From: Candidatus Poribacteria bacterium
GTDB taxonomy: Bacteria > Poribacteria > WGA-4E > WGA-3G
NCBI GenBank assembly: GCA_965232545.1
Contig: OZ246979.1
Coordinates: 5,734,077-5,798,076 of the forward strand
Length of the DNA: 64,000 nucleotides
Reading direction: 5' to 3'
Shown: one piece after another, positions 1 to 64,000 of the stretch
Layout: each line of letters starts with the position of its first letter
How positions within the stretch are numbered: position 1 is the first letter of the stretch
The notes under the pieces: generated by a model
Seen by the model: only the letters and a program-made list of their open reading frames with translations
The model's database searches: none
What the model was told of the DNA's origin: nothing
Position numbers and translations under genes: made by a program

Positions 1-2
1 AT

Positions 3-728
3 CTCGTTACGAATGTCCGCAGAGATCGTCGCTTTGCAACCCTTCTCATGCAAATTACGGCATCGGAAGAAGGCGTGCCCTTCAATATCCGAGATGAACG
101 GATCAGCGAACTCGCGACGTATGGGGTGATAGTCAAAGGTGTTGACAATCTCTGCGAAATCTTGAATCCTATCTATCTCTATTGTATCATACAAACTTTC
201 AAACCGCTGATAAACGGATTAGAACACCAATACCTCTCTGAAGACACCGATAGCGGTTTTCGAGATTATCTCACACCTACTGGACACATTGATATCATTC
301 CATTACTTGATAACTTTCGGGATTTCATCGGACGTGCGGGCTTCCAGATTTTGCAAGTGCCAGATACGCCGCAGGAGTCGGTCGGACGGTATCTCTTGTT
401 TGCTTATCTGGACCAATTCGTCAGGATCATAGGGGGTGTGATGCACGTTGAAGTGCAGACCGGACGCGGGCGATTGGATATGCTTATCACGCACAACCAG
501 CGAAAATACATTGTTGAGACGAAGGTGTGGAGAGGACGCAGTTACTATGCGTCAGGGAAAAGACAACTCGCCGCGTATCTTAAATTAGAAGGCGTAGCGG
601 AGGGATATTATATTGTGTTTGATCATCGAAGGACACCAGAGCCACGTGTAGAGACTGAAACGATTGAGGGAGTGACGGTCCGGAGTTACGTAATTCCTGT
701 GATACAGGAACAACCCTCATCTATCTAA
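3..728 (+). CDS. PD-(D/E)XK nuclease family protein, C-terminal part (5' end lies off-window)
   Basis: Reading frame is open from the window edge to the stop at 728. The motif GRGRLDMLITHNQRKYIVETKV and the overall pattern resemble the PDDEXK_9/DUF1703 C-terminal domain of AAA-ATPase-like proteins. Confidence 0.5.
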   Translation, partial: LVTNVRRDRRFATLLMQITASEEGVPFNIRDERISELATYGVIVKGVDNLCEILNPIYLYCIIQTFKPLINGLEHQYLSEDTDSGFRDYLTPTGHIDIIPLLDNFRDFIGRAGFQILQVPDTPQESVGRYLLFAYLDQFVRIIGGVMHVEVQTGRGRLDMLITHNQRKYIVETKVWRGRSYYASGKRQLAAYLKLEGVAEGYYIVFDHRRTPEPRVETETIEGVTVRSYVIPVIQEQPSSI

Positions 729-741
729 CGAGATTCGGAGC

Positions 742-3693
742 ATGCAGACGTATACAGAACAGAGATTTGAAGATCACATTGAAGAACACCTGAACCAGTC
801 GGACTACGAGTCGTTACAATCTGCCGACTATGATAAATCCCTCTGCCTGATACCCGATGAGGTTCTTCAGTTTATTCAGGACACCCAACCGGACGTATAT
901 CAGCGACTGGAACGCCAATACGGTGCGGAGACACCCGATAAACTCCTCGACCGTCTGAGCAAACAGATTGCGAGTCGTGGGGTGCTGGACGTGCTTCGGA
1001 AAGGGTTTAAAGATAGAGGTTGTGATTTTAAGCTTACCTACTTCCACCCCTCAAGCGGTATGAACCCCGACCATCGACGGCTTTACGAGCAGAACCGATT
1101 CTCCCTCATCCGACAACTGCACTACTCGCAGAAAAACGAGAAATCGTTGGATATGACTCTGTTCCTCAACGGGTTGCCGCTCGTGACAATGGAACTGAAG
1201 AACAGCCTCACCGGTCAGATAGTGACGGATGCAGAAAAGCAGTATCAGACGGATCGGGATCCGAGAGAACCGTTGTTCCATTTCAAGCGGTGTCTGGTAC
1301 ATTTCGCCGTCGGCAACGAGAAGGTCTCGATGACAACCCACCTGCAGAGAGACAAGACACGCTTCTTTCCGTTCAACAAGGACATCGAAAACCCCGTGAA
1401 CCCGAACGGACACAAGACCGCCTATCTCTGGGAGGACATCCTACACCCCGATAACCTGATTGAGCTAATTGACAACTTTATCCATGAGCAGGAGACCATA
1501 GAAAAGGTCTACGATCCCAAAATTAAAATGGTGAAAGATGTGAAGCACAACGTGCTTATTTTCCCGCGCTACCATCAACTGGACGTGATTCGTAAATTGC
1601 AAAAGGCTGTCCTGAAAGATGGTGCCGGGCATAACTACCTCATCCAACACACCACCGGTAGCGGCAAATCGAACTCCATCGCGTGGTTGGCGCATCTGCT
1701 GACGCATCTTTTCAGCTCCTCAACAGATACGAATCGGATCTTCGACTCCATCATCGTTGTGACCGATCGGCGCGTGCTTGACAAGCAGTTGCAGGATACA
1801 ATCAGGCAGGTGGAACAGGTCGAGGGTGTGGTGCATGCCGTTGAGAAGACTTCAGCACAACTCAGGGAGTTCCTTGAATCCGGTAAGGACATCATCATCT
1901 CGACGATTCAGAAATTCAGTGTGATTGCCGATGAGATTGGCAAACTTAAGGGCAAACACTTCGCCGTGATTATTGACGAAGCGCACTCTTCACAGAGCGG
2001 TGAGTCGGCGAGAAACCTCAGAACCTCGCTCTCGAAAGGGATTGCGGAAACGGTAGAGGAAGATGACCGCGACGAAGTATCGGATATAGACGCTCGGATT
2101 CTTGAGGAGATGGAACAGCGCAGAATGCAGGATCATATCTCCTATTTCGGTTTCAGTGGCACACCGAAAAACAAGACCTTAGAACTCTTCGGACGGAAGA
2201 AGAAAGACGGAACATTTGTCCCATCCCACGTCTATTCCATGCGCCAGAGTATCAGTGAAGGCTTTACACTCGACGTGCTACAGAACTACACCACCTTTAA
2301 GCGGTATTTTGAACTCGTCAAAAGTGTACCGGAAGATAAAGAATATGAGAAGGCGCGGACGCTCCGGACACTCACCAATTACGTTGACCTGCAACCCCAC
2401 AGCATTGAGACCAAGACCCGGATTATGTTGGAACATTTCACGGCACACACCGCAAAGACGATCGGTGACAGAGGGCGGGCGATGTTGGTTACGCCGTCCC
2501 GACTGCACTGTGTCAAATACAAGCAGGAATTCGATAGACAGATGAAGGAGATGGGGCTTTCCTACGGGTGTCTCGTAGCGTTCAGCGGCACTGTCCACGA
2601 CACCGACAACGGGCAAGATTACACGGAGGACGGGATGAATAACCTACCGCCGAGTGCCGCCATTGCAGACACCTTCAAGGATCCTCAGTATCGTATTCTA
2701 ATTGTCGCGAGTAAGTTCCAGACGGGTTTCGATGAACCGCTACTCCAGACGATGTATGTCGATAAGCGTCTGGACGGATTACAATGTGTTCAGACCTTGA
2801 GTCGCCTGAACCGTGTTACCGCAGGTAAAACCGATACGTTAGTGCTCGACTTTGTGAATGAACCCGAGCAGATACAGGAAGCGTTTCAGCAATACTATCA
2901 AACCACGAAACTCGCCGAGGGGACCGACCCGAATCAGTTGTATGACCTACAGCACCAGTTGGAGGGGTTTGACCTCTACAATGGAGAGATGATCGAGGAA
3001 TTCTGCAATATCTTTTACGATACGAATAAACCTGACGAACTGCTACAAGGAATTCTCGATGACGTTGTTGAGCGATGGAGAGCAATTGAAGCAGAGGACA
3101 GGGAGGCGTTTCGTTCTACCTTACAGAGTTACATTCGGCTCTACGGATACATCTCACAGTTGATTACCTTCACCGATGTGGCGTTGGAGAAGTTGTATAT
3201 ATTGGGTCGCAGTCTCAACAAGAAGTTACCGAAACGGGAACACCCCGACCTGCAAGATGTACTCGCGTCTGTTGATTTGGATTCATTCCGTGTGCAGAGA
3301 ACGCATGAGAGTCTACACCTCTCCCTGGATGCACGGGATAGCGAAGTCGAAGGGATCGGCAGCGATATCGCCGTCATCAGGGATCCTGAGCAGGATTTCC
3401 TCTCCAATATCATTGACGCGCTCAACAGTGCCTATCAGACGGATTTCACACCCGACGATAAGGTTGACCTTGAGACCCTCCAACAAAAAGTACACGAAAA
3501 CGAGGAACTTCGGCAGGTGATTGAAGGCGATAATTCGGAGAGCAACAAACGGTATAAGTTTGATGAGGTATTTGATGAAATCTTATTGGGTTTCGTCAAT
3601 AGTAAGTTGGATCTCTATAAGAAATTATCACAACCGGAGATTAAGGCAGATCTCAAGCGTCACCTCTATCAGGCGTATCTTGCACAACCCTAA
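742..3693 (+). CDS. hsdR: Type I restriction enzyme R subunit-like helicase-endonuclease (HsdR family)
   Basis: 983 aa. N-terminal PD-(D/E)XK nuclease motif D-x13-ELK (SLDMTLFLNGLPLVTMELKNS), SF2 helicase Walker A TTGSGKSNSIAW and DEAH box VIIDEAHSS. Overall architecture matches EcoR124I-type HsdR. No hsdM or hsdS in the window. Confidence 0.75.
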   Translation: MQTYTEQRFEDHIEEHLNQSDYESLQSADYDKSLCLIPDEVLQFIQDTQPDVYQRLERQYGAETPDKLLDRLSKQIASRGVLDVLRKGFKDRGCDFKLTYFHPSSGMNPDHRRLYEQNRFSLIRQLHYSQKNEKSLDMTLFLNGLPLVTMELKNSLTGQIVTDAEKQYQTDRDPREPLFHFKRCLVHFAVGNEKVSMTTHLQRDKTRFFPFNKDIENPVNPNGHKTAYLWEDILHPDNLIELIDNFIHEQETIEKVYDPKIKMVKDVKHNVLIFPRYHQLDVIRKLQKAVLKDGAGHNYLIQHTTGSGKSNSIAWLAHLLTHLFSSSTDTNRIFDSIIVVTDRRVLDKQLQDTIRQVEQVEGVVHAVEKTSAQLREFLESGKDIIISTIQKFSVIADEIGKLKGKHFAVIIDEAHSSQSGESARNLRTSLSKGIAETVEEDDRDEVSDIDARILEEMEQRRMQDHISYFGFSGTPKNKTLELFGRKKKDGTFVPSHVYSMRQSISEGFTLDVLQNYTTFKRYFELVKSVPEDKEYEKARTLRTLTNYVDLQPHSIETKTRIMLEHFTAHTAKTIGDRGRAMLVTPSRLHCVKYKQEFDRQMKEMGLSYGCLVAFSGTVHDTDNGQDYTEDGMNNLPPSAAIADTFKDPQYRILIVASKFQTGFDEPLLQTMYVDKRLDGLQCVQTLSRLNRVTAGKTDTLVLDFVNEPEQIQEAFQQYYQTTKLAEGTDPNQLYDLQHQLEGFDLYNGEMIEEFCNIFYDTNKPDELLQGILDDVVERWRAIEAEDREAFRSTLQSYIRLYGYISQLITFTDVALEKLYILGRSLNKKLPKREHPDLQDVLASVDLDSFRVQRTHESLHLSLDARDSEVEGIGSDIAVIRDPEQDFLSNIIDALNSAYQTDFTPDDKVDLETLQQKVHENEELRQVIEGDNSESNKRYKFDEVFDEILLGFVNSKLDLYKKLSQPEIKADLKRHLYQAYLAQP

Positions 3694-3821
3694 ATATCTG
3701 TAGGAAAAACCACCAAATCCGGACCTCTAAAGTTTGTAGTAGTGCGGTTCATCGCACGTTCTTGCTGACCGTCGACTGCTGATTGCTGACCGCCGATAGT
3801 TAATAACTTTCCATCTTTCTC

Positions 3822-3850
3822 TTGACTGTTTTTACCAAATACCCTATGAT
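3822..3850 (+). promoter_or_regulatory. sigma70-like promoter upstream of hflK (TTGACT-17-TATGAT)
   Basis: TTGACT at 3822-3827, a 17-nt spacer, then TATGAT at 3845-3850, about 185 nt upstream of the hflK start. Confidence 0.4.
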
Positions 3851-4034
3851 TGTAGACGTTTATTGTTACCTACATCCTTAAATGTCATAGGACCTACGCA
3901 CGCGCGCTTTTGTAGCACAAACTGTTAGTTTGTGTCGGTATCCGTATTAGTTTTTAGCCGCTCGTAGTCTAACAGATCGGATTACAGTCCAAACTGCGTA
4001 AGTCCTGTATCGGAGAAAAAAAGGAGAACTCTTC

Positions 4035-5003
4035 ATGCAAGACCTCCAGGACTTGATAACACAGCAACCCTACACGAATCTCATCACTCCCAAACGGATT
4101 CTGTTTGCGGTTCTCGGTGTGATCGTCTTAGCCTGCTTAGCGACAAGTTTTTATATGGTCGAAGCAGACGAAATCGCTGTCGTCCTGATGTTCGGTAAAT
4201 CTGTCCGACAAGCCGAACCGGGACTCCATTTCAAATTACCCCTCGGTATTGAGAGAGCCATTAGCGTGCCCGTCCGGAAAGTCTTCAAAGAGGAATTCGG
4301 TTTTCGGACGCTGAGAGCCGGGGTTCGGACGCAGTATGACACCCGCGATTATGCCGACGAGTCTTTATTACTAACCGGTGATCTAAGCATCGCCGATGTC
4401 GAGTGGGTGGTCCAGTATAAGGTTAAAGATCCGAAAAATTTTCTGTTTTCTGTCAGAAATCCAAGACAGGCTTTACGCGACCTCTCGGAATCCGTGATGA
4501 GCCGGATCATTGGCGACAGGACTGTCACTGAAGTGCTAACCGTCGGGCGTATTGAGATCGCCGCGGAGGTTGAAAAACATCTGCAAGAATTACTGGATCT
4601 CTACCAGACCGGATTAGATGTCGCAACGGTAACCTTGCAGGATGTGAATCCACCAGAAGCCGTGAAGTCCGCCTTTAACGCCGTCAATGAGGCGAAGCAG
4701 GAGAAAGAACGGTTAATCAACAATGCATGGCGCGATTACAACCAATCTGTCCCGAAAGCCAAAGGTGTGGCGATACAGCGGATTTCGGAAGCACAGGGTT
4801 ACGCGCTGAAACGCGTTAACGAGGCGCAAGGCGATGCAGATCGGTTCAAATCGATTCGCACGGAATATCAAAAAGCGAAAGAGGTTACCCGGCGCCGACT
4901 CTATCTCGAAGCGATGCGAGAGGTGTTACCGCAGGTGAAAGAGATTTATATCATTGACGGTAACGCCACCGCACCTATCCCACTTTTGCAACTCAAGGAA
5001 TAA
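4035..5003 (+). CDS. hflK: FtsH protease modulator HflK (SPFH/band-7)
   Basis: N-terminal transmembrane segment plus an SPFH domain, immediately followed by hflC. Confidence 0.85.
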   Translation: MQDLQDLITQQPYTNLITPKRILFAVLGVIVLACLATSFYMVEADEIAVVLMFGKSVRQAEPGLHFKLPLGIERAISVPVRKVFKEEFGFRTLRAGVRTQYDTRDYADESLLLTGDLSIADVEWVVQYKVKDPKNFLFSVRNPRQALRDLSESVMSRIIGDRTVTEVLTVGRIEIAAEVEKHLQELLDLYQTGLDVATVTLQDVNPPEAVKSAFNAVNEAKQEKERLINNAWRDYNQSVPKAKGVAIQRISEAQGYALKRVNEAQGDADRFKSIRTEYQKAKEVTRRRLYLEAMREVLPQVKEIYIIDGNATAPIPLLQLKE

Positions 5004-5017
5004 GAACCGTAAGGTAA

Positions 5018-5244
5018 GTTAGACGCGAAAACGAAGCCTGCAACAACGGCGCGGGGTTTTTGCTTGGGCGTTTCTTCAACTCGAACACAGAAAGCGTCAA
5101 ATCACACATCCCGTTACTTATCCGCAAGGTAAAATTAGGAATCGAGTTAGACGCGAAAACGAAGCCTGCAACAACGGCGCGGGCGACTCGAACACAGAAA
5201 GCGTCAAATCACACATCCCGTTACTTATCCGCAAGGTAAAATTA
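5018..5244 (+). repeat. Tandem duplicated leader module (about 100 nt x2) immediately upstream of the hflC start
   Basis: Unit 1 is 5018-5136, unit 2 is 5146-5244. Each ends in CCGCAAGGTAAAATTA. Unit 1 carries an extra 24-nt insert, GTTTTTGCTTGGGCGTTTCTTCAA. Same family as the 43113-43279 repeat. Confidence 0.8.
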
Positions 5245-5248
5245 AAAA

Positions 5249-6211
5249 ATGAAATCGAAAACAGTTCTTATACCCTTGATTGTTATTGCAGTTGTGGTGC
5301 TGCTAATTGTATCCGGTGTGTTCTATACCGTCCATGAAGGTGAACAGATCGTAATTACCGAATTCGGTCGCCCTATTGGTCAGCCCATTGTCACTGCGGG
5401 TTTGAAAATAAAAACACCCTTTATTCAGCAGGTACACCGCTTTGAAAAGCGCGTGCTTGAATGGGATGGATCCGCTAACCAGATCCCGACAAAAGACAAG
5501 CGATTCATCTGGTTGGATACCACAGCGCGGTGGCGTATTAAAGACGCTCTCAAATTCTATCAAGCACTCGGAACCGAACAGTTCGCACAATCTCGGTTGG
5601 ATGACATTATTGACTCCGCAGCGCGGGATTTAGTGACAGCACAACTCTTGATTGAAGTCGTGCGGGATTCAAATCGGGTGTTAAGTCTCGATCTGGAAGT
5701 CCTTGATGGTGAGGAGGGACAAACCGGTGAACCGTTGGAAGAGATTCAGATCGGTCGGGAACGGATTACACGTATGATCCTTGAGAAGGTCCAAGAGACC
5801 GTTCCACAATTCGGCATTGAACTCGTCGATGTTCAGATAAAACGGATTAACTATGTAGACGAGGTCCGCAAGAAAGTCTTTGACCAAATGATTTCGGAAC
5901 GGCAACGGATCTCTGAGAAATATAAATCCGAGGGGGCAGGCGAAGCCGCTGACATCATGGGACAGAAGCAGAAGGAGTTAGAGCGGATCCAATCTGAAGC
6001 GTATAAGGAAGCCGAGCAGCTTAAAGGTGACGCAGATGCGCAAGCCATTCAGATTTACGCCGAAGCACACGGTCAAGACCCAGAGTTTTACGCCTTTCTC
6101 CAGACGCTTGAAACCTATCGTCAGACGACCGGCGAGAGCACGAAACTCATCTTAACAACGGATAGCGACCTCTATCGGTATCTCAAAAGCAGTGAACCGC
6201 TCCGACGTTGA
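5249..6211 (+). CDS. hflC: FtsH protease modulator HflC
   Basis: N-terminal TM segment, band-7 domain, and the conserved hflK-hflC gene order. Confidence 0.85.
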   Translation: MKSKTVLIPLIVIAVVVLLIVSGVFYTVHEGEQIVITEFGRPIGQPIVTAGLKIKTPFIQQVHRFEKRVLEWDGSANQIPTKDKRFIWLDTTARWRIKDALKFYQALGTEQFAQSRLDDIIDSAARDLVTAQLLIEVVRDSNRVLSLDLEVLDGEEGQTGEPLEEIQIGRERITRMILEKVQETVPQFGIELVDVQIKRINYVDEVRKKVFDQMISERQRISEKYKSEGAGEAADIMGQKQKELERIQSEAYKEAEQLKGDADAQAIQIYAEAHGQDPEFYAFLQTLETYRQTTGESTKLILTTDSDLYRYLKSSEPLRR

Positions 6212-6334
6212 GCCTTGCTTCTATAACATGAGTACCGTATTTGTAGCGTAAACTGTTAGTTTGCGCCTGATGGGATACAATCAAAATAAGGTTTCAATAA
6301 ATGTTTCGGTAATTCCATGTTTCCCCCAGACCCG

Positions 6335-6397
6335 GGTAGGCGAGGTTTCTAACCTCGCCGGTGCAGAGTGTACAATTAATTCTAAAGTTTACCATAG
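6335..6397 (+). repeat. REP/terminator-like hairpin element (GGCGAGGTT-tct-AACCTCGCC plus CTCTTTAGAG...ATCTACCATAG tail)
   Basis: One of eight related copies (6335, 9475, 13487, 16104, 20636, 27169, 42949, 49228); five lie just downstream of plus-strand gene ends. Confidence 0.7.
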
Positions 6398-6743
6398 TTT
6401 GTAGCACCAGTCTTACTGTAGCGCAAACTGTTAGTTTGCGGCACCGGTCTGACGTGTGGACCAGACCAACATTTCAGTTGAGGTTTTCGGTTTAGCAAAA
6501 CTGTTCTCACTGTAGCGCAAACTGTTAGTTTGTAGCACCAGTCTTACTGTAGCGCAAACTGTTAGTTTGCGGCACCGGTTGGCACAAAAATTCGATATAA
6601 GCATACCAAAATCTGACGTGTGGACCAGACCAACATTTCAGTTGAGGTTTTCGGTTTAGCAAAACTGTTCTCACTGTAGCGCAAACTGTTAGTTTGTAGC
6701 ACCAGTCTCACTGTAGCGCAAACTGTTAGTTTGCGGCACGCGG
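6398..6743 (+). repeat. TGTAGC-box array; a 131-bp unit tandemly duplicated with a 164-bp period
   Basis: CTGACGTGTGGACCAGACC...TGTAGCGCAAACTGTTAGTTTGCGGCAC occurs at 6449-6579 and 6613-6743. At least eight TGTAGC boxes sit 17 to 20 nt apart. Each box contains the hairpin CAAACT-GTT-AGTTTG. Confidence 0.8.
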
Positions 6744-6753
6744 AGGTTGAAAC

Positions 6754-7284
6754 ATGAGACGAATTCGTTATTGCGTCGCTATGAGTCTCGACGGCTATAT
6801 CGCTGGACCCAACGGGGAATTCGATTGGATTGTCATGGATCCCGATATCGACTTCGCCGGAATGACCGAGCAGTTCGACACCTATCTACTCGGTAGACGG
6901 ACGTTTGAAGTCACGCGTGGGCACGAAGAGGCGGCGATGCCCGACGGAGAAACGTTCGTGATCTCGCGGACGTTACAACAGAGCGACCACGAGGATGTCA
7001 CAATCGTCGGTGAGAATTGGAAACAGGTCGTGCAGTCGCTCCGAGAGGAAGAAGGGAAAGACATCTGGTTGTTCGGTGGAGGCTCCCTATTTCGGAGTTT
7101 CGCCGAAGAGGGATTCGTTGACACGGTGGAGGTCGCTATCATCCCAATTGTGCTCGGTGGTGGTATTCCGCTCATTGAGGAACCGTCCGAGCAGATCCAA
7201 CTGACGTTAAAAGATCACACGGTGTACGGGAAAACGGGGACCGTTGGGTTGGTATACACCGTGAACAAGCCAAGCCAACCGTGA
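6754..7284 (+). CDS. Dihydrofolate reductase family protein (RibD C-terminal domain-like)
   Basis: 176 aa. Motifs CVAMSLDGYIAGPNGEFDW and LFGGGSLFRSF are typical of the RibD_C/YwjB family. Confidence 0.75.
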   Translation: MRRIRYCVAMSLDGYIAGPNGEFDWIVMDPDIDFAGMTEQFDTYLLGRRTFEVTRGHEEAAMPDGETFVISRTLQQSDHEDVTIVGENWKQVVQSLREEEGKDIWLFGGGSLFRSFAEEGFVDTVEVAIIPIVLGGGIPLIEEPSEQIQLTLKDHTVYGKTGTVGLVYTVNKPSQP

Positions 7285-7541
7285 GAAACCTCGCCTACCG
7301 TAACCTCTTTGTAGCACAACCTAAAAGTTTATGCTACAATAGATTTCCGCCGCGAATGTTTAAGTCGAACGCCTGTTAAAAAGGTTCCGTTATCTATAAA
7401 CTTGACGGATGGGTAATGAATTACCCTACTACAAACAATGGAATCTCACCAAGAGCGGAGGGCGTTTTGTTATCTGTTGTTCCTGAGATGTCTATCTATT
7501 TTCACAGCTGCGATAATACTTCAATACGAATGGTTTCACCT

Positions 7542-7572
7542 CCGATAACTGACAACTGATAACTGACAACTA
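7542..7572 (+). repeat. Heptamer direct-repeat array (CTGAYAA x4)
   Basis: CCGATAACTGACAACTGATAACTGACAACTA lies immediately upstream of the GTG start at 7579. Confidence 0.6.
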
Positions 7573-7578
7573 TTTTCC

Positions 7579-9468
7579 GTGAAGCGTCAACTCTCTCCTC
7601 TCAGTTTAAAAGCCGTTTGCATCGGACTCCTGCTGATTCCAGCGAATGCGATGTGGCAGATGATGGGGTTACGCTGGGACATCGCGCACATGTCGATGAT
7701 CTCACTGCTCTATAACACGATCACGCTCCTGTTCGTGCTGACAATCATCAATCGCTTCGCGAAAAAAGTCTCGCCGCAATTCTCTCTTTCCACTGCCGAA
7801 CTCCTGACGATCTATGTAATGTTGTGCCTCTCGACCGCTATCGGTGGGCACATGTGCGTGCAGATCCTCCTCCCGATTATCAGTTACGCATTCGCCTATG
7901 CATCGCCAGAGAACGATTGGCAGTCCCTGTTTTGGCACTATGTCCCGTCATGGGCATCCGTCACCGATAAGCGAGGACTCGCAAACTTTTTCGATGGTGG
8001 CTCTACGTTCTACCCGCACCTTGAGGCATGGAGCACCCCGTTGTTATGGTGGGGACTCTTTCTCGCCGCACTGTTTTCGGTCATGCTCAGTATCAACTTC
8101 ATCTTCCGAAGGCAGTGGACCGAAAATGAGAAGTTGAGTTATCCACTGATCCAGTTGCCGTTGGCGATGGCGAATCCGAGGAGCGGGTTCTTCCGTAGCA
8201 AGGCGATGTGGATCGGGTTCGGAGTTGCGGCTGCTATTGATCTCCTCAACGGGGTGAATTACCTGTTCCCACAGGTGCCACGACTCAGTGGTATCCGCGC
8301 GTATGACATCGCCGACTTCTTTACCGTCCGTCCATGGAACGCCATTACGTGGTTCCCCATCGGTATCTATCCATTCGCTGTTGGATTGGCGTTTTTTATG
8401 CCGTTGGAGTTGTCGTTTTCGTGTTGGTTCTTTTACCTATATTGGCAGGCGTTCCGCGTATTGGGAAGTGCCGTCGGATTGACAGCACCGTTTCCGTATG
8501 CCGAGGAACAATCTTTCGGAGCATATATCGGTATCGGTCTGGTTGCGGTGTGGAGTGCGCGTCGCTACTTGACGCAAGTGCTCCGTAGGCTGTTTGGCGC
8601 GCGATCTACACTTGATGACGGAGATGAACCGATCTCTTACCGTGCCGCGGTGACATGGATGTTGCTGAGTATGGTATTCCTTGTTGTTTTCTGTTACAAA
8701 CTTGGGATGTCGTTGTGGGTCATTGCGACCTTTTTTGGGTTGTTCTTCGGGTTAGCGACAGGGATTACGCGGATGCGTGCCGAACTCGGATCACCCGTTC
8801 ACGACCAGCATTATGCCGGTCCCGACAGGATGATGTATTCGGTCTTCGGCGCGAAACGGCTCGGTGCGAGTAATCTGACGGGGTTGGCGTATCTCTACTT
8901 TTTCAATCGTGCCTACGATTGCCTGTTGATGCCGCACCATCTTGAGGGGTTGAAGATAGCCGAGCGTGCCGACATCGAAAACAAGACCTTCGCGAAGGCG
9001 GTCATCATCGCTATCGGTGTGAGTATCGTTGCGACGATCTGGGCATATCTACACGTCTCATATCAGGACGGTGTCTATACGGCATGGGCAGGCAGAGAGA
9101 CTTTCAGTCGGCTCGGTAGACGACTCGTCCAACCCGCGGGTCCCGATACCGCAGTGCTGAGCGCAGTCAGTGTGGGGACGGTTATGGCGATTCTCTTGGC
9201 TTTTTTCCGTAGTCGGTGGATGTGGATGCCATTCCATCCAGCGGGTTACGCCGTTACCAGCACCTTCACGATGAATTTCTTCTGGTTTTCGCTCCTCGTG
9301 AGTTTCATCTTGAAATGGATTATTACCAGACATGGCGGCATCGGCGGTTTTCGGAGGGCGGCACCTTTTTTCCTCGGTCTCGTGTTGGGTGAATTCGTCG
9401 TGACGACCTTCTGGGGCACCGTGGCGATTCTATTCCGTGTGGAGACCTATATTACGATCAATTTGTAA
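7579..9468 (+). CDS. Large polytopic membrane protein, uncharacterised family (paralog of 37489-39408)
   Basis: 629 aa, at least 12 predicted TM helices. About 45% identity to the 639-aa protein at 37489. Shared motifs include MPHHLEGLK and RAAPFFLGLVLGEF. The GTG start is uncertain. Confidence 0.6.
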   Translation: MKRQLSPLSLKAVCIGLLLIPANAMWQMMGLRWDIAHMSMISLLYNTITLLFVLTIINRFAKKVSPQFSLSTAELLTIYVMLCLSTAIGGHMCVQILLPIISYAFAYASPENDWQSLFWHYVPSWASVTDKRGLANFFDGGSTFYPHLEAWSTPLLWWGLFLAALFSVMLSINFIFRRQWTENEKLSYPLIQLPLAMANPRSGFFRSKAMWIGFGVAAAIDLLNGVNYLFPQVPRLSGIRAYDIADFFTVRPWNAITWFPIGIYPFAVGLAFFMPLELSFSCWFFYLYWQAFRVLGSAVGLTAPFPYAEEQSFGAYIGIGLVAVWSARRYLTQVLRRLFGARSTLDDGDEPISYRAAVTWMLLSMVFLVVFCYKLGMSLWVIATFFGLFFGLATGITRMRAELGSPVHDQHYAGPDRMMYSVFGAKRLGASNLTGLAYLYFFNRAYDCLLMPHHLEGLKIAERADIENKTFAKAVIIAIGVSIVATIWAYLHVSYQDGVYTAWAGRETFSRLGRRLVQPAGPDTAVLSAVSVGTVMAILLAFFRSRWMWMPFHPAGYAVTSTFTMNFFWFSLLVSFILKWIITRHGGIGGFRRAAPFFLGLVLGEFVVTTFWGTVAILFRVETYITINL

Positions 9469-9676
9469 AACTTCCCCTGCTGGCGAGGTTTCCTAACCTC
9501 ACCTATGAAGTAAACGTAGGAAGGATCTCTGAATCCCGATTACTGATGCCTAATCCTGAAAATCCTGATTCAGACTATGAATACCTACGTTACCCGATTA
9601 AATTCCTAATCTTCATTAGGGGTGTTATGTTTATAAATAGATGGCAACTTGCGTTATTATAGGACTTGGAGGTGAT

Positions 9677-10219
9677 ATGAAAGTCTTGGTCGGTTCCGAA
9701 AATCCAGTGAAAATTCAGAGCGTTCGGGACGGTTTTCTAACATTTTTTGAACATGTAGAGGTCGAAGGTATAAATGTTGATACAGGTGTTGCTGACCAGC
9801 CTATGAATGATGAGACATTTGAGGGTGCCAAACATCGCGCCGAGAACGTTAAGCGAATAAACGATCAACAGAACCTCGGCGCGACGTTTTTTGTCGGAAT
9901 TGAGGGAGGCGTTCTTCAACTGCAGGAGAGATGGTTTAGTGTGAATGTCGTTTATATTTTAGATAACCACAATCGAGACAGTTTTGCCACAACAGGACTT
10001 TATGAATTGCCGGGTGCGATATCGGAAGAACTTCTGATTGGAAAAGGATTAGGACGTGCCATGGGTGAACTTGCCAATGATACCTACGCCGCACGCGAAC
10101 ATGGCACCGTTGGGTTTTTGACAAATGGTAAGATGGATAGGTTCCAAAATCAGGTCCAAGGCATAACTTTAGCATTAATCCCTTTTGTGAATGACACCCT
10201 TTATTTTCCTTCTTCCTAA
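9677..10219 (+). CDS. yjjX: Inosine/xanthosine triphosphatase (YjjX family non-canonical NTPase)
   Basis: MKVLVGSENPVKIQSV aligns with the E. coli YjjX N-terminus. GGAGGT RBS is 5 nt upstream of the ATG at 9677. The 12-codon extension to 9641 in the ORF track is unlikely. Confidence 0.7.
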   Translation: MKVLVGSENPVKIQSVRDGFLTFFEHVEVEGINVDTGVADQPMNDETFEGAKHRAENVKRINDQQNLGATFFVGIEGGVLQLQERWFSVNVVYILDNHNRDSFATTGLYELPGAISEELLIGKGLGRAMGELANDTYAAREHGTVGFLTNGKMDRFQNQVQGITLALIPFVNDTLYFPSS

Positions 10220-10260
10220 TGGGCAACACAGAAAATAGATTGGATTGAGCGATTAAAGAC

Positions 10261-10336
10261 AGAGATTCATCGCTGACTGCTAATTGCTAATCGCTAACCG
10301 CTAATTGCTATTCTTCTGACCGCCGACTGCCGACCG
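10261..10336 (+). repeat. Heptamer direct-repeat array (CTRAYYG x10)
   Basis: ctgactg ctaattg ctaatcg ctaaccg ctaattg ... ctgaccg ccgactg ccgaccg ctgaccg, lying between the convergent 3' ends of yjjX and the Gfo/Idh/MocA gene. Confidence 0.7.
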
Positions 10337-10351
10337 CTGACCGCCATATAT

Positions 10352-11431
10352 TCAATCGATTTCCCATTCCTGTAAACCGAGCGGCACAGGCTCAGGACGT
10401 TCCGTCGTGCTTTCGATGACGACGTGCTCACCCGTTTCAGAAGATTTGTCGAAAGCGCACATCACCTCAAGCACATGATATGCCAACGCGCCGTTCGCAC
10501 GGTGCTTGCGTCCCGAAAGGATAACCGACGCCATATCAATGACCCCAATCATCCGAGCATTGTTCGGGAAAGGGATTTCCTCGGCTTCCCAATCACCCCC
10601 TGCCGGACACACATTCACGGGACCCCCGAAACCGTTCGGATCAGGCACCGTCATTGAGCCGGTTTCACCGTAGATTTCGATGCACGGAAGACTGTGCCGC
10701 CACATGTCGAAACTCATAATCATTGTGATGATCGCACCGTTCTGGAATTCGATTGAGCCGGTGAGGTGAGTTGTAATTTTGACAGGGATACGTAAACCGC
10801 GCACGGCTTGACTCGTCGCGACACGTTCTTCAAAGGCTTTCGTCGTAATCGCGGCAACGCGTTTGACGGGACCGAGAATATTGACGAGGGCAGTCACATA
10901 ATAAGGCCCCATATCCAGCATCGGTCCGCCGCCGAGGTCGTAGTAAAAGGCCGGATTTGGATGCCAACTTTCGTGTCCGTGTCCGCACATAAAAGCGGTG
11001 CCAGCGATAGGTTTCCCAATTTTCCCCGCGTCCAGTGTTTGCCGAGAAGTCTGGATACCCGCACCGAGGAAAGTATCGGGTGCCGATCCGACGCGTAATC
11101 CCTTTTCAGCGGCGGTATCAATGAGTTGTTTTCCGCTCTCGGTGTCCACGCCGAGCGGTTTTTCGCTATAGACGTGTTTACCGGCTTCCAAGACTTGTAA
11201 GCCGACTTCGACGTGTGCCCGCGGGATGGTGAGATTCACAACGAGTTCGATCTCATCGTCTGCGAGCAATTCATCGACGCTGCATGCGTGGGAGTTGTAT
11301 TTTTCGGCTTGCGCCTGTGCGGATTCCATTCGGAGGTCGGCACAGGCTTTGATTTCTAAAATGTCGGTTTTTCGTGCCCCTTCAAAGTAGGCACTGCTGA
11401 TGGTTCCACAACCAATAATTCCAATTTTCAT
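10352..11431 (-). CDS. Gfo/Idh/MocA family NAD(P)-dependent oxidoreductase
   Basis: N-terminal Rossmann motif MKIGIIGCGTIS and the typical C-terminal alpha/beta domain. Confidence 0.8.
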   Translation of the reverse strand: MKIGIIGCGTISSAYFEGARKTDILEIKACADLRMESAQAQAEKYNSHACSVDELLADDEIELVVNLTIPRAHVEVGLQVLEAGKHVYSEKPLGVDTESGKQLIDTAAEKGLRVGSAPDTFLGAGIQTSRQTLDAGKIGKPIAGTAFMCGHGHESWHPNPAFYYDLGGGPMLDMGPYYVTALVNILGPVKRVAAITTKAFEERVATSQAVRGLRIPVKITTHLTGSIEFQNGAIITMIMSFDMWRHSLPCIEIYGETGSMTVPDPNGFGGPVNVCPAGGDWEAEEIPFPNNARMIGVIDMASVILSGRKHRANGALAYHVLEVMCAFDKSSETGEHVVIESTTERPEPVPLGLQEWEID

Positions 11432-11460
11432 ATTTTTAACTATGTGCTCCTGGACTGCCT

Positions 11461-13422
<1,962 letters not shown>

Positions 13423-13432
13423 TCAGTTTGCA

Positions 13433-13755
13433 TTTATGATGAATCCTAAAAATACATAGACATCTTAAAGAAACAACAGTCCTCCTCCGCTGGCGAGGTT
13501 TCTAACCTCGCCTCTTTAGAGTGTCTAAGTAATTCTAAAATCTACCATGTATATTTGCATTTACATAATTGTCTGTGCCACTGCCGCCTGTTATTCTGCA
13601 GCTTGGCTTTTCACATCGTATATCTTTCGCCTCAGTCGAAAAATCAATCTCTATTCCACCTAACATACTAACACAAGTTCGACATTTTCGCAAGTCGCAT
13701 GACAAGGGTAGCACGGGCATTTAATGTCTATTTATTTTTAGGATTCACCATAAAA
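13433..13755. mobile_element. MITE-like insertion with about 36-bp terminal inverted repeats in the thiC leader / glcB upstream region
   Basis: Left end TTTATGATGAATCCTAAAAATACATAGACATCTTAAA (13433-13470) matches the reverse complement of the right end at 13718-13755 at about 33 of 36 positions. The element carries a REP-like hairpin at 13487-13549. Confidence 0.55.
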
Positions 13756-13904
13756 AGCCCTGATTTGTCAAAAAAATGATTGACAAACTACCAATCTATT
13801 GCTATGATTAAATCACAATTGCGGCAAAATTTGTTGTCAGTGCAGTGAAGCATCGATTAACGAGGATCCAACACCTTACAGCATCTTGGAATGGAGAAAA
13901 GAGT

Positions 13905-16088
13905 ATGGGAAACCGAATTGAAGTCGGTAATCTCAGGATAGATGAAGATTTGTATGCATTAGTAAAAGATGAGATCGCACCCGGTACGGGGGTAGAGGCA
14001 GATGCCTTCTGGAAAGCGTTCGGCGACATCATTGCGGCGTTCGTACCAGAAAATAAGGCACTCTTAGAGAAACGGGATACACTCCAACAGCAGATTGACG
14101 AGTGGCATCTGGCGCGCAAAGATGAACCGTTAGACAGTGAGGCGTATTCGGCGTTTCTGAAGGATATAGGCTATCTACTTCCTGAAGGACGCGATTTTAC
14201 TGTGATTACCGAAGACGTTGACACAGAGATTTCGCTCATCTCAGGTCCACAATTGGTTGTCCCGACCGATAACGCTCGCTATGCCCTGAACGCCGCGAAC
14301 GCACGCTGGGGAAGCCTCTACGATGCGCTCTACGGCACCGATGTCATCGATGAATCGGACGGGGCGACACGAGGGACTGCCTATAACCCGATCCGGGGCG
14401 CGAAAGTCATCGCGTACACCGAAAATTTTTTAGATGAAATGACGGAACTTGAAACTGGAAGTTTCTCCGACGTTACGGGATTTTCCCTCAAAACCGTCCG
14501 AGACGAGCAGCAGTTACGGGCAACACTCAGTGATGGCAGTGAGGTCGGGTTAGCCGATCCAACCAAATTTGTAGGTTTTACGCAAAACGATGGCAAACTC
14601 AGTGCTATTCTGTTACGCAACCACGGACTGCACATCGAAATACAAATAGACCGAGATCATCCCGTTGGAAAGGTACACCCTGCCGGTGTTGTTGATGTTA
14701 TCCTTGAATCAGCAATCACGACGATCCAAGATTGCGAGGATTCCGTCGCCGCGGTGGATGCCGCGGACAAGGTACGCGTCTATAGCAATTGGAACGGCAT
14801 TATGAAGGGGACGCTGGAGACAACGTTTGAAAAAAACGGCGAAACGCTTACCCGTCACCTCGCACCGGATAAGACATTTACCGCACCCGATGGCGGTACG
14901 GTGACCTTGCCCGGCAGAAGCCTGCTCCTAATTCGGAATGTGGGACTCCACATGTACACCGATGCCGTCACGACAGCGGACGGTGAGGAGATTCCGGAAG
15001 GCATTCTTGATGCCATGGTAACGAGTTTCGCCGCAATGCATGACCTCCAAGGCAACGGTCCCCGCACCAATAGCAAAACGGGGAGTATCTACATCGTCAA
15101 GCCGAAGTTCCACGGACCTGAAGAGGTTGATATGACGATTCGGATGTTTGAGTGGATTGAATCGGCGCTTGGGCTTCCAACGAATACTATTAAGATTGGG
15201 ATTATGGATGAGGAACGGCGGACGACCGTCAATCTCAAAGAGGCGATCCGAGTCGCACAGGAACGCCTCGTCTTTATTAACACCGGGTTTTTGGATAGAA
15301 CCGGCGATGAAATCCATACGAGTATGGAAGCGGGACCCGTGATTCCGAAGATGGACATCCGCAACGAGCCGTGGATGCTCGCTTATGAGGATTGGAACGT
15401 CGATATCGGGATTGAAACCGCACTGCTCGGTACTGCGCAAATTGGGAAGGGGATGTGGACGAAACCTGACCAGATGGCAGAGATGGTTGAAACGAAGGTG
15501 AATCACCCCTTGGCGGGGGCGACAACCGCATGGGTGCCATCGCCGACAGCCGCAACGCTTCATGCGATGCACTACCACCGGGTTGATGTTGGAAATTGGA
15601 TAAAGGAATTGTCCGCGAGACAACGTGCAAGTTTGGATGATCTGCTAACACCGCCGCTGTTGAAGGATCGCGAGTTACAACCCGATGAGATTCAGCGCGA
15701 ATTGGATAACAACGCCCAGGGTATCTTGGGATACGTCGTCCGATGGGTGGACCAAGGTATCGGTTGCTCGAAGATACCCGATATTAACAACGTCGGGTTA
15801 ATGGAGGATCGAGCGACACTGCGGATTTCGAGTCAACACATCGCAAATTGGCTGCGCCACGCCATCGTTACGAAGGAACAGGTAACCGAAACGTTCCAGC
15901 GGATGGCGAAGATCGTTGACGAGCAGAACGCCGGTGACCCGAATTATCGGGATATGTCACCGAATTATGACCAGAGCACCGCGTTTCAAGCGGCTTTGGA
16001 TCTGGTTTTTAAAGGGTGTGAACTACCGAACGGGTATACCGAGTTCGTGCTACATCCGCGTCGACGAGAGGTCAAAGCAGGCAGCTAA
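13905..16088 (+). CDS. glcB: Malate synthase G
   Basis: Strong N-terminal match to E. coli GlcB (RIDANF.., [31 protein letters not shown]). RBS GGAGAAAAGAGT precedes the ATG at 13905. Confidence 0.9.
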
Positions 16089-16182
16089 GTCTGTCTCCAA
16101 CACGGGTAGGGGCGGTTTCTAACCGCTCCGAGTTAAATACATGCTTATTTGGACTCAGGTTCCTATAAGATGACGAGAACAT

Positions 16183-16225
16183 AAAAAAGGGAAGGGTGAA
16201 TAACGCATCCTTCCCTGTCTTTTTC
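16183..16225. terminator. Bidirectional intrinsic terminator between glcB and the amidohydrolase gene
   Basis: AAAAAA-GGGAAGG-gtgaataacgcat-CCTTCCC-TGTCTTTTT: a 7-bp GC stem flanked by an A-run and a T-run. Confidence 0.7.
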
Positions 16226-16235
16226 GGAATTACTT

Positions 16236-17093
16236 CTATAAATCCAGTCTATAAAATTTAATCGCGTTATCTCGGAAGAGGTTGCCTAACGCCTCAGATG
16301 AGCACCCGGATACTGCCGCTCTCAAGGTCTCTACCCACCGTGGATACGCCGAGGCTTGCGTGGAGACGGGCCAATCGCTACCGTATATGACGCGATCGAA
16401 GCCGAAGCAGTTAATAATGTGTTCGATATACGGTTGTAGATCGGCGGGAGTCCATGCTTCAAAGTCAGCCTCTGTGACCAGACCTGATATTTTACAATGG
16501 ACATTCGGCAACGCCGCGAGCGTTTGGATCTCCTGTTTCCACGGATCAAAAAGTTGATTTTTGATGTCCGGTTTACCGATGTGGTCTAAGATGAATTGGA
16601 CGTGCGGACACTGTTCCACGAGCCGAATGGCATTGGCGAGTTGCGGATGGAAAATACAGATATCGAAACTCAATCCGTAGCGGGAGAGCGTTTTAACACC
16701 ACTCACAAAATCGGGTTGGACGCAGAAATCTACGCTTTCAGATTGGATGAGGCGGCGGATACCTTTGACGAGCGGATTCTCTGCCAACTTTTCAACAAAA
16801 GGGGCGACCTGTTCTCCCTCTTCGAGCGGTGCCCATGCAACAATACCCTGAATCCGGGGATCTACTGTCGTCGCAAGATCCGTAACCCACGTTGTCTCTT
16901 TCAATCCGTCATCCGGATGTGTATCGCACTGGACAAACACGATGGATTCAATATCCAGTTCGCCGGACGCATCGTTGTAATCTTTTAGGAGATAAGGTCT
17001 GTTTAGGGCTGGGACTTCCGTGAGCCACGGGTATCTCAGTTGTTGCGGATGCCATAGGTGAACGTGCGTGTCAACGATCGGGAATTTCTCCAT
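16236..17093 (-). CDS. Amidohydrolase family protein (amidohydrolase-2 / metal-dependent hydrolase)
   Basis: N-terminal metal-binding IVDTHVHLW and a TIM-barrel hydrolase pattern. Confidence 0.7.
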   Translation of the reverse strand: MEKFPIVDTHVHLWHPQQLRYPWLTEVPALNRPYLLKDYNDASGELDIESIVFVQCDTHPDDGLKETTWVTDLATTVDPRIQGIVAWAPLEEGEQVAPFVEKLAENPLVKGIRRLIQSESVDFCVQPDFVSGVKTLSRYGLSFDICIFHPQLANAIRLVEQCPHVQFILDHIGKPDIKNQLFDPWKQEIQTLAALPNVHCKISGLVTEADFEAWTPADLQPYIEHIINCFGFDRVIYGSDWPVSTQASAYPRWVETLRAAVSGCSSEALGNLFRDNAIKFYRLDL

Positions 17094-17295
17094 TGCGGTG
17101 CTCCTATATTTTATCTTTAATTGTATTTAAATTTGAAGGTATTTTAAGGCTTCTCCCCGAAATTGTCAAATATTTTCTTTTTCCAATTCAGGGCATTCCA
17201 CTCTTCAGTAGGAGCGAGTTTTGCTCGCGATTCTTTCACTGACGGGATACGTATCACCCGACCTGCCTGCTGATAGCTATTCTTCGTTCGTAGTA

Positions 17296-17343
17296 GTGCG
17301 ATTTGCGGCGTACTCGCCCAAATGCGACGTGCATTCATCGCAC
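17296..17343 (+). repeat. Conserved 31-nt box GCGGCGTACTCGCCCAAATGCGAMGTGCATT enclosed by a covarying 7-bp stem (copy 1 of 2)
   Basis: The box is identical at 45795-45825 apart from the M position. The closing stems differ between copies (GTGCGAT/ATCGCAC here, GCGCAAT/ATTGCGC there) yet stay complementary. Contains an internal GGCG-TACT-CGCC hairpin. Confidence 0.5.
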
Positions 17344-17348
17344 GTTCT

Positions 17349-17451
17349 TTCTGCCAACTGCCTCTTGACGGCTATTCCTCTGACCGCCGACCGCCGACCG
17401 CTGACCGCCGACCGCTGATTGCTGACTGCTGACTGCTAACCGCTGATAGCC
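17349..17451 (+). repeat. Heptamer direct-repeat array (GCYGAYY, about 14 units)
   Basis: gctgacc gccgacc gccgacc gctgacc gccgacc gctgatt gctgact gctgact gctaacc gctgata, upstream of ThuA copy 1. Confidence 0.75.
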
Positions 17452-17527
17452 ATTCACCAAAAGGGTTTGCCAAAAAGTCTGATGATGTGCTAAACTGATA
17501 GATATTTCCAATGGAGGCGTTAAGGAT

Positions 17528-18331
17528 ATGTCAGAAAAATCTCGAATTGTTATGGTGGCAGGAAGTGCGAGTCATGGCGGTGGCGCGCATGAGCATCCCG
17601 CGGGGTGTGCCTATCTCGCCGATCAGTTGAACAAGGCTGTGGACAGCGTGGAAGTCGTGGTCTCGCAGGGATGGCCCGAAGATCCAGCGACTTTCACCGA
17701 TACAGATGCCATTATTGTTTACTCGGACGGTGGTGCTGGGCATCTTAGCATTCCACACCTTGAACAGATCTCTGGACTGGTGGAACAGGGTATCGGACTT
17801 GGGATGTTACACTATGCTGTGGAAGTGCCGAAGGGGGAACCCGGAGATCGCTTCTTGGAGTGGATCGGCGGCTACTTTGAGACCCACCTTTCGGTCAATC
17901 CGTATTGGACAGCAACGTTTACCGGATTTCCTGAACACCCCACAACACGCGGAATAGAGCCGTTTTCATTGGAAGACGAGTGGTATTACCACATGCGGTT
18001 TCGTGAAAATATGCAGGGTGTGACACCTGTGTTGAGTGCCATCGCACCTGCTTCGACACTTGAGAGACCCGACGGACCGCATAGCGGGAACCCGCATGTG
18101 CGCGCATCGGTAGCCAACGGTGAGCCGCAGCATCTCGGGTGGTGTGTAGAGCGTCCGGATGGAGGACGTGGATTCGGATTTACCGGCGGGCATCTCCATC
18201 GGAATTGGGCGGATGACGACCTCCGTAAATTCATTCTCAACGCGATCGCATGGACAGCAAAGGTAGAAATTCCTGAAGGGGGTATCTCTACGCCAACCCC
18301 GACTGAGGCAGAATTGGAGGCATATCTGTAG
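17528..18331 (+). CDS. ThuA-like (trehalose utilisation) domain protein, copy 1
   Basis: 267 aa ThuA/class-I glutamine amidotransferase-like fold. About 80% aa identity to the copy at 19749. A 40-bp promoter-region block is shared. Confidence 0.75.
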   Translation: MSEKSRIVMVAGSASHGGGAHEHPAGCAYLADQLNKAVDSVEVVVSQGWPEDPATFTDTDAIIVYSDGGAGHLSIPHLEQISGLVEQGIGLGMLHYAVEVPKGEPGDRFLEWIGGYFETHLSVNPYWTATFTGFPEHPTTRGIEPFSLEDEWYYHMRFRENMQGVTPVLSAIAPASTLERPDGPHSGNPHVRASVANGEPQHLGWCVERPDGGRGFGFTGGHLHRNWADDDLRKFILNAIAWTAKVEIPEGGISTPTPTEAELEAYL

Positions 18332-18560
18332 TTTTAGAGTCAATAACCCCAAGCTAAAGCATGGGGCTTGTGCGAAGCGTATGCCAAACGTTCACTCCAC
18401 AAGTTAAACTATTTTCTACAGTAAAATATCGCAGTATCTGGGCGTGGCAGCCTAAACAATGTTTCGGATACTCCCCTCGTCTGACTCACTCTAAGATATT
18501 GTGATCTGTAAGGGGCAATATACAACCCGTAAGGGAGATTACAAACTATGTTTGTTCCGG
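18332..18560 (+). ncRNA. Candidate omega-RNA region for IsrB (placement by analogy with IscB/IsrB systems)
   Basis: IscB/IsrB guide RNAs are encoded immediately upstream of, and overlapping, the ORF 5' end. The region opens with the IS-end hairpin CCCCAAGCTAAAGCATGGGG at 18347-18366. Boundaries not determinable by eye. Confidence 0.3.
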
Positions 18561-19600
18561 TGACGAGTCAAACAGGTCAGAAGTTGATGCCTACGCGTGC
18601 TAACAAGGCGGGTGTGCTGATTAAGAAAGGTTTCGCCACGCCCTATTGGTCTAATGGTATATTCTGTATCCGGCTTAACTATGCTATCGAAGACGCATAC
18701 ACACAAGATATAGTCGTAGGTGTAGACCCCGGTAGTAAGAAGGAAGGCTTTACCGTCAAATCAGAATCTCATACCTATTTGAATGTGCAAGCCGATGCTC
18801 ATAGGGGTGTCGGTAAGAAAGTTGAAAAACGTCGAGAGTTGCGTAGGAGTAGACGCTCTCGTAAATGTCCTAATCGCAAGAATAGAACCAACCGTCTTGC
18901 GAATAGAGAGCGTATCCCCGTAGGCACGCGTGCAAGGTGGGATTGGAAACTTCGTATACTTGATTGGCTTTCAAAGTTGTATCCACTCACACACGTATGT
19001 GTTGAAGATATTAAGGCACGAACAATAGAACGTGCTAAGAAATGGAATACCTCTTTTAGTCCACTTGAAGTCGGTAAGCAGTGGTTTTATACCGAAATCC
19101 GAAAGCAGTGGCAGTTGCTAACACTTCAAGGGTGGGAAACCAAAGAGATACGCGATAGCTTAGGACTCAAGAAGTCGTCAGACAAGATGTCAGAAACTTT
19201 TGACGCACATTGCGTAGATTCCTGGTGCTTGGCGTATCACACGGTTGGTGGTTCGGCTGTCCCTGATAACACGGACTTAATGTGTGTCTCACCGATACCG
19301 ATAAAGCGAAGAGAGTTGCATAGGCAACAGGAAGCGAAGGGGGGTAAACGCTCACGGGTGGGCGGCACTGTATTAGGTCAAGGCTTAGTCAAAAATACAT
19401 TGATTAAGCATGTCAAATACGGTTTAACACGACTTGCTGGCGTTAACGCAAAGGGTTTGTTTTCAATATACAGTATGGGAAACAAACGATTAACCACAGG
19501 GGCGAAGCGGTCTGATTTTAAAGTGCTAACACGCCTCAACTTTTACTACAGGAGTGGGCATTCCTCCCCAACCTAAAGGATGGGGTCTCCTGCCCGAAGA
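18335..19600 (+). mobile_element. IS200/IS605-family non-autonomous element encoding IsrB (no tnpA)
   Basis: Bounded by related subterminal hairpins: CCCCAAGCTAAAGCATGGGG at 18347-18366 and CCCCAACCTAAAGGATGGGG at 19566-19585, which show a compensatory G:C to C:G swap. Lies between two diverged ThuA paralogs. Confidence 0.55.
18548..19576 (+). CDS. isrB: IsrB (HNH-less IscB; OMEGA RNA-guided nickase)
   Basis: 342 aa. N-terminal PLMP-like GQKLMPTRANKAGVLIKKG...IRLNY, RuvC-I VGVDPGS, Arg-rich bridge helix RRELRRSRRSRKCPNRKNR, RuvC-II VCVEDIK, RuvC-III FDAHCVDSW. Only about 45 aa separate RuvC-II and RuvC-III, with no Cys/His HNH insert. Aligns block-for-block with the OgeuIscB N-terminal half. 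Confidence 0.7.
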   Translation: MFVPVTSQTGQKLMPTRANKAGVLIKKGFATPYWSNGIFCIRLNYAIEDAYTQDIVVGVDPGSKKEGFTVKSESHTYLNVQADAHRGVGKKVEKRRELRRSRRSRKCPNRKNRTNRLANRERIPVGTRARWDWKLRILDWLSKLYPLTHVCVEDIKARTIERAKKWNTSFSPLEVGKQWFYTEIRKQWQLLTLQGWETKEIRDSLGLKKSSDKMSETFDAHCVDSWCLAYHTVGGSAVPDNTDLMCVSPIPIKRRELHRQQEAKGGKRSRVGGTVLGQGLVKNTLIKHVKYGLTRLAGVNAKGLFSIYSMGNKRLTTGAKRSDFKVLTRLNFYYRSGHSSPT

Positions 19601-19748
19601 TTGATGATTTGGGTAATTCTGCACGGCTATTAAGTTTTCCTGTCTGGAATCCATTTTGAATACGAAACATTGCTGCCGAGATCCAGGGGACCTTAAGGCA
19701 TAGGGTGTGCTAAACTGATAGATATTCCCAACGGAGGATCCAAAAAAT

Positions 19749-20552
19749 ATGGCAAAGAAATCTCGAATTGTTTTGGTGGCAGGAAGTGGAAGTCGTGGTA
19801 GTGGCGCGCATGAGCATCCCGCTGGGTGTGCCTTTCTTGCCGAGCAGTTAAACAAAAATGTCGACGGCGTAGCGGCAGAGGTCTCTCAGGGGTGGCCCGA
19901 AGATCCAGCGATTTTCACCGATACAGATGCTATTATTGTTTATTCAGGCGGTGGTGAAAAACATCTTAGCATCCCGCATCTTGATCAGATCAGTGAATTG
20001 ATGGCACAGGGCATAGGACTCGCAATGTTACACTTTGCAGTCGAGGTGCCGAAGGGCAAGCCGGGTGATTGTTTCTTAGACTGGATCGGTGGTTACTTCG
20101 AACCAGGCCTTTCGGTGAATCCTTATTGGATAGCAACGTTTACTGAATTTTCTGAACACCCGATAACACGTGGAATGGAACCATTTTCATTGAAAGATGA
20201 GTGGTATTATCACATGCGGTTTCGTGAAAATATGCGGGGCGTGACACCTGTGTTGAGTGCGATTGCACCTGCATCAACGCTCAAAAGACCCGATGGACCA
20301 TATAGCGGCAATCCACAAGTCCGTGCTTCGGTTGCAAAGGGCGAACCACAGCACTTGGGGTGGTGTGTCGAACGTCCCGATGGCGGGCGTGGGTTCGGAT
20401 GTACCGGTGGACATTACCATCAGAATTGGGGGAATGATCAATTCCGTAAGTTAATTCTCAACGGGATTGTCTGGACAGCAAAGATGGAAGTCCCTGAAGG
20501 AGGTATCTCCACGCCGACACCAACCGAAATGGAATTGGAGGCGTATCTGTAA
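19749..20552 (+). CDS. ThuA-like domain protein, copy 2
   Basis: Paralog of 17528-18331, about 80% nt and aa identity. Visibly lower third-position GC than copy 1. Confidence 0.75.
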   Translation: MAKKSRIVLVAGSGSRGSGAHEHPAGCAFLAEQLNKNVDGVAAEVSQGWPEDPAIFTDTDAIIVYSGGGEKHLSIPHLDQISELMAQGIGLAMLHFAVEVPKGKPGDCFLDWIGGYFEPGLSVNPYWIATFTEFSEHPITRGMEPFSLKDEWYYHMRFRENMRGVTPVLSAIAPASTLKRPDGPYSGNPQVRASVAKGEPQHLGWCVERPDGGRGFGCTGGHYHQNWGNDQFRKLILNGIVWTAKMEVPEGGISTPTPTEMELEAYL

Positions 20553-20747
20553 TTGCGGAATAATTCGGGCTATTCTGTGTGTGAGGTTGAATGAAATTTA
20601 AGTATTTAAAACGGTACTCCCGGTTTTCCCAGACTCGGTAGGGGCAGTGTTTTTGCTGGGGTGTTTCCCGCACCGGGCATTGTTAGAAGATTATCGAATT
20701 ATTTTTCAACCGTATCTAACCGCATCTGCTGGGTAAGGAGACGAAAC

Positions 20748-21602
20748 ATGGAGCAAAATCTACAAGATTATCTCTTCGACCTACAAGGCTATCTAATTTT
20801 AGAGAACGCCATCTCGAAATCCGATCTCGATGAAATGAACGCGTGGATCGATGCGCATTGGACTTACGTTGAAGATCCGTGGGAGGAAGAAACCGAGGAC
20901 AGACGGATTCCACGCTGGATCGGGAACATCGAAACGCATACCTACAACATCGAGAACGGTGTGAATTTCCAGAATATCATTGAGGGCGGAGACGTTTTTC
21001 AGAAACTCATCGACCATCCATCATGGATCGGTCTGATACGGAAATACGTCCACGAAGTCAACGGACTTTCTATCCACGAGAATTTCCTTAACGTCCGCGG
21101 TCCCGGCGGTTTCATTCATATCCACTGTGGTGGACATGTCCCACTGAGTTACCTGACATTCCGTCAAGAAAACACCGGCGAATGGATGGTAGGACAGATT
21201 AACGTCCTCATGGCACTCAACGATATTGGACCGGGGGATGGCGCGCCCGTATTGGTTCCGAGTAGCCATAAATGCACAGAGATCCACCCGCGTTTGAATG
21301 CCGATGGGAAAGGTTTAGTCTACGACGGTGTAAGCGGTAAACCCGCAGGGACAGCCTTTGCGACGAAGGAGATCTATCTCAAAGCAGGCGATGTCGTCAT
21401 GTTCACAGACGCGATTACGCACGGCTCGGCAGAACGGACGAATGAGGGGTATCGGCGATCTATCGTCTATCGCTATTCGCCGAGATATGTTCGTGAACGT
21501 TTTGACTATCCGCATTCAAAAGAATTGTTGGCACGTTTGACACCCGATCAACGCAAAATTATCCAACCGACAGCACCGCGTCGCCCGCCACAGGTTGTGT
21601 AA
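20748..21602 (+). CDS. Phytanoyl-CoA dioxygenase (PhyH) family Fe(II)/2OG oxygenase
   Basis: PhyH-like pattern with a HxD...H facial triad (IHIHCGGH ... ITHGSAE). Start MEQNLQDY at 20748 has AAGGAG 7 nt upstream. Confidence 0.65.
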   Translation: MEQNLQDYLFDLQGYLILENAISKSDLDEMNAWIDAHWTYVEDPWEEETEDRRIPRWIGNIETHTYNIENGVNFQNIIEGGDVFQKLIDHPSWIGLIRKYVHEVNGLSIHENFLNVRGPGGFIHIHCGGHVPLSYLTFRQENTGEWMVGQINVLMALNDIGPGDGAPVLVPSSHKCTEIHPRLNADGKGLVYDGVSGKPAGTAFATKEIYLKAGDVVMFTDAITHGSAERTNEGYRRSIVYRYSPRYVRERFDYPHSKELLARLTPDQRKIIQPTAPRRPPQVV

Positions 21603-21644
21603 CAGGCGAATTATGTTTTTATCTCTGAAAGGCAAAGGAGGTTC

Positions 21645-21896
21645 ATGATGCGAAAAGTTGATTTGCAACAGCAGGCAGTTAGGTTAATCAGGCAGCTCTC
21701 TACCGAAAAACTCAAATCTGCTGTTGATTATCTCGTTTATCTTCAAGATGCAGAGACGCAAAGTGTCTCTTCTGATCACGAAATTCCATCACAAAATCTG
21801 GGAACGGCGATCCACGAAATGTTCAAACCTTTTGGCGGAGTGGAACTTGAGATACCCCCACGGGAACCGGCGCGAGAACCGCCTCGCTTTGACTAA
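21645..21896 (+). CDS. Putative antitoxin (VapB-like partner of the PIN toxin)
   Basis: 83 aa, 9 nt upstream of the PIN gene. Shares the motif LSTEKL..V.DYL with the 28454 ORF. Confidence 0.5.
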   Translation: MMRKVDLQQQAVRLIRQLSTEKLKSAVDYLVYLQDAETQSVSSDHEIPSQNLGTAIHEMFKPFGGVELEIPPREPAREPPRFD

Positions 21897-21905
21897 ATAC
21901 CAACC

Positions 21906-22328
21906 ATGATTGTTCTTGACACTAATGTCATCTCGGAACTCATGCGGGACAGTCCAGAACAGGCAGTTCTGGCTTGGTTTGGTACCCAGCCTGCCAGCAG
22001 CTTGTTCGTGACAACTGTCACCGAAGCGGAAATTTTGAGTGGTATAGCACTCTTACCTTATGGAAGGCGACGGCGCGGACTCTCGGAGGCTGCTGCTCGT
22101 GTATTTACTACGTTGTTCGCTGGACGCATCCTTGTTTTTGATAGTGATGCAGCGAACATTTACGCCGAGATTTTTGCTCAACGGCACGCAGCCGGTAGAC
22201 CGATAAGCCAAGCTGATTGTCAGATCGCCGCAATTGCTCGCTCCCGGGGGGCATCCCTCGCAACTCGAAATGTTACGGATTTTGAAGGGATTGAAGTTGA
22301 ACTTATCAATCCTTGGACACATCTCTAA
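21906..22328 (+). CDS. vapC: PIN-domain toxin VapC
   Basis: MIVLDTNVISEL N-terminus with the conserved Asp. 140 aa PIN fold. Confidence 0.75.
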   Translation: MIVLDTNVISELMRDSPEQAVLAWFGTQPASSLFVTTVTEAEILSGIALLPYGRRRRGLSEAAARVFTTLFAGRILVFDSDAANIYAEIFAQRHAAGRPISQADCQIAAIARSRGASLATRNVTDFEGIEVELINPWTHL

Positions 22329-22382
22329 TTGGTTCCTACAGCAAGGTACTGTCGTATTAATCGCTAAAGAGTCTAATAGACT

Positions 22383-23873
22383 ATGGAAAAACCAAACAAA
22401 ACGCTCTGGGGTGGACGTTTCAGCACGAGTCTCACCACAGGGACGATAGCCTTCACGCATTCCATTGAAGCCGATACCCGACTCATTGGATACGATATTT
22501 GGGGAAGCCAAGCGCATGCAATTATGCTCGCTCGGCAAGAAATTATCTCCGATGCCGACCTGCGCGAGATTTTGCGATGGCTCCAGAAAGCAGAAGCGGA
22601 TTTTCAGAACGGCGATTTTACCCTCGATCCGAATAAAGAGGACGTACACATGAACGTCGAATCGTATCTGATTGAGAACGCCGGACGCGAATTTGGTGGT
22701 AGACTCCACACCGCTCGTTCTCGCAACGATCAGGTCCTCGTAGACGCACACCTCTACATTCGGGATGAGATCCTCAATGTCCAGCGCGGTCTCTCCGAAC
22801 TCTGTGAAGCGTTCCTACATATCGCCAAAGAACATGCCGACACCGTCATGCCCGGCTACACACATACCCAACACGCGCAGCCCATTAGCCTCGGTTTCTG
22901 GGCGACGGCTTATGTCAGTATGTTCCTGCGGGATCAGAAGCGTCTGCAAGCTGCATATCGACTCGCCAATACGAACCCGCTCGGCGCGTGTGCCTTGGCT
23001 GGCACGACATTCCCAATTGATCGACACCTAACGACGAAACTGCTCGGTTTTGATGCACCACACGAACACGCTCTCGATGTCATCAGCAGTCGAGATTTCA
23101 TCGCTGAGACACTCTTTGCGGTGTCGCTTGTGATGGCAAACCTCTCGCGAATCAGCGAAGAAATTGTCTATTGGACGACCTACGAATTTGGGATGGCAGT
23201 GCTTGACGATGCCTATAGTTTCGGAAGCTCCATCATGCCACAGAAGAAGAACCCCGATATTGCGGAACTCACACGGGGTCGCACAGGGCGCGTCTATGGC
23301 GCATTGCTCGACCTCTTGACGAATCTCAAGGGCTTACCGATGGGCTACAATCGCGATTTTCAGGAGGATAAACCCCCGCTCTGGGAGGCGTTTGATGTTG
23401 TGAAAGCGTGCCTCGGTCTGCTACCCGAACTCCTCAGAACAACGGATTTCAAAACGGAACGCATGGCTGAATTGGCGAATGCGAACTTCGCAACGGCGAC
23501 GGAGTTAGCAAATTATCTCGTTAAAGAACATCAAATCAGTTTTCGGGAGTGCCACGAGATTGTCGGATGGCTCGTCGGCGAACTCGTGAAACAGGAAAAA
23601 ACGTTCGCCGATTGGGAACTCACACAAGAACTCTTGAAACGGCGAGAGATTGACATCCCTATTGAGCAACTCAAACGGATACTGGACGCGGAATCGGCAA
23701 TTCAGAATAACCAGAGCCTCGGCGGCACATCGCCGGCAGAAGTGCGTCGGATGATAGACGACTTTCAGGGACGACTTAATGAGATTGCGTCACATATTGA
23801 TGCTTGCCGGACCCAGATTGAGTCCGCACACCAAGAAACCCAGCGTATAGTTGATGATGTTTTGAGCAAATGA
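22383..23873 (+). CDS. argH: Argininosuccinate lyase
   Basis: Fumarate-lyase signature GSSIMPQKKNPD. Full-length ArgH similarity. Confidence 0.9.
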   Translation: MEKPNKTLWGGRFSTSLTTGTIAFTHSIEADTRLIGYDIWGSQAHAIMLARQEIISDADLREILRWLQKAEADFQNGDFTLDPNKEDVHMNVESYLIENAGREFGGRLHTARSRNDQVLVDAHLYIRDEILNVQRGLSELCEAFLHIAKEHADTVMPGYTHTQHAQPISLGFWATAYVSMFLRDQKRLQAAYRLANTNPLGACALAGTTFPIDRHLTTKLLGFDAPHEHALDVISSRDFIAETLFAVSLVMANLSRISEEIVYWTTYEFGMAVLDDAYSFGSSIMPQKKNPDIAELTRGRTGRVYGALLDLLTNLKGLPMGYNRDFQEDKPPLWEAFDVVKACLGLLPELLRTTDFKTERMAELANANFATATELANYLVKEHQISFRECHEIVGWLVGELVKQEKTFADWELTQELLKRREIDIPIEQLKRILDAESAIQNNQSLGGTSPAEVRRMIDDFQGRLNEIASHIDACRTQIESAHQETQRIVDDVLSK

Positions 23874-23910
23874 GTTAACGCGTTGTAATTCTATCTCAAA
23901 GGAGATTGCT

Positions 23911-24666
23911 GTGACACAAAATATGGCAAATTTGCCGCTTACAGACATGACACATGGGCAATTTCGGGACTGGATCCGTCGCATTGTGCAACACTCACTA
24001 TTTGCGGATCGTGAGCGACTCCTTGCATTGCTTGCGACAAAGGCTGATAGGGAAACACTGGCAGAGGCGTTCCGTGAATTTTTTGAAGATTACTACTATG
24101 ATGTGGCGTTTGAATTGGATCGTCATGAGGCATGCCTACTTTCAATTTTTAATTCTTGTGATACTTATCCCGCTTTGAGATGTCGTGTTGCAATTGTTGA
24201 AGGCAAGCGAAAGGCATCGCCTATGGGACGTGAAGTTCGGCGGACGGGTTCGTTCCTCCCGAGTGACCCGGTACCAGAGATAAAAGTGTCTGCTTTATCG
24301 AATCGTGCCTTTCAATCGTTTCTTCACACGCTGGTGAACTGTGAATTTTTTGCAGCGCGTGATAGAATAGTTAGGTTAATGAGTCGAGAGTCGACTGCTG
24401 CTTCAAAATTGTCTGCACATGAGAGAGCGGATACTGAGGATAGGCATTTATGGGAGACGGTTTACGAGTTTTTCGTGTGCCATTTGGAATTGGAACAGTT
24501 TCTTGAAGATTATGAATACGATCCGGACGAAGGATTAGAGGTGCATCCAGAAGTTGCTGAAGAGTTGGAACAAAGCATCGCGGATCATAAATCTGAGGGA
24601 GTTAAAGGCAGACCCCTCCAGGAGGTGGCAAAAGAGTTTGGGGTCACGCTGAAATGTACACATTGA
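23911..24666 (+). CDS. Hypothetical protein (251 aa) translationally coupled to a RelE/ParE toxin; possible atypical large antitoxin
   Basis: Its TGA stop overlaps the ATG of the toxin gene (TGATG), followed by a TGA TGA TAA run. No recognisable domain. C-terminus is RPLQEVAKEFGVTLKCTH. Confidence 0.4.
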   Translation: MTQNMANLPLTDMTHGQFRDWIRRIVQHSLFADRERLLALLATKADRETLAEAFREFFEDYYYDVAFELDRHEACLLSIFNSCDTYPALRCRVAIVEGKRKASPMGREVRRTGSFLPSDPVPEIKVSALSNRAFQSFLHTLVNCEFFAARDRIVRLMSRESTAASKLSAHERADTEDRHLWETVYEFFVCHLELEQFLEDYEYDPDEGLEVHPEVAEELEQSIADHKSEGVKGRPLQEVAKEFGVTLKCTH

Positions 24667-24911
24667 TGATAAAATCCCGCGCCGAATCGGATTTGCGCCG
24701 TTTGAGCCCCACGATTTACTCGCTAATATTCAGCAAACTGGAGCGATTGTGCCAGATTTGCGATGACTACCCGCATAAGGCATTGAAAGGTGAGTATAGA
24801 GGGAAGTTCAGTTTATCAGTTGCTAAAGACTATCGAATTCTCTATACCTTCGATAGGCGTTTCCGAGAGATCGTTGTTCACCGAGTTGGGCACCGTAGCA
24901 AGGTCTATTAG
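24666..24911 (+). CDS. Type II toxin RelE/ParE family
   Basis: MIKSRAESDLRRL...YRILYTFDRRFREIVVHRVGHR, the classic RelE/ParE C-terminal motif. Confidence 0.75.
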   Translation: MIKSRAESDLRRLSPTIYSLIFSKLERLCQICDDYPHKALKGEYRGKFSLSVAKDYRILYTFDRRFREIVVHRVGHRSKVY

Positions 24912-25004
24912 ACGTGTATAAAAGTCCAGTGTCCGTATACTTAGAAAAAACATAAGGAGATATGCAGTGGGTAAATCACAATCTGTCCTAAAGGAGATGA
25001 AAAG

Positions 25005-25718
25005 TTGGAAAGCAGACTAATCGTTGCATTGGATACCGACGATGGTGAGGAGATTGACTGGCTATCGGGAACGCTTATGGATACAGTCGCTTGGTTTAAA
25101 ATCGGCTTTCAGGCGTTCAGTGCTCTTGGAATGGAGGCTTTTCCATGGTTTGAACAAAACAGACATAAAGTCTTTGTTGACCTGAAGTTCCACGACATCC
25201 CCAACACAGTCGCACGCGATGTCGGTATGATGACGAAACATGGCGCAAATATGATTAACATGCACGCCTCTGGTGGACTTATAATGATGAAGACGGCAAG
25301 AGCAAGGGCAGACGAAGTATCTGCCGAACGCGATATTCCGCCGCCAATACTACTCGGCGTGACCATTCTGACAAGCATTGAAGAAACTAACTTTCGGTTA
25401 AGTTTTGCCTCAGCACGGACGCTTTCGGAACAGGTTGTCTATCTCGCACAGTTGGCGCAGGAAGCCGGACTGGACGGCGTTGTCGCATCACCGTTAGAAA
25501 TCGAGCCGATACGAAAAGCGTGTGGCGACAATTTTGTAATCGTCACGCCGGGCATTCGACCGAAATGGGCAGAAACTGGCGATCAGCGGCGTATCACCAC
25601 GCCAGCGGAGGCGATTCAACGAGGCGCGGATTATATTGTTGTTGGCAGACCTATTATTGAGGCAGAGGATCCGTTGGCAGCCGCCGAAACGATCCTTGAG
25701 GAGATGAAAGGGGCATAA
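25005..25718 (+). CDS. pyrF: Orotidine 5'-phosphate decarboxylase
   Basis: Motifs FVDLKFHDIPNTV and VVGRPI. Confidence 0.85.
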   Translation: MESRLIVALDTDDGEEIDWLSGTLMDTVAWFKIGFQAFSALGMEAFPWFEQNRHKVFVDLKFHDIPNTVARDVGMMTKHGANMINMHASGGLIMMKTARARADEVSAERDIPPPILLGVTILTSIEETNFRLSFASARTLSEQVVYLAQLAQEAGLDGVVASPLEIEPIRKACGDNFVIVTPGIRPKWAETGDQRRITTPAEAIQRGADYIVVGRPIIEAEDPLAAAETILEEMKGA

Positions 25719-25722
25719 GACT

Positions 25723-27159
25723 ATGAACATTGTCTGTATCTGTTTAGACACGTTTCGTGCGGACATCATCGGTGAAGGCAAGAAGTATAGCCACGTACAA
25801 ACACCGAACCTCGATGCCTTGGCATCGGAGTCCGTCCGTTTCACACGCGCCTTTGGTGAAGGACAACCGACGCTTCAGATCCGTCGCGGCAATTTTACCG
25901 GGATGCGGAGTTTTCCGTGGAAGTATAATTTTGACCGACGCGGACATTGGCACCATGCCCCAGGTTGGCATAAGATTCCACCCGAACAGGATACAATCGC
26001 TGAAGTCTTGCTTGAACGCGGGTATCTCACTGCTCTGATTGCGGATACGTATCACATGTTCAAGCCGACGATGAATTTCTCGCGCGGGTTCGCACATTTC
26101 GATTTCATTCGCGGACAGGAATCGGATAACTGGCACAGTGGGGATCCGAGGTTGGTTGAAGACCAACTCCGAAAACACGTCCGTGAACCGCTCAACTGGC
26201 AACGGCATGCTGGACTCGTCAACTACCTCTTGTCGCAACGGCACCGCCAATCGGAGGATGACTATAGTTGCGCACGTGTCTTCCGCGCCGCCGCGGATTG
26301 GCTCCAAGACAATCACACCGTCGGTCCGTTTTTCTTATGGGTCGATAGTTTCGACCCACATGAGCCGTGGGATCCACCGAAGTCCTATGCTGATCTCTAT
26401 TTCTCTGACTATTCGGGTAAGGATTTCATTACGCCGGGCAACGCAAACGAAGGCGATGGACCTACAGAAGATGAACTCCGTCGGATTGAGGCACTCTATC
26501 TCGGTGAAGTGACGTTTGTTGATAAATGGGTCGGCGTGCTACTTGACAAAATAGAGCAGTTAAACATCCGAGACGAGACGCTGATTGTTTTAATGTCCGA
26601 CCACGGCACACAACTCCGCGATCACGGAAGTTTCGGAAAGGGACCAAATAAGTTGCATCCGTTTAATACGCAACTGAACCTGATGATGCGGCACCCAGAC
26701 GGACCACATGATAAAGACATTTCGGCGTTTGTGCAGAATCACGATCTGATGCCCACACTCCTAAATATGCTTGACATTCCGTGCGGTTGGACCGATGGTG
26801 AGGATATGTGGCAGCTCGTTAAACAGGAAAAAGCACTCCTCCGCGAACGGATTATCACTGGTTGGGCAGGGTTTATCACGGGGAATGCGCGCGGCCGCGT
26901 CAGTGTCCGCGATAATCACTGGAACTTCTGCACTTCAGTCGGCTACAAAGCTGGGAACGGCGATGAACTCTTTGATGTCCGAAATGATCCCGAAGAAAAA
27001 GTGAACATTGCGAGTGACCATCCAGCGATTATCGCAGAACGACGACGGGACATCGAGGCATTGATCGGACAACCCTTACCCGGACATTTCATTGAGGTCT
27101 GCGATCCAGAGCAGGCACCCATGACGCGATGGCTTGAAAAGAAATTGGCGGAGATGTAG
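25723..27159 (+). CDS. Sulfatase-like hydrolase (alkaline-phosphatase superfamily); no canonical C/S-x-P-x-R formylglycine motif
   Basis: CICLDTFRAD, SDHG and sulfatase-fold blocks. The expected CxPxR position reads GEGQPTLQIRRGNFTG. Confidence 0.6.
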   Translation: MNIVCICLDTFRADIIGEGKKYSHVQTPNLDALASESVRFTRAFGEGQPTLQIRRGNFTGMRSFPWKYNFDRRGHWHHAPGWHKIPPEQDTIAEVLLERGYLTALIADTYHMFKPTMNFSRGFAHFDFIRGQESDNWHSGDPRLVEDQLRKHVREPLNWQRHAGLVNYLLSQRHRQSEDDYSCARVFRAAADWLQDNHTVGPFFLWVDSFDPHEPWDPPKSYADLYFSDYSGKDFITPGNANEGDGPTEDELRRIEALYLGEVTFVDKWVGVLLDKIEQLNIRDETLIVLMSDHGTQLRDHGSFGKGPNKLHPFNTQLNLMMRHPDGPHDKDISAFVQNHDLMPTLLNMLDIPCGWTDGEDMWQLVKQEKALLRERIITGWAGFITGNARGRVSVRDNHWNFCTSVGYKAGNGDELFDVRNDPEEKVNIASDHPAIIAERRRDIEALIGQPLPGHFIEVCDPEQAPMTRWLEKKLAEM

Positions 27160-27168
27160 GAAGCAACA

Positions 27169-27263
27169 ACCTCGCCTCTTTCGTCCCCGCTGGCGAGGTG
27201 TTTTTGATAGGGTGTTTCTCTCGCCTCTTTAGAGCGTCCAAATAATTCTAATATCTACCATAG
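27169..27263 (+). repeat. REP/terminator-like hairpin element, expanded copy with a 21-nt box inserted in the loop
   Basis: GGCGAGG-TGTTTTTGATAGGGTGTTTCT-CTCGCC, then CTCTTTAGAGCGTCCAAATAATTCTAATATCTACCATAG. Confidence 0.65.
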
Positions 27264-27284
27264 TTGTCGGTGAGAGCCTCTTTA

Positions 27285-27433
27285 CTGATGGCTGAAAGCC
27301 GACTGCTGACCACTATTTGAGTACTTCCGAATCCCAAAGAAAGATTGTACCGTCGTCGCTACCGCTTGCGAGTGTGTTCCCATCTGGAGAGAACATCAAC
27401 ACACGAACAGCCGCTGATAACTGACTGCTATTC
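27285..27433 (+). repeat. Split heptamer array flanking a 93-bp relic of a WD40-repeat gene
   Basis: Heptamers at 27285-27321 and 27410-27433. The minus strand of 27320-27412 translates to AVRVLMFSPDGNTLASGSDDGTIFLWDSEVL with no stop. Confidence 0.55.
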
Positions 27434-27564
27434 GTATAAAAAAACTTGATTTCAATTTTCGTTTTGAGTATAATGTGTCAAAAAGGTCATCAAATTTTTA
27501 TTATTTTCTTTTTGACGTAATTTGCAAGTCGAAACCTATCATCGAAAATTTGAAGGGAAATATT

Positions 27565-28341
27565 ATGGGAAGAAGAAGACGCTCCAGAGCGCAATATTGT
27601 AAAGGTGAATTGATTGAACGCGAAGACTTTTCTGAAGATTTAGCCGCGTTCAAATTCCGTGTTGATAAGCAGTTGCCATTCATACCTGGGCAATACGCTA
27701 CGATCGGTTTTCAGGTGGGTGAAAAGATTGTCCAGCGTCCGTATTCGATCGTCTCCTCACCACACGAACCGTTTATGGAGGTTTTCGTGGAATTGGTGCC
27801 GGAGGGTGCGACGACTCCCCTGTTTTGGGAACTGAAATTGGGGGACAGCGTGTTTATTCGGGACCGTCTCGTTGGAAAGTTTGTCTTGGACACGGAAAGC
27901 GGGATGACACGCCACGTCATGGCAGGAACTGTCACAGGTGCGGCACCGTATATTAGCATTGCGCGGACGCAAAAAATTGAGCAGGAACAGGGCAAAGCGA
28001 GTCCACATCAGATATTGGCGATCGTCGGTGCGAGCCTTTCATGGGAACTTGGATATTACGCCGATGAACTCAACGAACTCGCGACACAAGAAGAGTGGTT
28101 CACGTTTGTCCAGACGGTAAGTCGTCCATGGGAGGACCCAGCGTGGCAAGGTGAGAGTGGACGTGCCGAAGATGTGATTCGGAAGTATGGCGATCAACTC
28201 GGTTATGATCACACGAATGCGGTCGTCTATGCGTGTGGACATCCACAGATGATCGAGAATGCCAAAGCGATCTGGGCGCGTGCGCGTTTCCCTGAAGAAC
28301 GGATTAAAGAGGAAAAATTCTTCGTGATTAAAGAAGAGTAG
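27565..28341 (+). CDS. Ferredoxin-NADP+ reductase (plant-type FNR/FPR family)
   Basis: RPYSI FAD-binding motif and GTGAAP NADP motif. Start MGRRRRS at 27565 has GAAGGGA 6 nt upstream. Confidence 0.75.
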   Translation: MGRRRRSRAQYCKGELIEREDFSEDLAAFKFRVDKQLPFIPGQYATIGFQVGEKIVQRPYSIVSSPHEPFMEVFVELVPEGATTPLFWELKLGDSVFIRDRLVGKFVLDTESGMTRHVMAGTVTGAAPYISIARTQKIEQEQGKASPHQILAIVGASLSWELGYYADELNELATQEEWFTFVQTVSRPWEDPAWQGESGRAEDVIRKYGDQLGYDHTNAVVYACGHPQMIENAKAIWARARFPEERIKEEKFFVIKEE

Positions 28342-28453
28342 ACAGGAATCTACACAAATCCGCGTCTAATAGCGGCGGCAGATCAAATAGGAACCCGCGA
28401 AAAATGTGGTAACGGAAACCTTAGTTGTCGTGGGTATATCACTTTGGAGCATC

Positions 28454-28732
28454 ATGAAGAACGTTGAACTTAAACAACAAGCGATTGCTTATATTGAGCG
28501 ACTTTCGACTGAAAAGCTTGAAGTCGTTCTTGACTACCTCGCTGCTCTTGAGAGTTCTGATCTTTGGGCGACTGAAGCGGAGTCGGAAGCACTAAAAAGT
28601 TCGGATAAGACGGAACCGCTCCTTGCATTGGCAGGGACGTTGGAATGTGACGAAGAAAATATCAGTGATCGCCACGATGAGTTGATCGGTGACGGGTTAC
28701 TGGCAGAATTATCGGGGCGTGTGCATGAATGA
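28454..28732 (+). CDS. Putative antitoxin (paralog of 21645-21896)
   Basis: MKNVELKQQAIAYIERLSTEKLEVVLDYL matches the 21645 protein's N-terminus. Stop overlaps the downstream PIN gene. Confidence 0.5.
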   Translation: MKNVELKQQAIAYIERLSTEKLEVVLDYLAALESSDLWATEAESEALKSSDKTEPLLALAGTLECDEENISDRHDELIGDGLLAELSGRVHE

Positions 28733-29138
28733 GGTCTTCGCCGATACCTCCGGATGGGCCTCTTTCCTTCGAGAGTAGGAACGCCATCATGTGAAGGCTG
28801 TTACCTTAATGACGCGGTGGGCAGCAGAAAATCGGCACGTTGTCACAACAAACTATGTGCTGGGTGAGCTCATCGCCCTCTGCGCGCGTTTGCGGATACC
28901 GCGTTCGAGAAGTGTTTCTTATATTCAGAGCATCCGCGCCGAGACTTGGGTCGAAATCGTACATATCGACGAGCGACTTGACGCACGAGCGTGGGAGTTA
29001 CTGGAAAACAGATTGGATAAGACGTGGAGCCTGGTTGACTGTGCAAGTTTTGTTGTCATGGAACACCGGGGCTTGACAGATGCGCTAACGACGGATCATC
29101 ACTTTGAACAAGCTGGCTTTGTCCGACTCCTTTCGTGA
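28725..29138 (+). pseudogene. VapC-like PIN toxin gene interrupted by an in-frame TAG at 28776-28778
   Basis: ATG at 28725 encodes MNEVFADTSGWASFLRE, a PIN N-terminus with the catalytic Asp. TAG follows, then the same frame continues ERHHVKAVTLMTR... to 29138. Confidence 0.55.
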
Positions 29139-29241
29139 TTTGAAAGACTTCTACTATTGTCTTAACCCAAGTTGTGACTTACAAAATTTTGGGTATGCAG
29201 TCCCTATTTTTAACGTAAGATGCTTTATTCTTCACAGTGCT

Positions 29242-29304
29242 TTGTAGCGTACCCTGTTCGTCTGTCCCATAATGGGAAACCCAATCTAACGGGTTATGCT
29301 ACAA
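29242..29304 (+). promoter_or_regulatory. Nested-hairpin element (13-bp outer stem TTGTAGCGTACCC/GGGTTATGCTACAA, inner CCCAT-A-ATGGG) in the DUF4351 gene leader
   Basis: Belongs to the TTGTAGCR...YGCTACAA inverted-repeat family also seen at 7309-7339 and 29807-29833. Confidence 0.4.
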
Positions 29305-29519
29305 GAGTGACAACTTGCGTTATTATCGTAAAATCCGAACAGCGATATGACGTTTCATATCCGCTTGCCGGATGGAGAAGCGATCCTCCATATGGAACGA
29401 CAACACAGCAAGCATCGGTAGATCAAGCGACACGGGGAACATTGTTATTTGCCCTCTCACTTTTCGGGAGTTTAGTACATCCACCAGAGCTTTTTCAAAA
29501 CCCTATATCGGAGGCAATC

Positions 29520-29774
29520 ATGCAAGAATCTCCTTTTTACCAACGCGTCATGCAACGCGGCATAGAACAAGGCATAGAACAAGGTATTGAACAAGGTATT
29601 GAACAAGGAGCAACACGCGCCACGCGCGAAGCTGTTCTCAAACTCCTGCGGCACCGATTTGGCGAAGTTCCCGAATCCATCACGAGCCAGATGACCGAAC
29701 TCCGCCATATTTCACAGTTAGAGGCGTTCTTTGAGAAGGTGATGAACGCAGAAACACTCGATGATATTCAATAG
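29520..29774 (+). CDS. DUF4351-like small protein (Rpn/YhgA-family C-terminal domain) with (IEQG)4 repeat
   Basis: MQESPFYQRVMQRGIEQGIEQGIEQGIEQG...LLRHRFGEVPE. GGAGG sits 8 nt upstream of the ATG at 29520. Four 12-bp DNA repeats at 29566-29616. The 100-codon upstream extension in the ORF track is rejected. Confidence 0.55.
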   Translation: MQESPFYQRVMQRGIEQGIEQGIEQGIEQGATRATREAVLKLLRHRFGEVPESITSQMTELRHISQLEAFFEKVMNAETLDDIQ

Positions 29775-29909
29775 TGAATCCTTTAGGACTTACGCGAGGC
29801 ACTCTTTTGTAGCATAACCTGTTAGGTTGTGCCACGAAACCATCCGCATTTCTTTCGAGCATCCCCATCTAACAATGCACGCTATGGTCAAAACTGCATA
29901 AGCCTTACG

Positions 29910-31232
29910 TTATTGACTCTCTGCTCTCTGTCGCATTTGATAGACAAACATATTCGTCATGAACCGGTAGACATCCGAGGAACGTCTCGCTGATAATGGC
30001 GCGCGGCTATCGATCTCTGCGGTCTCCATACTGCATAAATAATCGAGCGGGCAAAACACAACTGCCAGGCGATCTTTGCCGAACCGCCCTTGCACCGATA
30101 TCCCTTTTATATGTCTCCATTTGTTGTTTCCACCTTTATAATTCGTTCCCCAAAACGTCGAGCCCCCGACAGGTGTTCTCTCTAGCTTGAAATAGCATTG
30201 AAATACTTCATGTTGGGTGTTGAGCGTTGTCAATGGATACTCAGGGAATACCGTGCGTAACTCGGTTTCCACGAGCGTCGCGAACGATTTTTCGTTGCCA
30301 CCGTTACCACAATAGTCGAAAAACAGCATGCCGTTATAATCGAGAATGTATTTCCGAAGGGCTGCACGCTCAGCGTCACTAAACCCCGATCCCTGCGAAT
30401 TGCGTTCAGCTAACCGTTGGTAGGACACTGACATGGCTTGGTCGTGTCCTGTCATAATTATCAAGGGGGCCTCCATAATTTTTTTATTCGTTAGCGGTAA
30501 CGCGCCACCTTCGTAATCCATATCTGTGCTAATTGTCTTTACATGCTCCTGCAACCATTTGGTGAGAGAGGTAATAGCAGTTGGGTCTTGCCACCAATCG
30601 CTCATATCGTGCTTTAGACGGATAAGGCTAATGTGTCCACGCACAATGCCGTTTTCTTCATCAATGTGACTACCGAATTCGTCTCCAGTTCCGTCTCCAC
30701 TATTGTCGATGATATCTGATATCCCGCCACCGAATGCATCTTGTCCAGTGCTATCCAATTCCGTTATATTGCTAAGGTCATCTCCCGATATGCGATCTCC
30801 TGTCTTGATATTTGGTTCAATGCGCGTATCATCATGTTCACCGTTCTCTATTTCTATTGTCGGTGACTTGTTCTTAAGACTAACGTCGGGTGAAGCGGTA
30901 AGATTTGCTAACGTGAAGTCTGGGGGAGGCTCTACGCTCGATGGCACCACAGGTTTTGGGATTGGTGTTAATTTGGAGAATGGTTGTGCTGCTGCGTTCT
31001 GAATGGCTGCCCCAGTCTTGTTCTGTGGTATCTCTTGCACTCTCTGTCTCTGTCTCTGTTGTGTTGGTGAAACAAAATCCACAACGAAACTATCTTTTTC
31101 CTGCTCTACCACGGGTTTTAATAACCATATCGCGATTGCGATAATCGCGATGATATGTCCTCCTAAAGCGAGTAGCAGTGCCCTATTTCTTTGTTGTGTA
31201 GCGTAATACTTCTTAACCGTGCGGGTGTTCAT
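29910..31232 (-). CDS. Membrane-anchored protein with Pro/Gln-rich linker and C-terminal uncharacterised globular domain (possibly DUF4159-like)
   Basis: N-terminal TM (LLLALGGHIIAIIAIAIWLL) and a low-complexity linker. C-terminal domain has IIMTGH and DYCGNGG motifs. Last gene of the minus-strand cluster 37338-29910. Confidence 0.4.
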   Translation of the reverse strand: MNTRTVKKYYATQQRNRALLLALGGHIIAIIAIAIWLLKPVVEQEKDSFVVDFVSPTQQRQRQRVQEIPQNKTGAAIQNAAAQPFSKLTPIPKPVVPSSVEPPPDFTLANLTASPDVSLKNKSPTIEIENGEHDDTRIEPNIKTGDRISGDDLSNITELDSTGQDAFGGGISDIIDNSGDGTGDEFGSHIDEENGIVRGHISLIRLKHDMSDWWQDPTAITSLTKWLQEHVKTISTDMDYEGGALPLTNKKIMEAPLIIMTGHDQAMSVSYQRLAERNSQGSGFSDAERAALRKYILDYNGMLFFDYCGNGGNEKSFATLVETELRTVFPEYPLTTLNTQHEVFQCYFKLERTPVGGSTFWGTNYKGGNNKWRHIKGISVQGRFGKDRLAVVFCPLDYLCSMETAEIDSRAPLSARRSSDVYRFMTNMFVYQMRQRAESQ

Positions 31233-31330
31233 AGTGATGCCTGTATTGCCACTCGAATTGTGTGGTATTAGAAAGGATATGCTGAATGGGTATAGTGAAC
31301 TCCCTTGGTCTTATTTTTTTACCTTAGGAA

Positions 31331-33754
31331 CTATCGCACCTCGCTGAGCAGTGCCTTGAGATAATTTGACGGAACAGCGAAATTAAGATTTTGGGTGTGA
31401 GCCTCTTGGTAACCTGAGACGGAGATCCCTATAACCTTACCTTTCTCGTTTAAGACGGGACCACCACTGTTGCCGGGCGAGATGGGAGCATCAATCTGGA
31501 TGCGGGTTCCAGTCCCAAAGTCTCGTATGCTACTGACAATTCCTTTTGATACTGTTCCCTCTAAGCCTATGGGATTGCCAACAGTGTAGATAGTTTCACC
31601 AATCTCAATTTCATCACTGTTCTCAAGATCCAGGATTGGCGGATTTGGACCGGAGATCCTGAGAATAGCCAGATCCTGTTTTTCATCTATGGCGACAATC
31701 TCTTCAATAGTGTATCTTCTCTGGTCGCCAACGGACTTCGCGTAAAGTTGTTTTTGCCCTTTAATGACGTGATAGTTCGTTGCGACATAACCTATGTCTA
31801 TAAAAAATCCACTACCGATTGTGGTTTGTGCTTCTCTATTTCCTACTGTCACTGCCAGACGGACAGTCGCATTCAAAGCTAACTGGATAAAAGGTTTGGC
31901 TTTATGCGATTTCAGCCTATAGTCTGTTTTTTGTGGTCTCACCTGTTTTGCCATATCCCATCGGAGAATCGTGCCATCCTCGCTCCCGCTGACGAGGGTG
32001 CGCCCGTCTTTGGAAAATGCTAAAGCCGTAATTTTACGGGTGTGTTGTGTGAATATTCTTTTTCCCGTTCCTGCTGTCAGGTCATACAACCAAATTTCAC
32101 CGCTTGCGTCACCGACTGAGAGAAAACGTGTGTTGGGGGAAAATGTAAGAGCCTCAATTGCACGAGATTCCAGTCGGAAGCTTTTTATCTCCTCACCAAC
32201 GAGGGAATCCCAGTATCGTAGCGTCCTATTCTCTTCGCCACTCGCAAGAAAAGTGCCATCAACAGCGAATGTCAGTGTTGTAACAGTGCTCTCTGGTCCA
32301 CGGAACGTTTTTAGTTCGCGCCCCGTTGCAATATCTAACAGATGAATTTTACCGTCTAAACCGCCGCTTGCAAGTGTGGTGCCGGCAGGTGAGAACGCTA
32401 ACGCCGTAATCCCTTCGCTGTTCCCCGTGAGTATCGTCTTCAGTGTGCTATTATTCCAACTTGCATTATTGACAAAAAGTTTATTGACATCTGATAAGAA
32501 AATTTTACCGTCTTCAAGGCCACTGCTCGCAAGCGTCTTCCCGTCCCAAGAAAAGGCAGCCGCCGCTGTTAAACCCGTGTGTTCTCGGATGACTGACAGA
32601 ACAGTGCCTGTACCCGCATCCCATAAGCGGAGTTTACCGTCTAAGCCGGGGCCGCAAGCGTAGATACGGTTATCTGCTGTGTATGCCAATGCCTTAACCA
32701 TGCCGGTATGTCCGGTTAAGATGACACGCGGGGCCCTTCTCCTCATATCCCATAATCGGACAGTTCCATCAAAACTGGCGGTGGCAAGTGTGCGGCCATC
32801 CGGTGAAAACCTAACTTCATTGACTGAATCTCCGTGACCATCAAAGACTGAATCGGGGTTTTGGTCAAACGAGTTTACAAGATGATCGGCTGTTGTGTTC
32901 CAAACTCGAATTAATTTGTCTTCGCTTCCGCTCGCGAAGGTGTATTCGTCCGCATCTGATGCGGAGGGATTTGAGGTGAAAGCAACTGCATGGACGGGCG
33001 CACTGTGTCGCCTCGGAGGGGATAGGCTACCGCCAGAAGCAACGAGATCCCACAACCGAATTGTGCCATCTAAACTGGAACTAACGAGAATTCTGTCGTA
33101 ATGCAGGAAAATTACGCCTGAAACCAGTTCTGTATGCCCATTGAATTCGTAAATTTTCTCGCCAGTGCCTGTATCCCATATCCGAATCGTGCCATCTTTA
33201 CTGCCGCCGGCAAGCATACTGCTATCTGATGAGAATGCTATCGAAGAAACCGCAGAAGTATATCCAGGCAGAATCGCTCGGAGCTTGTTAGCGTGAACAT
33301 CCCATATCCGAATGGTGTTATCTGTTCCGCCACTGGCAACCATACTATCATCGTCTGAAAAGGCGATAGCGCGAATATGCCCGGTATGCCCTGGAAAAGC
33401 TCGCGCACTTCCGTTAAAGGTATTCCATAGATAGACAGTGCGGTCCTCATGTGCAGCAGCAAGGGTGCGCCCATCACTGGAATACGCGATTGCATTGGCA
33501 CCGCCCATCGGACCTCTTAGCAAGTCTCTTTCGTTCCCAGTACTGACATCATAAATCCAAATACCGATAGTGGTTGCAACGGCGAGTTCTCTACCGTCTG
33601 GCGAAAATAGAATATCTTTGACCCATCCTTTGCCAAAACGCGCTGTCGCCCCTTCCGGTAACTTAAAGTGTGTAGAACCTTGGGCAAAAACGTTCGGTAA
33701 AAATAGAATTGCGGTTAACAACGTCACGGTGACTAAAATAGATTTACGTCTCAT
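31331..33754 (-). CDS. Secreted WD40 beta-propeller repeat protein fused to a C-terminal trypsin-like (S1/HtrA-type) serine protease domain
   Basis: Signal peptide, about 12 WD40 repeats, then protease triad motifs TNYHV (His), DLAIL (Asp) and GNSGGP (Ser). Confidence 0.8.
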   Translation of the reverse strand: MRRKSILVTVTLLTAILFLPNVFAQGSTHFKLPEGATARFGKGWVKDILFSPDGRELAVATTIGIWIYDVSTGNERDLLRGPMGGANAIAYSSDGRTLAAAHEDRTVYLWNTFNGSARAFPGHTGHIRAIAFSDDDSMVASGGTDNTIRIWDVHANKLRAILPGYTSAVSSIAFSSDSSMLAGGSKDGTIRIWDTGTGEKIYEFNGHTELVSGVIFLHYDRILVSSSLDGTIRLWDLVASGGSLSPPRRHSAPVHAVAFTSNPSASDADEYTFASGSEDKLIRVWNTTADHLVNSFDQNPDSVFDGHGDSVNEVRFSPDGRTLATASFDGTVRLWDMRRRAPRVILTGHTGMVKALAYTADNRIYACGPGLDGKLRLWDAGTGTVLSVIREHTGLTAAAAFSWDGKTLASSGLEDGKIFLSDVNKLFVNNASWNNSTLKTILTGNSEGITALAFSPAGTTLASGGLDGKIHLLDIATGRELKTFRGPESTVTTLTFAVDGTFLASGEENRTLRYWDSLVGEEIKSFRLESRAIEALTFSPNTRFLSVGDASGEIWLYDLTAGTGKRIFTQHTRKITALAFSKDGRTLVSGSEDGTILRWDMAKQVRPQKTDYRLKSHKAKPFIQLALNATVRLAVTVGNREAQTTIGSGFFIDIGYVATNYHVIKGQKQLYAKSVGDQRRYTIEEIVAIDEKQDLAILRISGPNPPILDLENSDEIEIGETIYTVGNPIGLEGTVSKGIVSSIRDFGTGTRIQIDAPISPGNSGGPVLNEKGKVIGISVSGYQEAHTQNLNFAVPSNYLKALLSEVR

Positions 33755-33790
33755 CTAACATAACTCCTTTTGATCTGAAGTATATTCTAC

Positions 33791-35167
33791 TTACCGGTTT
33801 TGGTCGTTTTGTTCTCTGATAGTATTCAACAATCGACGCGCATCTCCATAACTTGGATCGATGTTTAAGGCCTTAAGGGCAGCCTCTTCCGCATAAGCAA
33901 GGTTGTGCAGGTTAAAATAAGCAACACCAAGATTGCAGTAAGCTTCTTTACACTGTGAATCAATACTGATAGCCCGTTCAAATTCAATAATAGCGTTGTC
34001 ATACTGGTTGTCGTCAAGATATGAAAGTCCTTGTTTGTAGTAATTCTTTTTTATCTCTGCTAACAGTTGGTGGGCGGGCTGATAGGTCGCATTGATGTGT
34101 AGTGCTTTTCTTGCCTTCTCCTCAGCGAGTTCCAATTCACCTCTATCAAAATGTTCACGTCCTTGGTTGGTGATTATCTCTTCTATCGGCGGCTCCGGAG
34201 GACGCGGTTTATCGGTCTTATACTCTTCTACCTGACGTTTAATTTTTTTCATAAGACGGAGAACTTCCTGATCCAAAGCAGCACGACTGCCAGCATATTC
34301 CTGATCGGCATTCTCAATGGTCTGAATCACCAATTGGCATTTAGATGTATCCTGATCTCTTTTTGCCCAGTCGAAGTATACCACTGACAACCCGTGATAT
34401 GCTTCAATAGTGTTCGAGGTATAAGCATAGTCATCAATGAGTTCTGCAAACGCATCAACGGATTGCTGGAACAGACCGGCTTTGTGATAGCATCTGCCTG
34501 CCCAATAGAGGGCATATACTGCAGTTTCAGCAGGTAGATGATTACTCGAGAAGGCTTCGTATTGTGTAGCTGCTTCTTTGAAACGTTTTTCAAAGCGAAG
34601 GGAGGTCGCCTCTGTGAGTGCTGCAAAATTCGGAGTGTTGATCTCTTCCGGTTCTGGCGGAGGTGGCGGCAGTGGATTTATAAAAGCGAGTGCTATTTGA
34701 TATTTTTGATTAATTTGCTCTCTGCGCCTCGCCTCCTCTGTCATCTCTAACGCACGTTTGTATTCTTCACTGGCGGCTTCATAATCCTCACGATCGAAAT
34801 AGATGTCTCCACTGTCAACATAGGAATCGGTCACATATCGACTTTCCGGAAAATTTACAATGACTTCCCTGTAGCGTTCAAGTGCTACATTTGAATTGCC
34901 TAACTGTTTCTCACATTGTGCTATTTTGTAGTGGATATATGCTTGGAACTCTGGAACAATTGTGTCTGTCTTTACACCGAACTTTTTTGATTCTTCCAGG
35001 GCTTTGTTATATCTTTCGAGTGCATCTTCGTACCGCTGCTCTTTGTACGATGTTTCCGCTTCTTCAAACACTTGTTTTACTTTTTTCGTGCTACCCAACA
35101 CAAATGGGGATAGCAGGGCAAGGACCAAAGCAATACCCCCGATGACTCCCCAGATTTTTTTGTCCAT
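33791..35167 (-). CDS. TPR-repeat protein with N-terminal membrane anchor
   Basis: N-terminal TM, multiple TPR units (AYCNLGVAYFNL.., ALERYREVI..), and a PPPPPEPEE linker. Confidence 0.7.
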   Translation of the reverse strand: MDKKIWGVIGGIALVLALLSPFVLGSTKKVKQVFEEAETSYKEQRYEDALERYNKALEESKKFGVKTDTIVPEFQAYIHYKIAQCEKQLGNSNVALERYREVIVNFPESRYVTDSYVDSGDIYFDREDYEAASEEYKRALEMTEEARRREQINQKYQIALAFINPLPPPPPEPEEINTPNFAALTEATSLRFEKRFKEAATQYEAFSSNHLPAETAVYALYWAGRCYHKAGLFQQSVDAFAELIDDYAYTSNTIEAYHGLSVVYFDWAKRDQDTSKCQLVIQTIENADQEYAGSRAALDQEVLRLMKKIKRQVEEYKTDKPRPPEPPIEEIITNQGREHFDRGELELAEEKARKALHINATYQPAHQLLAEIKKNYYKQGLSYLDDNQYDNAIIEFERAISIDSQCKEAYCNLGVAYFNLHNLAYAEEAALKALNIDPSYGDARRLLNTIREQNDQNR

Positions 35168-37338
35168 TACCGTCTCCTTACGCCTCGAATTTTGAGAGAA
35201 AAGTTTTTAGATGCGAGGAGGGTTCCATCCCTGTCTAACGCCTCAATTTTCAAGGATTGCGTTCGTGTGCGTGCATGATCAGATACAGTCATCTCTACAG
35301 CGACATCTTCTTTGCCGTTTTTCCCCAATTTTGAAATGATATCAGGCTGTTTGTACTCGATTCCAGTAATAAATGCCGGGTCAAACTTGATCCGGATATT
35401 ACGGGTTGTACCGCCCTGATTGCTGATGGTTAACCTGAGACGTGCGTCTTCACCCGCATCAAGAAACCCGTTCCTTGATGGTTCCTCTAAAGAGACTTCG
35501 ATTAAAATGATGGGTGGTATAGGTCGGAGCAGCGGGATTATACCTAACCTGATAGCGACAAACAAACACACCGCGATACTCCCGAAAACCGCGGCATATT
35601 TCAGAATTTTTTTTCGGGTTTTCCGATTTTTCTCCCTGTTTCTGGCGAACTGGATCACTTGAAGGAGTTCGCGGGCCGGCGGATGGGTTGGATTGCGCTT
35701 TAAGGCTTCTTCCGTGGCAGATTTGGCATCATCGAATGCTTCTATTTCCAGATACGCCTGTCCTAAACCGTAGTGTGCCTCTATCGAATCCGGATCTGCC
35801 TTTATCACCCTTTTGAATGCAGCCGCGGCTTGGTTATACTGCCTATTGTTGAGAAAAATGAGTCCGCGTTCTAAATCTTGTTTCGCATCCGGGGGGTCTG
35901 CTGACGGAGTACTTTCTGGCTTCGTCGGTGATGGTTGAGGGGGAGTAGGACGTGCTTGTTTTATAGCGTCCAAAAGTTGGCGCGCAGGTTGGGAATTAGC
36001 ATCAATCCTTAACGCTGTGTTCGCTGCGTTTTCTGCGTCATCAAGCCGTCCGGTTTCAAGGTAGACTTCGCCTAACCCCGTATGTGCTGACACGAAATTA
36101 GTCTCCAAGTCTATCGCCTTTTGAAACTCCGCGATTGCCTCCGTATACATTTTCGAGTTTTTGTAGGCAATACCGAGCTCATAATGCGTTTCCTGTCTCG
36201 GTTTCACAACTATCTGTTGATTTACTGGCTGCTCCGGTTCTGGAGGCGGGGTCGTGTGTGTCTCAGGCGGTGTGAAACTCGGATCTATGGCTTCTAAGAA
36301 AGAGAGTGCGGGTTGATAGTTCGGATCCAGTTTCAACGCATCCCTCGCGGCATCTCTTGCCTTTCCGAGTTCTTGCTGTCCGAGATAGGCGAGGGCAAGC
36401 GCATGGTGCGCGGCTTTGTAGCTGCGATCCAGAGTTATCGTCTTCTGGAGTGCATCTACAGCGCGGGAGTAGGTTTCCATCTTCAGATAGGTTAACCCGA
36501 GGTTATAGTGCGCAGTAGTGAAATCAGCATCGAGTGTTATGGCGTTCTGGAAGGTTGTAATGGCTTCGCTATAGCGTTCGTCGTTGAGATAGGTGATGCC
36601 CTTATTGTAGTGCGCTTGTTTTATCGAGTTTGCGAGTTCATGAGCACGTTGGTAGTTAGGGTCGAGTCTTAATGTCTCTGTGATAGCATGTGTCGCCGCT
36701 TCCAAATTACCTAATTCTCGGTGGGCACGGGCAAGGTTATAGTGGGTACGCTTGAGATTCGGAGCGATGACGATAGCACGCTCAAGATGTGGTATCGCTT
36801 TGTCGTAATGTCCCTGTTCGACGTAAGCGTATCCGAGGTTGTAGTGTGCATCGACGAGATCGGCATCTAAGGCGATCGCACTTTGTAACGCATCAATCGC
36901 CTCTTGATACGCTTTGAGTCTGATGTAGGCGGCACCGAGATGGGCATAGATATGCTTATTTTCAATATCGGAGACCTGTGAGTTGCCTTCCAAGTCTGCA
37001 TCAAAGGTGAGTGCTTTCTGGAACGTAGAAACGGCTTCTGTATACCGTTCAGTATTGAGATATTCTTTACCTTTATCGTAGTATGCTTGGGTGATGGTAT
37101 TGCAGAGTAGCCGTGCAGGTTGGTGGGTAGCATCGAGTTTTAATGCTGCTATGACAGAGGCACTGGCTTTCTCTAATTCGTCCTGTTCAAGATACGCTCG
37201 GCAGAGCGCGCAGTGAGCACCTATGAAATCCGCATCCAACTTAATGGCTGCTTCAAACTCAGGGACTGCTCTGTTGTATTGCCCCGCCTCCAGATAAGCG
37301 ATACCGAGGTTATAGTGTGCCTCTTTTATAGCGTTCAT
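35167..37338 (-). CDS. TPR-repeat protein (about 14 TPRs) with TM helix and C-terminal beta-rich domain
   Basis: Repeated AHYNLG.AY... TPR units, a TM segment (AAVFGSIAVCLFVAIRLGII) and a roughly 120-aa C-terminal domain. Start overlaps the stop of the downstream TPR gene. Confidence 0.7.
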   Translation of the reverse strand: MNAIKEAHYNLGIAYLEAGQYNRAVPEFEAAIKLDADFIGAHCALCRAYLEQDELEKASASVIAALKLDATHQPARLLCNTITQAYYDKGKEYLNTERYTEAVSTFQKALTFDADLEGNSQVSDIENKHIYAHLGAAYIRLKAYQEAIDALQSAIALDADLVDAHYNLGYAYVEQGHYDKAIPHLERAIVIAPNLKRTHYNLARAHRELGNLEAATHAITETLRLDPNYQRAHELANSIKQAHYNKGITYLNDERYSEAITTFQNAITLDADFTTAHYNLGLTYLKMETYSRAVDALQKTITLDRSYKAAHHALALAYLGQQELGKARDAARDALKLDPNYQPALSFLEAIDPSFTPPETHTTPPPEPEQPVNQQIVVKPRQETHYELGIAYKNSKMYTEAIAEFQKAIDLETNFVSAHTGLGEVYLETGRLDDAENAANTALRIDANSQPARQLLDAIKQARPTPPQPSPTKPESTPSADPPDAKQDLERGLIFLNNRQYNQAAAAFKRVIKADPDSIEAHYGLGQAYLEIEAFDDAKSATEEALKRNPTHPPARELLQVIQFARNREKNRKTRKKILKYAAVFGSIAVCLFVAIRLGIIPLLRPIPPIILIEVSLEEPSRNGFLDAGEDARLRLTISNQGGTTRNIRIKFDPAFITGIEYKQPDIISKLGKNGKEDVAVEMTVSDHARTRTQSLKIEALDRDGTLLASKNFSLKIRGVRRR

Positions 37339-37421
37339 TTACTTGGGAAAAAAGAAGATTATTTTCGGGTTAATTTTAGTGGCATTTTACCATATCCGCT
37401 TTAATGTTGCAAACAAAAATC

Positions 37422-37450
37422 TTGAGTGCAGTTCAGTTGTGCGGTATAAT
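37422..37450 (+). promoter_or_regulatory. sigma70-like promoter TTGAGT-17-TATAAT for the membrane-protein gene
   Basis: TTGAGT at 37422-37427, TATAAT at 37445-37450, about 40 nt before the TTG/ATG start. Confidence 0.45.
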
Positions 37451-37488
37451 GGCGTTGCGATTTATGGGTGACACGACACACACCTTGA

Positions 37489-39408
37489 TTGGGACTATCT
37501 ATGCAGCAACACTCGCCTGCCCCCTCTACGTCTCCTCATCAGAAAATCCGTTGGCGGATTATATGGCTTGGACTCGCGCTGATTCCCTTCAATAACTATT
37601 GGGTCTTCGCATCGCTGCGTTGGGATCAGGGGTTCCCGACAACGATGTCCCTCTTTTTCAATACCATCTTCGCACTCGCTGTCCTAATCGCCATCAATAC
37701 CATCCTGCATCGGTTCGCACCCCGCGCCGCACTCACTCAAGGCGAATTGTTGACGCTCTACGCAATGCTGTCTGTGGCATCCGCTATCTGTGGACACGAC
37801 CTGTTTGAGGTAATTATCACGAACATCGCCACGGTCGGTTGGCTGGCAACAGAGGAGAATGAGTGGGCGACGCTTTTTCATCGTTATCTTCCGGATTGGC
37901 TCGCCTTGACGGACAAGAATCGTTTGACCGTCTACTTTACAGGTGAGTCGAGCCTCTATCTGCGTCCGCACCTTGAGATGTGGTGGAAACCTGTGCTTGC
38001 GTGGAGCGGATTTATCATCGTCCTGCTGTTCACGACTTTTTGTATCAACGTGATGCTACGAAGACAGTGGATTGAAATTGAACGGCTCAGTTATCCGATT
38101 ATTGAGTTACCGTATCAGATGACAACCGCGCGTTTCTTCCGCTCAAAACCGTTGTGGGTCGGCATCATCCTCGCCGGTGGGATAGATGTCGTGAACGGAC
38201 TGCATTTTCTATTTCCAAGCTTTCCGGGACTCGGAGGTGAATTCTATGATTTGCATCCGTTGTTTACAACGAAACCGTGGAATGCCATCGGTTGGACACC
38301 CATCGTTTTCTTTCCATTCGTTGTCGGGATGGCGTATTTTATCCCGCTCGACCTCTCGTTTACGTTCTGGTTTTTCTATGTCTTCTGGAAATTTGAAATG
38401 ATCTTCGGGAGTATTGCTGGCTTGCAACGGATTCCAGGGTTCCCGTTCATCTTCGATCAGTCATTCGGGGTTTGTGTCGGTGTCCTTGGTATGGCGTTGT
38501 GGAGTGCGCGGGACCATTTGCGAAATGTTTTTAGGCAGGCATGGCATGGAGGCAGAAGAACCGAGTCCAACGAACCGATGTCCTATCGCACTGCCGTGTT
38601 AGGCTTAATCTGTGGGTTTCTGTTGCTCGCCGGTTTTTGGTGGGTTGCGGGGATGTCTTTTTGGGTAGCAATCCTCGTCTTTGCTATCCATCTGACGACA
38701 GTGACCGTGATTACGCGTATCCGTGCCGAACTGGGTCCGCCGATCCACGATCTACGTTCTATGGGACCCGATGTCTTACTCCCCAAGATGTTCGGAATGC
38801 GTAAACTCGGAGGACAGAATCTCGCGCTGTTTTCATTGATATTCTGTTTCAATCGTGCCTACCGAGGCAATACGATGCCGCACCAGTTAGAGGGCTTGAA
38901 ATTGGCGGAACGGTCGCGTAGTTCTACACGACGGATTGCCGTCGCGATGCTCCTCGCGATGGTATTAAGCCCCTTTGCGGCGTTTTGGGGCGCGCTTCAC
39001 CTCGGCTATGAGAGCGGTGCGATTGAGGTTTGGTCGGGGTCTGTGTTCAACCGTACCCAGAGTTGGCTGACGAACCCGATGCCTGTGGACATCCCGTCGT
39101 TAATCGCCATGGTTTACGGTCTTCTGTTCGCGTTCGGTCTGACGCTGGTTCGGCTCCGCTTTTTCTGGTGGCCCCTGTATCCGATAGGATATGCCATCTC
39201 TGGGACGTGGGCAGTGAATTTCTTCTGGTTTTCGGTTTTCATCAGTTATTTCGTCAAGTTAGCAATTCTGCGTTTCGGGGGTGTCCGGACGTTTCGGCGG
39301 GTCGCACCCTTCTTTTTGGGGCTAATTTTGGGCGAATTTTTGGTGGGGAGTGTCTGGGGACTGCTCGGTATTTTCCTTGAAAAGCCTATGTATCGGTTTA
39401 TTTGGTGA
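37489..39408 (+). CDS. Large polytopic membrane protein, paralog of 7579-9468
   Basis: 639 aa, co-linear similarity to the 7579 protein. Start may be the ATG at 37501. Confidence 0.6.
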   Translation: MGLSMQQHSPAPSTSPHQKIRWRIIWLGLALIPFNNYWVFASLRWDQGFPTTMSLFFNTIFALAVLIAINTILHRFAPRAALTQGELLTLYAMLSVASAICGHDLFEVIITNIATVGWLATEENEWATLFHRYLPDWLALTDKNRLTVYFTGESSLYLRPHLEMWWKPVLAWSGFIIVLLFTTFCINVMLRRQWIEIERLSYPIIELPYQMTTARFFRSKPLWVGIILAGGIDVVNGLHFLFPSFPGLGGEFYDLHPLFTTKPWNAIGWTPIVFFPFVVGMAYFIPLDLSFTFWFFYVFWKFEMIFGSIAGLQRIPGFPFIFDQSFGVCVGVLGMALWSARDHLRNVFRQAWHGGRRTESNEPMSYRTAVLGLICGFLLLAGFWWVAGMSFWVAILVFAIHLTTVTVITRIRAELGPPIHDLRSMGPDVLLPKMFGMRKLGGQNLALFSLIFCFNRAYRGNTMPHQLEGLKLAERSRSSTRRIAVAMLLAMVLSPFAAFWGALHLGYESGAIEVWSGSVFNRTQSWLTNPMPVDIPSLIAMVYGLLFAFGLTLVRLRFFWWPLYPIGYAISGTWAVNFFWFSVFISYFVKLAILRFGGVRTFRRVAPFFLGLILGEFLVGSVWGLLGIFLEKPMYRFIW

Positions 39409-39531
39409 GGATACCGCCTCTACCGTTTTTCACTTGACAAAGCGTTATGGATTCCCATAAAATATAATCAGATTTCTACCTGTCGAGTATACCATGATAT
39501 ACTCACAAATTGAAGGGTTCCGAGACTGGCT

Positions 39532-40437
39532 ATGGGACAAATACAACAACTTCGTCGAATTACAATATGGGGTGTCGGCTTAATCGGTGGGTCGCTTGGA
39601 CTTGCACTGAAAAAAAATGGATTTCGAGGACAACGTGTCGGGTTGGGCCGAAACATCGGTAGACTTGAAAAAGCACGCCAACACGATGCGGTTGATGTGG
39701 TTACGACAGACACGGCGGAAGGGCTACATGAAAGCGACCTTGTCGTCCTGTGTACCCCCGTTGAGATGGTTCCAGTATTCGTCCAGCAAATTATTGAAAG
39801 TGTTGGCTCGCAGCAGTCTATGGTGCTGACAGATGTCGGTAGTACGAAATCGGTGTTGGTGGAAGCGGTCGAAGCACAGTTGAGGCAACACGGTTCGGAC
39901 ACCCTTTCTTTTGTAGGCGGGCATCCGATGGCAGGTTCACACGAAACCGGCGTTGACGCGGCGCGGGCGACGCTTTTTGAAAACGCCACGTGTATTGTAA
40001 CACCCACAGAAAATACTGATCCGGATTCCCTACAGCGGGTTAAAAATCTGTGGGACTTTGTCGGCGCAGTCCCCCATCTCCTCTCTCCTGATATCCATGA
40101 TTTACTTATCGGTGCCGCAAGTCATCTCCCACATCTCATGGCGAGTCTACTCGCCAATACTGTTGCGAATGTGGAAATGGAGCAGCATAAAGCATTGGAC
40201 TTTACGGCGACCGGTTTTCAGGATTCCACACGTATCGCCGCGGGGTCGCCTGACTTATGGACCGGCATTTTTACCCAAAATAGAGACGTCCTTTTACCAC
40301 TCATTGATGACATTGTTGACAATTTAATCGAATTCAAATCCCTGCTTCAGGCGAATGATCTTGCTGAGATAGAACGTGTGCTTCTCGAGGCACAGGTTAT
40401 CGTCGAAAAGCGTAAAAAAGCATTAGGAGGCTCATGA
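39532..40437 (+). CDS. tyrA: Prephenate/arogenate dehydrogenase
   Basis: Rossmann motif WGVGLIGGS and a TyrA-family catalytic domain. Stop overlaps the cmk start (ATGA). Confidence 0.8.
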   Translation: MGQIQQLRRITIWGVGLIGGSLGLALKKNGFRGQRVGLGRNIGRLEKARQHDAVDVVTTDTAEGLHESDLVVLCTPVEMVPVFVQQIIESVGSQQSMVLTDVGSTKSVLVEAVEAQLRQHGSDTLSFVGGHPMAGSHETGVDAARATLFENATCIVTPTENTDPDSLQRVKNLWDFVGAVPHLLSPDIHDLLIGAASHLPHLMASLLANTVANVEMEQHKALDFTATGFQDSTRIAAGSPDLWTGIFTQNRDVLLPLIDDIVDNLIEFKSLLQANDLAEIERVLLEAQVIVEKRKKALGGS

Positions 40438-41108
40438 AAGAAGCTGGATCTCAGGTAACGATTGCGATGGATGGACCCGCTGGGTCCGGGAAAAGCACCG
40501 TAGCTCGACGCATCGCAGAAAAACTTGGATTGCTTTATCTCGATTCCGGGGCAATGTACCGAGCGGTGACGCTCTTGGCATTACAAGAAGGACTCGCAGC
40601 GGATAGCCCGAAACTCATTGATCGCGTGAAAGCGTGCCATATTGAGTTCACGGATAATGGCAGAACCATTCTACTCGATACCGAGGATGTGTCTGTCCAG
40701 ATTCGAACGCCAGCAGTCAACAGATTGGTCGCTGATGTCGCGAAAATTCCAGAGATTCGTCGTGAAATTGTGAAACATCAACAGCGGATCGGTGCCGAAG
40801 GGAGCATCGTTGCTGAAGGTAGAGATTTAACGACGATCGTCTTTCCGAACGCCGATTTTAAGTTTTATCTTGATGCTTCTGTGACAGAGCGTGCAAAACG
40901 TAGGCTTGCCGATCTCCAAGCACAGAACGAAAAGGCAACGTTAGCCGCGGTTGAGTCAGAGATTTGCGAGCGAGATAAAAAAGATACGACACGAGAACAC
41001 AGTCCACTGCGTGCGGCTGACGATGCGGTTACCGTTGATACGACCGATAAAACGATTGAAGAAGTGGTTGACCTTATTATTGCACACGTGTATCCAAACG
41101 AGCGGTAA
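40434..41108 (+). CDS. cmk: Cytidylate kinase
   Basis: P-loop IAMDGPAGSGKST and a CMP-binding LDSGAMYR block. Confidence 0.9.
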   Translation: MKEAGSQVTIAMDGPAGSGKSTVARRIAEKLGLLYLDSGAMYRAVTLLALQEGLAADSPKLIDRVKACHIEFTDNGRTILLDTEDVSVQIRTPAVNRLVADVAKIPEIRREIVKHQQRIGAEGSIVAEGRDLTTIVFPNADFKFYLDASVTERAKRRLADLQAQNEKATLAAVESEICERDKKDTTREHSPLRAADDAVTVDTTDKTIEEVVDLIIAHVYPNER

Positions 41109-41146
41109 TGGTAAAGTAGGAGGGGGTTGTAGCCTCGATATTTTTT

Positions 41147-41815
41147 ATGTGGTATACCAATAATCAGTTCTGGACACCCCGAGCACTCTACCGATGGGGA
41201 CATCGACTTACAAATCTCTTCTGTAAAACGATGGGACACCTTGATGCGCAAGGCGTTCACCATATTCCGAGAGAGGGTGGGGTGCTCTTCGTCTCAAATC
41301 ACGTCAGTTTTCTTGACCCAGTTATCGTTGGGTCTGCTGCCAACCGTGAGATCCATTATATGGCGAGGAGTAATGCATTCGACATTCCCGGCTTAGGGAA
41401 ACTCATCTCAACCTATAATGCCTATCCCGTCAATAGAGGTGCCCCTGACTTAGGGGCGTTGCGGCGGACTATTTCGCTTTTGAAAGCTGGGAACGCTGTG
41501 CTTATCTTTCCCGAAGGCACTCGTAGCGTAGATGGCACGTTAGGTAAAGCGCGGGACGGGGCATGTTTTATCGCACATCGGGCAGGCGTGCCAACTATTC
41601 CTGTTTTCCACAGCGGCGCGGAGCGGATGTTGCCACGTAACAGTAAACGCTTGCGTCGAGCAAAATTAACTGTCGCGTTCGGTGCTCCTCTTGAACTTAC
41701 TGCCGAAGAATTCGAGACGAAACGCGAGATGTATCAACAGATGGGCAATCAGATGATGGAAGCGATCGTGGATTTACGGGATAATATGTTTAGTTCGTTG
41801 GGTTTGCCAAAATGA
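41147..41815 (+). CDS. plsC: 1-acyl-sn-glycerol-3-phosphate acyltransferase
   Basis: NHVSFLDP (HX4D) and FPEGTRS motifs. Confidence 0.8.
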   Translation: MWYTNNQFWTPRALYRWGHRLTNLFCKTMGHLDAQGVHHIPREGGVLFVSNHVSFLDPVIVGSAANREIHYMARSNAFDIPGLGKLISTYNAYPVNRGAPDLGALRRTISLLKAGNAVLIFPEGTRSVDGTLGKARDGACFIAHRAGVPTIPVFHSGAERMLPRNSKRLRRAKLTVAFGAPLELTAEEFETKREMYQQMGNQMMEAIVDLRDNMFSSLGLPK

Positions 41816-42884
41816 GTAAAACGTCACCCTCTTGAACCTGATAAGTCTTGCCCTCGGCTCTCAGCAAACCTTTACTTCGCGCGTGTGGATAGCTGCCGCA
41901 TGCTATTAAGTCCGCCCAATTAATTGTTTCCGAGCGAATGAAACCTTTTGCGAAATCGGTATGCACGCGCCCCGCAGCCTCGACAGCCGTTTGCCCCTCA
42001 CGCAGTGTCCACGCTCGCGTCTCGACTGGACCGGTTGTAAAGAACGTTAGCAGCCTTAATAACCGGTACGAAGTCTGGATGAACCGCTCTAAAGCGGATT
42101 CCTGCAATCCCATTTCCGCCATGAAAATCTCGGCATCCGTTTTATCGAGTTGTGCCAGTTCCATTTCCAACTGCGCAGCGAGTACAATGACTGCCGTTTG
42201 TGGTTCCGTTTCATATTTAGTGAAGCGTTCAAGAATGTCGTCAGCCGCGTCGAGTTGCGATTCACCGATATTGCAGACTAACAGCAACGGTTTCTGGGTC
42301 AAGAACCCGTAACCGCGTATCAACTTCTCTTCATTGGCAGATAGGTCGAGGATTCGGAGCGGTTTTTCAGCCTCAAGCGTTTTCTGACACGTCTCTAAAA
42401 GTTTGATTTCAGTCTGCTGTTCCGGGAGTTTCTGATTTTGAAATTGTTTGCGGAGTCGGGTAAGTCTACCTTCAACGATTTGTAAATCTGCCAGTGCGAA
42501 CTCAAGGGCGACACTCTCAATATCGCGTTCTGCGTCAACGCTCCCGTCAACGTGTGGAACCGCTTCGTCTTCAAAAAGCCTAACGACATGGGCAAGGGCA
42601 TCGACTGTGCGGAGTTCTGCGATCATGCCAGAATCTAATTCCGCTCGCTCCATCTCTGATTTCGTTACCCCGGCAACGTCTACGTAGTCAATTGTAGCGG
42701 GCGTTGTTTTTGTAGACTCAGATATCTTTGCAATCTGTTCCAGACGTTCGTCTGGGATGTTGGCAGTACTCAGGTTTATTTGCCCGCGGCTGGTGTAGCC
42801 CCCAACTTCTGCATTGGATTGGGCTAAGGTATTAAATACCGTTGTTTTTCCGATCTGTGGTCTGCCTACAATTCCTATTTTCAT
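41790..42884 (-). CDS. ychF: Redox-regulated ribosome-binding ATPase YchF
   Basis: MKIGIVGRPQIGKTTVFN G1 motif, a TGS-like C-terminus, 364 aa. Confidence 0.9.
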   Translation of the reverse strand: MKIGIVGRPQIGKTTVFNTLAQSNAEVGGYTSRGQINLSTANIPDERLEQIAKISESTKTTPATIDYVDVAGVTKSEMERAELDSGMIAELRTVDALAHVVRLFEDEAVPHVDGSVDAERDIESVALEFALADLQIVEGRLTRLRKQFQNQKLPEQQTEIKLLETCQKTLEAEKPLRILDLSANEEKLIRGYGFLTQKPLLLVCNIGESQLDAADDILERFTKYETEPQTAVIVLAAQLEMELAQLDKTDAEIFMAEMGLQESALERFIQTSYRLLRLLTFFTTGPVETRAWTLREGQTAVEAAGRVHTDFAKGFIRSETINWADLIACGSYPHARSKGLLRAEGKTYQVQEGDVLLILANPTN

Positions 42885-42948
42885 CTGTTTTTATCAACCT
42901 ATAGTAGCTTCCGAAAATAAGTTTACATTTTGGTAAACAGGTCCCGCC

Positions 42949-43046
42949 GTTTCGCTGGCGAGGTTTCTAACCTCGCCTCTTTGTAAGTAAGTGCGGGCTT
43001 TACTATATTTGTTTCGCTGGTAAGGTTCTAACTACCTTGATACTCC
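42949..43046 (+). repeat. REP/terminator-like hairpin element, two copies in tandem (second degenerate)
   Basis: GTTTCGCTGGCGAGGTTTCTAACCTCGCCTCTTTG ... GTTTCGCTGGTAAGGTTCTAACTACCTT. Confidence 0.6.
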
Positions 43047-43112
43047 AGAAAATCTGTTGACAAAATCTGCCTTAAGTATTAAGATTAAGTGTTAAATAAG
43101 AAGCCAAACAGT

Positions 43113-43279
43113 AGCCTGCAACAGCGGCGCAGGCGGATATGAGGAACGCGCGAGATAGACATAACGGACGTGCTTCCTCCGCAAGGTATAATTAGAAAGC
43201 CTGCAACAGCGGCGCAGGCGGATATGAGGAACGCGCGAGATAGACATAACGGACGTGCTTCCTCCGCAAGGTATAATTA
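43113..43279 (+). repeat. Tandem duplicated leader module (82 nt x2) ending in CCGCAAGGTATAATTA, immediately upstream of the 43301 gene
   Basis: Unit 1 is 43113-43194, unit 2 is 43198-43279. Contains the palindrome GCCTGC-aacagcggc-GCAGGC. TATAAT at 43272-43277, then AAAAACA, RBS GAGGAGG, and the ATG at 43301. Confidence 0.8.
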
Positions 43280-43300
43280 AAAAACAGAGGAGGATCAAAC

Positions 43301-43690
43301 ATGGCAGCTGAGAGCGGAACGAGGAAGCGGCACATCGTTAAGGTCTTGACGGTTCTCTTAATCCTCACGATATGCCTCGCCGTTTTGCAATGGTTCATCA
43401 TCAAAGAATTATTTAGTTTCGGCGCGGATATGGTGAAAGACGCGTTAATTCGACAAGCCCCTGACGGAGTGGACCGCTATGACATTGAGGCGACCTTTGA
43501 TCGGGTCAAATCCGCCGGGATGCAGTTGCCATTCAGTTTCCTTACCGGAAGAATCAGTCTCCGTAAAATCAGAGCCGTTGGTAGATATGCGATAGAAGCA
43601 AACGCTGATGAATCTTGGGACGCCGATGAGATTAACACGCTCCTGAGGATGATGGACGCTTCTGTCGGAGTTAAAGGAGGAACCGAGTAA
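43301..43690 (+). CDS. Hypothetical membrane-anchored protein
   Basis: 129 aa, single N-terminal TM segment, strong RBS. Confidence 0.5.
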   Translation: MAAESGTRKRHIVKVLTVLLILTICLAVLQWFIIKELFSFGADMVKDALIRQAPDGVDRYDIEATFDRVKSAGMQLPFSFLTGRISLRKIRAVGRYAIEANADESWDADEINTLLRMMDASVGVKGGTE

Positions 43691-43724
43691 CTTGCACTAC
43701 TAACTTGCAAGCGACACGTAAACG

Positions 43725-44483
43725 ATGCGGACACAACTAACTCCCCCTTATGAGAAATTCGCCTACGCCTACGACAGGATGATGACAAACGTCAACTACA
43801 CGCGTTGGACCCATTACATTGAATCGCTTTTCGACAAATATGATTGCAAGCCACACACGGTTCTGGATTTGGCATGTGGCACCTGTGCTTTGACGATAGA
43901 ACTCGCATTGAGAGGCTATGAGATGACTGGGGTAGACCGGGCAGTTGGCATGCTGGACATTGCGAAGGAAAAAGCCGCGGCACACGATATAGACATTGAA
44001 CTCCATGACGGCGACATGCGCGAATTCCAGCTCAACCAACGGTTTGATGCCGTCCTCTGCACCTACGATAGCATTAATTATGCTTACGATGAAACCGAAT
44101 TAAGCAACGTCTTTCAGCGTGTCGCTGAGCATCTCGAACCGGACGGCTTATTTATCTTTGACGTGACAACAGAACGGAATATCGTTGAACATTTCCACAA
44201 CAAAACGTTCGCGTCAAATCATAATGATTATACCTACATCTGGAAAAACAACTACCTCCATCATTCCAAAATGTGCCGAACCGTCCTAACCTTTTTCATC
44301 CGAGAAGGCGATCTGTTTCGTCGTTATGAGGAGGTTCACCAGCAACGAATCTTTGAAGTTAGCACTGTTAATGACTCGCTTAAGAGCTCCGGCTACAAGC
44401 CATTGAGTGCTTACGACATGTACACCTTCAATCGTTGGAACCGCTATTCAGATCGGATTAATTTTACAGCACGTCTGCTCTGA
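43725..44483 (+). CDS. Class I SAM-dependent methyltransferase
   Basis: Motif I VLDLACGTC and a typical Methyltransf_25-like layout. Confidence 0.75.
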   Translation: MRTQLTPPYEKFAYAYDRMMTNVNYTRWTHYIESLFDKYDCKPHTVLDLACGTCALTIELALRGYEMTGVDRAVGMLDIAKEKAAAHDIDIELHDGDMREFQLNQRFDAVLCTYDSINYAYDETELSNVFQRVAEHLEPDGLFIFDVTTERNIVEHFHNKTFASNHNDYTYIWKNNYLHHSKMCRTVLTFFIREGDLFRRYEEVHQQRIFEVSTVNDSLKSSGYKPLSAYDMYTFNRWNRYSDRINFTARLL

Positions 44484-44516
44484 ACATGAGTGGTGTCCAA
44501 AAATGAAGAAACGTTA

Positions 44517-44600
44517 GCATGTAGGGGCAGGTCTTGTGCCTGCCCGCATATTACCGAATATGAGAAAACGCATGTAGGGGCAGGTCTCGTGCCTGCCCGC
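44517..44600. terminator. Pair of tandem GC hairpins between convergent genes (GCATGTAGGGGCAGG-TCTYGTG-CCTGCCCGC x2)
   Basis: Two 31-nt copies at 44517-44547 and 44570-44600, each with a 7-bp GC stem. They share the GTAGGGGCAGG prefix with the REP-like family. Confidence 0.5.
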
Positions 44601-44609
44601 TGTGAACGA

Positions 44610-45662
44610 TTACAACCCTTCCGCAACAAGATCGCCAACTTCCTCAGTCGTGTAGCCCATGCGTCCGGCACCCAGATCTTTGATTTTTCCGCTTGCAAGC
44701 AGATCACTGATAGATGTCTCTACTTTTGTCGCCGCTTCTGCATGCCCAAGATGGTCAAGCATCATGCCAGCCGCGCCTATCGCCGCGATGGGATTAATCT
44801 GATTTTTGCCGGTATAACGTGGGGCGGAGCCGTGAATCGGTTCAAACATAGCGACGCTTTCTGGGTTCAGGTTACCAGAAGCCGCGACCCCCATGCCTCC
44901 CTGAATCATCGCACCGAGATCAGTAATAATGTCTCCAAACATGTTACACGTCACAATGACATCGAACCACTCCGGATTTTTTACCATCCACATTGTTGTC
45001 GCATCAACAAAGGCATATTCCTTCTTAATATCGGGATAATCTTCGCCTACTTCGTCAAAGACCCGTCGCCACAGATCGTGGGCATAGGTGAGGACGTTTG
45101 CTTTGTCGCAGAGCGTCAGCGTATTTTCCTTGTTGCGCTTTTTGGTGAGCTCAAACGCATAGCGGATGCAGCGTTCTACGCCTTTATAAGTATTAATCAT
45201 TTCCTGAATCGCAACTTCATCACGGGTGCCGCGTTTCAGGAAACCACCGATGCCAGCGTATAAGCCTTCGGTATTCTCGCGAACGATGATGAAATCAATT
45301 TCTTCAGGTCCCTTGTCTTTCAGAGGGGTTGGGACACCGGGGTAGAGTTTGACAGGGCGGAGGTTGATATAGAGATCAAGTTCAAACCGGACTTTCAGCA
45401 GGATACCTTTCTCTAAAATACCGGGTTTGACATCGGGGTGCCCGATTGCACCGAGGTAGATAGCATCTAATCCTCGGAGTTCCTCTAAAACTGAATCCGG
45501 CAACACTTCGCCGGTTGCCAGATACCGGTCACCGCCGACATCGTATTCGACTGTCTCGTATTGAATTCCTGCTTGTTCAGCGGCTGCCCCGAAGACTTTC
45601 ATCGCTTCACGCGTCACTTCGGGGCCGATTCCATCGCCAGGGATAAGACCGATTTTGTACAT
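44610..45662 (-). CDS. Isocitrate/isopropylmalate dehydrogenase family protein (tartrate dehydrogenase / D-malate dehydrogenase-like)
   Basis: [21 protein letters not shown] and [11 protein letters not shown] blocks, 350 aa. Confidence 0.7.
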
Positions 45663-45784
45663 AAATTTTCTCCAAGATGTTAGTATGTTAAATAGAACTT
45701 ACGCATGATACGATAAATCGCATCACTACAAACAGAAGTGCCTTTGAAGGACACCGTTTTTCAAAGGGAGCATGGTTCGTAATC

Positions 45785-45832
45785 GCGCAATTCTGCGGCG
45801 TACTCGCCCAAATGCGAAGTGCATTATTGCGC
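45785..45832 (+). repeat. Conserved 31-nt box with covarying closing stem (copy 2 of 2)
   Basis: GCGCAAT-tct-GCGGCGTACTCGCCCAAATGCGAAGTGCATT-ATTGCGC. See copy 1 at 17296-17343. Confidence 0.5.
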
Positions 45833-45908
45833 TTTGCGTAGGTCCTGTTGAATTTTAAACCCTTTATATTCTACCACATCTGGGACGATATTGCAAATTG
45901 GGTGGGAC

Positions 45909-47057
45909 TTACTCATAGGCTTTCACAACAGTGTGTTCCTGCGGTTGGCCATCAATAATTTTCAACACGCGGATACCGGAAGCAGGTTTGACAGGATGAC
46001 GGTTCCCATCAAAACCGGAAATAGTTGTCGCCCCTTGGTAGTCAGTGATAGCAGCAACTGCATCCCGAATCATAACAGGGTCTGTTGATTGGGCGTTTTC
46101 AATCGCTATTGCCAATAACCGCATGGCGTCGTAACCTAATGGCGCGATACCAATCGCCTGATTTTTAAACATTGTTTCATAAGCGTCCGTAAAATCTACA
46201 GCAAGTTCATCCGAGATACTACAATAGTAGGAATTTTCGAGAGGGGTGTTATCCTCTAAAATTTCTAACATCAACGAATCATCCCAACCATCGCTGCCGA
46301 TAAAGATGGACTTAATGCCCATCTCCCGTGCCTGTTTCACTATGATCGGGTTCTCTGGCGGAAAACTTGCGAGAAGCAGGACATCTGGGTTAGCATCTTT
46401 GATGATCCCAAGTTGTCCATCAAACATTGTATCGCCTTGTTCATAGATTTGATTCGCAACAATGCGACCGCCAAGTTCCTTGAAATTCGCATCAAATGCG
46501 TTAACGAAACCTTTAGAGTAGACATCCCCGTTCTGCCAAATCATCGCTGCAGTTTTCTTGCCGAGGTCGTTCACCACAAAACCTGCCATGACTTTTGCTT
46601 GCAAGGCATTTGAATTCGCCACCAGAAAAAGAAAATCTCCCGGATCATTCCCAGTATTCGTCACGTCAGCACCTGTGGCACCCACAATAACAGGGATATT
46701 GATGATCGGTCCAACTTTAACAGCACTACTTGAAAACATCGGACCTAATATAGCGACAACATTTTCCATTTCAGCTAATTCTGTTGCAGAATCAGCAATG
46801 GTTCCTGTTTCTACTTTGTAGATAAGTTCTACCTGTCTCCCAAGAACACCGCCTGCCTTGTTGATTTCGGCTAAGGCGAGTTTTGCACCGTCACCAAAAG
46901 TGGCATAATTTAGCAACGGATGAATCAAACCCACTTTGAGTGTAGGCATTGGTTCTTCAGTTATTCCGGCATCTTCTGTTCTCGCTCCGTCAGGAAGGTA
47001 AGTGACTGAGAGTACGAGTAATACGCATAGTGTTAACCTAAAAATTTTCGGATTCAT
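45909..47057 (-). CDS. ABC transporter substrate-binding protein, branched-chain amino acid (LivK/Peripla_BP_6) type
   Basis: Signal peptide and a type I periplasmic binding fold. No cognate permease or ATPase genes adjacent. Confidence 0.7.
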   Translation of the reverse strand: MNPKIFRLTLCVLLVLSVTYLPDGARTEDAGITEEPMPTLKVGLIHPLLNYATFGDGAKLALAEINKAGGVLGRQVELIYKVETGTIADSATELAEMENVVAILGPMFSSSAVKVGPIINIPVIVGATGADVTNTGNDPGDFLFLVANSNALQAKVMAGFVVNDLGKKTAAMIWQNGDVYSKGFVNAFDANFKELGGRIVANQIYEQGDTMFDGQLGIIKDANPDVLLLASFPPENPIIVKQAREMGIKSIFIGSDGWDDSLMLEILEDNTPLENSYYCSISDELAVDFTDAYETMFKNQAIGIAPLGYDAMRLLAIAIENAQSTDPVMIRDAVAAITDYQGATTISGFDGNRHPVKPASGIRVLKIIDGQPQEHTVVKAYE

Positions 47058-47117
47058 AAACTGCTCCTATGTTTTTAGACCAACGCACCCAGTGCAGGAT
47101 AGTCTAATATTCTGTTT

Positions 47118-47316
47118 GAGGGTTTTCGGTTAGATAATGATGGTTCGATAATCCATCCTAATACTGCTATCGTATCATTCTTCACTCTTCAAAAGTATAA
47201 CAAGCGTAAGAAAATAGTCAAGAAAAAATTAGAGGGTTTTCGGTTAGATAATGATGGTTCGGTAATCCATTCTAATGTTGGTATCGCATCATTGTTCACT
47301 CTTCAAAAGTATAACA
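47118..47316 (+). repeat. Tandem duplicated leader module (about 85 nt x2, 114-bp period) upstream of the PfkB-kinase gene
   Basis: GAGGGTTTTCGGTTAGATAATGATGGTTCG...CACTCTTCAAAAGTATAACA occurs at 47118-47202 and 47232-47316, about 85% identical. Confidence 0.75.
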
Positions 47317-47339
47317 TTAAAAAATACGGATGTGCTATA

Positions 47340-48437
47340 ATGGTTATCCACATTGCAGGGTATGTGAAGCACTGGAGAAACACCTTGATTAGCGAAGCGC
47401 GCCTGAAGACAATTCTCAATCAATTTCAAAATCAACGTATCCTCGTTGTTGGCGATTTTTACCTTGATGCCTACTGGTACATAGACAAAACCCGTTCGAC
47501 ACTATCGTTGGAAACACCGTGGCATACCAATCCCGTCGTTGCGCAGCACTATAGTCCGGGTGCCGCTGGAACTGTCACAAATAACCTGAAGGCGTTAGGC
47601 GTAGGTACGGTCTACACGTTAGGGGTTATCGGTGAAGACGGATTTGGTGGAACGTTGCTGGATTGTCTGCAGACGAACGGGTGCCTGACGGATTTTATGA
47701 TACAGGTGCCGGAATGGGTAACCCCTACGTATCTTAAACCGATGCATCGTGGATATGAGGGCGTGGAGACGGAGGGACCGCGGTTCGATATTGAGAACCA
47801 GTCAGCGATGGATGAGGCGATTGAAACTGATGTTATTGATGCCCTTCAAAATTGTATGCCGCTTGTTGACGGTATCATTGTCGGTGATCAGATGCCAATT
47901 GAGAACTTAGGTGTTGTCACCAACGGGGTGAGAGACGAACTATGCGAGTTGGGAGCGGCATTTCCTGACAAAATCTTTTTCGCTGATGCCCGCACGCGGA
48001 TTGGTAAGTATCGAAACGTTATCATTAAACCGAACCGGTTTGAGGCGAAACGCGCTGTTCAGCCAGAGTGGAATGGACAGCACGTTAGCATTGAAGAGGC
48101 AAGACAATGTGCTGTCGCACTCGCGGAACAAACCCAACGGACGGTATACGTCACCCTCGGTGAAAATGGGATTCTCATCTACCATAGAGGTGAGTTTACA
48201 CATATCCCCGGTGTTTCGATCGATGATGAGATCGATCCTGTTGGGGCGGGTGACAGTGTTTCGGCGGGGCTTGTCGCAACGCTCTGTAGCCTACACGCTT
48301 CACAAGGGGAGGCAACTGTTGAAGCGGCTTATGTCGGCAATTTGGTGGCTTCAATTACCGTTACCAAGATCGGGACCACCGGGACCGCATCGCCAACAGA
48401 AATTCTACAACGCCATCGGGACCACGTGGATCTATGA
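47340..48437 (+). CDS. PfkB-family carbohydrate kinase (RfaE kinase-domain-like)
   Basis: ILVVGDFYLDAYWY N-terminal motif and the DPVGAGDSVSAG PfkB signature. Start taken as the ATG at 47340. Confidence 0.7.
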   Translation: MVIHIAGYVKHWRNTLISEARLKTILNQFQNQRILVVGDFYLDAYWYIDKTRSTLSLETPWHTNPVVAQHYSPGAAGTVTNNLKALGVGTVYTLGVIGEDGFGGTLLDCLQTNGCLTDFMIQVPEWVTPTYLKPMHRGYEGVETEGPRFDIENQSAMDEAIETDVIDALQNCMPLVDGIIVGDQMPIENLGVVTNGVRDELCELGAAFPDKIFFADARTRIGKYRNVIIKPNRFEAKRAVQPEWNGQHVSIEEARQCAVALAEQTQRTVYVTLGENGILIYHRGEFTHIPGVSIDDEIDPVGAGDSVSAGLVATLCSLHASQGEATVEAAYVGNLVASITVTKIGTTGTASPTEILQRHRDHVDL

Positions 48438-49204
48438 ATGTGTTTGACGCAATCACACAGCGACGCAGCCATCGCGGCACGTTTCAGAACCGCGCAATTG
48501 ATGCCGCAGACCTTGAAAAACTCATTGAAGCCGCGCGATGGACACCCTCGCCGTTCAATGTTCAACCTTGGGAACTTGTGCTCGTTCAGGAGGCAGACGG
48601 CAAGACGGCACTCGCCGATGTAACCGAGCGTGCTATCGTTGAACAATTCAAAGATGCCAAGTTTCTTGATGATAATAGCCGTTGGATGCGTCTCACAGAG
48701 ACAGACTTGGAGGAGTTCGGTGATGGCGTGCTACTTACGGACCACGTTACGCTGCCGAAATTACTTCAGGACGCACCAGATGGGTTATTGGAGGGTGTGT
48801 TGAAAAATGCGAAGGCGTTCACACTATTGGGGCATTTAGGGGCAGGGAAGATACCCGCTAAAGAGATCGCGGCACAGGTTCGTGAAGCACCACTACTCAT
48901 CTTGGTTACGATGAATTGCAAGAGATATCCACCTGGGGACGGCGGAACGCGATGGATGTGGTTGAGTATGGGGATGCTAATTCAGAATGTACTCCTCGCT
49001 GCAACTGCTTTAGACATCGGTGTGCAATTTGTCAGTGCACCTCTGGAGCACCCCGAAAATCGTGAACGGGTGCGTCAACTTTTCAATATCCCGACTGCTC
49101 ATGAAGTGATTACGCTGCTGAGGATGGGATATGTGGAGGAGCGTCGTGGGGACTCTGTTCGGTTGCAGTCATCAGAGTTTGTTCACTTTGAAAAGAGAGA
49201 GTAG
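48434..49204 (+). CDS. Nitroreductase family protein
   Basis: RRSHRGTF...ARWTPSPFNVQPWE motif. Overlaps the upstream stop (ATGA). Confidence 0.75.
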   Translation: MNVFDAITQRRSHRGTFQNRAIDAADLEKLIEAARWTPSPFNVQPWELVLVQEADGKTALADVTERAIVEQFKDAKFLDDNSRWMRLTETDLEEFGDGVLLTDHVTLPKLLQDAPDGLLEGVLKNAKAFTLLGHLGAGKIPAKEIAAQVREAPLLILVTMNCKRYPPGDGGTRWMWLSMGMLIQNVLLAATALDIGVQFVSAPLEHPENRERVRQLFNIPTAHEVITLLRMGYVEERRGDSVRLQSSEFVHFEKRE

Positions 49205-49442
49205 GTGGGCACAGCAACCCGCCGTTGCACCGCTGGCGAGGTTTCCTAACCTCGTCGGTTCCAAACTCACATGAGTGTAGGCGGGCACAGCGACCCGCCG
49301 CTATCGAGATGTAGTATATTAAGTGCCGCTGTTCTGTAATAGTTCTTTCAATGCTGCTTTCTTTCTTTTCAGTCGACGTTGTTGGCGTTGGCGGATTTGT
49401 GTCCTACGTCGGACCTGTCCGCTTTTACTCCGTGGCATAATG

Positions 49443-50684
49443 TTACCCCCTTTCTTCGATTGTTTGGGCGAGGTACATGACTGCTGATGTGCACTGTGCT
49501 TCTACCTCTGCCATTGCAATAGTAAGTTCTGCTTTTGAGCGTGCGTGTAACTGCAACCGCTCCTCAGTAACCGTGATGTAGCGTTCATTTTCCGCGTCAA
49601 CAAATTCAACCTGTTCCGCGCTTTCATTCACCAACGCGTAATTGGTGAGTCCCTTTTGTAAGGATGTGTCGTTTGTCCGCGCCTCAAAGCTCTGCTTGAT
49701 TGCCAAGCCGTAGAAGTTTTTATAAAGTGCCCGAGCAGGAAGTTCATCGGGATTCACTGTCGGTGTTACTACCTGTGAGGTAGGTGGGGCAGGGACATTG
49801 ACTGGCTCTGGAAGCAGTGTGGAATCCTCTGCAGGCGAAGGCAAAACCCGTTCGATATCGGTTAACTGCGTATTTACCGAGTCCAAATCCGGTGAAACCG
49901 GTGCTGTTTTGGTAGATTCGGATCCCTCTGCTCTGTGGGGTGCTGGGTTTTGTCCGGTGTCTGAAAAGACGGAAATCGGTTGGGATTTATACGTTTCTGC
50001 GTCTTCGTATTCCAGAACGTTAGAAAAAATTTCTTTGACTTCTTCATGTCTGTCGATAATCATATCCGGTTCTTCCACAAGTATCCGTAGGGTTTCGATA
50101 CCGATGGTTTGGATCATTGGATGGAACGTCAATATTTCCGGTGGAGCGGCTTCAAAAAGTGAGCGGGTAACAAAAGCGACCTCTGCAAGTTCTCGGCTGC
50201 CTGTGAATTTGAGACGTTTTTCACACGCCGTGAGTGCTTGCACTAATTGTTGCATAAAGCCTGGCGTAATAAGATGTGGGAGTACTTCTAACCGAAAATG
50301 TTCGCAAGCACGTTCCGCTTCCGGCAAAGAATTTAGCTCCTCTTCACTGGTGGTTTCTTCTGTTACACTTATTAGATAGGTGGAGTCTTCTTCAGATTCA
50401 TCTGTCCGGATATCCGTCTCGTCTGCTTGGTAATTGTCAAGTACTTCCGTCACCCGGGCATACATCAGTTCAGCATCGAAAAGAATACCTTCAAGTTCAG
50501 GTTCGTCAAGGAGTTTTCGGCTCTGTGAGATACAGGCGTGTAAATGCTCTTCTTCTGACTTTTCATAAGGGAGTCTACGTTGCTTTTCGATAGCAAGTTG
50601 TTTTTGTCTAAATTTCCGGTCGCGGTTTCGTTTCTCGCGCTTCCGAGCCACATTTACGGAGCGGCGTCCTTTTTTCTTTGCCAT
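49443..50684 (-). CDS. Hypothetical protein with highly basic N-terminus and acidic core
   Basis: 413 aa. Starts MAKKKGRRSVNVARKREKRNRDRKFRQKQ. No recognisable domain. Confidence 0.4.
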   Translation of the reverse strand: MAKKKGRRSVNVARKREKRNRDRKFRQKQLAIEKQRRLPYEKSEEEHLHACISQSRKLLDEPELEGILFDAELMYARVTEVLDNYQADETDIRTDESEEDSTYLISVTEETTSEEELNSLPEAERACEHFRLEVLPHLITPGFMQQLVQALTACEKRLKFTGSRELAEVAFVTRSLFEAAPPEILTFHPMIQTIGIETLRILVEEPDMIIDRHEEVKEIFSNVLEYEDAETYKSQPISVFSDTGQNPAPHRAEGSESTKTAPVSPDLDSVNTQLTDIERVLPSPAEDSTLLPEPVNVPAPPTSQVVTPTVNPDELPARALYKNFYGLAIKQSFEARTNDTSLQKGLTNYALVNESAEQVEFVDAENERYITVTEERLQLHARSKAELTIAMAEVEAQCTSAVMYLAQTIEERG

Positions 50685-50966
50685 GGTAGTATTTTCACTA
50701 TTGGAGTAGCTATTGGATGAACTTTTTTTCAGGGTGTTTTTAATTCCAAACGTAGCATAACATCAAGTTCAGCGTGCTATTAAGTATATAGCATTGCGAA
50801 TTTATTGTCAAGTTTAAATTTTTTAGAGGAATATGGTGTTTTAGGTGAGGCTCTCCGTTCTTTTGTAGAGCGGAAACGGATGAAAAACGCGGTTAATATT
50901 GCCCTTGAACCCTCTCCAGTCTAAAGACTGGAGATTCCTTTTGTTCCTCGTGGGAACATTCTCCGC

Positions 50967-51584
50967 TCAAGCGGAACAACATCGGACTTCTAAGCGAATA
51001 CCGACGGGCGATGCCATAGTCGCCGCTACTGGGACACCTAAGTGTCCAAGATACTTTTGTCTTATATTGATTGCGCCTACACCATCGCGATGATATGTAA
51101 AGCCACATTTACAGGTGTAGTTACGATTAGTAGGCTTCTTTCTATTGCCACAATGCGGACAAGTCTGCGAAGTGTAAGACTCATCAATCACTTCCACTTT
51201 GATACCTAAAGTCCTGGCTTTGTAGGTGATGAGTTGTGTGATTTTACCAAATGCCCACTGGTGTAACTTTTGATTCGCATGCTTGCCATAGTTGATATTT
51301 TCACGAATGCCAGTTAAATCGCCAAGCACAATGGTGCCAATACCACGCGATTCACACAACTTTACAAACTTTGTAGTGTGTTTGTGTAAGCCGTCCATTA
51401 TCTGGTTATCAATCTTTTTGATGCGTTTCCATTTGCGTTTCACCAGATGCCACCAGCGTTGAGAATGACGTTCGCACCTATCTATTTTCTTGCCAAATGA
51501 CGCGATTACCTTATGCCTCAACCGGTATAGACTTCTAATATACCGCCCATTAAAGATGTTAGTAATCACACCATCATGACTCAC
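50967..51584 (-). pseudogene. tnpB: N-terminally truncated TnpB (IS200/IS605 OrfB) remnant
   Basis: Retains RuvC-II IVLGDLTGIRE, zinc finger CPHCG...CKCG and RuvC-III HRDGVGAINIR, but lacks the RuvC-I region. Downstream hairpin CTCCAGTC-taaa-GACTGGAG at 50915-50934. Confidence 0.65.
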
Positions 51585-51848
51585 TTTTTTTTAGAAATTT
51601 GACGAATGACAAAATTTGTGTTATTATATATAGAAAATAGAGCGAATTTTGCTGTTAGAACACGCTCTGTGTAAGAGGGAGCAACCTAACGCTCCTCTTG
51701 AATTGCTAAATTCTTAATTTGGATACACCTTGATTGTAGTAATCTTATGAGGGAAAGCGGGGTTGCTAACTTCGTTTTAGTGTTTCATTTTTTTAATAGC
51801 AGTTTTCAAAATTTGACGTTTACGTCGAAATCGAAGAGGGAAAATTAT

Positions 51849-54542
51849 ATGTATTACAGTAAATATCTCAAACCGATCATCTTCGCACTCAGTATCTTTG
51901 TAGTTATTGCGATGTGTACGTTTACAACGGTCATTGCACAGGAAGAAGCCAGCGATGCGGAGGAAACAGAAGCCACCGCGGACGAGGCTGAAGCATCTGA
52001 AGAAGCATCTGAGGCGGATGCGCCTGTGAGACTTGAGAGTCTTGTCGTGGTGGGATCGCGTTCCCAACCGCGCTCCGTCTTGGATTCAGCGGTCCCGATC
52101 GATATTGTGTCAAACGAATCCTTTCAAAAACAGGGTGGCGCAGATCTACCGGATTTATTGAGAGCTTTGGTGCCGTCTTATAACATCAATACACAGCCGA
52201 TTAGCGATGCGTCAACAGTGGTCCGTCCGGCGAATTTACGGGGACTTGCCCCAGACCATACATTGGTGTTGGTCAACAACAAGCGGCGACACCGTGCCGC
52301 AGTGATTCACTGGCTCGGGAACGGTCTGTCTGATGGTTCACAGGGACCTGACCTGGCACCGATTCCCGCAATTGCGCTGCGACAGGTGGAGATCCTCCGT
52401 GATGGCGCATCCGCACAATACGGTTCTGATGCCATTGCCGGCGTGATGAACTTTCAGCTGAAAGACAACCACGAAGGCGGTTCGTTTGAATTCAAACCCG
52501 GTATCTACCAATACGGCGATGGTCGACAATTTGCTGTCGCAGGGAATATCGGTTTAGGGAATCCAGACGCGTGGAGTAGCCTCAGCTTTGAATACGGTGG
52601 TGCAGATCCGACCATCCGGTCTGTCCAACGTAATGATGCCATAGCCATGATTAACGCAGGCAATTTTAGTGTGAAAGACCCGGCGCAAATTTGGGGACAA
52701 CCGATTATAGAGAATGACATCAAATTGTTTGCCAACTACGGTGCCACCCTCACAGATACCATCAATTTCTATGGACATGCCAACTACGCCCGAAAGCGGG
52801 TTGAAGGCGGATTCTATTTCCGTAACCCGAATACCCGCGGCGGTGTGTTTAGTACGACCGGTGGCGATACGTTGCTCGTCGGGGATATGCGGGGTTTGAC
52901 AGCAGAAATGGCGGATTGGGAAACCCGAAAAGCGGCAGCAGAGGCTGCTGGGCAGGAGTTTACTGAACTGTCACCTCACGATGCTGACGATATTCCGATA
53001 ACCAATCACGTCCCTGATCCCGAACGTTTGCAAGCCGTCAAGAGTGACCCGAATCTATTCACATTCCAAGAGATGTTCCCAGGCGGATTCACACCCAGAT
53101 TTGGGGCATTCATGTGGGATAGTTCCGTCGTCGTTGGTGTTAAAGGCACCGCGCTCAAAGACACATTGGGTAAGGACTTAACGTGGGATCTGAGTGGTTC
53201 TTTTGGACGGAACCATGCTGATTTCTTTATCTTCAACACCGTTAATGCTTCGCTCGGACCAGACACACCGACATATTTTGATCCGGGCGACTATATCCAG
53301 ACGGATTATAACCTCAACTTCGATGTAACCTATCCGCTCAGCGACATGGTGTTCCTCGCTTCTGGTTTGGAATATCGGGACGAAGGATTTGAAATCATAG
53401 AGGGCGAACGCGAGTCGCATCAGATCGGCCCCCTCGCAGCGCAAGGCTTTACGGCTGCCTCCAACGGATTTTCGGGGTTCAGTCCAGTTGCGGCAGGCAA
53501 GTGGCACCGTTACAACGTTGCCGCATATCTGGAGACTGAAATCAGACCGATTGATCCGCTCCTGATCGCACTGGCTGTGCGCGGTGAACAATTTGAGCTT
53601 TTCGGTGGTGCCCTGAACTACAAAGTCGCTGCAAACTACAAGGTTACGGAAACGATGCGGTTGCGGGGAAGTTATAGTACCGGGTTCCGCGCTCCCACAC
53701 CCGGGCAGCAAAATACGTTCAACATTACCACTGAATACGATTTTGCGAAGGGGGATCTCGTTAATAAAGGAACAATTCCTTCCACCAACCCTGCTGTCGA
53801 TGTTGTGACAGGTAAGGAAGATAACTCGCTTGACCCGGAAACATCAAATAACTTCTCAGGTGGATTTACCGTTGATATTTTGGGCGTAAATGTCACGATG
53901 GACTTTTTTGATGTTCGGTTGAAAAACCGGTTATCGGTGTCACAACACTTTACATTGACTGACGGACAGAAGGCAGATCTCATCGCCGCAGGTGTAACCA
54001 GTGCAGCGAATCTGGAAACATTCCAGTTCTTTATCAATGACTTCGCTACTACAACCAATGGTATTGACTTTGTCGTTACAGCACCAATACCCAACGGAAA
54101 CCTCATCGCCGTGTATAACTTCACGAACACCACAGTTACCGATCACAATCCGGACACGCTGGACGATCATCGAATCAGGGAACTGCAAGAGAATTTACCC
54201 GCACACCGCGCCAGCGCGACTGTTATTCAATCCATAACGGACATGTGGTCGGTCCTCGGGCGCGCCAGTTATTTCAGTGGTTGGTTCGATTCTGAAGATT
54301 TCTTACAGAATCCAGATGTGCCAGGCACTGGAGAATACACTGGAAGGGTTATTTTCGACTTAGAAACCACTTACACCGTCGGGTCGGGAATCGCTCTCAC
54401 GCTCGGTGGAAGAAATATCCTTAATACCTTTCCCGATGAAAATCCGAATGGTGCTGATTCTGTCGGTAACAAATACGGACAGTTCAGTCCGTTCGGTTTT
54501 GATGGGGCGTACTGGTATGCCAAAGTCGGATACCAATTCTAA
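51849..54542 (+). CDS. TonB-dependent outer-membrane receptor
   Basis: Signal peptide, plug domain, long beta-barrel, and a C-terminal aromatic residue (...AKVGYQF). Start MYYSKYLK at 51849. Confidence 0.8.
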   Translation: MYYSKYLKPIIFALSIFVVIAMCTFTTVIAQEEASDAEETEATADEAEASEEASEADAPVRLESLVVVGSRSQPRSVLDSAVPIDIVSNESFQKQGGADLPDLLRALVPSYNINTQPISDASTVVRPANLRGLAPDHTLVLVNNKRRHRAAVIHWLGNGLSDGSQGPDLAPIPAIALRQVEILRDGASAQYGSDAIAGVMNFQLKDNHEGGSFEFKPGIYQYGDGRQFAVAGNIGLGNPDAWSSLSFEYGGADPTIRSVQRNDAIAMINAGNFSVKDPAQIWGQPIIENDIKLFANYGATLTDTINFYGHANYARKRVEGGFYFRNPNTRGGVFSTTGGDTLLVGDMRGLTAEMADWETRKAAAEAAGQEFTELSPHDADDIPITNHVPDPERLQAVKSDPNLFTFQEMFPGGFTPRFGAFMWDSSVVVGVKGTALKDTLGKDLTWDLSGSFGRNHADFFIFNTVNASLGPDTPTYFDPGDYIQTDYNLNFDVTYPLSDMVFLASGLEYRDEGFEIIEGERESHQIGPLAAQGFTAASNGFSGFSPVAAGKWHRYNVAAYLETEIRPIDPLLIALAVRGEQFELFGGALNYKVAANYKVTETMRLRGSYSTGFRAPTPGQQNTFNITTEYDFAKGDLVNKGTIPSTNPAVDVVTGKEDNSLDPETSNNFSGGFTVDILGVNVTMDFFDVRLKNRLSVSQHFTLTDGQKADLIAAGVTSAANLETFQFFINDFATTTNGIDFVVTAPIPNGNLIAVYNFTNTTVTDHNPDTLDDHRIRELQENLPAHRASATVIQSITDMWSVLGRASYFSGWFDSEDFLQNPDVPGTGEYTGRVIFDLETTYTVGSGIALTLGGRNILNTFPDENPNGADSVGNKYGQFSPFGFDGAYWYAKVGYQF

Positions 54543-54582
54543 ACCTGTCTCGTGAAAAGTGCTGAATATGCTTTTCGTAAAA

Positions 54583-54612
54583 GGCGCGGTTCCAACCGCG
54601 CCTTTTCAATTT
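54583..54612 (+). terminator. Intrinsic terminator after the TonB-dependent receptor gene
   Basis: GGCGCGGTT-cc-AACCGCGCC followed by TTTTCAATTT. The stem matches the REP-like family. Confidence 0.65.
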
Positions 54613-54699
54613 GTTTAAGCGTAGAAAATCGTGTATGCGAGTCGCTACTTCCGTAGCCGTGCTATGTCTATGGAAAGGGATCTTCATTCACCTTGAATC

Positions 54700-56135
54700 A
54701 GCTTAAATTTATCAATCTTCCGTCAAAACCCCATGCTTTAGCTTGGGGATGTAGACGGCGTATGAGTTTGTCGTTGAAAAAAGATTTGACATTTCGTGAA
54801 AAATGTCGTATAATTGATAGTATCAAGTTGGCAGACAGTTGAAGCGTAATCGCAAGGTTACGTGTCTGCCTACCCACTTCAACGGGGTTAAAGACTTGAT
54901 ACTTGATAGTCCATGAAAACCTATAAATACCCATTAGGGAAACAATCTAATACGATCCGCATTGGCAATCTGCTTGACGACATGTGGCAAGTTCATGAGT
55001 ATTTCCACAAGTGGCAAGACCAAAGATACAAAGACGGCTTGCCGTATGCGAACTATAACGCCATGTCTGCTCACGTGAAAACGTTGAAACGCACCACACA
55101 CCCACATTGGAAGGCGTTGCCAAGCCAAGCGATTCAAGCAGAACTCGAACGTATTGATAATGCGTATCAAAGGTTCTTTGATAAACTCGGTGGCAAGCCC
55201 CATATTAAAGCCCGCCATAAGTTTAAGTCTATCACACTTAAACAAACTGGATATAAACTGACGAATAATCGTATTACGCTCACATTTCGTCAATGGGCTA
55301 AGGGTAAGTGGAGGTTTGATAAAGTGCCATATACTTTCCATAAACACCGGCAATGGCATGGAACTATCAGTCGTATCACGATTAAGCGAGATAACTGCGG
55401 TGATTATTGGATTTGCATAACAACCACCTACACAGATTTCAAACTGCTGCCAGCAACAGGTAAAAGCGTTGGGGCAGACTTCGGTATGAAAGACGCGTAC
55501 TTGACACTTAGCACGGGTAAGAAGAAACAACACCCACAACCCTTGAAACAGTCCTTGAACAAACTTCGGTCTCTCAACAAAGACCTTTCTCGTAAAGTGA
55601 AAGGTTCTAACGGTTGGTGGCGGTGTGTGAGCCAAATCGCCCGTCTGTATCGGAAAATAAGCAACCAACGCAAAGATTTCCATTGGCAACTCGCCTCTGA
55701 ACTTTGTAAGAAGTTTGATACGATTGCGATTGAAACGCTGAACCTTGACGGTATGAAACGCTTGTGGGGACGTAAAGTCTCCGACCTTGCGTTCTATCAG
55801 TTTGTTGAGATATTGAAGTATAAGTGTCAAAAACATAAGCGTCTTTTGAAGCAAGTCGGTCCATGGACGGCGACAACGAAACCGTGTAGTGAGTGTGGTT
55901 TTCATAACGAAACGCTAACTTTGGACGATAGGCAGTGGACGTGTCCTGACTGTGGTTCACACCACGATAGAGACATCAACGCTGCGATAAACATATTGCG
56001 GGCAGGGATAGCCATCACTTGACGATATGCCTTGTCTCTGACAAGGGAAATGCCCGCAGGTGGAGCGACAGTTAGACGGTGGACTCTCCGAGAAAACCGC
56101 AGTTGCGACGAAGCCGAAGCCCCTGCCTTTAGGTA
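54700..56135 (+). mobile_element. IS200/IS605-family tnpB-only element (IS1341-like)
   Basis: Left-end hairpin CCCCATGCTTTAGCTTGGGG at 54729-54748, which is the reverse complement of the IsrB-element end hairpin. Consensus promoter TTGACA-17-TATAAT at 54785-54813. Right-end hairpin CCTTGTC-tct-GACAAGG at 56030-56046. Confidence 0.7.
54913..56022 (+). CDS. tnpB: TnpB (RNA-guided RuvC-like endonuclease, IS200/IS605 OrfB)
   Basis: RuvC-I GADFGM, RuvC-II IAIETLNLDGMKR, zinc finger CSECG..CPDCG, RuvC-III HDRDINAAINI. Confidence 0.85.
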   Translation: MKTYKYPLGKQSNTIRIGNLLDDMWQVHEYFHKWQDQRYKDGLPYANYNAMSAHVKTLKRTTHPHWKALPSQAIQAELERIDNAYQRFFDKLGGKPHIKARHKFKSITLKQTGYKLTNNRITLTFRQWAKGKWRFDKVPYTFHKHRQWHGTISRITIKRDNCGDYWICITTTYTDFKLLPATGKSVGADFGMKDAYLTLSTGKKKQHPQPLKQSLNKLRSLNKDLSRKVKGSNGWWRCVSQIARLYRKISNQRKDFHWQLASELCKKFDTIAIETLNLDGMKRLWGRKVSDLAFYQFVEILKYKCQKHKRLLKQVGPWTATTKPCSECGFHNETLTLDDRQWTCPDCGSHHDRDINAAINILRAGIAIT

Positions 56136-56851
56136 GTGGGTGCTATCACTGTGATCATACCAACGTCTGCCGTTGTGAATTCCGCGGAGTCGCTGATACG
56201 GATCATAATCGCGAATAATCTGGAAGAACCGATCCCAAATGGATAGTAGACGGGTTCGTTTTTGTTGTAAGAGTAATCTTTTGGAAAAATGCACATCCGC
56301 ATCTTGTTAAAGGGCGCATCAGCAAGGGTTTCGAGCGTCTGTTTTTCCATCGCTTCCCCTTGATGTGCCCAAGCATAACACGTCGTTCCGAATTGATGGT
56401 AGGGTGTATCGTCGGCATAGCGGAGATAGAACTCTTTATAGACGCGGACAGGTCCGTGATTTCCATCGGACGGTGCAACGCACGTAAACTGCCCTGTCTT
56501 ACCGTTAAGTTCAGCGGTGTTACTTTTTGTGATATACGTCCATTCGCCGACTGCGTCGGGCATAAACCGGATTTTGTAAACACCGTCTCCGTCGTAGAAA
56601 CCCTGCGGCTCGAACGTCTGTCCTTCGTTTGTATCACGGTGTTTAAATTCTGCTGTTAATTCAACCTCAGTGAACGGATTTCCTGTGTCCGGTCCACTCA
56701 GAGTTACTTCATATACTCCCCAGCGTTCAACCATATTCACCTCCGATTTTGGTGCATTTTGCGGGTTTCCAAAACTTGTTGTTAAAAAGTGTGTATTTAC
56801 GAGCGAAAACGCAACCGCAAAAACCACTATTGTCAAAATTTTTCTTATCAT
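56129..56851 (-). pseudogene. DUF5060/DUF4038-type glycoside-hydrolase-like gene, frameshifted and 3'-truncated by the tnpB element
   Basis: N-terminal DUF5060 signature [11 protein letters not shown]...[15 protein letters not shown]. After ...[15 protein letters not shown] the homologous sequence continues in another frame ([28 protein letters not shown] 55902-56294) and then runs into the IS right end. Confidence 0.5.
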
Positions 56852-56884
56852 TAAAAATCTCCATAAATGAAAACTTTGGGGTGG

Positions 56885-57961
56885 CTATGGAGGACTTATA
56901 CACCAGTCTGCCCGTTCCTTGAACTCCGCCTGATAGTCGGAACGCCACTTGGAGATACTCGACCCACCGGGTCCATCAACATAGTGATTAGTGTTCTTGA
57001 CTCGTTTGAATTGTCCGCCCCAACTTTCTTGGGTGGGGTCATCGGGATCGTTCAACCCGCGGTTGGCACTCACCAGCCACAGAAATGAAGGCGAATCCCC
57101 TTCACAGACTCCAGTGCATCCCATCCCTTCATGCGGATACACATCGCAGAGCGGTCCGTGGTTATTGCGAATGTGCTCATTGACCCAGGCGAGGTCTGAA
57201 ATCGGATCACGTCCGCCGAACATACCTTGATAAGTCTTTTGCGAGTGAATGATGAACAACTTTGGAAAATTATCGCGTAACCAACCAATCGTGCCGTCTT
57301 GGGTCGCAATTTGATGGATACGCAATTTGCTTAAAAACGCTTCCAGATCGGCAGCACTGCGCGTATTCTGGACCTTCCACACCGCTTGTGCTACAACGCT
57401 GCAATCGCCCCAGATGCCAATATAGATCGGACGAGGATCGGGCTTGTCCACGATGCTGATGATTGCTTCCGAAGCCTCACTGTTTTTGCCTTCGCCAATA
57501 TTGACAGTGCCCTTTTTGCCCCAGGTGCCGCTACGCCCCTGAAAAGTAACCGAACGCAGAGCGTCCGAGGTCGGATACAAGGTATCATGTTTTTTTAGAT
57601 TCTCATATACCATTTCATAGCGATCAATCACATCCAGTATGTTCTGTTTCTTAGCTATGTTGGCAAAGGTGCCCGCCGAAGCTACCAGTGCTTCTATGTC
57701 AAACTCATTGGCATACAATAGGAATCGAACTATCGACTGCATATCATCTGGATCACTCTTTTGATCGTTGGGCACATTTCCACCCTTGACAACGCCAATC
57801 GGTGGAAAATCCGAAATCATGATGACACGCAATCTATTCGTTGACTGGTTCTCACTTTCTTTGCGCTCCATATTCGTCTCCTGTGCAAAAGGGATGGCAG
57901 TAAATAGTAGCAGGATTATTACTGTGAAATAGAGTTTGAAATTCTTCATTTCTCTCAACAT
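56885..57961 (-). CDS. DUF1593 domain protein (nucleoside-hydrolase-like secreted protein)
   Basis: RFLLYANEFDIEAL, HGPLCDVYP, EGDSPSFLWL and ADWC blocks are characteristic of DUF1593. Has a signal peptide. Confidence 0.65.
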   Translation of the reverse strand: MLREMKNFKLYFTVIILLLFTAIPFAQETNMERKESENQSTNRLRVIMISDFPPIGVVKGGNVPNDQKSDPDDMQSIVRFLLYANEFDIEALVASAGTFANIAKKQNILDVIDRYEMVYENLKKHDTLYPTSDALRSVTFQGRSGTWGKKGTVNIGEGKNSEASEAIISIVDKPDPRPIYIGIWGDCSVVAQAVWKVQNTRSAADLEAFLSKLRIHQIATQDGTIGWLRDNFPKLFIIHSQKTYQGMFGGRDPISDLAWVNEHIRNNHGPLCDVYPHEGMGCTGVCEGDSPSFLWLVSANRGLNDPDDPTQESWGGQFKRVKNTNHYVDGPGGSSISKWRSDYQAEFKERADWCISPP

Positions 57962-58140
57962 CGGTTGATCTCCTTAATGCGATATTTGATCCCGACTACT
58001 TTTTTGATACACCGCTTCCACCGACGGCTAAGCATATACTCACCGAAGCCCCCGATGTGCTGAAAAGTTCCATTGGAGAATTGGCTCCTAAAGGGTTGCA
58101 AGCGTCGATAAAAACGTGAGTTCGATAAAAAAAGAGGAGA

Positions 58141-59091
58141 CTATTGTCTTTTCGGTGGTTTAATCATCAGACCTTCAATAATACGGACGAACTCGCTATC
58201 TGACAACCGAACTTCCAGATAAGAACGGAAACCCGGTTTCATCTCCCATTCATACCCATTCGATAACCTCCCTTTACCATCTGTAACTTCGGTGAAATAG
58301 TCGCTGAGACCGCGCACACCGTATAAAACAGCGATCTGGTCCCAACTGGAGCGTCCCTTATATTGACCGTTGAACCGCCGATAGAACGCTTCCCGTACCG
58401 GATTCTCAGTAGCCGTCTCTCCAAGTCTCGCCCCAGTATATACAGACTCACCATGCTGACTGATAACAAGGGGTGTCGGCCAATTGTCGATAACATACTC
58501 CGATGTATCAATCAGGTCGTGGCGCACCGTGTTGTAAGGGTCATCGATAAGTAACGCCATCACCACAAGTTCGGTAACCTTTTCAGCAACAAGGTCGGGA
58601 TTCGCTTTCAGAACATCGTAGAGATTGTTGAGGAATCCGACGCTGATGATTGTCACGGAGTTATCCGGTTGTTCACTCAGTACCTGTTGATAAAGTTCCA
58701 AGGAGCTGGGCGTTGGAGAGGTCGGGAGATCGTGCGCAAAATTAGCCGCGATACTCTCCAGATAACTCGATTCATCGGGATCGGCGAGGTCACCTTTATA
58801 GATACCGATGGGAATATCACCTCGGTTATACCATGTATTTATCGCACAAATAGTGCCAGCACCGCTTGGGTGGACTTCGTTGTAACTGATACCGAGGATT
58901 TCAACCTCTCCGTCATCTGCAAGCGCGTGTAGCACAGCAAGTGCCCCGACATCATCCACGTCGGTACACATATCAGTCTCAAATATGACCCGTTTGGGGT
59001 TCGTTTTTTCAGCATCTTCTGCCAGCAAATTGGAGGGTGTCATTGTCATAATAAAAAACGTCAATATTGTCACAAGATACAATACTTTCAA
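58141..59091 (-). CDS. Nucleoside hydrolase (IUNH family)
   Basis: N-terminal DTDMCTDVDDVGAL aspartate cluster, signal peptide. Confidence 0.75.
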   Translation of the reverse strand: MKVLYLVTILTFFIMTMTPSNLLAEDAEKTNPKRVIFETDMCTDVDDVGALAVLHALADDGEVEILGISYNEVHPSGAGTICAINTWYNRGDIPIGIYKGDLADPDESSYLESIAANFAHDLPTSPTPSSLELYQQVLSEQPDNSVTIISVGFLNNLYDVLKANPDLVAEKVTELVVMALLIDDPYNTVRHDLIDTSEYVIDNWPTPLVISQHGESVYTGARLGETATENPVREAFYRRFNGQYKGRSSWDQIAVLYGVRGLSDYFTEVTDGKGRLSNGYEWEMKPGFRSYLEVRLSDSEFVRIIEGLMIKPPKRQ

Positions 59092-59130
59092 GTTTCACTC
59101 CCAATAGAAAAGAAAGACTGAACACTGCAT

Positions 59131-60168
59131 TTACATCTTCGCACTGTCGGTCTCCCGAAAAAAAGTCTCTTTCTTACTGAAATGCCGCCATCTCTCAATA
59201 ATTTCGCTGTAAAGTTCGGGTTCATCTTCGTCGTGAATGCGTTCGCGAGCCTCAAGCCAACCAACAATGCGACGCACACCCTCAACGAACGGAATCGTAT
59301 AGCGGAAATTCAGGTCTGCTTTCGCAGCGGCGTTATCAAAAATATTGTTGTACTGGAAATTCTCCCGACACCATTCGGCTGCCTTCGGCGCGATCTCAAA
59401 TAGCATATCGGTTGGAATGTGAATGAGTTCAGGTTCTGGCGCGTTCATCGCTTGTGCAACCGCCTGATGGTACTGATTCCAAGTCATGGGTTCTTCGCTC
59501 GCCGTGTGGTAACCTTTGCCGAACGTGTTTTCGTTGCCGACCGCTTCAGCAAACGCCTGTCCTACATCGTCACGGTGGCACGCCGCCCAGAGAGAAGAAC
59601 CATCGCCGTGCGTAAGAATCGGCTTCCCGAGACGGATACGATGGAAGTAGTACGCACCGCCAAGCCCGAACGAATGAATCAGTCCTCGTCCCTCACCGTA
59701 AGTGTGGGCAGGTCGGATAATCGTGACTGGAAAATCACCGCGCTCGTGCGCCGCCTCCAAAAGTCGCTCACACTTTGCCTTGTTGTAGGCGTAGGGAAAA
59801 GATGGCATCGGTTGCCGTTCTGCATCCTCACGAATAGGGTAGCACTGCGCCGGTTTCGTATAAACATCGACCGTGCTACAGAAGATAAATTGTCCGATAC
59901 TCCCGCGAAACGCCCGTATCGCACTCTCAATATCAGCAGGAACGAAACCGATCATGTCAATGACAGCATCGAAATTCCCGACTTCTGCCATCTGTGCTTC
60001 AAACGCGGCGTAGTCTTTCCGATTGCCAGTAAGAGTGTTATATCCTTCTGGAATATCTGCCTCAGTCTGTCCACGGTTGTAGAGCGTCACATCGTCCCCA
60101 CGTGCAACGAGAGCGCGAGTAATCGCCGTGCTAATCAGACCCGTGCCACCAATAATCAAAACCCGCAT
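59131..60168 (-). CDS. NAD-dependent epimerase/dehydratase family protein
   Basis: Start MRVLIIGGTGLISTAI (GxxGxxG) at 60168, with GGAGGT 5 nt upstream. The 94-codon N-terminal extension in the ORF track is rejected. Confidence 0.75.
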   Translation of the reverse strand: MRVLIIGGTGLISTAITRALVARGDDVTLYNRGQTEADIPEGYNTLTGNRKDYAAFEAQMAEVGNFDAVIDMIGFVPADIESAIRAFRGSIGQFIFCSTVDVYTKPAQCYPIREDAERQPMPSFPYAYNKAKCERLLEAAHERGDFPVTIIRPAHTYGEGRGLIHSFGLGGAYYFHRIRLGKPILTHGDGSSLWAACHRDDVGQAFAEAVGNENTFGKGYHTASEEPMTWNQYHQAVAQAMNAPEPELIHIPTDMLFEIAPKAAEWCRENFQYNNIFDNAAAKADLNFRYTIPFVEGVRRIVGWLEARERIHDEDEPELYSEIIERWRHFSKKETFFRETDSAKM

Positions 60169-60564
60169 GCATACCTCCAATCCGTGTAAAAAATGATATT
60201 CTCTCTCACCCCCAAGTATACTTGGAAAATCAATGGATGTCAAGAACTTCCATTTTTGCACGTATGGGCAAAAAACATATACAAAGATAGGAGGACACAT
60301 GTATATCATTGCAGCAACGACATCGTTGGGTGTACCACTGATCCGTTCGAGTCGAAGCGCGAGTCTCTCCTTCAAAATACTGGAACGCTTCAAAACAGTG
60401 AGTTTGTGAGAGTAGCATAGCACCAAACTATAATTTGTGATACAATACATCTATGCTTTCGGTACATGTGTACTGCGTGGCAATGCGGCTTATGACACAC
60501 ATGAAATGCCTGAGTTAATTCACGTTAATTGGGATATATTACAAATGCGAAACAGGAGAAGCCC

Positions 60565-63384
60565 ATGCGTATTATTACAATAGCCTTATGTTTTCTTGTA
60601 CTACTCAGTGGGTGTGGCGTGAAATCACGCTTACAACAGCGCGCGCCTGTTAAAGCGGAAATCGTTAGAAAAGCTGACTGGGAAGTAGAATTCAGGGATG
60701 TCTTCTTTTTCGACGCAAAGCACGGCTGGGTCATCGGAGAGAAAGGGACAATCCTCTACACAACAGATGGTGGCAAAAATTGGGAGGCACAGAACAGTGG
60801 TACCGAAGCGCGTCTGAATAAAATGCAGTTCATAGATAACAAACGGGGCTGGATCGTCGGCAACGATGGAATTTTATTACAGACACAAGACGGAGGCATA
60901 CACTGGCGGCAGAAGATTATAACAGACGGGAGTCTCATCAGCCTTCACTTTTTGGATGGGTTGCGAGGATGGATAACTGGAGAAGGCGGCGCACTCTACT
61001 ATACCGCAAACGGTGGAAAAACTTGGAAGTTCCGTTCCAGCGGTGTGGGGGAAGCACTTCTTGGTGTCCACTTCGTTAGTGAAAACGAAGGTTGGTTGAT
61101 CGCACAACTCGGCACCACACTGCACACGACGGATGGCGGGAAAACATGGGATAATGAAACGGTAGCCCCTGAGCATAGTTTACTCAATATACACTTTGAT
61201 CGCAACCAACAGAATGGTTGGGCAGTCGGAATTGGATCTACTGTTCTCTCAACAAGAGACGGCGGGAAAACGTGGATCCGCGGAGAACCTGACATTGAGG
61301 ACACGCACGCAATCTATGATCTCTGCTTTACAGACGCTAAAAGAGGATGGTTGGCAGCGCAAGCTGGTGAAGTGCTGCACACACAAGATGGTGGACAGAC
61401 ATGGACGGTACACAAAACAGGCACACACAGTGATCTATTAGCTGTGCATTCGCCTGACGCTAAACATGTATGGGCAGTCGGTAGCTACGGAACGATACTT
61501 CATTCCAGCAATGGTGGAGAGACGTGGATAATCGACGCGGAAAGCAGTGCGGAACCCTTAGCAGGCGTGGAGATGGCAGATGACGGACGCGGCTGGGCTG
61601 TCGGTCGTCGTGGCGCAATCTTCCGGACCGAGAACGAAGGACGCTCTTGGGAACGGCAGGAAACTGGTCTCTCTGTCGGCTTAAATAAAGTAACCGCTGT
61701 CAACCAAGAAGAGGCGTGGGCAATCGGAGATTCCGGCTATATTCTACACACTAAGGACGGAGAAACATGGGAAGTCCAAAAAGGATACGACTGGATCGGA
61801 CTACACGATGTGCAGTTCTTAAATCCTGAACGTGGCTGGGCTGTTGGGGATATGGGGGGTATATTCTACACCAACAACGGCGGCGAAAACTGGATTGAGC
61901 AGCGCGGTTATATCTTTGAACTCTTAAAAGGTCTCTGCTTCATCTCGCCGAATGAAGGATGGACGATCGGTTGGCCCGGCAAAATCCTCCACACCGTCGA
62001 TGGCGGGAAAACATGGGAACCTCAAGAGAGTGGGACATTTAACGAACTCTATTCGGTCTACTTTCTGGATGCGAACCTCGGTTGGGTCTCTGGACAATAT
62101 GGACTCATCCTTCATACCACCGATGGCGGGAAAACATGGAAATTGCAGTATACACGCACACAGGCAAATCTTAACAAAGTCTTTTTCGCCTCTCCCGCCG
62201 TAGGAATAGCGGTCGGTGACGAAGGTACCCTCCTACTTACACTGGACAGCGGGAAAACATGGACACGGGAAGACAGTGGAACGGACAAAAATCTTAGCGA
62301 CATCAGTATCACGGAGGATAAGATATTTGCTGTTGGCGAAGATGGTATCGCCGTCGCGTATACGATCCCCTCAATATCAAAATATATACCACGCAAGCGC
62401 TCCTTTGAGGAGATCGAAACCGAACTGCCGAGGATAGATGCTGGATGGAATATCTTACGCAACGACGGACCCTTCCGAATAATGGGTGTGGATTCCGGCA
62501 TAAAATCAGCGGATATCTCCTTTATCAATGCTATCGAAGGATGGGCAGTCGGTAATTCCAGTACGATGCTCCACACCTTGGACGGGGGCAACACTTGGAA
62601 GAGTATTGAATCTCCTGTGGACACGCCCCTGATTGCCGTGCATTTTGCCTCTTCAGAAATCGGTTGGATATTTACAGAAGACGGGAGTTTCTTATCCACG
62701 ACTGACAGCGGCAGGACATGGCAGGTTTTGAACGAAATCACGAAGCCCGTTATAAGTGGCTACGACCAAAACAGTCAACCCATAGAAGAAGCGTGTCAAC
62801 TTTATGCCGCACATTTTCAGGGATTCGGTGAAGGATGGGCTGCCGGTCAGCAAGGCGTTATCCTTCACAATGAGGATGGGAACACAATCTGGACACACCA
62901 AAAAAATGAAACTTCCGCATCCTATCGGGATATCCAGATGGTCGGAGAGCATTACGGGTGGGCTGTCGGATCATGGGGGAAGGTACTCTGGACAAACGAT
63001 CAAGGAAATACATGGCATCTTCAGACGACTCATACAGGATACGATCTGTATGGCGTGTCCTTCCTGAACCGCCTAAAAGGATGGACTGTCGGAAGAGATG
63101 GCATCGTCCTCCGCACGTCAGACGGAGGCTTGGCATGGTCAGCAATCGATGTCGGAATAAGTACACATCTCTATGGAGTCTCTTTCATCAACGAAATGGA
63201 AGGCTGGATTGTCGGGAAAGGTGGACTCATCCTGCATACCAAGGACCGCGGCGCAACATGGGTAATTGAAGAATCCGGCACTGACGAAGATTTGTACCAT
63301 GTTGACTACGTTGAAGGGCTTGGGATAGTTGTGCTCGGGGCACACGGCACTATTCTCAAGCGAAAATTAGGAACGCAATCTTAG
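60565..63384 (+). CDS. Lipoprotein with about 20 BNR/Ycf48-like beta-propeller repeats
   Basis: Lipobox LLSGC. Recurring T-x-D/N-G-G-K/Q-T-W motifs about every 40 aa (TTDGGKTW, HTQDGGQTW, TVDGGKTW ...). AGGAGA RBS before the ATG at 60565. Confidence 0.7.
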   Translation: MRIITIALCFLVLLSGCGVKSRLQQRAPVKAEIVRKADWEVEFRDVFFFDAKHGWVIGEKGTILYTTDGGKNWEAQNSGTEARLNKMQFIDNKRGWIVGNDGILLQTQDGGIHWRQKIITDGSLISLHFLDGLRGWITGEGGALYYTANGGKTWKFRSSGVGEALLGVHFVSENEGWLIAQLGTTLHTTDGGKTWDNETVAPEHSLLNIHFDRNQQNGWAVGIGSTVLSTRDGGKTWIRGEPDIEDTHAIYDLCFTDAKRGWLAAQAGEVLHTQDGGQTWTVHKTGTHSDLLAVHSPDAKHVWAVGSYGTILHSSNGGETWIIDAESSAEPLAGVEMADDGRGWAVGRRGAIFRTENEGRSWERQETGLSVGLNKVTAVNQEEAWAIGDSGYILHTKDGETWEVQKGYDWIGLHDVQFLNPERGWAVGDMGGIFYTNNGGENWIEQRGYIFELLKGLCFISPNEGWTIGWPGKILHTVDGGKTWEPQESGTFNELYSVYFLDANLGWVSGQYGLILHTTDGGKTWKLQYTRTQANLNKVFFASPAVGIAVGDEGTLLLTLDSGKTWTREDSGTDKNLSDISITEDKIFAVGEDGIAVAYTIPSISKYIPRKRSFEEIETELPRIDAGWNILRNDGPFRIMGVDSGIKSADISFINAIEGWAVGNSSTMLHTLDGGNTWKSIESPVDTPLIAVHFASSEIGWIFTEDGSFLSTTDSGRTWQVLNEITKPVISGYDQNSQPIEEACQLYAAHFQGFGEGWAAGQQGVILHNEDGNTIWTHQKNETSASYRDIQMVGEHYGWAVGSWGKVLWTNDQGNTWHLQTTHTGYDLYGVSFLNRLKGWTVGRDGIVLRTSDGGLAWSAIDVGISTHLYGVSFINEMEGWIVGKGGLILHTKDRGATWVIEESGTDEDLYHVDYVEGLGIVVLGAHGTILKRKLGTQS

Positions 63385-63408
63385 ATTCGATCAAGGGAAA
63401 TTTTATTG

Positions 63409-64000
63409 ATGAAACGAATATCATTTCTGTTTACGTTACTGTTCACAAGTTGCCTATTGACAATGACTGTTTGGGGTAGCGGTCGGGTTTCTTTCACTTC
63501 CGGTAGGACAGGAAACCTTGACATCTATATGATAGATATAAACGGTAAGAATCTCGCCAACTTAACCGATCATCCATCAGACGACTTCTCGCCGACGTGG
63601 TCTCCAGACGGTCGCGCTTTCGCCTACGTTTCAAACAGGGATGGGAATCCAGAGATTTACGTAATGGATGTGAATACGAAGGAATCTCGGAGGCTGACAA
63701 ACCATCGCGCTACCGATATCAATCCGGCATGGTCACCGGATGGCAAATGGATCGCGTTCGCATCCAACCAAGCGCGCGACCATGCAGCGGACACTGACAT
63801 CTACACAATGGACGTGAACGGCAAGAAAGTTCAGAGACTCACAAATAAAGGCGGACACAATTCAACGCCTGCATGGTCCCCAGACGGGGAGTGGATCGCG
63901 TTTCGTTCCACGCTGGACGGCATTGGGGGTATCCATGTCATGAACGCTGATGGTGAAAAACAGAGAGCACTCACCCAGGTTTCTGCAACAGGTCCCACTT
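63409..64000 (+). CDS. PD40 (TolB-like) beta-propeller repeat protein, 3' end off-window
   Basis: Signal peptide, then repeated units SPDGRAFAYVSNRDGNPEIYVMD / SPDGKWIAFASN / SPDGEWIAFRS typical of PD40 repeats. Frame open to the window end. Confidence 0.65.
   Translation, partial: MKRISFLFTLLFTSCLLTMTVWGSGRVSFTSGRTGNLDIYMIDINGKNLANLTDHPSDDFSPTWSPDGRAFAYVSNRDGNPEIYVMDVNTKESRRLTNHRATDINPAWSPDGKWIAFASNQARDHAADTDIYTMDVNGKKVQRLTNKGGHNSTPAWSPDGEWIAFRSTLDGIGGIHVMNADGEKQRALTQVSATGPT

What the first reader, a model, noticed from the sequence alone, without database searches (positions are those of the whole stretch)
1..3693. Orphan HsdR-like helicase-nuclease directly downstream of a PD-(D/E)XK (DUF1703-type) protein, with no methyltransferase or specificity genes in view
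The 983-aa protein has the nuclease D...ELK motif, Walker A and a DEAH box of type I R subunits. However, it is followed by hflKC, not hsdM/hsdS. The gene 14 nt upstream encodes the C-terminal PD-(D/E)XK domain of an AAA-ATPase-like protein. If hsdM/hsdS are not just off-window, this pairing of two nucleases plus an ATPase could be a separate defence module. Type I loci are known to host inserted abortive-infection genes.
Basis: partly seen in the sequence, partly recalled or inferred. Interest (0 to 1): 0.5.

Follow-up and report, generated by a model that had tools for sequence, protein, structure and literature searches.

The report
Type I restriction operon with embedded nuclease
The "orphan" restriction gene is the last gene of an ordinary three-part type I restriction-modification operon of a sponge symbiont (Poribacteria) whose other two genes lie just off the window, and the gene in front of it is an uncharacterised ATPase-nuclease that was inserted into the operon and may be an extra anti-phage gene.

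Summary
Window 742-3693 encodes an intact 983-aa HsdR. The gene ending at 728 is the C-terminal winged-helix and PD-(D/E)XK part of an ATPase-nuclease. hflK and hflC follow, and the window holds no hsdM or hsdS.

The "orphan" reading fails. In 33 Poribacteria loci with the orthologous hsdR, plus three metagenome contigs, hsdS lies upstream on the same strand wherever enough upstream sequence is held. hsdM lies further upstream where the locus reaches that far. The closest relatives (94-95% HsdR identity) read hsdM ... hsdS, ATPase-nuclease, hsdR, hflKC.

The hsdS|hsdR junction has three states: empty, filled by this gene, or filled by an Rpn-family nuclease gene plus a remnant of this gene. 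The hsdM-hsdS gap carries known defence cargo such as pAgo, HEC-03, PD-Lambda-4 and SIR2-STAND.

The embedded gene is AAA_35 plus DUF8371, not DUF1703. It is an ORC/Cdc6-like AAA+ ATPase with an intact nuclease motif. It belongs to a large paralogous Poribacteria family that mostly occurs as solo genes. Distant members replace the nuclease with TIR. No defence library holds the family. It is a plausible but unproven single-gene defence candidate.

Verdict: a known kind of locus, of modest interest.

The parts
1..728 (+). 3' part (last 241 codons plus stop, reading frame from nt 3) of a ~539-codon gene for an AAA_35 ATPase, winged helix and DUF8371 PD-(D/E)XK nuclease. The N-terminal ATPase part lies off the window.
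450..524 (+). Catalytic core of the PD-(D/E)XK domain: E150 (450-452), D159 (477-479), E172 (516-518), K174 (522-524).
   Evidence: E150 and E172 are invariant, and D159 and K174 nearly invariant, across 41 family members at 21-95% identity.
729..741 (+). 13-nt spacer between the embedded gene and hsdR. It descends from the last bases of hsdS and the hsdR ribosome-binding region (aacGAGrt...).
   Evidence: Junction alignments of filled and empty loci.
742..3693 (+). hsdR, the restriction subunit of a type I R-M system. It has an N-terminal PD-(D/E)XK nuclease, an SF2 DEAH motor and a C-terminal helical domain.
   Evidence: Orthologues at 72-95% identity in 32 Poribacteria loci are preceded by hsdS wherever upstream sequence is held.
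3694..4034 (+). Intergenic region that ends the hsd operon. It holds a hairpin at 3742-3757 and the best sigma-70-like match of the region at 3822-3850, ahead of hflK.
   Evidence: These are consensus matches only, and their number is not above shuffled expectation.
4035..6211 (+). hflK (4035-5003) and hflC (5249-6211). These are conserved chromosomal neighbours that mark the right edge of the locus and are not part of the system.
   Evidence: The same neighbours follow hsdR in about half of the related loci.

Best explanation
Window 742-3693 is the R subunit gene of a conventional type I restriction-modification operon of a Candidatus Poribacteria genome. The order is hsdM, variable cargo, hsdS, embedded gene, hsdR. 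The window starts inside the embedded gene, so hsdS (expected just left of the window start) and hsdM (about 6 kb or more further left) are cut off.

HsdR would work as in other type I enzymes. The M2S1 complex reads the target and methylates it. On unmodified DNA, HsdR's DEAH motor translocates DNA and its N-terminal PD-(D/E)XK domain cuts. This is inferred from family membership.

The gene ending at 728 encodes a 539-aa single-chain protein: an ORC/Cdc6-like AAA+ ATPase (AAA_35), a winged helix, and a catalytically intact PD-(D/E)XK nuclease (DUF8371). It was inserted exactly at the hsdS|hsdR junction in an ancestor of part of the Poribacteria. The insertion duplicated about 75 nt of the junction. 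The gene is kept under purifying selection in one clade and was replaced by an Rpn-family nuclease gene in another.

My preferred reading of the embedded gene, at about 0.5, is an autonomous ATP-switched nuclease that adds a second layer of defence and is co-transcribed with the R-M genes. ATP binding or oligomerisation of the ORC-like module on DNA would license the C-terminal nuclease. Shown: the gene order in relatives, the domain folds, motif conservation, the insertion history, and the effector swap to TIR. Inferred: co-transcription, the ATP-gated nuclease, and the anti-phage role.
For: Operon context:
- Of the 33 related loci, 30 reach upstream of hsdR, and all but L028 (broken hsdR) show hsdS sequence upstream on the same strand. 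In L015 and L030 only the Rpn gene is in view. Among the 33, 21 also show hsdM.
- Three metagenome contigs (L041-L043) repeat the order hsdS fragment, AAA gene, hsdR, hflKC. L041, the only one reaching further upstream, also shows hsdM and hsdS.
- L001 reads hsdM 1987-3765, hsdS 6763-8280, AAA gene 8361-9980, then hsdR and hflKC.

Junction states and history:
- 16 loci are empty, 4 carry the AAA gene, and 9 carry Rpn/Transposase_31 plus a 60-100-nt 3' remnant of the AAA gene.
- Left of the AAA gene lie the hsdS 3' end and about 55 nt of the hsdR 5' end. Right of it lie about 15-20 nt of the hsdS tail and then hsdR.
- The HsdR tree places the filled loci and the remnant-bearing loci in neighbouring clades.
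- dN/dS is 0.12-0.23 for the full gene and 0.07-0.08 for the window part.

Defence hot spot:
- The hsdM-hsdS gap holds HEC-03A/B, PD-Lambda-4_A, short pAgo with REase-APAZ, SLFN-pAgo, SIR2 with the PDC-M54A STAND protein, and PDC-S11.
- Rpn proteins are antiphage toxins (PMC10400941).
- Type I R-M systems often carry embedded genes, and such embedded genes often proved to encode defence (bioRxiv 10.1101/2024.01.29.577857).

The protein:
- The C-terminal domain matches McrC, Can2 and BamHI.
- Walker A, Walker B and the E..D..ExK nuclease motif are conserved across members at 24-82% identity to the reference.
- Distant members carry TIR_2 instead of the nuclease, or after it.
- Immediate neighbours of solo copies include type IIG, type I and type IV R-M genes, CARF proteins, a caspase and ABC-ATPase defence genes. 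They hit 174 PADLOC families among 103 neighbours. A control of 46 window ORFs hit 21 families, mostly TnpB.
Against: - The exact HsdR protein is not in the look-up collection, so the operon is inferred from genomes at 94-95% HsdR identity.
- TIGR00348 scores below its trusted cut-off.
- The embedded gene has no hit in PADLOC 2.0 or NCBIfam, no relative among viral contigs, and no literature.
- About 90% of family copies are solo genes, many among metabolic genes.
- The neighbour-enrichment test is crude. It counts families rather than genes and uses a small control.
- No experiment supports nuclease or ATPase activity.
Confidence: 0.8

Rival explanations
1. The embedded AAA_35/DUF8371 gene is not a defence gene. 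It is one copy of an expanded paralogous family with another role, such as DNA repair or recombination, regulation, or a selfish gene. It merely landed in a recombination-prone slot of the type I operon.
For: - The family is very large in Poribacteria: 3460 hits at E<=1e-3, and the best 120 clusters are all at least 70% identical.
- There are several copies per genome, for example P0082 and P0117 on one 4.36-Mb contig.
- Most copies are solo genes among metabolic genes, sometimes at orthologous sites (L034 and L040).
- Only 3 of 80 metagenome copies sit in the hsd locus.
- The insertion is flanked by a duplicated target.
- Comparable unexplained expansions are known for DUF1703 ATPase-nucleases in the symbiont Cardinium (PMC6387759) and in Bacteroidetes (PMC3424549).
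Against: - Solo paralogs share no sequence beyond the start and stop codons, and no terminal repeats were seen.
- The gene is under purifying selection.
- The effector domain swaps with TIR.
- Neighbours are enriched for R-M and defence hits relative to the window control.
- The same slot is otherwise occupied by an Rpn antiphage toxin (PMC10400941).
Confidence: 0.35
2. One reading: HsdR and the ATPase-nuclease form a self-contained two-gene defence module that works without a methyltransferase or specificity subunit.
For: The two genes are 13 nt apart on one strand, and the window holds no hsdM or hsdS.
Against: - The pairing occurs in only 4 of about 30 informative loci, and 16 loci have hsdS abutting hsdR.
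- In all loci with the pairing, hsdS lies immediately upstream, and L001 and L002 also show hsdM.
- The ATPase-nuclease family is otherwise found without any HsdR.
Confidence: 0.03
3. In this particular genome the upstream hsdS or hsdM has been lost or broken, leaving a decaying remnant of the system.
For: The locus is recombination-prone. L028 has a rearranged, truncated hsdR. L031 shows frame breaks. Several loci carry hsdS fragments.
Against: The window's hsdR is full length with all motifs. Its closest relatives keep intact hsdS, and L001 and L002 keep intact hsdM.
Confidence: 0.07

Closest known systems
Type I restriction-modification systems with embedded genes (for example prrC in EcoprrI, and the 'guilt-by-embedding' cassettes of Payne et al. 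2024, bioRxiv 10.1101/2024.01.29.577857)
   Same: The operon reads hsdM, hsdS, hsdR on one strand, with extra same-strand genes nested between the subunits. Many of those genes are known defence systems.
   Different: The embedded gene here is not PrrC or RloC, and it is not an ABC-ATPase. It matches no PADLOC or NCBIfam defence model. Unlike PrrC, its family is mostly found outside type I loci.
EcoR124I-type HsdR (PDB 2w00)
   Same: It has an N-terminal D..ExK nuclease, an SF2 motor with Walker A and DEAH, and a C-terminal helical domain. It matches at E 2e-17.
   Different: Similarity to EcoR124I HsdR is significant but low (66 bits, best stretch 130 residues). It scores below the TIGR00348 trusted cut-off.
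COG1672 / Arch_ATPase (PF01637) plus DUF234 proteins (structures 2qen, 2fna)
   Different: The Pfam families differ (AAA_35 plus DUF8371). Only weak sub-threshold ATPase_2 hits appear, and only in some distant members.
AAA-ATPase_like (PF09820) plus PDDEXK_9/DUF1703 (PF08011) proteins
   Same: The domain order is the same, and the family is likewise multi-copy with unconserved context (PMC3424549, PMC6387759). One distant relative, P0180, scores above both cut-offs, so the families are remotely related.
   Different: The window protein scores 18.6 bits on PDDEXK_9, below the 25.5 cut-off. The full-length orthologues do not hit PF09820.
STAND/Avs-type immune NTPases and McrBC
   Different: There is no repeat-type sensor domain, the protein is only about 540 aa, and it is closer to ORC/Cdc6 than to NB-ARC or NACHT. 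Unlike McrBC, it is a single chain with no GTPase.

Membership tests
Type I R-M system, HsdR subunit | N-terminal PD-(D/E)XK nuclease motif (D..E-x-K) | tested here: met
   D137 and E151-L-K153. Pfam HSDR_N at 7.3e-15, above its cut-off.
Type I R-M system, HsdR subunit | SF2 helicase-like motor with Walker A and a DEAH box | tested here: met
   GSGKS at 306-310 and DEAH at 412-415. SWI2_SNF2, ResIII and T1R_D3-like all score above their cut-offs. PADLOC REase_I at 7.8e-52.
Type I R-M system, HsdR subunit | Passes the curated HsdR model (TIGR00348) | tested here: inconclusive
   224.5 bits against a cut-off of 284.55, aligned over nearly the whole model.
Type I R-M system (whole system) | hsdM and hsdS encoded with hsdR | tested here: inconclusive
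Wherever orthologous loci reach far enough upstream, hsdS is present (the exception is L028, whose hsdR is broken), and hsdM is seen in 21 loci. This includes the 94-95% relatives L001, L026 and L041.
Type I R-M system (whole system) | Target-specific m6A methylation and ATP-dependent cleavage | not testable with these tools
   Needs methylome data or biochemistry.
AAA_35 (PF14516) plus DUF8371 (PF28130) proteins | C-terminal DUF8371 domain | tested here: met
   Precomputed Pfam on orthologues that are 95% identical to the window fragment (P0001) lists PF28130. The local Pfam copy lacks this model.
AAA_35 (PF14516) plus DUF8371 (PF28130) proteins | N-terminal AAA_35 P-loop domain | tested here: inconclusive
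   This part is off the window. It is present in the orthologues L001 and L026 (9.7e-12 and 9.4e-14, above the cut-off).
AAA-ATPase_like (PF09820) plus PDDEXK_9/DUF1703 (PF08011) | PDDEXK_9 domain above the gathering score | tested here: not met
   18.6 bits against a cut-off of 25.5.
AAA-ATPase_like (PF09820) plus PDDEXK_9/DUF1703 (PF08011) | PF09820 ATPase domain in the full-length protein | tested here: not met
   No PF09820 hit in L001 or L026 full-length proteins. Only distant members touch it.
PD-(D/E)XK nuclease superfamily | Restriction-endonuclease-like fold with conserved acidic and lysine residues | tested here: met
Known type I-embedded abortive-infection genes (PrrC, RloC, AbiL and similar) | Match to the corresponding defence models | tested here: not met
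   No PADLOC hit at E<=0.01 for the full-length orthologue L001. Only chance-level hits appear for the window fragment and L026.
STAND / Avs immune NTPases | NB-ARC or NACHT-type NTPase plus a C-terminal repeat sensor | tested here: not met

The most novel reading that the evidence does not exclude
AAA_35 plus DUF8371 proteins may be an undescribed class of single-chain immune proteins. An ORC/Cdc6-like ATP switch with a winged helix would sense foreign DNA and license a C-terminal effector. That effector is a PD-(D/E)XK nuclease here and TIR in distant members. The class would be massively expanded in sponge symbionts, and the copy embedded in the type I operon would act as a second layer, or as a back-up when the restriction enzyme is inhibited.
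Probability: 0.4. Interest if true: 0.55.

Novelty: new member of a known kind. Interest (0 to 1): 0.3.

Why it matters
For the scan, this removes a false lead: the HsdR is not orphan, and the two-nuclease module is an effect of where the window starts.

What remains is a concrete, testable defence candidate, AAA_35 plus DUF8371. It is absent from PADLOC 2.0 and NCBIfam. It is found embedded in a type I operon whose other slots hold pAgo, HEC-03, PD-Lambda-4, SIR2-STAND and Rpn. The family is very large in Poribacteria.

If it protects against phage, it would add a compact ORC-like ATPase-nuclease to the defence catalogue. It would also help explain one of the gene-family expansions typical of sponge symbionts, which are already known to be rich in R-M and other defence genes (PMC5649159, PMC5099237).

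Tried and rejected
- An exact-sequence look-up of the window's HsdR found nothing, so the true upstream DNA could not be fetched.
- A viral-contig scan for the ATPase-nuclease family found no relative.
- Literature searches for AAA_35 or PF14516 returned only noise or nothing.
It was repeated with Poribacteria members only.
- I looked for transposon ends around solo paralogs. Similarity stops at the start and stop codons, and no shared flanks or terminal repeats appeared. A mobile-element reading therefore gains no support, although paralogs at about 70% identity would have lost such signals anyway.
- I considered that the duplicated hsdR 5' end left of the embedded gene is a functional leader ORF coupled by a GTGA overlap, as seen in L026. 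I rejected this because the frame is broken in L001 and partly deleted in L002.
- I considered that "ccctcatct", shared by the hsdS tail and the embedded gene's tail, marks the recombination junction. The PSS tail is native to solo paralogs too, so this is at most microhomology.
- The promoter and terminator scan gave counts no higher than in shuffles.
- The PADLOC neighbour test reports families per set, not hits per gene. It supports enrichment only qualitatively.
Full report
**What is in the window.** ORF 742-3693 (+) encodes 983 aa. It has Pfam HSDR_N, SWI2_SNF2/ResIII and T1R_D3-like domains. PADLOC gives REase_I at 7.8e-52. TIGR00348 aligns over nearly its whole length but scores below its cut-off, 224.5 against 284.55 bits. 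The protein matches EcoR124I HsdR in the PDB at 2e-17.

The reading frame ending at 726-728 is open from nt 3, so that gene runs off the window. The spacer to hsdR is 13 nt. hflK and hflC follow and pass their equivalog cut-offs. tblastn with Poribacteria HsdM and HsdS finds nothing in the whole window, even at E<=0.01.

**Where it comes from and what lies upstream.** The exact HsdR is not in the look-up collection. A genome scan found 33 loci, 30 of them labelled Candidatus or uncultured Poribacteria, with orthologues at 72-95% identity.

tblastn mapping of all loci shows hsdS sequence upstream of hsdR on the same strand wherever the locus reaches upstream. The exceptions are L015 and L030, where only the Rpn gene is in view, and L028, where hsdR is broken. 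hsdM lies further upstream in 21 loci.

In L001 (95% HsdR identity, 97% for the upstream protein, 99% HflK) the order is as follows:

| Gene | Coordinates in L001 | Support |
|---|---|---|
| hsdM | 1987-3765 | PADLOC MTase_I, 6.5e-252 |
| TnpB | 4151-5260 | Pfam OrfB_IS605, |
| small antitoxin-like ORF | 5627-5953 | Pfam dnstrm_HI1420, |
| GxxExxY/PDDEXK_3 | 6097-6630 | |
| hsdS | 6763-8280 | PADLOC Specificity_I, 3.6e-112 |
| embedded gene | 8361-9980 | |
| hsdR, hflK, hflC | downstream | |

L002 and L026 show the same core order, as do three metagenome contigs. It rests on relatives, because the window's own upstream DNA could not be fetched.

**The junction has a history.** The hsdS|hsdR junction exists in three states:

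- **Empty.** The hsdS stop lies about 4 nt from the hsdR start (16 loci).
- **Filled by the ATPase-nuclease gene.** This is the state of the window, L001, L002 and L026.
- **Filled by an Rpn/Transposase_31 gene.** In most of these loci a second copy of that gene's C-terminal region follows. All carry a 60-100-nt remnant of the 3' end of the ATPase-nuclease gene directly before hsdR (9 loci).

L023 is a fourth variant, with an Rpn gene and an hsdS fragment but no remnant.

In L001 and L026 the inserted gene is flanked by a duplication of the junction. On the left lie the hsdS 3' end, its stop codon and about 55 nt of the hsdR 5' end. On the right lie the last 15-20 nt of hsdS and then the real hsdR.

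The duplicated hsdR start is in frame in L026 but frameshifted in L001, so it is a relic and not a leader ORF. An HsdR tree puts the filled loci and the remnant-bearing loci in neighbouring clades, and most empty loci elsewhere.

The insertion is therefore old. It was later replaced by Rpn in one clade and probably deleted cleanly in a few lineages. In the filled clade the gene is under purifying selection, with dN/dS of 0.12-0.23 for the full gene and 0.07-0.08 for the window part.

**The operon is a defence hot spot.** The gap between hsdM and hsdS carries cargo that differs among genomes:

- HEC-03A/B (2.2e-144 and 4e-27)
- PD-Lambda-4_A
- a short pAgo with REase-APAZ (1.7e-159 and 7.6e-169)
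- a SLFN-pAgo (1720 bits)
- SIR2 with a PDC-M54A STAND protein
- PDC-S11

The SLFN-pAgo in a Poribacteria R-M operon of this kind has already been noted in bioRxiv 10.64898/2026.05.29.728809. Rpn proteins are antiphage toxins with intragenic antitoxins (PMC10400941). Type I systems are known to carry embedded genes frequently, and embedded genes often encode defence (bioRxiv 10.1101/2024.01.29.577857).

**What the embedded gene encodes.** Full-length orthologues are 539 aa and carry AAA_35 (PF14516) and DUF8371 (PF28130). PDDEXK_9/DUF1703 and NERD score only below threshold, and PF09820 is not hit. One distant relative, P0180, does pass both DUF1703-type models, so the families are remotely related.

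An alignment of 40 members at 24-82% identity to the reference P0001 keeps these features:

- Walker A (APRQxGKTT)
- Walker B (DE)
- R173
- the nuclease residues E448, D457 and E470-x-K472

**Distribution of the family.** A search of 90%-identity clusters gave 3460 hits, and the best 120 clusters are all at least 70% identical. The few that carry a source name are labelled Poribacteria. Several share a contig, so there are multiple paralogs per genome.

A search of 50%-identity representatives gave 2466 clusters at E<=1e-3. Full-length relatives at 25-40% identity occur in Nitrospinota, Planctomycetota and uncultured bacteria.

Sampled solo copies lie among metabolic genes, sometimes at orthologous sites. 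Of 80 metagenome copies, only three are the hsd-locus copy.

Two points favour a conflict role:

- **Effector swapping.** Distant members replace the nuclease with TIR_2 (P0181, P0227) or add TIR after it (P0140).
- **Neighbour content.** The 103 distinct immediate neighbours of solo copies include type IIG, type I and type IV R-M enzymes, CARF proteins, caspases and ABC-ATPase defence proteins. They hit 174 PADLOC families at E<=1e-8. A control of 46 ORFs from the rest of the window hit 21 families, mostly TnpB/Cas12f-like.

The neighbour comparison is qualitative only.

**Mechanism.** For HsdR I infer the standard type I mechanism from membership. For the embedded protein I propose an ATP-gated nuclease. 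The ORC-like module with its winged helix would bind DNA and switch or oligomerise with ATP, and the C-terminal PD-(D/E)XK domain would then cut.

Its tight spacing suggests co-transcription with hsdS and hsdR. It lies 13 nt before hsdR in the window, and about 80 nt after hsdS in L001 with a GGAGG Shine-Dalgarno sequence.

I put the defence role at about 0.5. The main rival, at about 0.35, is a non-defence or selfish paralog that landed in a recombination-prone slot. This resembles the unexplained DUF1703 expansions in other symbionts (PMC6387759; PMC3424549).

**Verdict.** This is a conventional type I R-M operon cut by the window edge, with an embedded, uncharacterised ATPase-nuclease. The kind of locus is known. 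The embedded family is annotated only as domains of unknown function and is absent from the defence libraries tested. Interest is modest.

Noticed in passing
L004, L007, L008, L011, L023, L024 between hsdS and hsdR (e.g. L004 8476-9889): A full Rpn/Transposase_31 gene is followed by a separate second copy of its C-terminal ~95 residues (DUF4351-like). This resembles the RpnS intragenic antitoxin arrangement described for E. coli Rpn antiphage toxins. L019 and L033 also carry the Rpn gene, but no downstream C-terminal copy was detected there.
   Followed up: partly
L026 2163-5549; L041: A 1128-aa SLFN/AlbA_2-GHKL-PIWI protein (PADLOC pAgo, 1720 bits) is embedded upstream of hsdS in the same operon. 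A SLFN-pAgo in a Poribacteria R-M operon is already reported in a 2026 preprint, which also describes the SLFN module fused to HsdS. L022 4886-7258 and L024 4663-7167 may be such fusions.
   Followed up: partly
L045 5479-7068: A 71%-identical paralog of the ATPase-nuclease lies about 1.2 kb upstream of hflK/hflC with no detectable hsdR or hsdS. Either the R-M genes were lost there or a different paralog occupies the site.
   Followed up: no
L048 and L057 (one 204-kb metagenome contig); L047 and L058 (one 55-kb contig): Two family copies lie 34 kb apart on the same contig. The L048 copy is directly downstream of a 1032-aa type IIG restriction-methyltransferase (819 bits).
   Followed up: no
window 54913-56022 (+); 51027-51533 (-); 29550-29768 (+): There is a TnpB/OrfB_IS605-type gene (48% identical to the TnpB inside the L001 hsd operon), a weak second TnpB-like stretch, and a short stretch similar to the C-terminus of the Rpn/Transposase_31 protein (E 8e-12).
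   Followed up: no
window, one ORF among 3700-64000 (not located): One window ORF hits the PADLOC mad2 methyltransferase model (1.1e-19) but no type I or II MTase model. It is not similar to the Poribacteria HsdM by tblastn.
   Followed up: no
P0180 (993 aa), Potamilus streckersoni assembly: A relative of the family is annotated in a freshwater mussel genome. It has a duplicated ATPase region and scores above threshold on both PF09820 and PF08011. This could be contamination or horizontal transfer.
   Followed up: no
L028 9839-11520; L031 533-3567: The hsdR orthologue is rearranged and truncated in L028 and interrupted by frame breaks in L031, so the system decays in some lineages.
   Followed up: no

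Follow-up and report, generated by a model that had tools for sequence, protein, structure and literature searches.

Heptamer arrays in the window

The window, a 64,000-nt stretch from the genome of a sponge-symbiont Poribacteria bacterium, carries the following arrays of imperfect 7-nt direct repeats:

3764-3799, + strand: heptamer array of 5 units (GCTGACC GTCGACT GCTGATT GCTGACC GCCGATA)
7542-7573, + strand: heptamer array of 4 units (CCGATAA CTGACAA CTGATAA CTGACAA), then terminal CTAT
9536-9556, + strand: 3-unit array (CCGATTA CTGATGC CTAATCC)
10270-10347, + strand: heptamer array, sub-arrays of 5 and 4 strict units joined by GCTATTCTT
17350-17453, + strand: longest array of the window, about 4 decayed units, 10 strict units (17380-17449) and terminal CCAT
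27285-27316, + strand: short array of 4 units (CTGATGG CTGAAAG CCGACTG CTGACCA) and CTAT, 3' of a sulfatase gene
27414-27431, + strand: 2-unit remnant (CTGATAA CTGACTG CTAT)

The first array lies 236 nt upstream of an SPFH/Band7 gene (4035); a promoter-like TTGACT-17-TATGAT (3822-3850) follows it after 23 nt. The second, in which TAACTGA and CAACTGA alternate (7544-7571) and which TRF reads as two copies of GATAACTGACAACT, stops 6 nt short of the GTG with which a DUF6785 membrane protein gene (7579) begins, making it the one array in six to abut a start codon. As originally described, one array (10270-10347) sits between convergent genes, 9641-10219 (+) and 10352-11431 (-), where its final CCAT is 8 nt away from the stop codon of the - strand gene, which encodes a GFO/IDH/MocA oxidoreductase. 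The longest array (9.6 copies by TRF) precedes by 16 nt the conserved promoter-like TTGCCA-18-TAAACT (17467-17496) of ThuA (17528), and the 27414-27431 remnant lies 15 nt upstream of a promoter-like TTGATT-17-TATAAT (27446-27474), next to an FAD/NAD-binding FNR-type oxidoreductase gene (27475). Three arrays thus end 15-23 nt upstream of -35-like hexamers and, being upstream of these, lie outside the 5' UTR and the promoter spacer. The five arrays of the original prediction do belong to a real family, but its array at 27285-27433 resolves into two short arrays with about 100 nt of non-repeat DNA between them, and 9536-9556 had been missed.

With a strict pattern (C[TC][GA]A[CT]NN repeated at least three times), the window holds 6 arrays against 0.04 expected from 100 first-order Markov simulations; the arrays are real and well above chance level. 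All six are on the + strand, intergenic and within the first 28 kb, with no strict-pattern array between 28 and 64 kb. When TRF was run on the window and 79 related loci, 7 was the commonest period among arrays of at least 3 copies, and the core C[CT][GA]A[CT] was present in 33 of 46 period-7 arrays (11% expected) and in 6 of 71 with other periods. The family unit is C-Y-R-A-Y-N-R (CYRAYNR, e.g., CTGACCG), with position frequencies of C 0.94; T 0.70 or C 0.26; G 0.68 or A 0.27; A 0.93; C 0.44 or T 0.46; N; and G 0.66 or A 0.27. C1 and A4 are therefore nearly invariant while neighbouring positions are substituted in 26-46% of units, and changes at the variable positions are transitions, transversions being almost absent. 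Such units are too degenerate, as the first reading had held, and also too alike across sites, for ordinary independent microsatellites. About two thirds of units have TGA or TAA at positions 2-4, so that an array of at least three units blocks every forward reading frame. No RNA structure was predicted in the arrays (z = +0.7 and +2.1, + strand).

REP-like elements beside the arrays

Several arrays adjoin small hairpin elements, and the window also holds genes of the IS200/IS605 superfamily:

3732-3763, + strand: REP-like element 'E', minimal form, GTTT-GTAG-TAGTGCGgTTCATCGCAC-GTTCTT, with GTAG head and 7-bp hairpin
9516-9535, + strand: REP-B-like GTAGGAAGGATCTCTGAATC, running straight into the 3-unit array 9536-9556
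17208-17233, + strand: REP-like element 'A', GTAG-GAGCGAG-TTTT-GCTCGC-GATTC, conserved in L001, L002, L080 and L081
17286-17349, + strand: REP-like element 'E', nested form, the hairpin loop holding a 31-nt mini-insertion (17304-17334, TGCGGCGTACTCGCCCAAATGCGACGTGCAT)
18548-19576: RRXRR/IscB-like gene (IS200/IS605 superfamily)
50967-51584 and 54913-56022: IS200/IS605-superfamily TnpB genes

The motif TCATCGCACGTTCTT, noticed earlier in front of two arrays, is indeed present at 3749-3763 and 17335-17349, within a longer discrete element: it is the 3' half of a GTAG-headed REP hairpin inserted into an array. At 3732-3763 the element (hairpin 3742-3757) includes this motif and directly abuts the array, and copies of 28-32 nt are dispersed in Poribacteria loci L004, L007, L008, L013, L040, L046 and L078. 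The 17286-17349 site is polymorphic, being empty in L002 and L080, occupied by a plain 28-nt REP in L081, by the nested form in the window and L003, and by a doubly nested form in L001. Within 60 nt of arrays, GTAG occurs upstream of 15/48 and downstream of 7/48, and GTAGGAG 7 times upstream versus once downstream, a suggestive association whose counts are pseudo-replicated because many arrays are orthologous. The final CCAT or CTAT is shared by 22/48 arrays, and the layout GTAG-headed REP hairpin, array, terminal CYAT recurs. We know of no BIMEs in which heptamer arrays form the inter-REP motif.

Element 'E' resembles GTAG-tagged REPs, BIMEs and REPINs (Di Nocera 2013, PMC3733652; Bertels & Rainey 2011, PMC3116915) in its unpaired GTAG head, 6-8-bp palindrome, length of 28-32 nt and extragenic, multi-copy occurrence. 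Likewise, the window holds several sequence families side by side, L013, L026 and L040 have inverted doublets, and REPs form mosaics with other motifs (L001 640-1160). Unlike those systems (PMC3733652; PMC3116915), the heptamer arrays are direct repeats, not palindromes.

Placement and length variation across Poribacteria

In 1.59 Mb from related Poribacteria loci, 0 of 49 arrays fell inside ORFs although about 86% of this DNA is coding by crude gene calls (greedy longest ORFs), which bears out the view of a single, strictly intergenic family. Gene contexts were convergent (17), divergent (11) and tandem (18), with 11 of the 18 tandem-context arrays antisense to both flanking genes, and strand relative to ThuA was biased (41 + versus 8 -). 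At the GFO-3' site (window 10270-10347), arrays are also present in L001, L003, L007, L008, L009, L017, L019, L020, L022 and L026 and inverted in L027, L030 and L040; at the sulfatase-3' site (window 27285-27316), they are inverted in L008, L010, L026 and L081. The site orthologous to the 27414-27431 remnant has 4-6 units in L003, L007, L037 and L078. Orientation and gene context are thus variable, and the regulatory or architectural role first proposed finds no support in them, nor in the three arrays placed upstream of the -35 hexamer.

Array length was compared among related genomes, and at a given site it changes in whole steps of 7 nt. Upstream of ThuA, the distances from one conserved anchor to the other, minus REP, were 61, 89, 103, 138 and 138 nt, all 5 mod 7, a pattern for which the earlier suggestion of a recombination scar would not account. 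In L080 and L081, the ThuA protein is identical to that of the window, yet the arrays have about 7-8 units versus about 14. Elsewhere in the family, arrays reach about 40 units in L001, and a block duplication lies at L001 880-930. However, an identical allele was recovered from three metagenome samples (L081, L202 and L203), so the arrays are not hypermutable over short times. Array density was 7.5 per 100 kb in species with at least 90% ThuA identity, a value biased upward by the choice of loci, which share synteny with a region that was picked for its arrays. In species with at most 80% identity, the most distant Poribacteria sampled, there were none in 345 kb, in agreement with the predicted lineage specificity. 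Most species, among them close relatives whose promoters are the same, also lack arrays at the corresponding sites.

Repeat class and origin of the arrays

Like the Poribacteria arrays, the STRR (short tandemly repeated repetitive) heptamers of Calothrix and Anabaena are tandem, intergenic, lineage-specific 7-nt units with about 100 copies per genome, but their units (CCCCAGT, TTGGTCA, CAACAGT) differ from CYRAYNR and their hosts are heterocystous cyanobacteria, not Poribacteria. Heptamers are reportedly the most over-represented class among the 'long simple sequence repeats' of bacteria (Mrazek 2007), where they are said to be attributed to polymerase slippage. In the Nostoc punctiforme genome, which is also said to be heptamer-rich, Elhai et al. 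2008 (Genome Research) reportedly found small dispersed repeat (SDR) insertions of about 20-30 nt nested in hairpin-repeat loops with presence/absence polymorphism, their sequences being unrelated to the Poribacteria insertions.

The notion of an undescribed repeat class has to be given up, as intergenic heptanucleotide repeats with a shared degenerate unit are published for Calothrix, Nostoc, Xanthomonas (GGGANTN), Beggiatoaceae, Cyanobacteria and Bacteroidetes (TAACTGA), together with general 'long simple sequence repeats', and in these families relatives share intergenic sites while length and sequence vary, with indels in 7-nt increments (PMC4679880; PMC4692102). The TAACTGA repeats (MacGregor 2015, PMC4679880) share with the Poribacteria arrays contiguous 7-nt direct repetition, intergenic placement at dozens to hundreds per genome, forward-frame stops, no predicted secondary structure, gain and loss by strain, indels in 7-nt increments and a CTGA core; TAACTGA itself occurs in the window (7544-7571) and in L022 (3975-4013, 5.6 copies). 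In Microcystis, similarly, TAACTGA is mixed with other heptamers in all gene contexts (PMC4679880). In contrast, a Beggiatoaceae genome has exact TAACTGA only, in 2-6 copies mostly forward and directly upstream of start codons (PMC4679880), whereas the Poribacteria units are degenerate (CTGACCG, CCGACCG, CTAATTG, CTGATAA and others) and their arrays longer. Poribacteria are not among the hosts reported there (PMC4679880). In Xanthomonas and Nostoc PCC 7120, each genome has about 180 intergenic GGGAATC/GGGGAYT arrays of unknown function (Rehm et al. 2015, PMC4692102); they likewise combine fixed and free unit positions, (GGGANTN)n, and lie between the same gene pairs in related species with extensive length and sequence variation, but their G-rich units can form G-quadruplexes while CYRAYNR lacks G-runs and predicted structure.

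Because these traits match, the arrays are probably genome-wide intergenic heptanucleotide repeats of the STRR, 'long simple sequence repeat' or TAACTGA type in a Candidatus Poribacteria clade. A seed heptamer in non-coding DNA would grow or shrink by whole units through replication slippage or unequal exchange, and the units would afterwards decay through transitions. Arrays would persist only in places that tolerate them (gaps between genes, DNA ahead of -35 elements or 3' of stop codons), for the following reasons: (i) a 7-nt period frameshifts any ORF, and (ii) forward CTGA/CTAA units give TGA/TAA stops in all three frames. The unit common to all sites suggests dispersal from common seeds instead of independent birth, and the recurrent REP-to-CYAT layout suggests that REP-type mini-elements may supply or carry these seeds. 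The most likely explanation is a set of repeats driven by slippage and tolerated in non-coding DNA, perhaps having been seeded beside REPs, and we infer that the data require no cellular function.

Pure slippage fails to account for the near-invariant C1 and A4 and the near absence of transversions, a pattern that selection for a binding motif could have produced; nor does it explain the strand bias or the recurring CYAT terminus. The arrays might be multi-site platforms on which each unit presents the fixed C1 and A4 to a protein, one that binds DNA sequence-specifically or single-stranded RNA/DNA, with a regulatory, nucleoid-architectural or promoter-insulating role. Variation within the purine or pyrimidine class around fixed positions, unstructured single strands, reuse of the same sites in several species and the proximity of three arrays to -35 hexamers and of one to a start codon are consistent with this, as are the altered recO promoter behaviour after heptamer-repeat deletion in Nostoc/E. 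coli reporters (bioRxiv 10.1101/2022.06.06.494920) and the S1, Csp or CsrA-type binders proposed by MacGregor for TAACTGA (PMC4679880). However, inconsistent orientation and distance to genes, empty sites in close relatives, a 2-fold copy-number range beside an identical protein and the lack of any identified candidate binder make it unlikely.

It is more doubtful that the arrays, instead of arising by polymerase slippage, are footprints or scars of mobile-element activity, e.g., 7-bp target duplications that have built up over time or by-products of HUH/RAYT-type nicking beside REPs. Nested insertions, empty-site alleles, the polar REP-to-array order with its common terminus and the IS200/IS605-superfamily genes would fit, but, unlike in GTAG REP/RAYT systems, neither a Pfam scan of about 40 window ORFs nor the L080 annotation revealed a RAYT/Y1 transposase, no REP insertion has a clean flanking 7-bp duplication, and 10 or more near-identical units and block duplications better fit slippage or unequal exchange.

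A role in translation at the RNA level, as Shine-Dalgarno-free initiation regions (proposed for Beggiatoaceae TAACTGA) or as three-frame barriers halting ribosomes that arrive from upstream, is still less probable. The frequent stops, a forward-orientation property described for TAACTGA (PMC4679880), and the array ending just before a GTG start without an obvious SD agree with it, but CGA and CAA, from the 26% of units with C at position 2, are not stops, most tandem-context arrays are antisense, a single window array abuts a start, and arrays 3764, 17350 and 27414 lie outside the downstream mRNA because they are upstream of predicted promoters. Phase variation, with copy number switching the adjacent gene, is very improbable: whole-unit polymorphism and the promoter-proximal SSRs studied experimentally in Moraxella and Haemophilus (PMC4679880) speak for it, but the arrays lie outside ORFs and -35/-10 spacers, one lies between convergent 3' ends, three independent samples share one allele, and the neighbouring genes are of metabolic housekeeping types, not surface antigens.

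The family thus makes Poribacteria a new host lineage of an already described, functionally unexplained class of repeats, not the source of a new one.

Heptamer arrays in the window and in related loci

Contiguous, head-to-tail 7-nt units can be read directly in all five regions for which the original prediction named degenerate heptamer arrays. Under a strict pattern of at least three consecutive C[TC][GA]A[CT]NN units, the window holds six arrays against 0.04 expected from 100 first-order Markov simulations, and the arrays are real and statistically solid. All six lie on the + strand within the first 28 kb, with none across 28-64 kb.

Strict heptamer arrays in the window (start, strand)
3779, + strand
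7542, + strand
9536, + strand
10273, + strand
10316, + strand
17380, + strand

Tandem Repeats Finder (TRF) called period-7 arrays at ~7544-7571 (GATAACTGACAACT, two copies), ~10269-10345, and ~17380-17446 (9.6 copies). The stretch at 27285-27433, predicted as one array, is a four-unit array and a two-unit array about 100 nt apart, and the array at 9536-9556 had been overlooked; the gene contexts originally assigned were correct. An assembly artefact was ruled out: independent assemblies of three kinds (long-read chromosomes, short-read MAGs, and a single-cell genome) have arrays at the same sites. The first 28-30 kb, where the arrays are concentrated, also carries accessory genes (742-3693, 21906-22328, 24654-24911, and 28791-29138), namely those for a type I restriction HsdR and PIN-domain proteins and, going by how the related locus L080 is annotated, for a ParE toxin. 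From 30 to 64 kb, where arrays are absent, the genes are mostly housekeeping ones or encode WD40/TPR repeat proteins.

The survey covered the window and 79 loci retrieved with the ThuA-family protein encoded at 17528-18331 (best identity 97%), 78 of them labelled Poribacteria and the remaining one an "uncultured bacterium" MAG. These matches place the window in a sponge-symbiont Poribacteria genome, and a cyanobacterial origin, considered at first for the resemblance to STRR repeats, was rejected. Together the window and the loci make up 1.59 Mb, of which a crude greedy ORF call assigns ~86% to coding sequence; because of synteny between the loci and the window, and orthology among many of the arrays, counts are pseudo-replicated. 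Forty-nine strict arrays were found, none of them in an ORF. Among TRF arrays of at least three copies, period 7 was the commonest, and a C[CT][GA]A[CT] core was present in 33 of the 46 period-7 arrays, against 11% expected for random heptamers; where the period was other than 7, only 6 of 71 arrays had it. The first and fourth positions of the unit are nearly fixed, and the remaining positions vary almost solely by transitions.

Base frequencies in the heptamer unit, by position
1: C 0.94
2: T 0.70, C 0.26
3: G 0.68, A 0.27
4: A 0.93
5: C 0.44, T 0.46
6: any base
7: G 0.66, A 0.27

The most frequent units are CTGACAA, CTGACTG, CTAATTG, CTGACCG, CTGATAA, and CCGACCG. TAACTGA also occurs, alternating with CAACTGA at 7544-7571 in the window and in 5.6 copies at 3975-4013 of the related locus L022. 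A CCAT or CTAT terminus is found on 22 of 48 arrays, and a CTAT-TCYT-CTGAC junction appears repeatedly within long arrays. Relative to ThuA, the strands of the arrays divide 41:8. Their contexts in the window and related loci are convergent (17), divergent (11), and tandem (18), and 11 of the 18 in tandem context are antisense to both neighbours.

The Poribacteria arrays belong to the known intergenic heptanucleotide repeat class (STRR / LSSR), as a unit variant in a host lineage new to it, and share with that class three or more tandem 7-nt copies, a strictly non-coding location, and whole-unit length differences at the same site. The proposal that they form an undescribed class therefore does not stand, intergenic heptanucleotide repeats with a genome-specific degenerate unit having already been described. 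Passages of PMC4692102 and PMC4679880 cite three heptamers in Calothrix and an over-representation of heptamers among long SSRs. TAACTGA repeats are on record from Beggiatoaceae, 15 Cyanobacteria, and 5 Bacteroidetes; Cyanothece strains differ by indels in 7-nt steps, and Microcystis carries mixed heptamers in all gene contexts (PMC4679880), a pattern that the Poribacteria arrays resemble. In Beggiatoaceae, by contrast, the unit is exactly TAACTGA, with near variants not repeated, and lies mostly forward within a few nucleotides of a start codon; the commonest Poribacteria units differ from TAACTGA, and only one of the six window arrays (7542-7573) fits that placement. CTGA-type heptamer repeats have been reported from Cyanobacteria, Beggiatoaceae, Thiocystis, and a few Bacteroidetes, and our literature search found no published report of them in Poribacteria. 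CRISPR arrays, with direct repeats of 23-50 nt and unique spacers, differ from these contiguous 7-nt units without spacers, and SARP-type sites, heptamers at 11-nt intervals overlapping the -35 element, differ from contiguous 7-nt units lying upstream of -35.

Length change, turnover, and position relative to promoters

Comparing array length across relatives, as had been suggested with the original prediction, showed that same-site alleles differ in exact 7-nt units. With the inserted REP removed, anchor-to-anchor lengths upstream of ThuA in five genomes are 61, 89, 103, 138, and 138 nt; all equal 5 modulo 7, which puts the alleles 4, 6, or 11 whole units apart. Two of the five genomes, L080 and L081, encode a ThuA protein identical to that of the window. 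At each orthologous site, arrays are present in only a minority of species, and their orientation is reversed in some species at the array beside the GFO/IDH/MocA gene (10270-10347) and at that 3' of the sulfatase gene (27285-27316). Species sharing ≥90% ThuA identity carry 7.5 arrays per 100 kb, and 345 kb from species at ≤80% holds none. When metagenomes were scanned with the ThuA promoter, the only contigs retrieved were two that are identical to L081; one allele is shared by three metagenome assemblies (L081, L202, and L203), which suggests that change within that population is not rapid. BLAST synteny blocks are broken at nearly every intergenic region, a pattern by which enrichment of arrays at breakpoints is not resolvable.

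Three window arrays (3764, 17350, and 27414) stop 15-23 nt upstream of -35-like hexamers, and their position upstream of the predicted promoters places them outside the putative downstream transcripts.

Predicted sigma-70-like promoters downstream of arrays
3822-3850, downstream of the array at 3764
17467-17496, downstream of the array at 17350
27446-27474, downstream of the array at 27414

The ThuA and FNR-type promoters are kept in other species, with or without arrays. Phase-variable contingency SSRs change expression through their unit number, from a position within an ORF, the -35/-10 spacer, or the 5' UTR; here, none of the 49 arrays is in an ORF and three are upstream of -35, the possible exception being the 7542-7573 array, the only one of six in the window that abuts a start codon. 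Folding of the arrays is no better than that of shuffled sequence, and a secondary-structure or G-quadruplex role was dropped on that ground; no known RNA was found anywhere in the window, either by Rfam at its gathering threshold or by a tRNA scan. Nothing observed requires a function in gene expression, and the arrays are located where insertions are tolerated. An orientation tied to the replication strand or to primase CTG sites was also dropped: arrays lie on the G-rich strand in 35 of 51 cases in the Poribacteria loci, a count pseudo-replicated by synteny, and independent viral contigs carry 132 on the G-rich strand versus 180 on the C-rich strand, without G-rich bias.

Two other regions (5040-5248 and 43113-43283) hold tandem units of 85-100 nt that start with AGCCTGCAACA(A/G)CGGCGC and end with CCGCAAGGTA(A/T)AATTA(A)AAA. 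They directly precede the ORFs at 5249 (a second SPFH/Band7 gene) and 43301, the 43113 pair being 98% identical to each other; no credible Rfam match was found for these units, which may be duplicated promoter/leader modules.

GTAG-headed REP elements and their possible association with arrays

The motif TCATCGCACGTTCTT, noted in the original prediction as shared by the sequences preceding two arrays, makes up the 3' half of a discrete element of 28-32 nt, GTTT-GTAG-TAGTGCGATTCATCGCAC-GTTCTT. The element, present at 3732-3763 and 17286-17349, has an unpaired GTAG head and a short hairpin, and reads GTAG-TAGTGCGAT-TC-ATCGCAC. A GTAG-tagged REP is defined by an unpaired GTAG at one end of a 20-40-nt palindrome (PMC3733652), and the predicted hairpin brings the element within this definition. 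About 20 copies of its type occur in the loci, all extragenic, with inverted doublets in L013, L026, and L040. In the window, 19 perfect GTAG-headed hairpins were counted in 7.7 kb of intergenic DNA versus 4 in 56 kb of coding DNA; control 4-mer heads gave 2-7 intergenic hairpins, the top one, TAGG, overlapping GTAGG. Several further GTAG-hairpin families occupy intergenic DNA of the window.

Upstream of ThuA, the alleles show the insertion history of the REP.

Alleles of the ThuA-upstream site
L002, L080: empty, array continuous
L081: plain 28-nt REP
Window, L003: REP whose loop holds a nested 31-nt mini-element
L001: REP in which the first nested element itself holds a second one

The 31-nt mini-element, TGCGGCGTACTCGCCCAAATGCGACGTGCAT, has 17 copies in the sequence examined, in loops of different REP-type hairpins (window 17304-17334 and 45794-45824, the latter in the loop of a different hairpin; L001, L003, L026, L050, L081, and others), and a second element beginning CGGTGAATGCCACACGCGCATTCA is nested within it in L001 and L081. 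We take this nesting to be like that of the "small dispersed repeats" (SDR) of Nostoc, for which Elhai (2008) is reportedly the source.

Of 48 arrays, 15 have GTAG in the 60 nt upstream versus 7 in the 60 nt downstream, and GTAGGAG lies upstream of 7 versus downstream of 1. A strict hairpin-based association holds for only 5 of 48 arrays, a low score because REP stems are imperfect, and L001 640-1160 is a mosaic of REPs and arrays. The preference of REPs for same-strand positions immediately 5' of arrays is suggestive and falls short of proof, given the orthology of many of the arrays.

Other repeats and mobile sequences accompany these elements in the window. A dense cluster of GTAG-headed hairpins, CTGTAGCGCAAACTGTTAGTTTGC, at 6212-6753 (also at 3904-3930 and 29800-29830), includes two tandem 37-nt pairs and a duplicated block of ~170 nt, and looks like a BIME/REPIN-type mosaic. 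Another GTAG-tagged family, GTAGGGGCAGGTCTYGTGCCTGCCC, lies between convergent genes at 44521-44545 and 44574-44598. A recurrent hairpin, GCTGGCGAGGTTTCTAACCTCGCC (variant beginning GGTAGGCGAGG), sits just 3' of genes and is either a REP family or a shared terminator-like element.

Copies of the recurrent gene-3' hairpin
9480-9505
13489-13512
16100-16125
27183-27200
42954-42977
43020-43045
49240-49265

GTAG-tagged REPs would be expected to have a cognate RAYT (Y1 transposase) gene, with REPs at its flanks, in the same genome; no Y1_Tnp domain was found among the window ORFs scanned by Pfam or in the L080 annotation. A full-length TnpB of 369 aa (54913-56022, + strand; OrfB_IS605 and Cas12f1-like TNB domain) and a truncated copy of 205 aa (50967-51584, - strand) are present, with no TnpA seen adjoining either; the 413-aa ORF beside the truncated copy (49443-50684) has no Pfam match. 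The ThuA paralogues at 17528-18331 and 19749-20552 share ~80% DNA identity and a near-identical promoter/leader (GTGCTAAACTGATAGATATT...GGAGG), and heptamer arrays precede only the first. Between them, Pfam assigns an RRXRR domain (IscB/IsrB-type) to a 342-aa ORF (18548-19576). The sequence upstream of this ORF matches HEARO RNA, which is the omega-RNA of IscB, over its full length but weakly, at 19.9 bits (E = 0.027), short of the gathering score. ORF and RNA match together (18339-19576) are probably a mobile OMEGA-type insertion, as this unit is missing between the paralogues in L001-L008.

Origin and spread of the arrays

An IMG/VR scan for at least five CTGAYNR units gave at least 120 stretches on viral contigs, where a back-of-envelope chance expectation, assuming ~6x10^10 bases, is far below one. 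Among the matches listed, the contigs span 35 to 68% G+C and arrays are under-represented in long open frames. Five contigs of ~60% G+C (L105, L122, L126, L138, and L149) carry 6-18 CTGAY arrays within 7-14 kb on both strands, a density far above that of the Poribacteria loci.

The best-supported account is one of seeding, whole-unit slippage, transition decay, and loss. A seed heptamer present in non-coding DNA would gain and lose whole units by slippage or unequal exchange, its units would decay through transitions, and the array would eventually be lost; arrays would be kept out of ORFs by frameshift and by forward TGA/TAA stops in all three frames, and REP-type elements would possibly supply or co-mobilise seeds. 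This account does not explain why C1 and A4 are invariant, nor the CYAT terminus and the 41:8 strand bias, and these features leave some room for a role of the arrays as binding sites, which we consider unlikely. The same three features leave room for a REP-linked generative mechanism, a reading we regard as more doubtful still, in which the array is not a free-standing microsatellite and is instead the 3' appendage of a composite element. That element could be ordered as GTAG-REP hairpin, short tail (GATTC or GTTCTT), (CYRAYNR)n, and terminal CYAT, and would be made and dispersed by a single-strand (HUH/RAYT-like) nick-and-copy process; such a process would explain the common terminus, the strand bias, and the sharing of the CTGAY unit by independent sites, distant phyla, and viral contigs.

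Whichever process formed them, the arrays add an uncultivated phylum of sponge symbionts, Candidatus Poribacteria, to the hosts of CTGA-type heptamer repeats, and the frequency of the CTGAY unit on viral contigs bears on how heptamer repeats spread between phyla. Since the organism is not culturable and no function is revealed, the arrays do not make directly testable why heptamers are favoured. The public chromosome-level Poribacteria MAGs are nevertheless a natural time series of array birth, growth in 7-nt steps, transition decay, and loss, and they also capture REPs and nested mini-insertions entering arrays.

What the first reader, a model, noticed from the sequence alone, without database searches (positions are those of the whole stretch)
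5018..5244. Tandemly duplicated leader modules abutting start codons (hflC leader, same family as 43113-43279)
Two modules of about 100 nt sit directly between hflK and hflC. Each begins GTTAGACGCGAAAACGAAGCCTGCAACAACGGCGCGGG and ends CCGTTACTTATCCGCAAGGTAAAATTA, with only AAAAA separating the second copy from the hflC ATG. A diverged member of the same family (GCCTGCAACAGCGGCGCAGGCGG ... CCGCAAGGTATAATTA) is duplicated in the same way upstream of the 43301 gene. In both places the module end supplies a TAWAAT hexamer about 7 to 25 nt from the start codon. This looks like a portable promoter/leader cassette, or possibly a cis-regulatory RNA, that has been duplicated in situ.
Basis: seen in the sequence. 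Interest (0 to 1): 0.6.

Follow-up and report, generated by a model that had tools for sequence, protein, structure and literature searches.

The report
Portable start-codon leader cassette in Poribacteria
The two repeats in front of hflC are copies of a roughly 95-base cassette found across the sponge-symbiont phylum Poribacteria, which sits directly in front of the start codons of many unrelated genes, has replaced the normal ribosome-binding site here, and varies in copy number between close relatives.

Summary
Two near-identical modules lie between hflK and hflC, and two more lie upstream of the gene at 43301.

They belong to a large Poribacteria-specific family. A complete module runs 81-82 nt from head to tail. 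It has a 5' extension CAAAACCGTA and a head hairpin whose stem shows compensatory changes. A variable interior follows, then an invariant CCGCAAGG box and an A/T-only spacer. The start codon usually lies exactly 12 nt after the box.

Orthologous loci show that the modules are derived insertions. Most relatives have a 24-nt hflK-hflC spacer with a canonical AAGGAG site. Others carry one module of a different subtype, and only the window carries two. The 43301 locus carries 0, a partial copy, 2, 2 or 4 copies.

No Rfam family matches. Terminal inverted repeats and a conserved ORF were looked for by eye only and none was seen.

The cassette most likely supplies the downstream gene's initiation context. 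Either it is a co-transcribed leader, which I favour slightly, or its tail (A at -11 and T at -7, both invariant) is a -10 element for leaderless transcripts. No tool here can place transcription starts.

The closest known kind is the Neisseria REP2 and Borrelia IR-A class of repeats. I file this as a new member of that kind, of moderately high interest.

The parts
5007..5021 (+). Solo tail-like box CCGTAAGGTAAGTTA, 3 nt after the hflK stop codon (TAA 5001-5003)
   Evidence: Read directly. The same box, AACCGTAAGGTAAAATTAGA, directly follows the hflK stop in every module-bearing orthologue (L119, L120, L126). It is absent from the empty alleles.
5022..5137 (+). Module m1. Its pieces are: 5' extension 5022-5035; head hairpin HP1 5036-5055; inserted mini-repeat GTTTTTGCTTGGGCGTTTC(TTCA) 5056-5078; interior 5079-5121; tail CCGCAAGGTAAAATTA 5122-5137
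   Evidence: The covariance model scores the head at 31.8 bits, E 2e-8. The mini-repeat is a separate dispersed motif.
5138..5149 (+). Linker GGAATCG followed by AGTTA (which repeats 5017-5021), between the two modules
   Evidence: Because of this junction the pair is not a simple head-to-tail duplication.
5150..5244 (+). Module m2. Its pieces are: 5' extension 5150-5163; HP1 5164-5184 (GCCTGC / GCGGGC, 9-nt loop); interior 5185-5228; tail 5229-5244 (box CCGCAAGG 5229-5236; hexamer TAAAAT 5237-5242)
   Evidence: The covariance model scores the head at 35.8 bits, E 8e-10. The hairpin forms in the minimum-free-energy fold and the tail is unpaired.
5245..5251 (+). AAAA followed by the hflC start codon ATG (5249-5251). 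The box-to-ATG distance is 12 nt
   Evidence: The 12-nt spacing is the family norm, seen in 31 of 44 copies.
43057..43085 (+). Canonical sigma-70-type promoter TTGACA-17-TAAGAT upstream of the second module pair
   Evidence: 10 of 12 consensus matches. It is conserved in all five orthologous loci, with or without modules.
43102..43197 (+). Module 1 of the 43301 locus. Its pieces are: 5' extension GCCAAACAGTA; HP1 43114-43134; interior hairpin GAGGAAC...GTGCTTCCTC; tail 43179-43194
   Evidence: 43 bits, E 2.6e-12.
43198..43282 (+). Module 2 of the 43301 locus (HP1 43199-43219; tail 43264-43279; hexamer TATAAT 43272-43277)
   Evidence: 85-nt period, 98% matches; 35.1 bits.
43287..43303 (+). Retained native Shine-Dalgarno site GAGGAGG (43287-43293) and the ATG at 43301
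   Evidence: The same site is retained in L205, decayed in L204 and deleted in L206, where the last tail abuts the ATG at 12 nt.
11432..11460 (-). Hairpin-less relative of the short-form cassette: AGGCAGTCCAGGAGCACATAGTTAAAAAT followed by the ATG of gene 10352-11431
   Evidence: Compare the short-form copies in L068, L047 and L013.

Best explanation
**What it is.** The hflC repeats are a two-copy local array of a Poribacteria-wide family of start-site cassettes about 95 nt long and fixed in orientation.

**What is shown.**
- The cassette is a derived insertion into the hflK-hflC operon junction.
- The ancestral 24-nt spacer, with its canonical AAGGAG ribosome-binding site, has been lost.
- Arrays expand and contract between close relatives.

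**How it most likely works (inferred).**
- The cassette is co-transcribed with the gene, from the operon promoter here and from the canonical promoter at 43057 at the other locus.
- It then serves as a replacement 5' leader.
- A sense-strand hairpin (HP1) comes first. Its loop sequence is conserved and its stem covaries.
- A more variable second hairpin, closed by GCGG/CCGC, follows.
- These two hairpins precede an unstructured initiation region: CCGCAAGG, then 12 A/U nucleotides, then AUG.
- This region presents the start codon to the ribosome without a conventional Shine-Dalgarno spacing.
- The hairpins would stabilise the leader or act as a handle for a regulator.
- The same tail may additionally act as a -10 element (see the first rival).
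For: **Family membership.**
- In those loci nearly every head is followed by the tail and then a start codon.
- Non-Poribacteria hits lack tails.

**Fixed architecture.**
- 41 of 55 complete copies measure 81-82 nt.
- The box is 12 nt from the start codon in 31 of 44 copies, and within 10-14 nt in all.
- The box, A at -11, T at -7, and A at -4 and -3 are invariant in 34 distinct sequences.

**HP1 is a real sense-strand hairpin.**
- 81% of cells are paired.
- 51 cells carry changes on both sides, against 13.1 +/- 2.8 in shuffles (0 of 500 shuffles reach the observed value). Slid controls give 2-18.
- 18 sequences have a U-G pair that would be a mismatch on the other strand.
- More than nine different perfectly complementary 5-bp stems carry the same loop.

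**The modules lie in transcribed positions.**
- One pair is operon-internal.
- The other lies between a conserved canonical promoter and the native SD.

**The modules are derived insertions.** Empty alleles with a canonical SD are found in L121, L122, L124, L125, L127, L128 and more distant relatives, and in L207 and L208.

**The native SD becomes dispensable after insertion.** It is kept in the window and L205, decayed in L204, and deleted in L206 so that the tail lands exactly 12 nt from the ATG.

**RNA folding.**
- The tail and start codon are predicted unpaired.
- Interiors fold better than shuffles on average (mean z -0.81; 18 of 41 below -1).
- In L024 the downstream trpB reading frame is open through the module, with an in-frame ATG and GGAG inside it. 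I read this from the sequence. It implies that this module copy is in mRNA.

**Known parallel.** The architecture matches Neisseria REP2 and Borrelia IR-A: no terminal inverted repeats, 5' stem-loops, then a ribosome-binding site and ATG fused to ORFs (PMC3184786).
Against: - No transcript data exist, so co-transcription is inferred from position only.
- The purine motif is too far from the start codon for this genome's usual SD. AAGG ends 12 nt before the ATG, and AGGAG ends 14-15 nt before it in the short form. Ordinary genes peak at 6-8 nt.
- What is constant between the long and short forms is the distance from the A/T hexamer to the ATG, not the distance from the purine motif to the ATG. 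That fits a -10 element better.
- Some heads lie back to back only 25-60 nt apart in divergent intergenic regions, which leaves little room for upstream promoters.
- About a quarter of copies, including m1, carry a T-run directly after HP1. If this terminates transcription it would be awkward inside a leader.
- RNAalifold supports only HP1 as a family-wide structure.
- Whole-module folds are not significantly more stable than shuffles (z -0.5 to -1.4, and +0.96 for m1).
Confidence: 0.45

Rival explanations
1. Promoter cassette for leaderless mRNA. The tail hexamer (xAxxxT, usually TAAAAT or TATAAT) is a -10 element placed at -12 to -7 relative to the A of the ATG. RNA polymerase therefore starts at or next to the start codon. 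The upstream hairpin, with its T-run in some copies, insulates the gene from upstream transcription. In tandem arrays the tail of one copy would fire a transcript that begins at the next copy's hairpin.
For: - A at -11 and T at -7 are invariant in 34 of 34 distinct start-adjacent copies, while positions -12, -10 and -8 vary. This resembles the sigma-70 -10 conservation profile.
- T lies at -7 from the ATG in 38 of 44 copies, counted by eye from the spacer list.
- The hexamer-to-ATG distance of 6 nt is shared by long and short forms, although the GG motif shifts by 4-5 nt.
- The spacing of the purine motif falls outside the genome's SD mode.
- The start codon is ATG in 41 of 44 cassette genes, against 74 of 93 SD genes.
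- Where the tail is 23 nt from the ATG (43301 locus), a full SD follows, as expected for a short leadered transcript.
- Divergent head-to-head pairs leave only 25-60 nt between modules.
- A TANNNT motif adjacent to ORFs is an experimentally validated expression mode in Deinococcus-Thermus (PMC12340547; PMC4007540).
Against: - There is no -35 hexamer and no TG extension. The two-hexamer scan finds no promoter inside the modules.
- Position -12 is T in only 11 of 34 copies.
- Much of the T-7 invariance follows trivially from a TT doublet that slides by one position.
- Non-module Poribacteria genes show no peak of -10-like hexamers at the leaderless offset.
- This reading does not by itself explain a sense-strand hairpin with a conserved loop lying upstream of the transcription start.
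- The canonical promoter upstream of the 43301 modules is retained in every allele.
- The T-run motif is an independent dispersed mini-repeat and is not always preceded by a hairpin, so its role as a terminator is unproven.
Confidence: 0.3
2. Selfish or neutral dispersed repeat. The cassette spreads by an unknown copy mechanism and by unequal recombination. It persists in front of genes only because it happens to carry a usable start context. It has no adaptive role in expression.
For: - Orthologous sites show presence/absence and subtype turnover among relatives with 85-95% protein identity.
- Other mini-elements are nested inside modules: the T-run repeat, and a roughly 45-nt hairpin inside the HP1 loop of L126.
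- Some copies are not next to any start codon, or are followed by a separate canonical promoter, for example L113 position 2302 and L067 position 5539.
- Downstream genes have no functional theme.
Against: - Random insertion cannot place 31 of 44 tails exactly 12 nt from a start codon.
- Orientation is fixed relative to the gene.
- Compensatory changes preserve HP1 across many diverged copies, and the box is invariant. Both indicate purifying selection on each copy rather than recent copying alone.
- Whole-module identity between non-orthologous loci of different genomes reaches 83-86%.
- I saw no terminal inverted repeats.
- No copies were found in viral contigs.
Confidence: 0.15
3. Regulon handle. 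The conserved HP1 loop (GCAACAACGGCGC, or GTAAYGNARTGGA in the second head class) is the binding site of one trans-acting RNA-binding protein or small RNA. The spread of the cassette has therefore placed many genes under common post-transcriptional control. Short-form copies look like CsrA-type leaders, with GGA in a hairpin loop and a second GGA in an AGGAG motif 13 nt downstream.
For: - The loop sequence is conserved while the stems vary freely: more than nine stem versions carry one loop.
- This is the pattern of protein-recognised hairpins.
- Two GGA motifs lie at CsrA-compatible spacing in the short form. CsrA's binding preferences are from my own knowledge.
Against: - The commonest head class has no GGA in its loop.
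- No candidate protein was identified.
- Downstream genes are functionally heterogeneous.
- No known RNA family matches.
Confidence: 0.1

Closest known systems
Neisseria REP2 repeats (CREN) and Borrelia plasmid IR-A/IR-B repeats
   Same: These are dispersed intergenic repeats of about 120-180 bp without terminal inverted repeats. They lie immediately upstream of unrelated ORFs in a fixed orientation. They have internal stem-loops near the 5' end, followed by a ribosome-binding region and the ATG (PMC3184786). The Poribacteria cassette has the same layout: hairpin(s), then an initiation region fused to the start codon.
   Different: - I could not test sequence relationship, because no REP2 or IR-A sequence was available to the tools.
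- REP2 carries a recognisable -35/-10 promoter at its 5' end. This cassette does not.
- REP2 has 23-26 copies per genome. Local densities here are one module per roughly 5-16 kb, which suggests hundreds per genome.
- This family spans a whole phylum, forms copy-number-variable tandem arrays, and has a short form.
Putative mobile promoters (Matus-Garcia, Nijveen and van Passel 2012)
   Same: They are homologous upstream segments of 50-100 nt shared by non-homologous genes within and between genomes (PMC3488235). That is the pattern seen here.
   Different: - That category is purely operational (at least 80% identity). It has no defined structure or phasing.
- The largest family reported had 93 members.
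- This family has a covarying hairpin and an exact 12-nt phasing to the start codon.
Mycobacterial interspersed repetitive units (MIRU-VNTR)
   Same: They are units of 40-100 bp in intercistronic regions of operons. They share the orientation of the genes and are transcribed in the polycistronic mRNA. Filled and empty orthologous sites exist, and tandem copy number varies between strains (PMC3184786). The hflK-hflC array (0/1/2 copies) and the 43301 array (0 to 4 copies) behave the same way.
   Different: - MIRUs contain small ORFs whose ends overlap the flanking genes (translational coupling). I found no conserved ORF in these modules.
- MIRUs have about 40-50 loci per genome and no conserved-loop hairpin.
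Correia elements and other promoter-bearing MITEs
   Same: They are abundant small repeats, often 5' of genes. They are co-transcribed, carry functional outward promoters, and show filled and empty sites between strains (PMC3184786).
   Different: - Correia elements have terminal inverted repeats and TA target duplications, and insert in either orientation.
- I saw no terminal inverted repeats in this cassette, and it keeps one orientation relative to the gene.
-10 motif adjacent to ORFs of leaderless genes (Deinococcus-Thermus, Actinobacteria)
   Same: An xAxxxT hexamer lies 6 nt upstream of the start codon, with A-11 and T-7 invariant. The TANNNT motif adjacent to ORFs is validated as a -10 region (PMC12340547).
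   Different: - In those phyla the motif is a genome-wide property of single-copy promoters and is not embedded in a 95-nt repeat.
- Non-cassette Poribacteria genes show no such signal, and most use canonical SDs.
REP/REPIN elements mobilised by RAYT transposases
   Same: A short GC-rich hairpin is preceded by GTAG: long-form copies read ..CGTA-GCCTGC.... Copies are abundant and intergenic. The GTAG signature of REPs is from my own knowledge.
   Different: - Short-form copies have AACC instead of GTAG.
- The hairpin is only the first fifth of a longer oriented unit.
- Inverted doublets are not the rule.
- No RAYT gene was looked for or found.

Membership tests
REP2 / IR-A class (repeats carrying expression signals fused to start codons) | Dispersed intergenic repeat upstream of many unrelated ORFs in a fixed orientation | tested here: met
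   In the sampled Poribacteria loci 41 of 252 genes carry it (these loci were chosen for containing a head, so the fraction is biased upward).
REP2 / IR-A class (repeats carrying expression signals fused to start codons) | The 3' end of the repeat supplies the initiation region directly in front of the ATG | tested here: met
   The box is 12 nt from the start codon in 31 of 44 copies. The native SD is lost at hflC and in L206.
REP2 / IR-A class (repeats carrying expression signals fused to start codons) | Internal stem-loops near the 5' end | tested here: met
   HP1 is supported by covariation. A second hairpin closed by GCGG/CCGC is seen in many single-sequence folds but not in the consensus fold.
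REP2 / IR-A class (repeats carrying expression signals fused to start codons) | A recognisable -35/-10 promoter within the repeat | tested here: inconclusive
   No two-hexamer promoter lies inside the modules. There is no positional peak of -10-like hexamers upstream of heads. The tail itself is -10-like.
REP2 / IR-A class (repeats carrying expression signals fused to start codons) | No terminal inverted repeats | tested here: met
   I compared the ends in the alignment. The left end (CAAAACCGTAGCC) and the reverse complement of the right end (TAATTTTACCTTGCGG) are unrelated.
MITE (for example Correia) | Terminal inverted repeats, target-site duplication, and insertion in either orientation | tested here: not met
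   No terminal inverted repeats are visible and orientation is fixed relative to the gene. A tail-like direct repeat often precedes the head, but it is not a clean target duplication.
MIRU-VNTR | Tandem copy-number variation at orthologous intercistronic sites | tested here: met
   0/1/2 copies at hflK-hflC. 0/partial/2/2/4 copies at the 43301 locus.
MIRU-VNTR | A small ORF within the unit that overlaps the stop and start codons of the flanking genes | tested here: not met
   No ATG occurs in the hflC modules. ORFs in other subtypes are not conserved (read by eye).
Leaderless-gene -10 motif | A TANNNT-type hexamer ending 6-7 nt before the start codon | tested here: met
   A-11 and T-7 are present in 34 of 34 copies with 12-nt spacing.
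Leaderless-gene -10 motif | Transcription starts at the start codon | not testable with these tools
   No transcriptome or 5'-end data are available.
Leaderless-gene -10 motif | The motif is a general feature of SD-less genes in the genome | tested here: not met
   95 genes without an SD or cassette show no peak at offset 12-13. The start-site calls used are crude.
Known structured RNA families (Rfam 15, including riboswitches and leaders) | A match to a curated covariance model | tested here: not met
   No hit in the window at gathering score. Only chance hits in 4950-5300 at E up to 10. In 18 Poribacteria loci the only hit at gathering score is a tRNA. Only a chance hit in 3 loci at E up to 1.
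Intrinsic terminator | A GC-rich stem with a loop of 3-8 nt followed by a T-run on the sense strand | tested here: inconclusive
   The scan flags no terminator at 4900-5300; the HP1 loop is 9 nt. It does flag the 43301-locus heads, but only on the minus strand. Module m1 has a T-run that can pair with the upstream A-run. The T-run motif also occurs without hairpins.
REP/REPIN | A GTAG-flanked palindrome, inverted doublets, and an associated RAYT gene | tested here: inconclusive
   GTA-G precedes long-form stems but not short forms. Divergent pairs exist, but each member is tied to its own gene. No RAYT search was made.

The most novel reading that the evidence does not exclude
A self-propagating cassette that docks onto start codons has replaced the native initiation signals of a sizeable fraction of genes across the whole phylum (roughly 5-15% in the sampled loci). 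Its conserved hairpin loop would be the handle of one global regulator, so that a regulon has been built by the spread of a repeat. Rapid expansion and contraction of tandem arrays would then act as a heritable dial on expression in uncultivated sponge symbionts.
Probability: 0.15. Interest if true: 0.85.

Novelty: new member of a known kind. Interest (0 to 1): 0.62.

Why it matters
- Poribacteria are uncultivated sponge symbionts, and nothing is known about how their genes are expressed.
- One repeat family sits at a fixed distance from the start codon of many unrelated genes, including housekeeping genes such as clpB, gatB, argC, dxs, pth and nuoG. In at least two loci it has demonstrably displaced a canonical ribosome-binding site.
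- It is therefore a strong handle on this phylum's transcription and translation initiation.
- It gives a testable case of regulatory rewiring by the spread of non-coding DNA, on a scale that appears far larger than the Neisseria REP2 precedent.
- Practically, gene callers should expect these starts. ATG lies 12 nt after CCGCAAGG, and some reading frames run through the repeat.
- The copy-number-variable arrays could serve as strain markers in sponge metagenomes.

Tried and rejected
1. **Known RNA family or riboswitch.** Four Rfam searches found nothing relevant. A remembered 'Poribacteria-1' motif could not be found in the paper library.
2. **A structure spanning the whole module.** RNAalifold supports only HP1 and a trivial CC-GCAA-GG mini-hairpin. 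Whole-module fold z-scores are unremarkable.
3. **A conserved peptide in the modules.** None is conserved across subtypes (by inspection).
4. **MITE or IS end.** I saw no terminal inverted repeats, and orientation is fixed.
5. **Spread by phage.** Three hits in IMG/VR are chance matches: two GC-rich stretches that match the head but have no tail, and one AT-rich stretch that matches the tail but has no head.
6. **A promoter at a fixed position upstream of the hairpin.** -10-like hexamers show no positional peak there.
7. **A canonical two-hexamer promoter inside the modules.** None was found.
8. **A general leaderless habit in Poribacteria.** No signal was found.
9. **The 23-nt insert of m1 as a standard terminator tail.** It is an independent dispersed mini-repeat, often without a preceding hairpin. 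The terminator reading therefore stays unproven.
10. **The 'membrane protein' theme.** Rejected.
11. **Exact look-up of the window's HflC.** The protein is not in the collection.
12. **Copy number per genome.** This could not be measured.
Full report
**1. The observation**

Between the hflK-like ORF (4035-5003, Band_7) and the hflC-like ORF (5249-6211, Band_7) lie two modules.
- They are 100% identical over a 39-nt block and a 59-nt block (families D9 and D14).
- They differ only by a 23-nt segment (5056-5078) that m2 lacks, and they are joined by a 7-nt linker.

A second pair, an 85-nt unit with 2.0 copies and 98% matches, lies at 43113-43283. It is upstream of a 129-aa ORF with no Pfam domain.

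The two loci share a head, GCCTGCAACARCGGCGCRGG, and a tail, CCGCAAGGTAWAATTA. Each occurs four times in the window, against 0 and 0.7 expected by chance. The roughly 45-nt interiors differ.

**2. It is one instance of a large, phylum-specific family**

The window comes from a Candidatus Poribacteria genome. The best HflC relatives are 80-93% identical, and those that carry names are Poribacteria.

- 32 loci are Poribacteria MAGs. One further locus is an unnamed bacterium with a complete module.
- In Poribacteria loci nearly every head is followed, 45-110 nt later, by the tail and then a start codon of a different gene each time.
- The other 85 loci come from scattered GC-rich taxa and have no tail. 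About 280 chance matches are expected in 596 Gb (my arithmetic).

Neither Rfam nor the paper library knows the element, and I found no copies in IMG/VR.

**3. Anatomy**

Of 55 complete copies, 41 measure 81-82 nt from head to tail. From 5' to 3' the parts are:
- a conserved extension, CAAAACC(G)TA;
- the hairpin HP1;
- GCGG, then a variable interior that falls into subfamilies. The hflC type and the 43301 type each have relatives at non-orthologous loci in other genomes, with 83-86% identity over the whole module;
- the invariant box CCGCAAGG;
- a spacer made only of A and T, then the start codon.

A second head class, GCCCGTAACGTAGTGGAGGGC, also exists.

There is also a short form: GAAAACC, a 5-bp stem, GTAATGAAATGGA, the complementary stem, GYCCAGGAGCR, ATAAAT, TAAAAA, ATG.

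*HP1 is a real hairpin.* On 62 distinct heads:
- 81% of cells pair;
- 51 cells carry changes on both sides, against 13.1 +/- 2.8 in shuffles (0 of 500 reach the observed value), and slid controls give 2-18;
- short-form copies show at least nine different perfectly complementary stems around one loop sequence;
- eighteen sequences have a U-G pair that would be a C-A mismatch on the other strand. The hairpin therefore belongs to the sense strand.

*The rest of the module is less structured.*
- RNAalifold supports nothing else family-wide.
- Individual interiors tend to fold into a second hairpin closed by GCGG/CCGC (mean z -0.81).
- In RNA folds of the window copies, HP1 forms and the tail, A-run and AUG stay unpaired.

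**4. Phasing to the start codon**

In 44 start-adjacent copies the box ends 12 nt before the start codon in 31 cases, and 10-14 nt before it in all. Among 34 distinct sequences with the 12-nt spacing, the box, A-11, T-7, A-4 and A-3 are invariant.

Ordinary genes in these genomes use a canonical AAGGAG site ending 6-8 nt before the start codon. The cassette's purine motif is therefore unusually distant: 12 nt in the long form and 14-15 nt in the short form.

What the long and short forms share is the hexamer xAxxxT followed by 6 nt and the ATG.

**5. The modules are derived insertions and the arrays are unstable**

*hflK-hflC.*
- L121, L122, L124, L125, L127, L128 and all more distant relatives have a 24-30-nt spacer with AAAGGAG 8 nt before the ATG.
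- L119, L120 and L126 have one module of a different subtype: the second head class with another interior. In L126 two further small elements are nested inside it.
- Only the window has two modules.
- All filled alleles share a solo tail-like box (AACCGTAAGGTAAAATTAGA) directly after the hflK stop codon. None retains any trace of the native SD spacer.

*43301 locus.*
- All alleles keep the canonical promoter TTGACA-17-TAAGAT (or a close variant of the -10 hexamer).
- L207 and L208 have no module and a GAGGTG SD.
- The window and L205 have two modules, with different duplication-unit boundaries, inserted between the promoter and a retained SD.
- L204 has a headless partial module and a decayed SD.
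- L206 has four modules. Its SD is deleted, so the last tail sits exactly 12 nt from the ATG.

Tandem or partial duplications recur at other loci too: L001, L025, L052, L053, L056, L062, L067, L077 and L102.

**6. What it does**

Two things are shown. The cassette occupies transcribed positions directly in front of ORFs, and it can take over from a native SD. The mechanism is inferred.

I slightly favour a co-transcribed replacement leader (0.45). The reasons are:
- its position downstream of native promoters;
- the sense-strand hairpin with a conserved loop;
- the unstructured A/U-rich initiation region with invariant A-3 and A-4;
- the parallel with Neisseria REP2 and Borrelia IR-A (PMC3184786);
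- one copy (L024) in which the trpB reading frame appears to start inside the module.

The main rival (0.30) is that the tail is a -10 element for leaderless transcripts. The reasons are:
- A-11 and T-7 are invariant;
- the hexamer-to-ATG distance is conserved across both forms;
- the SD spacing is anomalous;
- ATG is enriched as the start codon;
- divergent head-to-head pairs lie only 25-60 nt apart;
- there is a validated precedent in Deinococcus-Thermus (PMC12340547).

Against that rival:
- there is no -35 hexamer and no TG extension;
- T at -12 is poorly conserved;
- other Poribacteria genes show no leaderless signature;
- it does not explain the hairpin.

The two readings are not exclusive. 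In arrays, and where a solo tail precedes a module as at hflC, an upstream tail could fire a transcript whose 5' end is the next hairpin.

Two further readings get 0.15 and 0.10. One is a purely selfish repeat. The other is a regulon handle recognised through the HP1 loop.

How the cassette is copied to new genes is unknown. I saw no terminal inverted repeats and did not search for a transposase. The left and right borders share AACCG(T/C)A(A)G. The solo tail looks like a hybrid of the two, which hints at recombination between the ends. I did not test that idea.

**7. Comparison and novelty**

- By architecture this belongs with the REP2 / IR-A kind of repeat, whose expression signals are fused to start codons.
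- By behaviour at operon junctions it resembles MIRU-VNTRs.
- Operationally it is a 'putative mobile promoter' family (PMC3488235).
- It fails the MITE, Rfam and MIRU-ORF tests (see the membership table).

I file it as a new member of a known kind. What is unusual is its apparent abundance, which I could not measure per genome. Local density is one module per roughly 5-16 kb, and 41 of 252 genes in the admittedly biased sample of loci carry it. Also unusual are its phylum-wide spread, its exact phasing to the start codon, its conserved-loop hairpin and its array dynamics.

**8. Limits**

- All functional statements are inferences from sequence.
- Gene starts were called with simple rules.
- The sampled loci were selected for containing a head.
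- The per-genome copy number and the propagation mechanism remain open.

Noticed in passing
window 5056-5074, 20649-20667, 27200-27218; L094, L020, L018 and others: A separate dispersed mini-repeat, GTTTTTGCTKGGGYGTTTC(CCC). It has 38 copies in the sampled Poribacteria DNA. Eleven lie directly after the cassette hairpin and the rest lie elsewhere. It occurs in either orientation and sometimes as 2-3 tandem units. In the window one copy follows a strong hairpin at the 3' end of gene 25723-27159. It may be a terminator T-tract or an element of its own.
   Followed up: partly
L013, L025, L047, L068, L094, L097, L102, L110; window 11432-11460 (-): A short-form cassette of about 60 nt: GAAAACC, a 5-bp stem, GTAATGAAATGGA, the complementary stem, GYCCAGGAGCR, ATAAATTAAAAA, ATG. 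More than nine different complementary stems are seen. The window has a hairpin-less version in front of the GFO_IDH_MocA oxidoreductase gene 10352-11431.
   Followed up: partly
L024 (module at minus-strand 7611, upstream of trpB); L056 minus-strand 7488; L085 minus-strand 490; L064 4287: In L024 the trpB reading frame is open through the module. An in-frame ATG preceded by GGAG lies inside the interior, which would give a 16-aa module-encoded N-terminal extension. In three other copies ATT or ATC stands where the ATG is expected, in front of ORFs that look like signal peptides.
   Followed up: no
L126 about 1340-1420 (hflC locus); also L018 minus-strand 6010 and the L094 3835 flank: A roughly 45-nt hairpin element (..ATTATGCCTTAAATGGCATAAT..) is nested inside the loop of the cassette hairpin. 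This is a second kind of small element that inserts into modules.
   Followed up: no
L032 7204, L068 minus-strand 5312, L084 minus-strand 7449: A tail variant in which the box is roughly inverted: AACGCCTTGCGMAWAATTAAAAA instead of CCGCAAGG followed by the A/T-rich spacer. The A/T hexamer and A-run are unchanged.
   Followed up: no
window 3909, 6240-6740, 7308, 29241, 29806: A palindromic repeat, TTTGTAGCGCAAACTGTTAGTTTGCG, with 10 copies in the window. Six are clustered just downstream of hflC, within a 164-nt tandem duplication (6448-6575 and 6612-6739). The hflKC locus is therefore flanked by two different unstable repeat families.
   Followed up: no
window 6339, 9472, 13488, 42953, 49225: A terminator-like hairpin family, GGCGAGGTTTC(C)TAACCTCGCC followed by TCTTT, after gene ends. 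One copy (42957-42977) lies just upstream of the 43301-locus promoter.
   Followed up: no
window 3756, 10278-10345, 17380-17446, 27276: Arrays of the heptamer CTGACCG/CTGATTG in intergenic regions.
   Followed up: no
window 47115-47316: An unrelated 88-nt tandem duplication (91% identity, 114-nt spacing) directly upstream of an ORF starting near 47340. It ends in ..GTATAACATTAAAAAATACGG and is followed by a TATAAT.
   Followed up: no
L084 551/596, L085 6389/6414, L094 7300/7361, L047 570/621 and 4084/4155, L116 5613/5732: Cassettes occur back to back in divergent intergenic regions, with their hairpins only 25-120 nt apart. At least one cassette of each pair runs outward to a start codon. This leaves very little non-cassette DNA for promoters.
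   Followed up: partly
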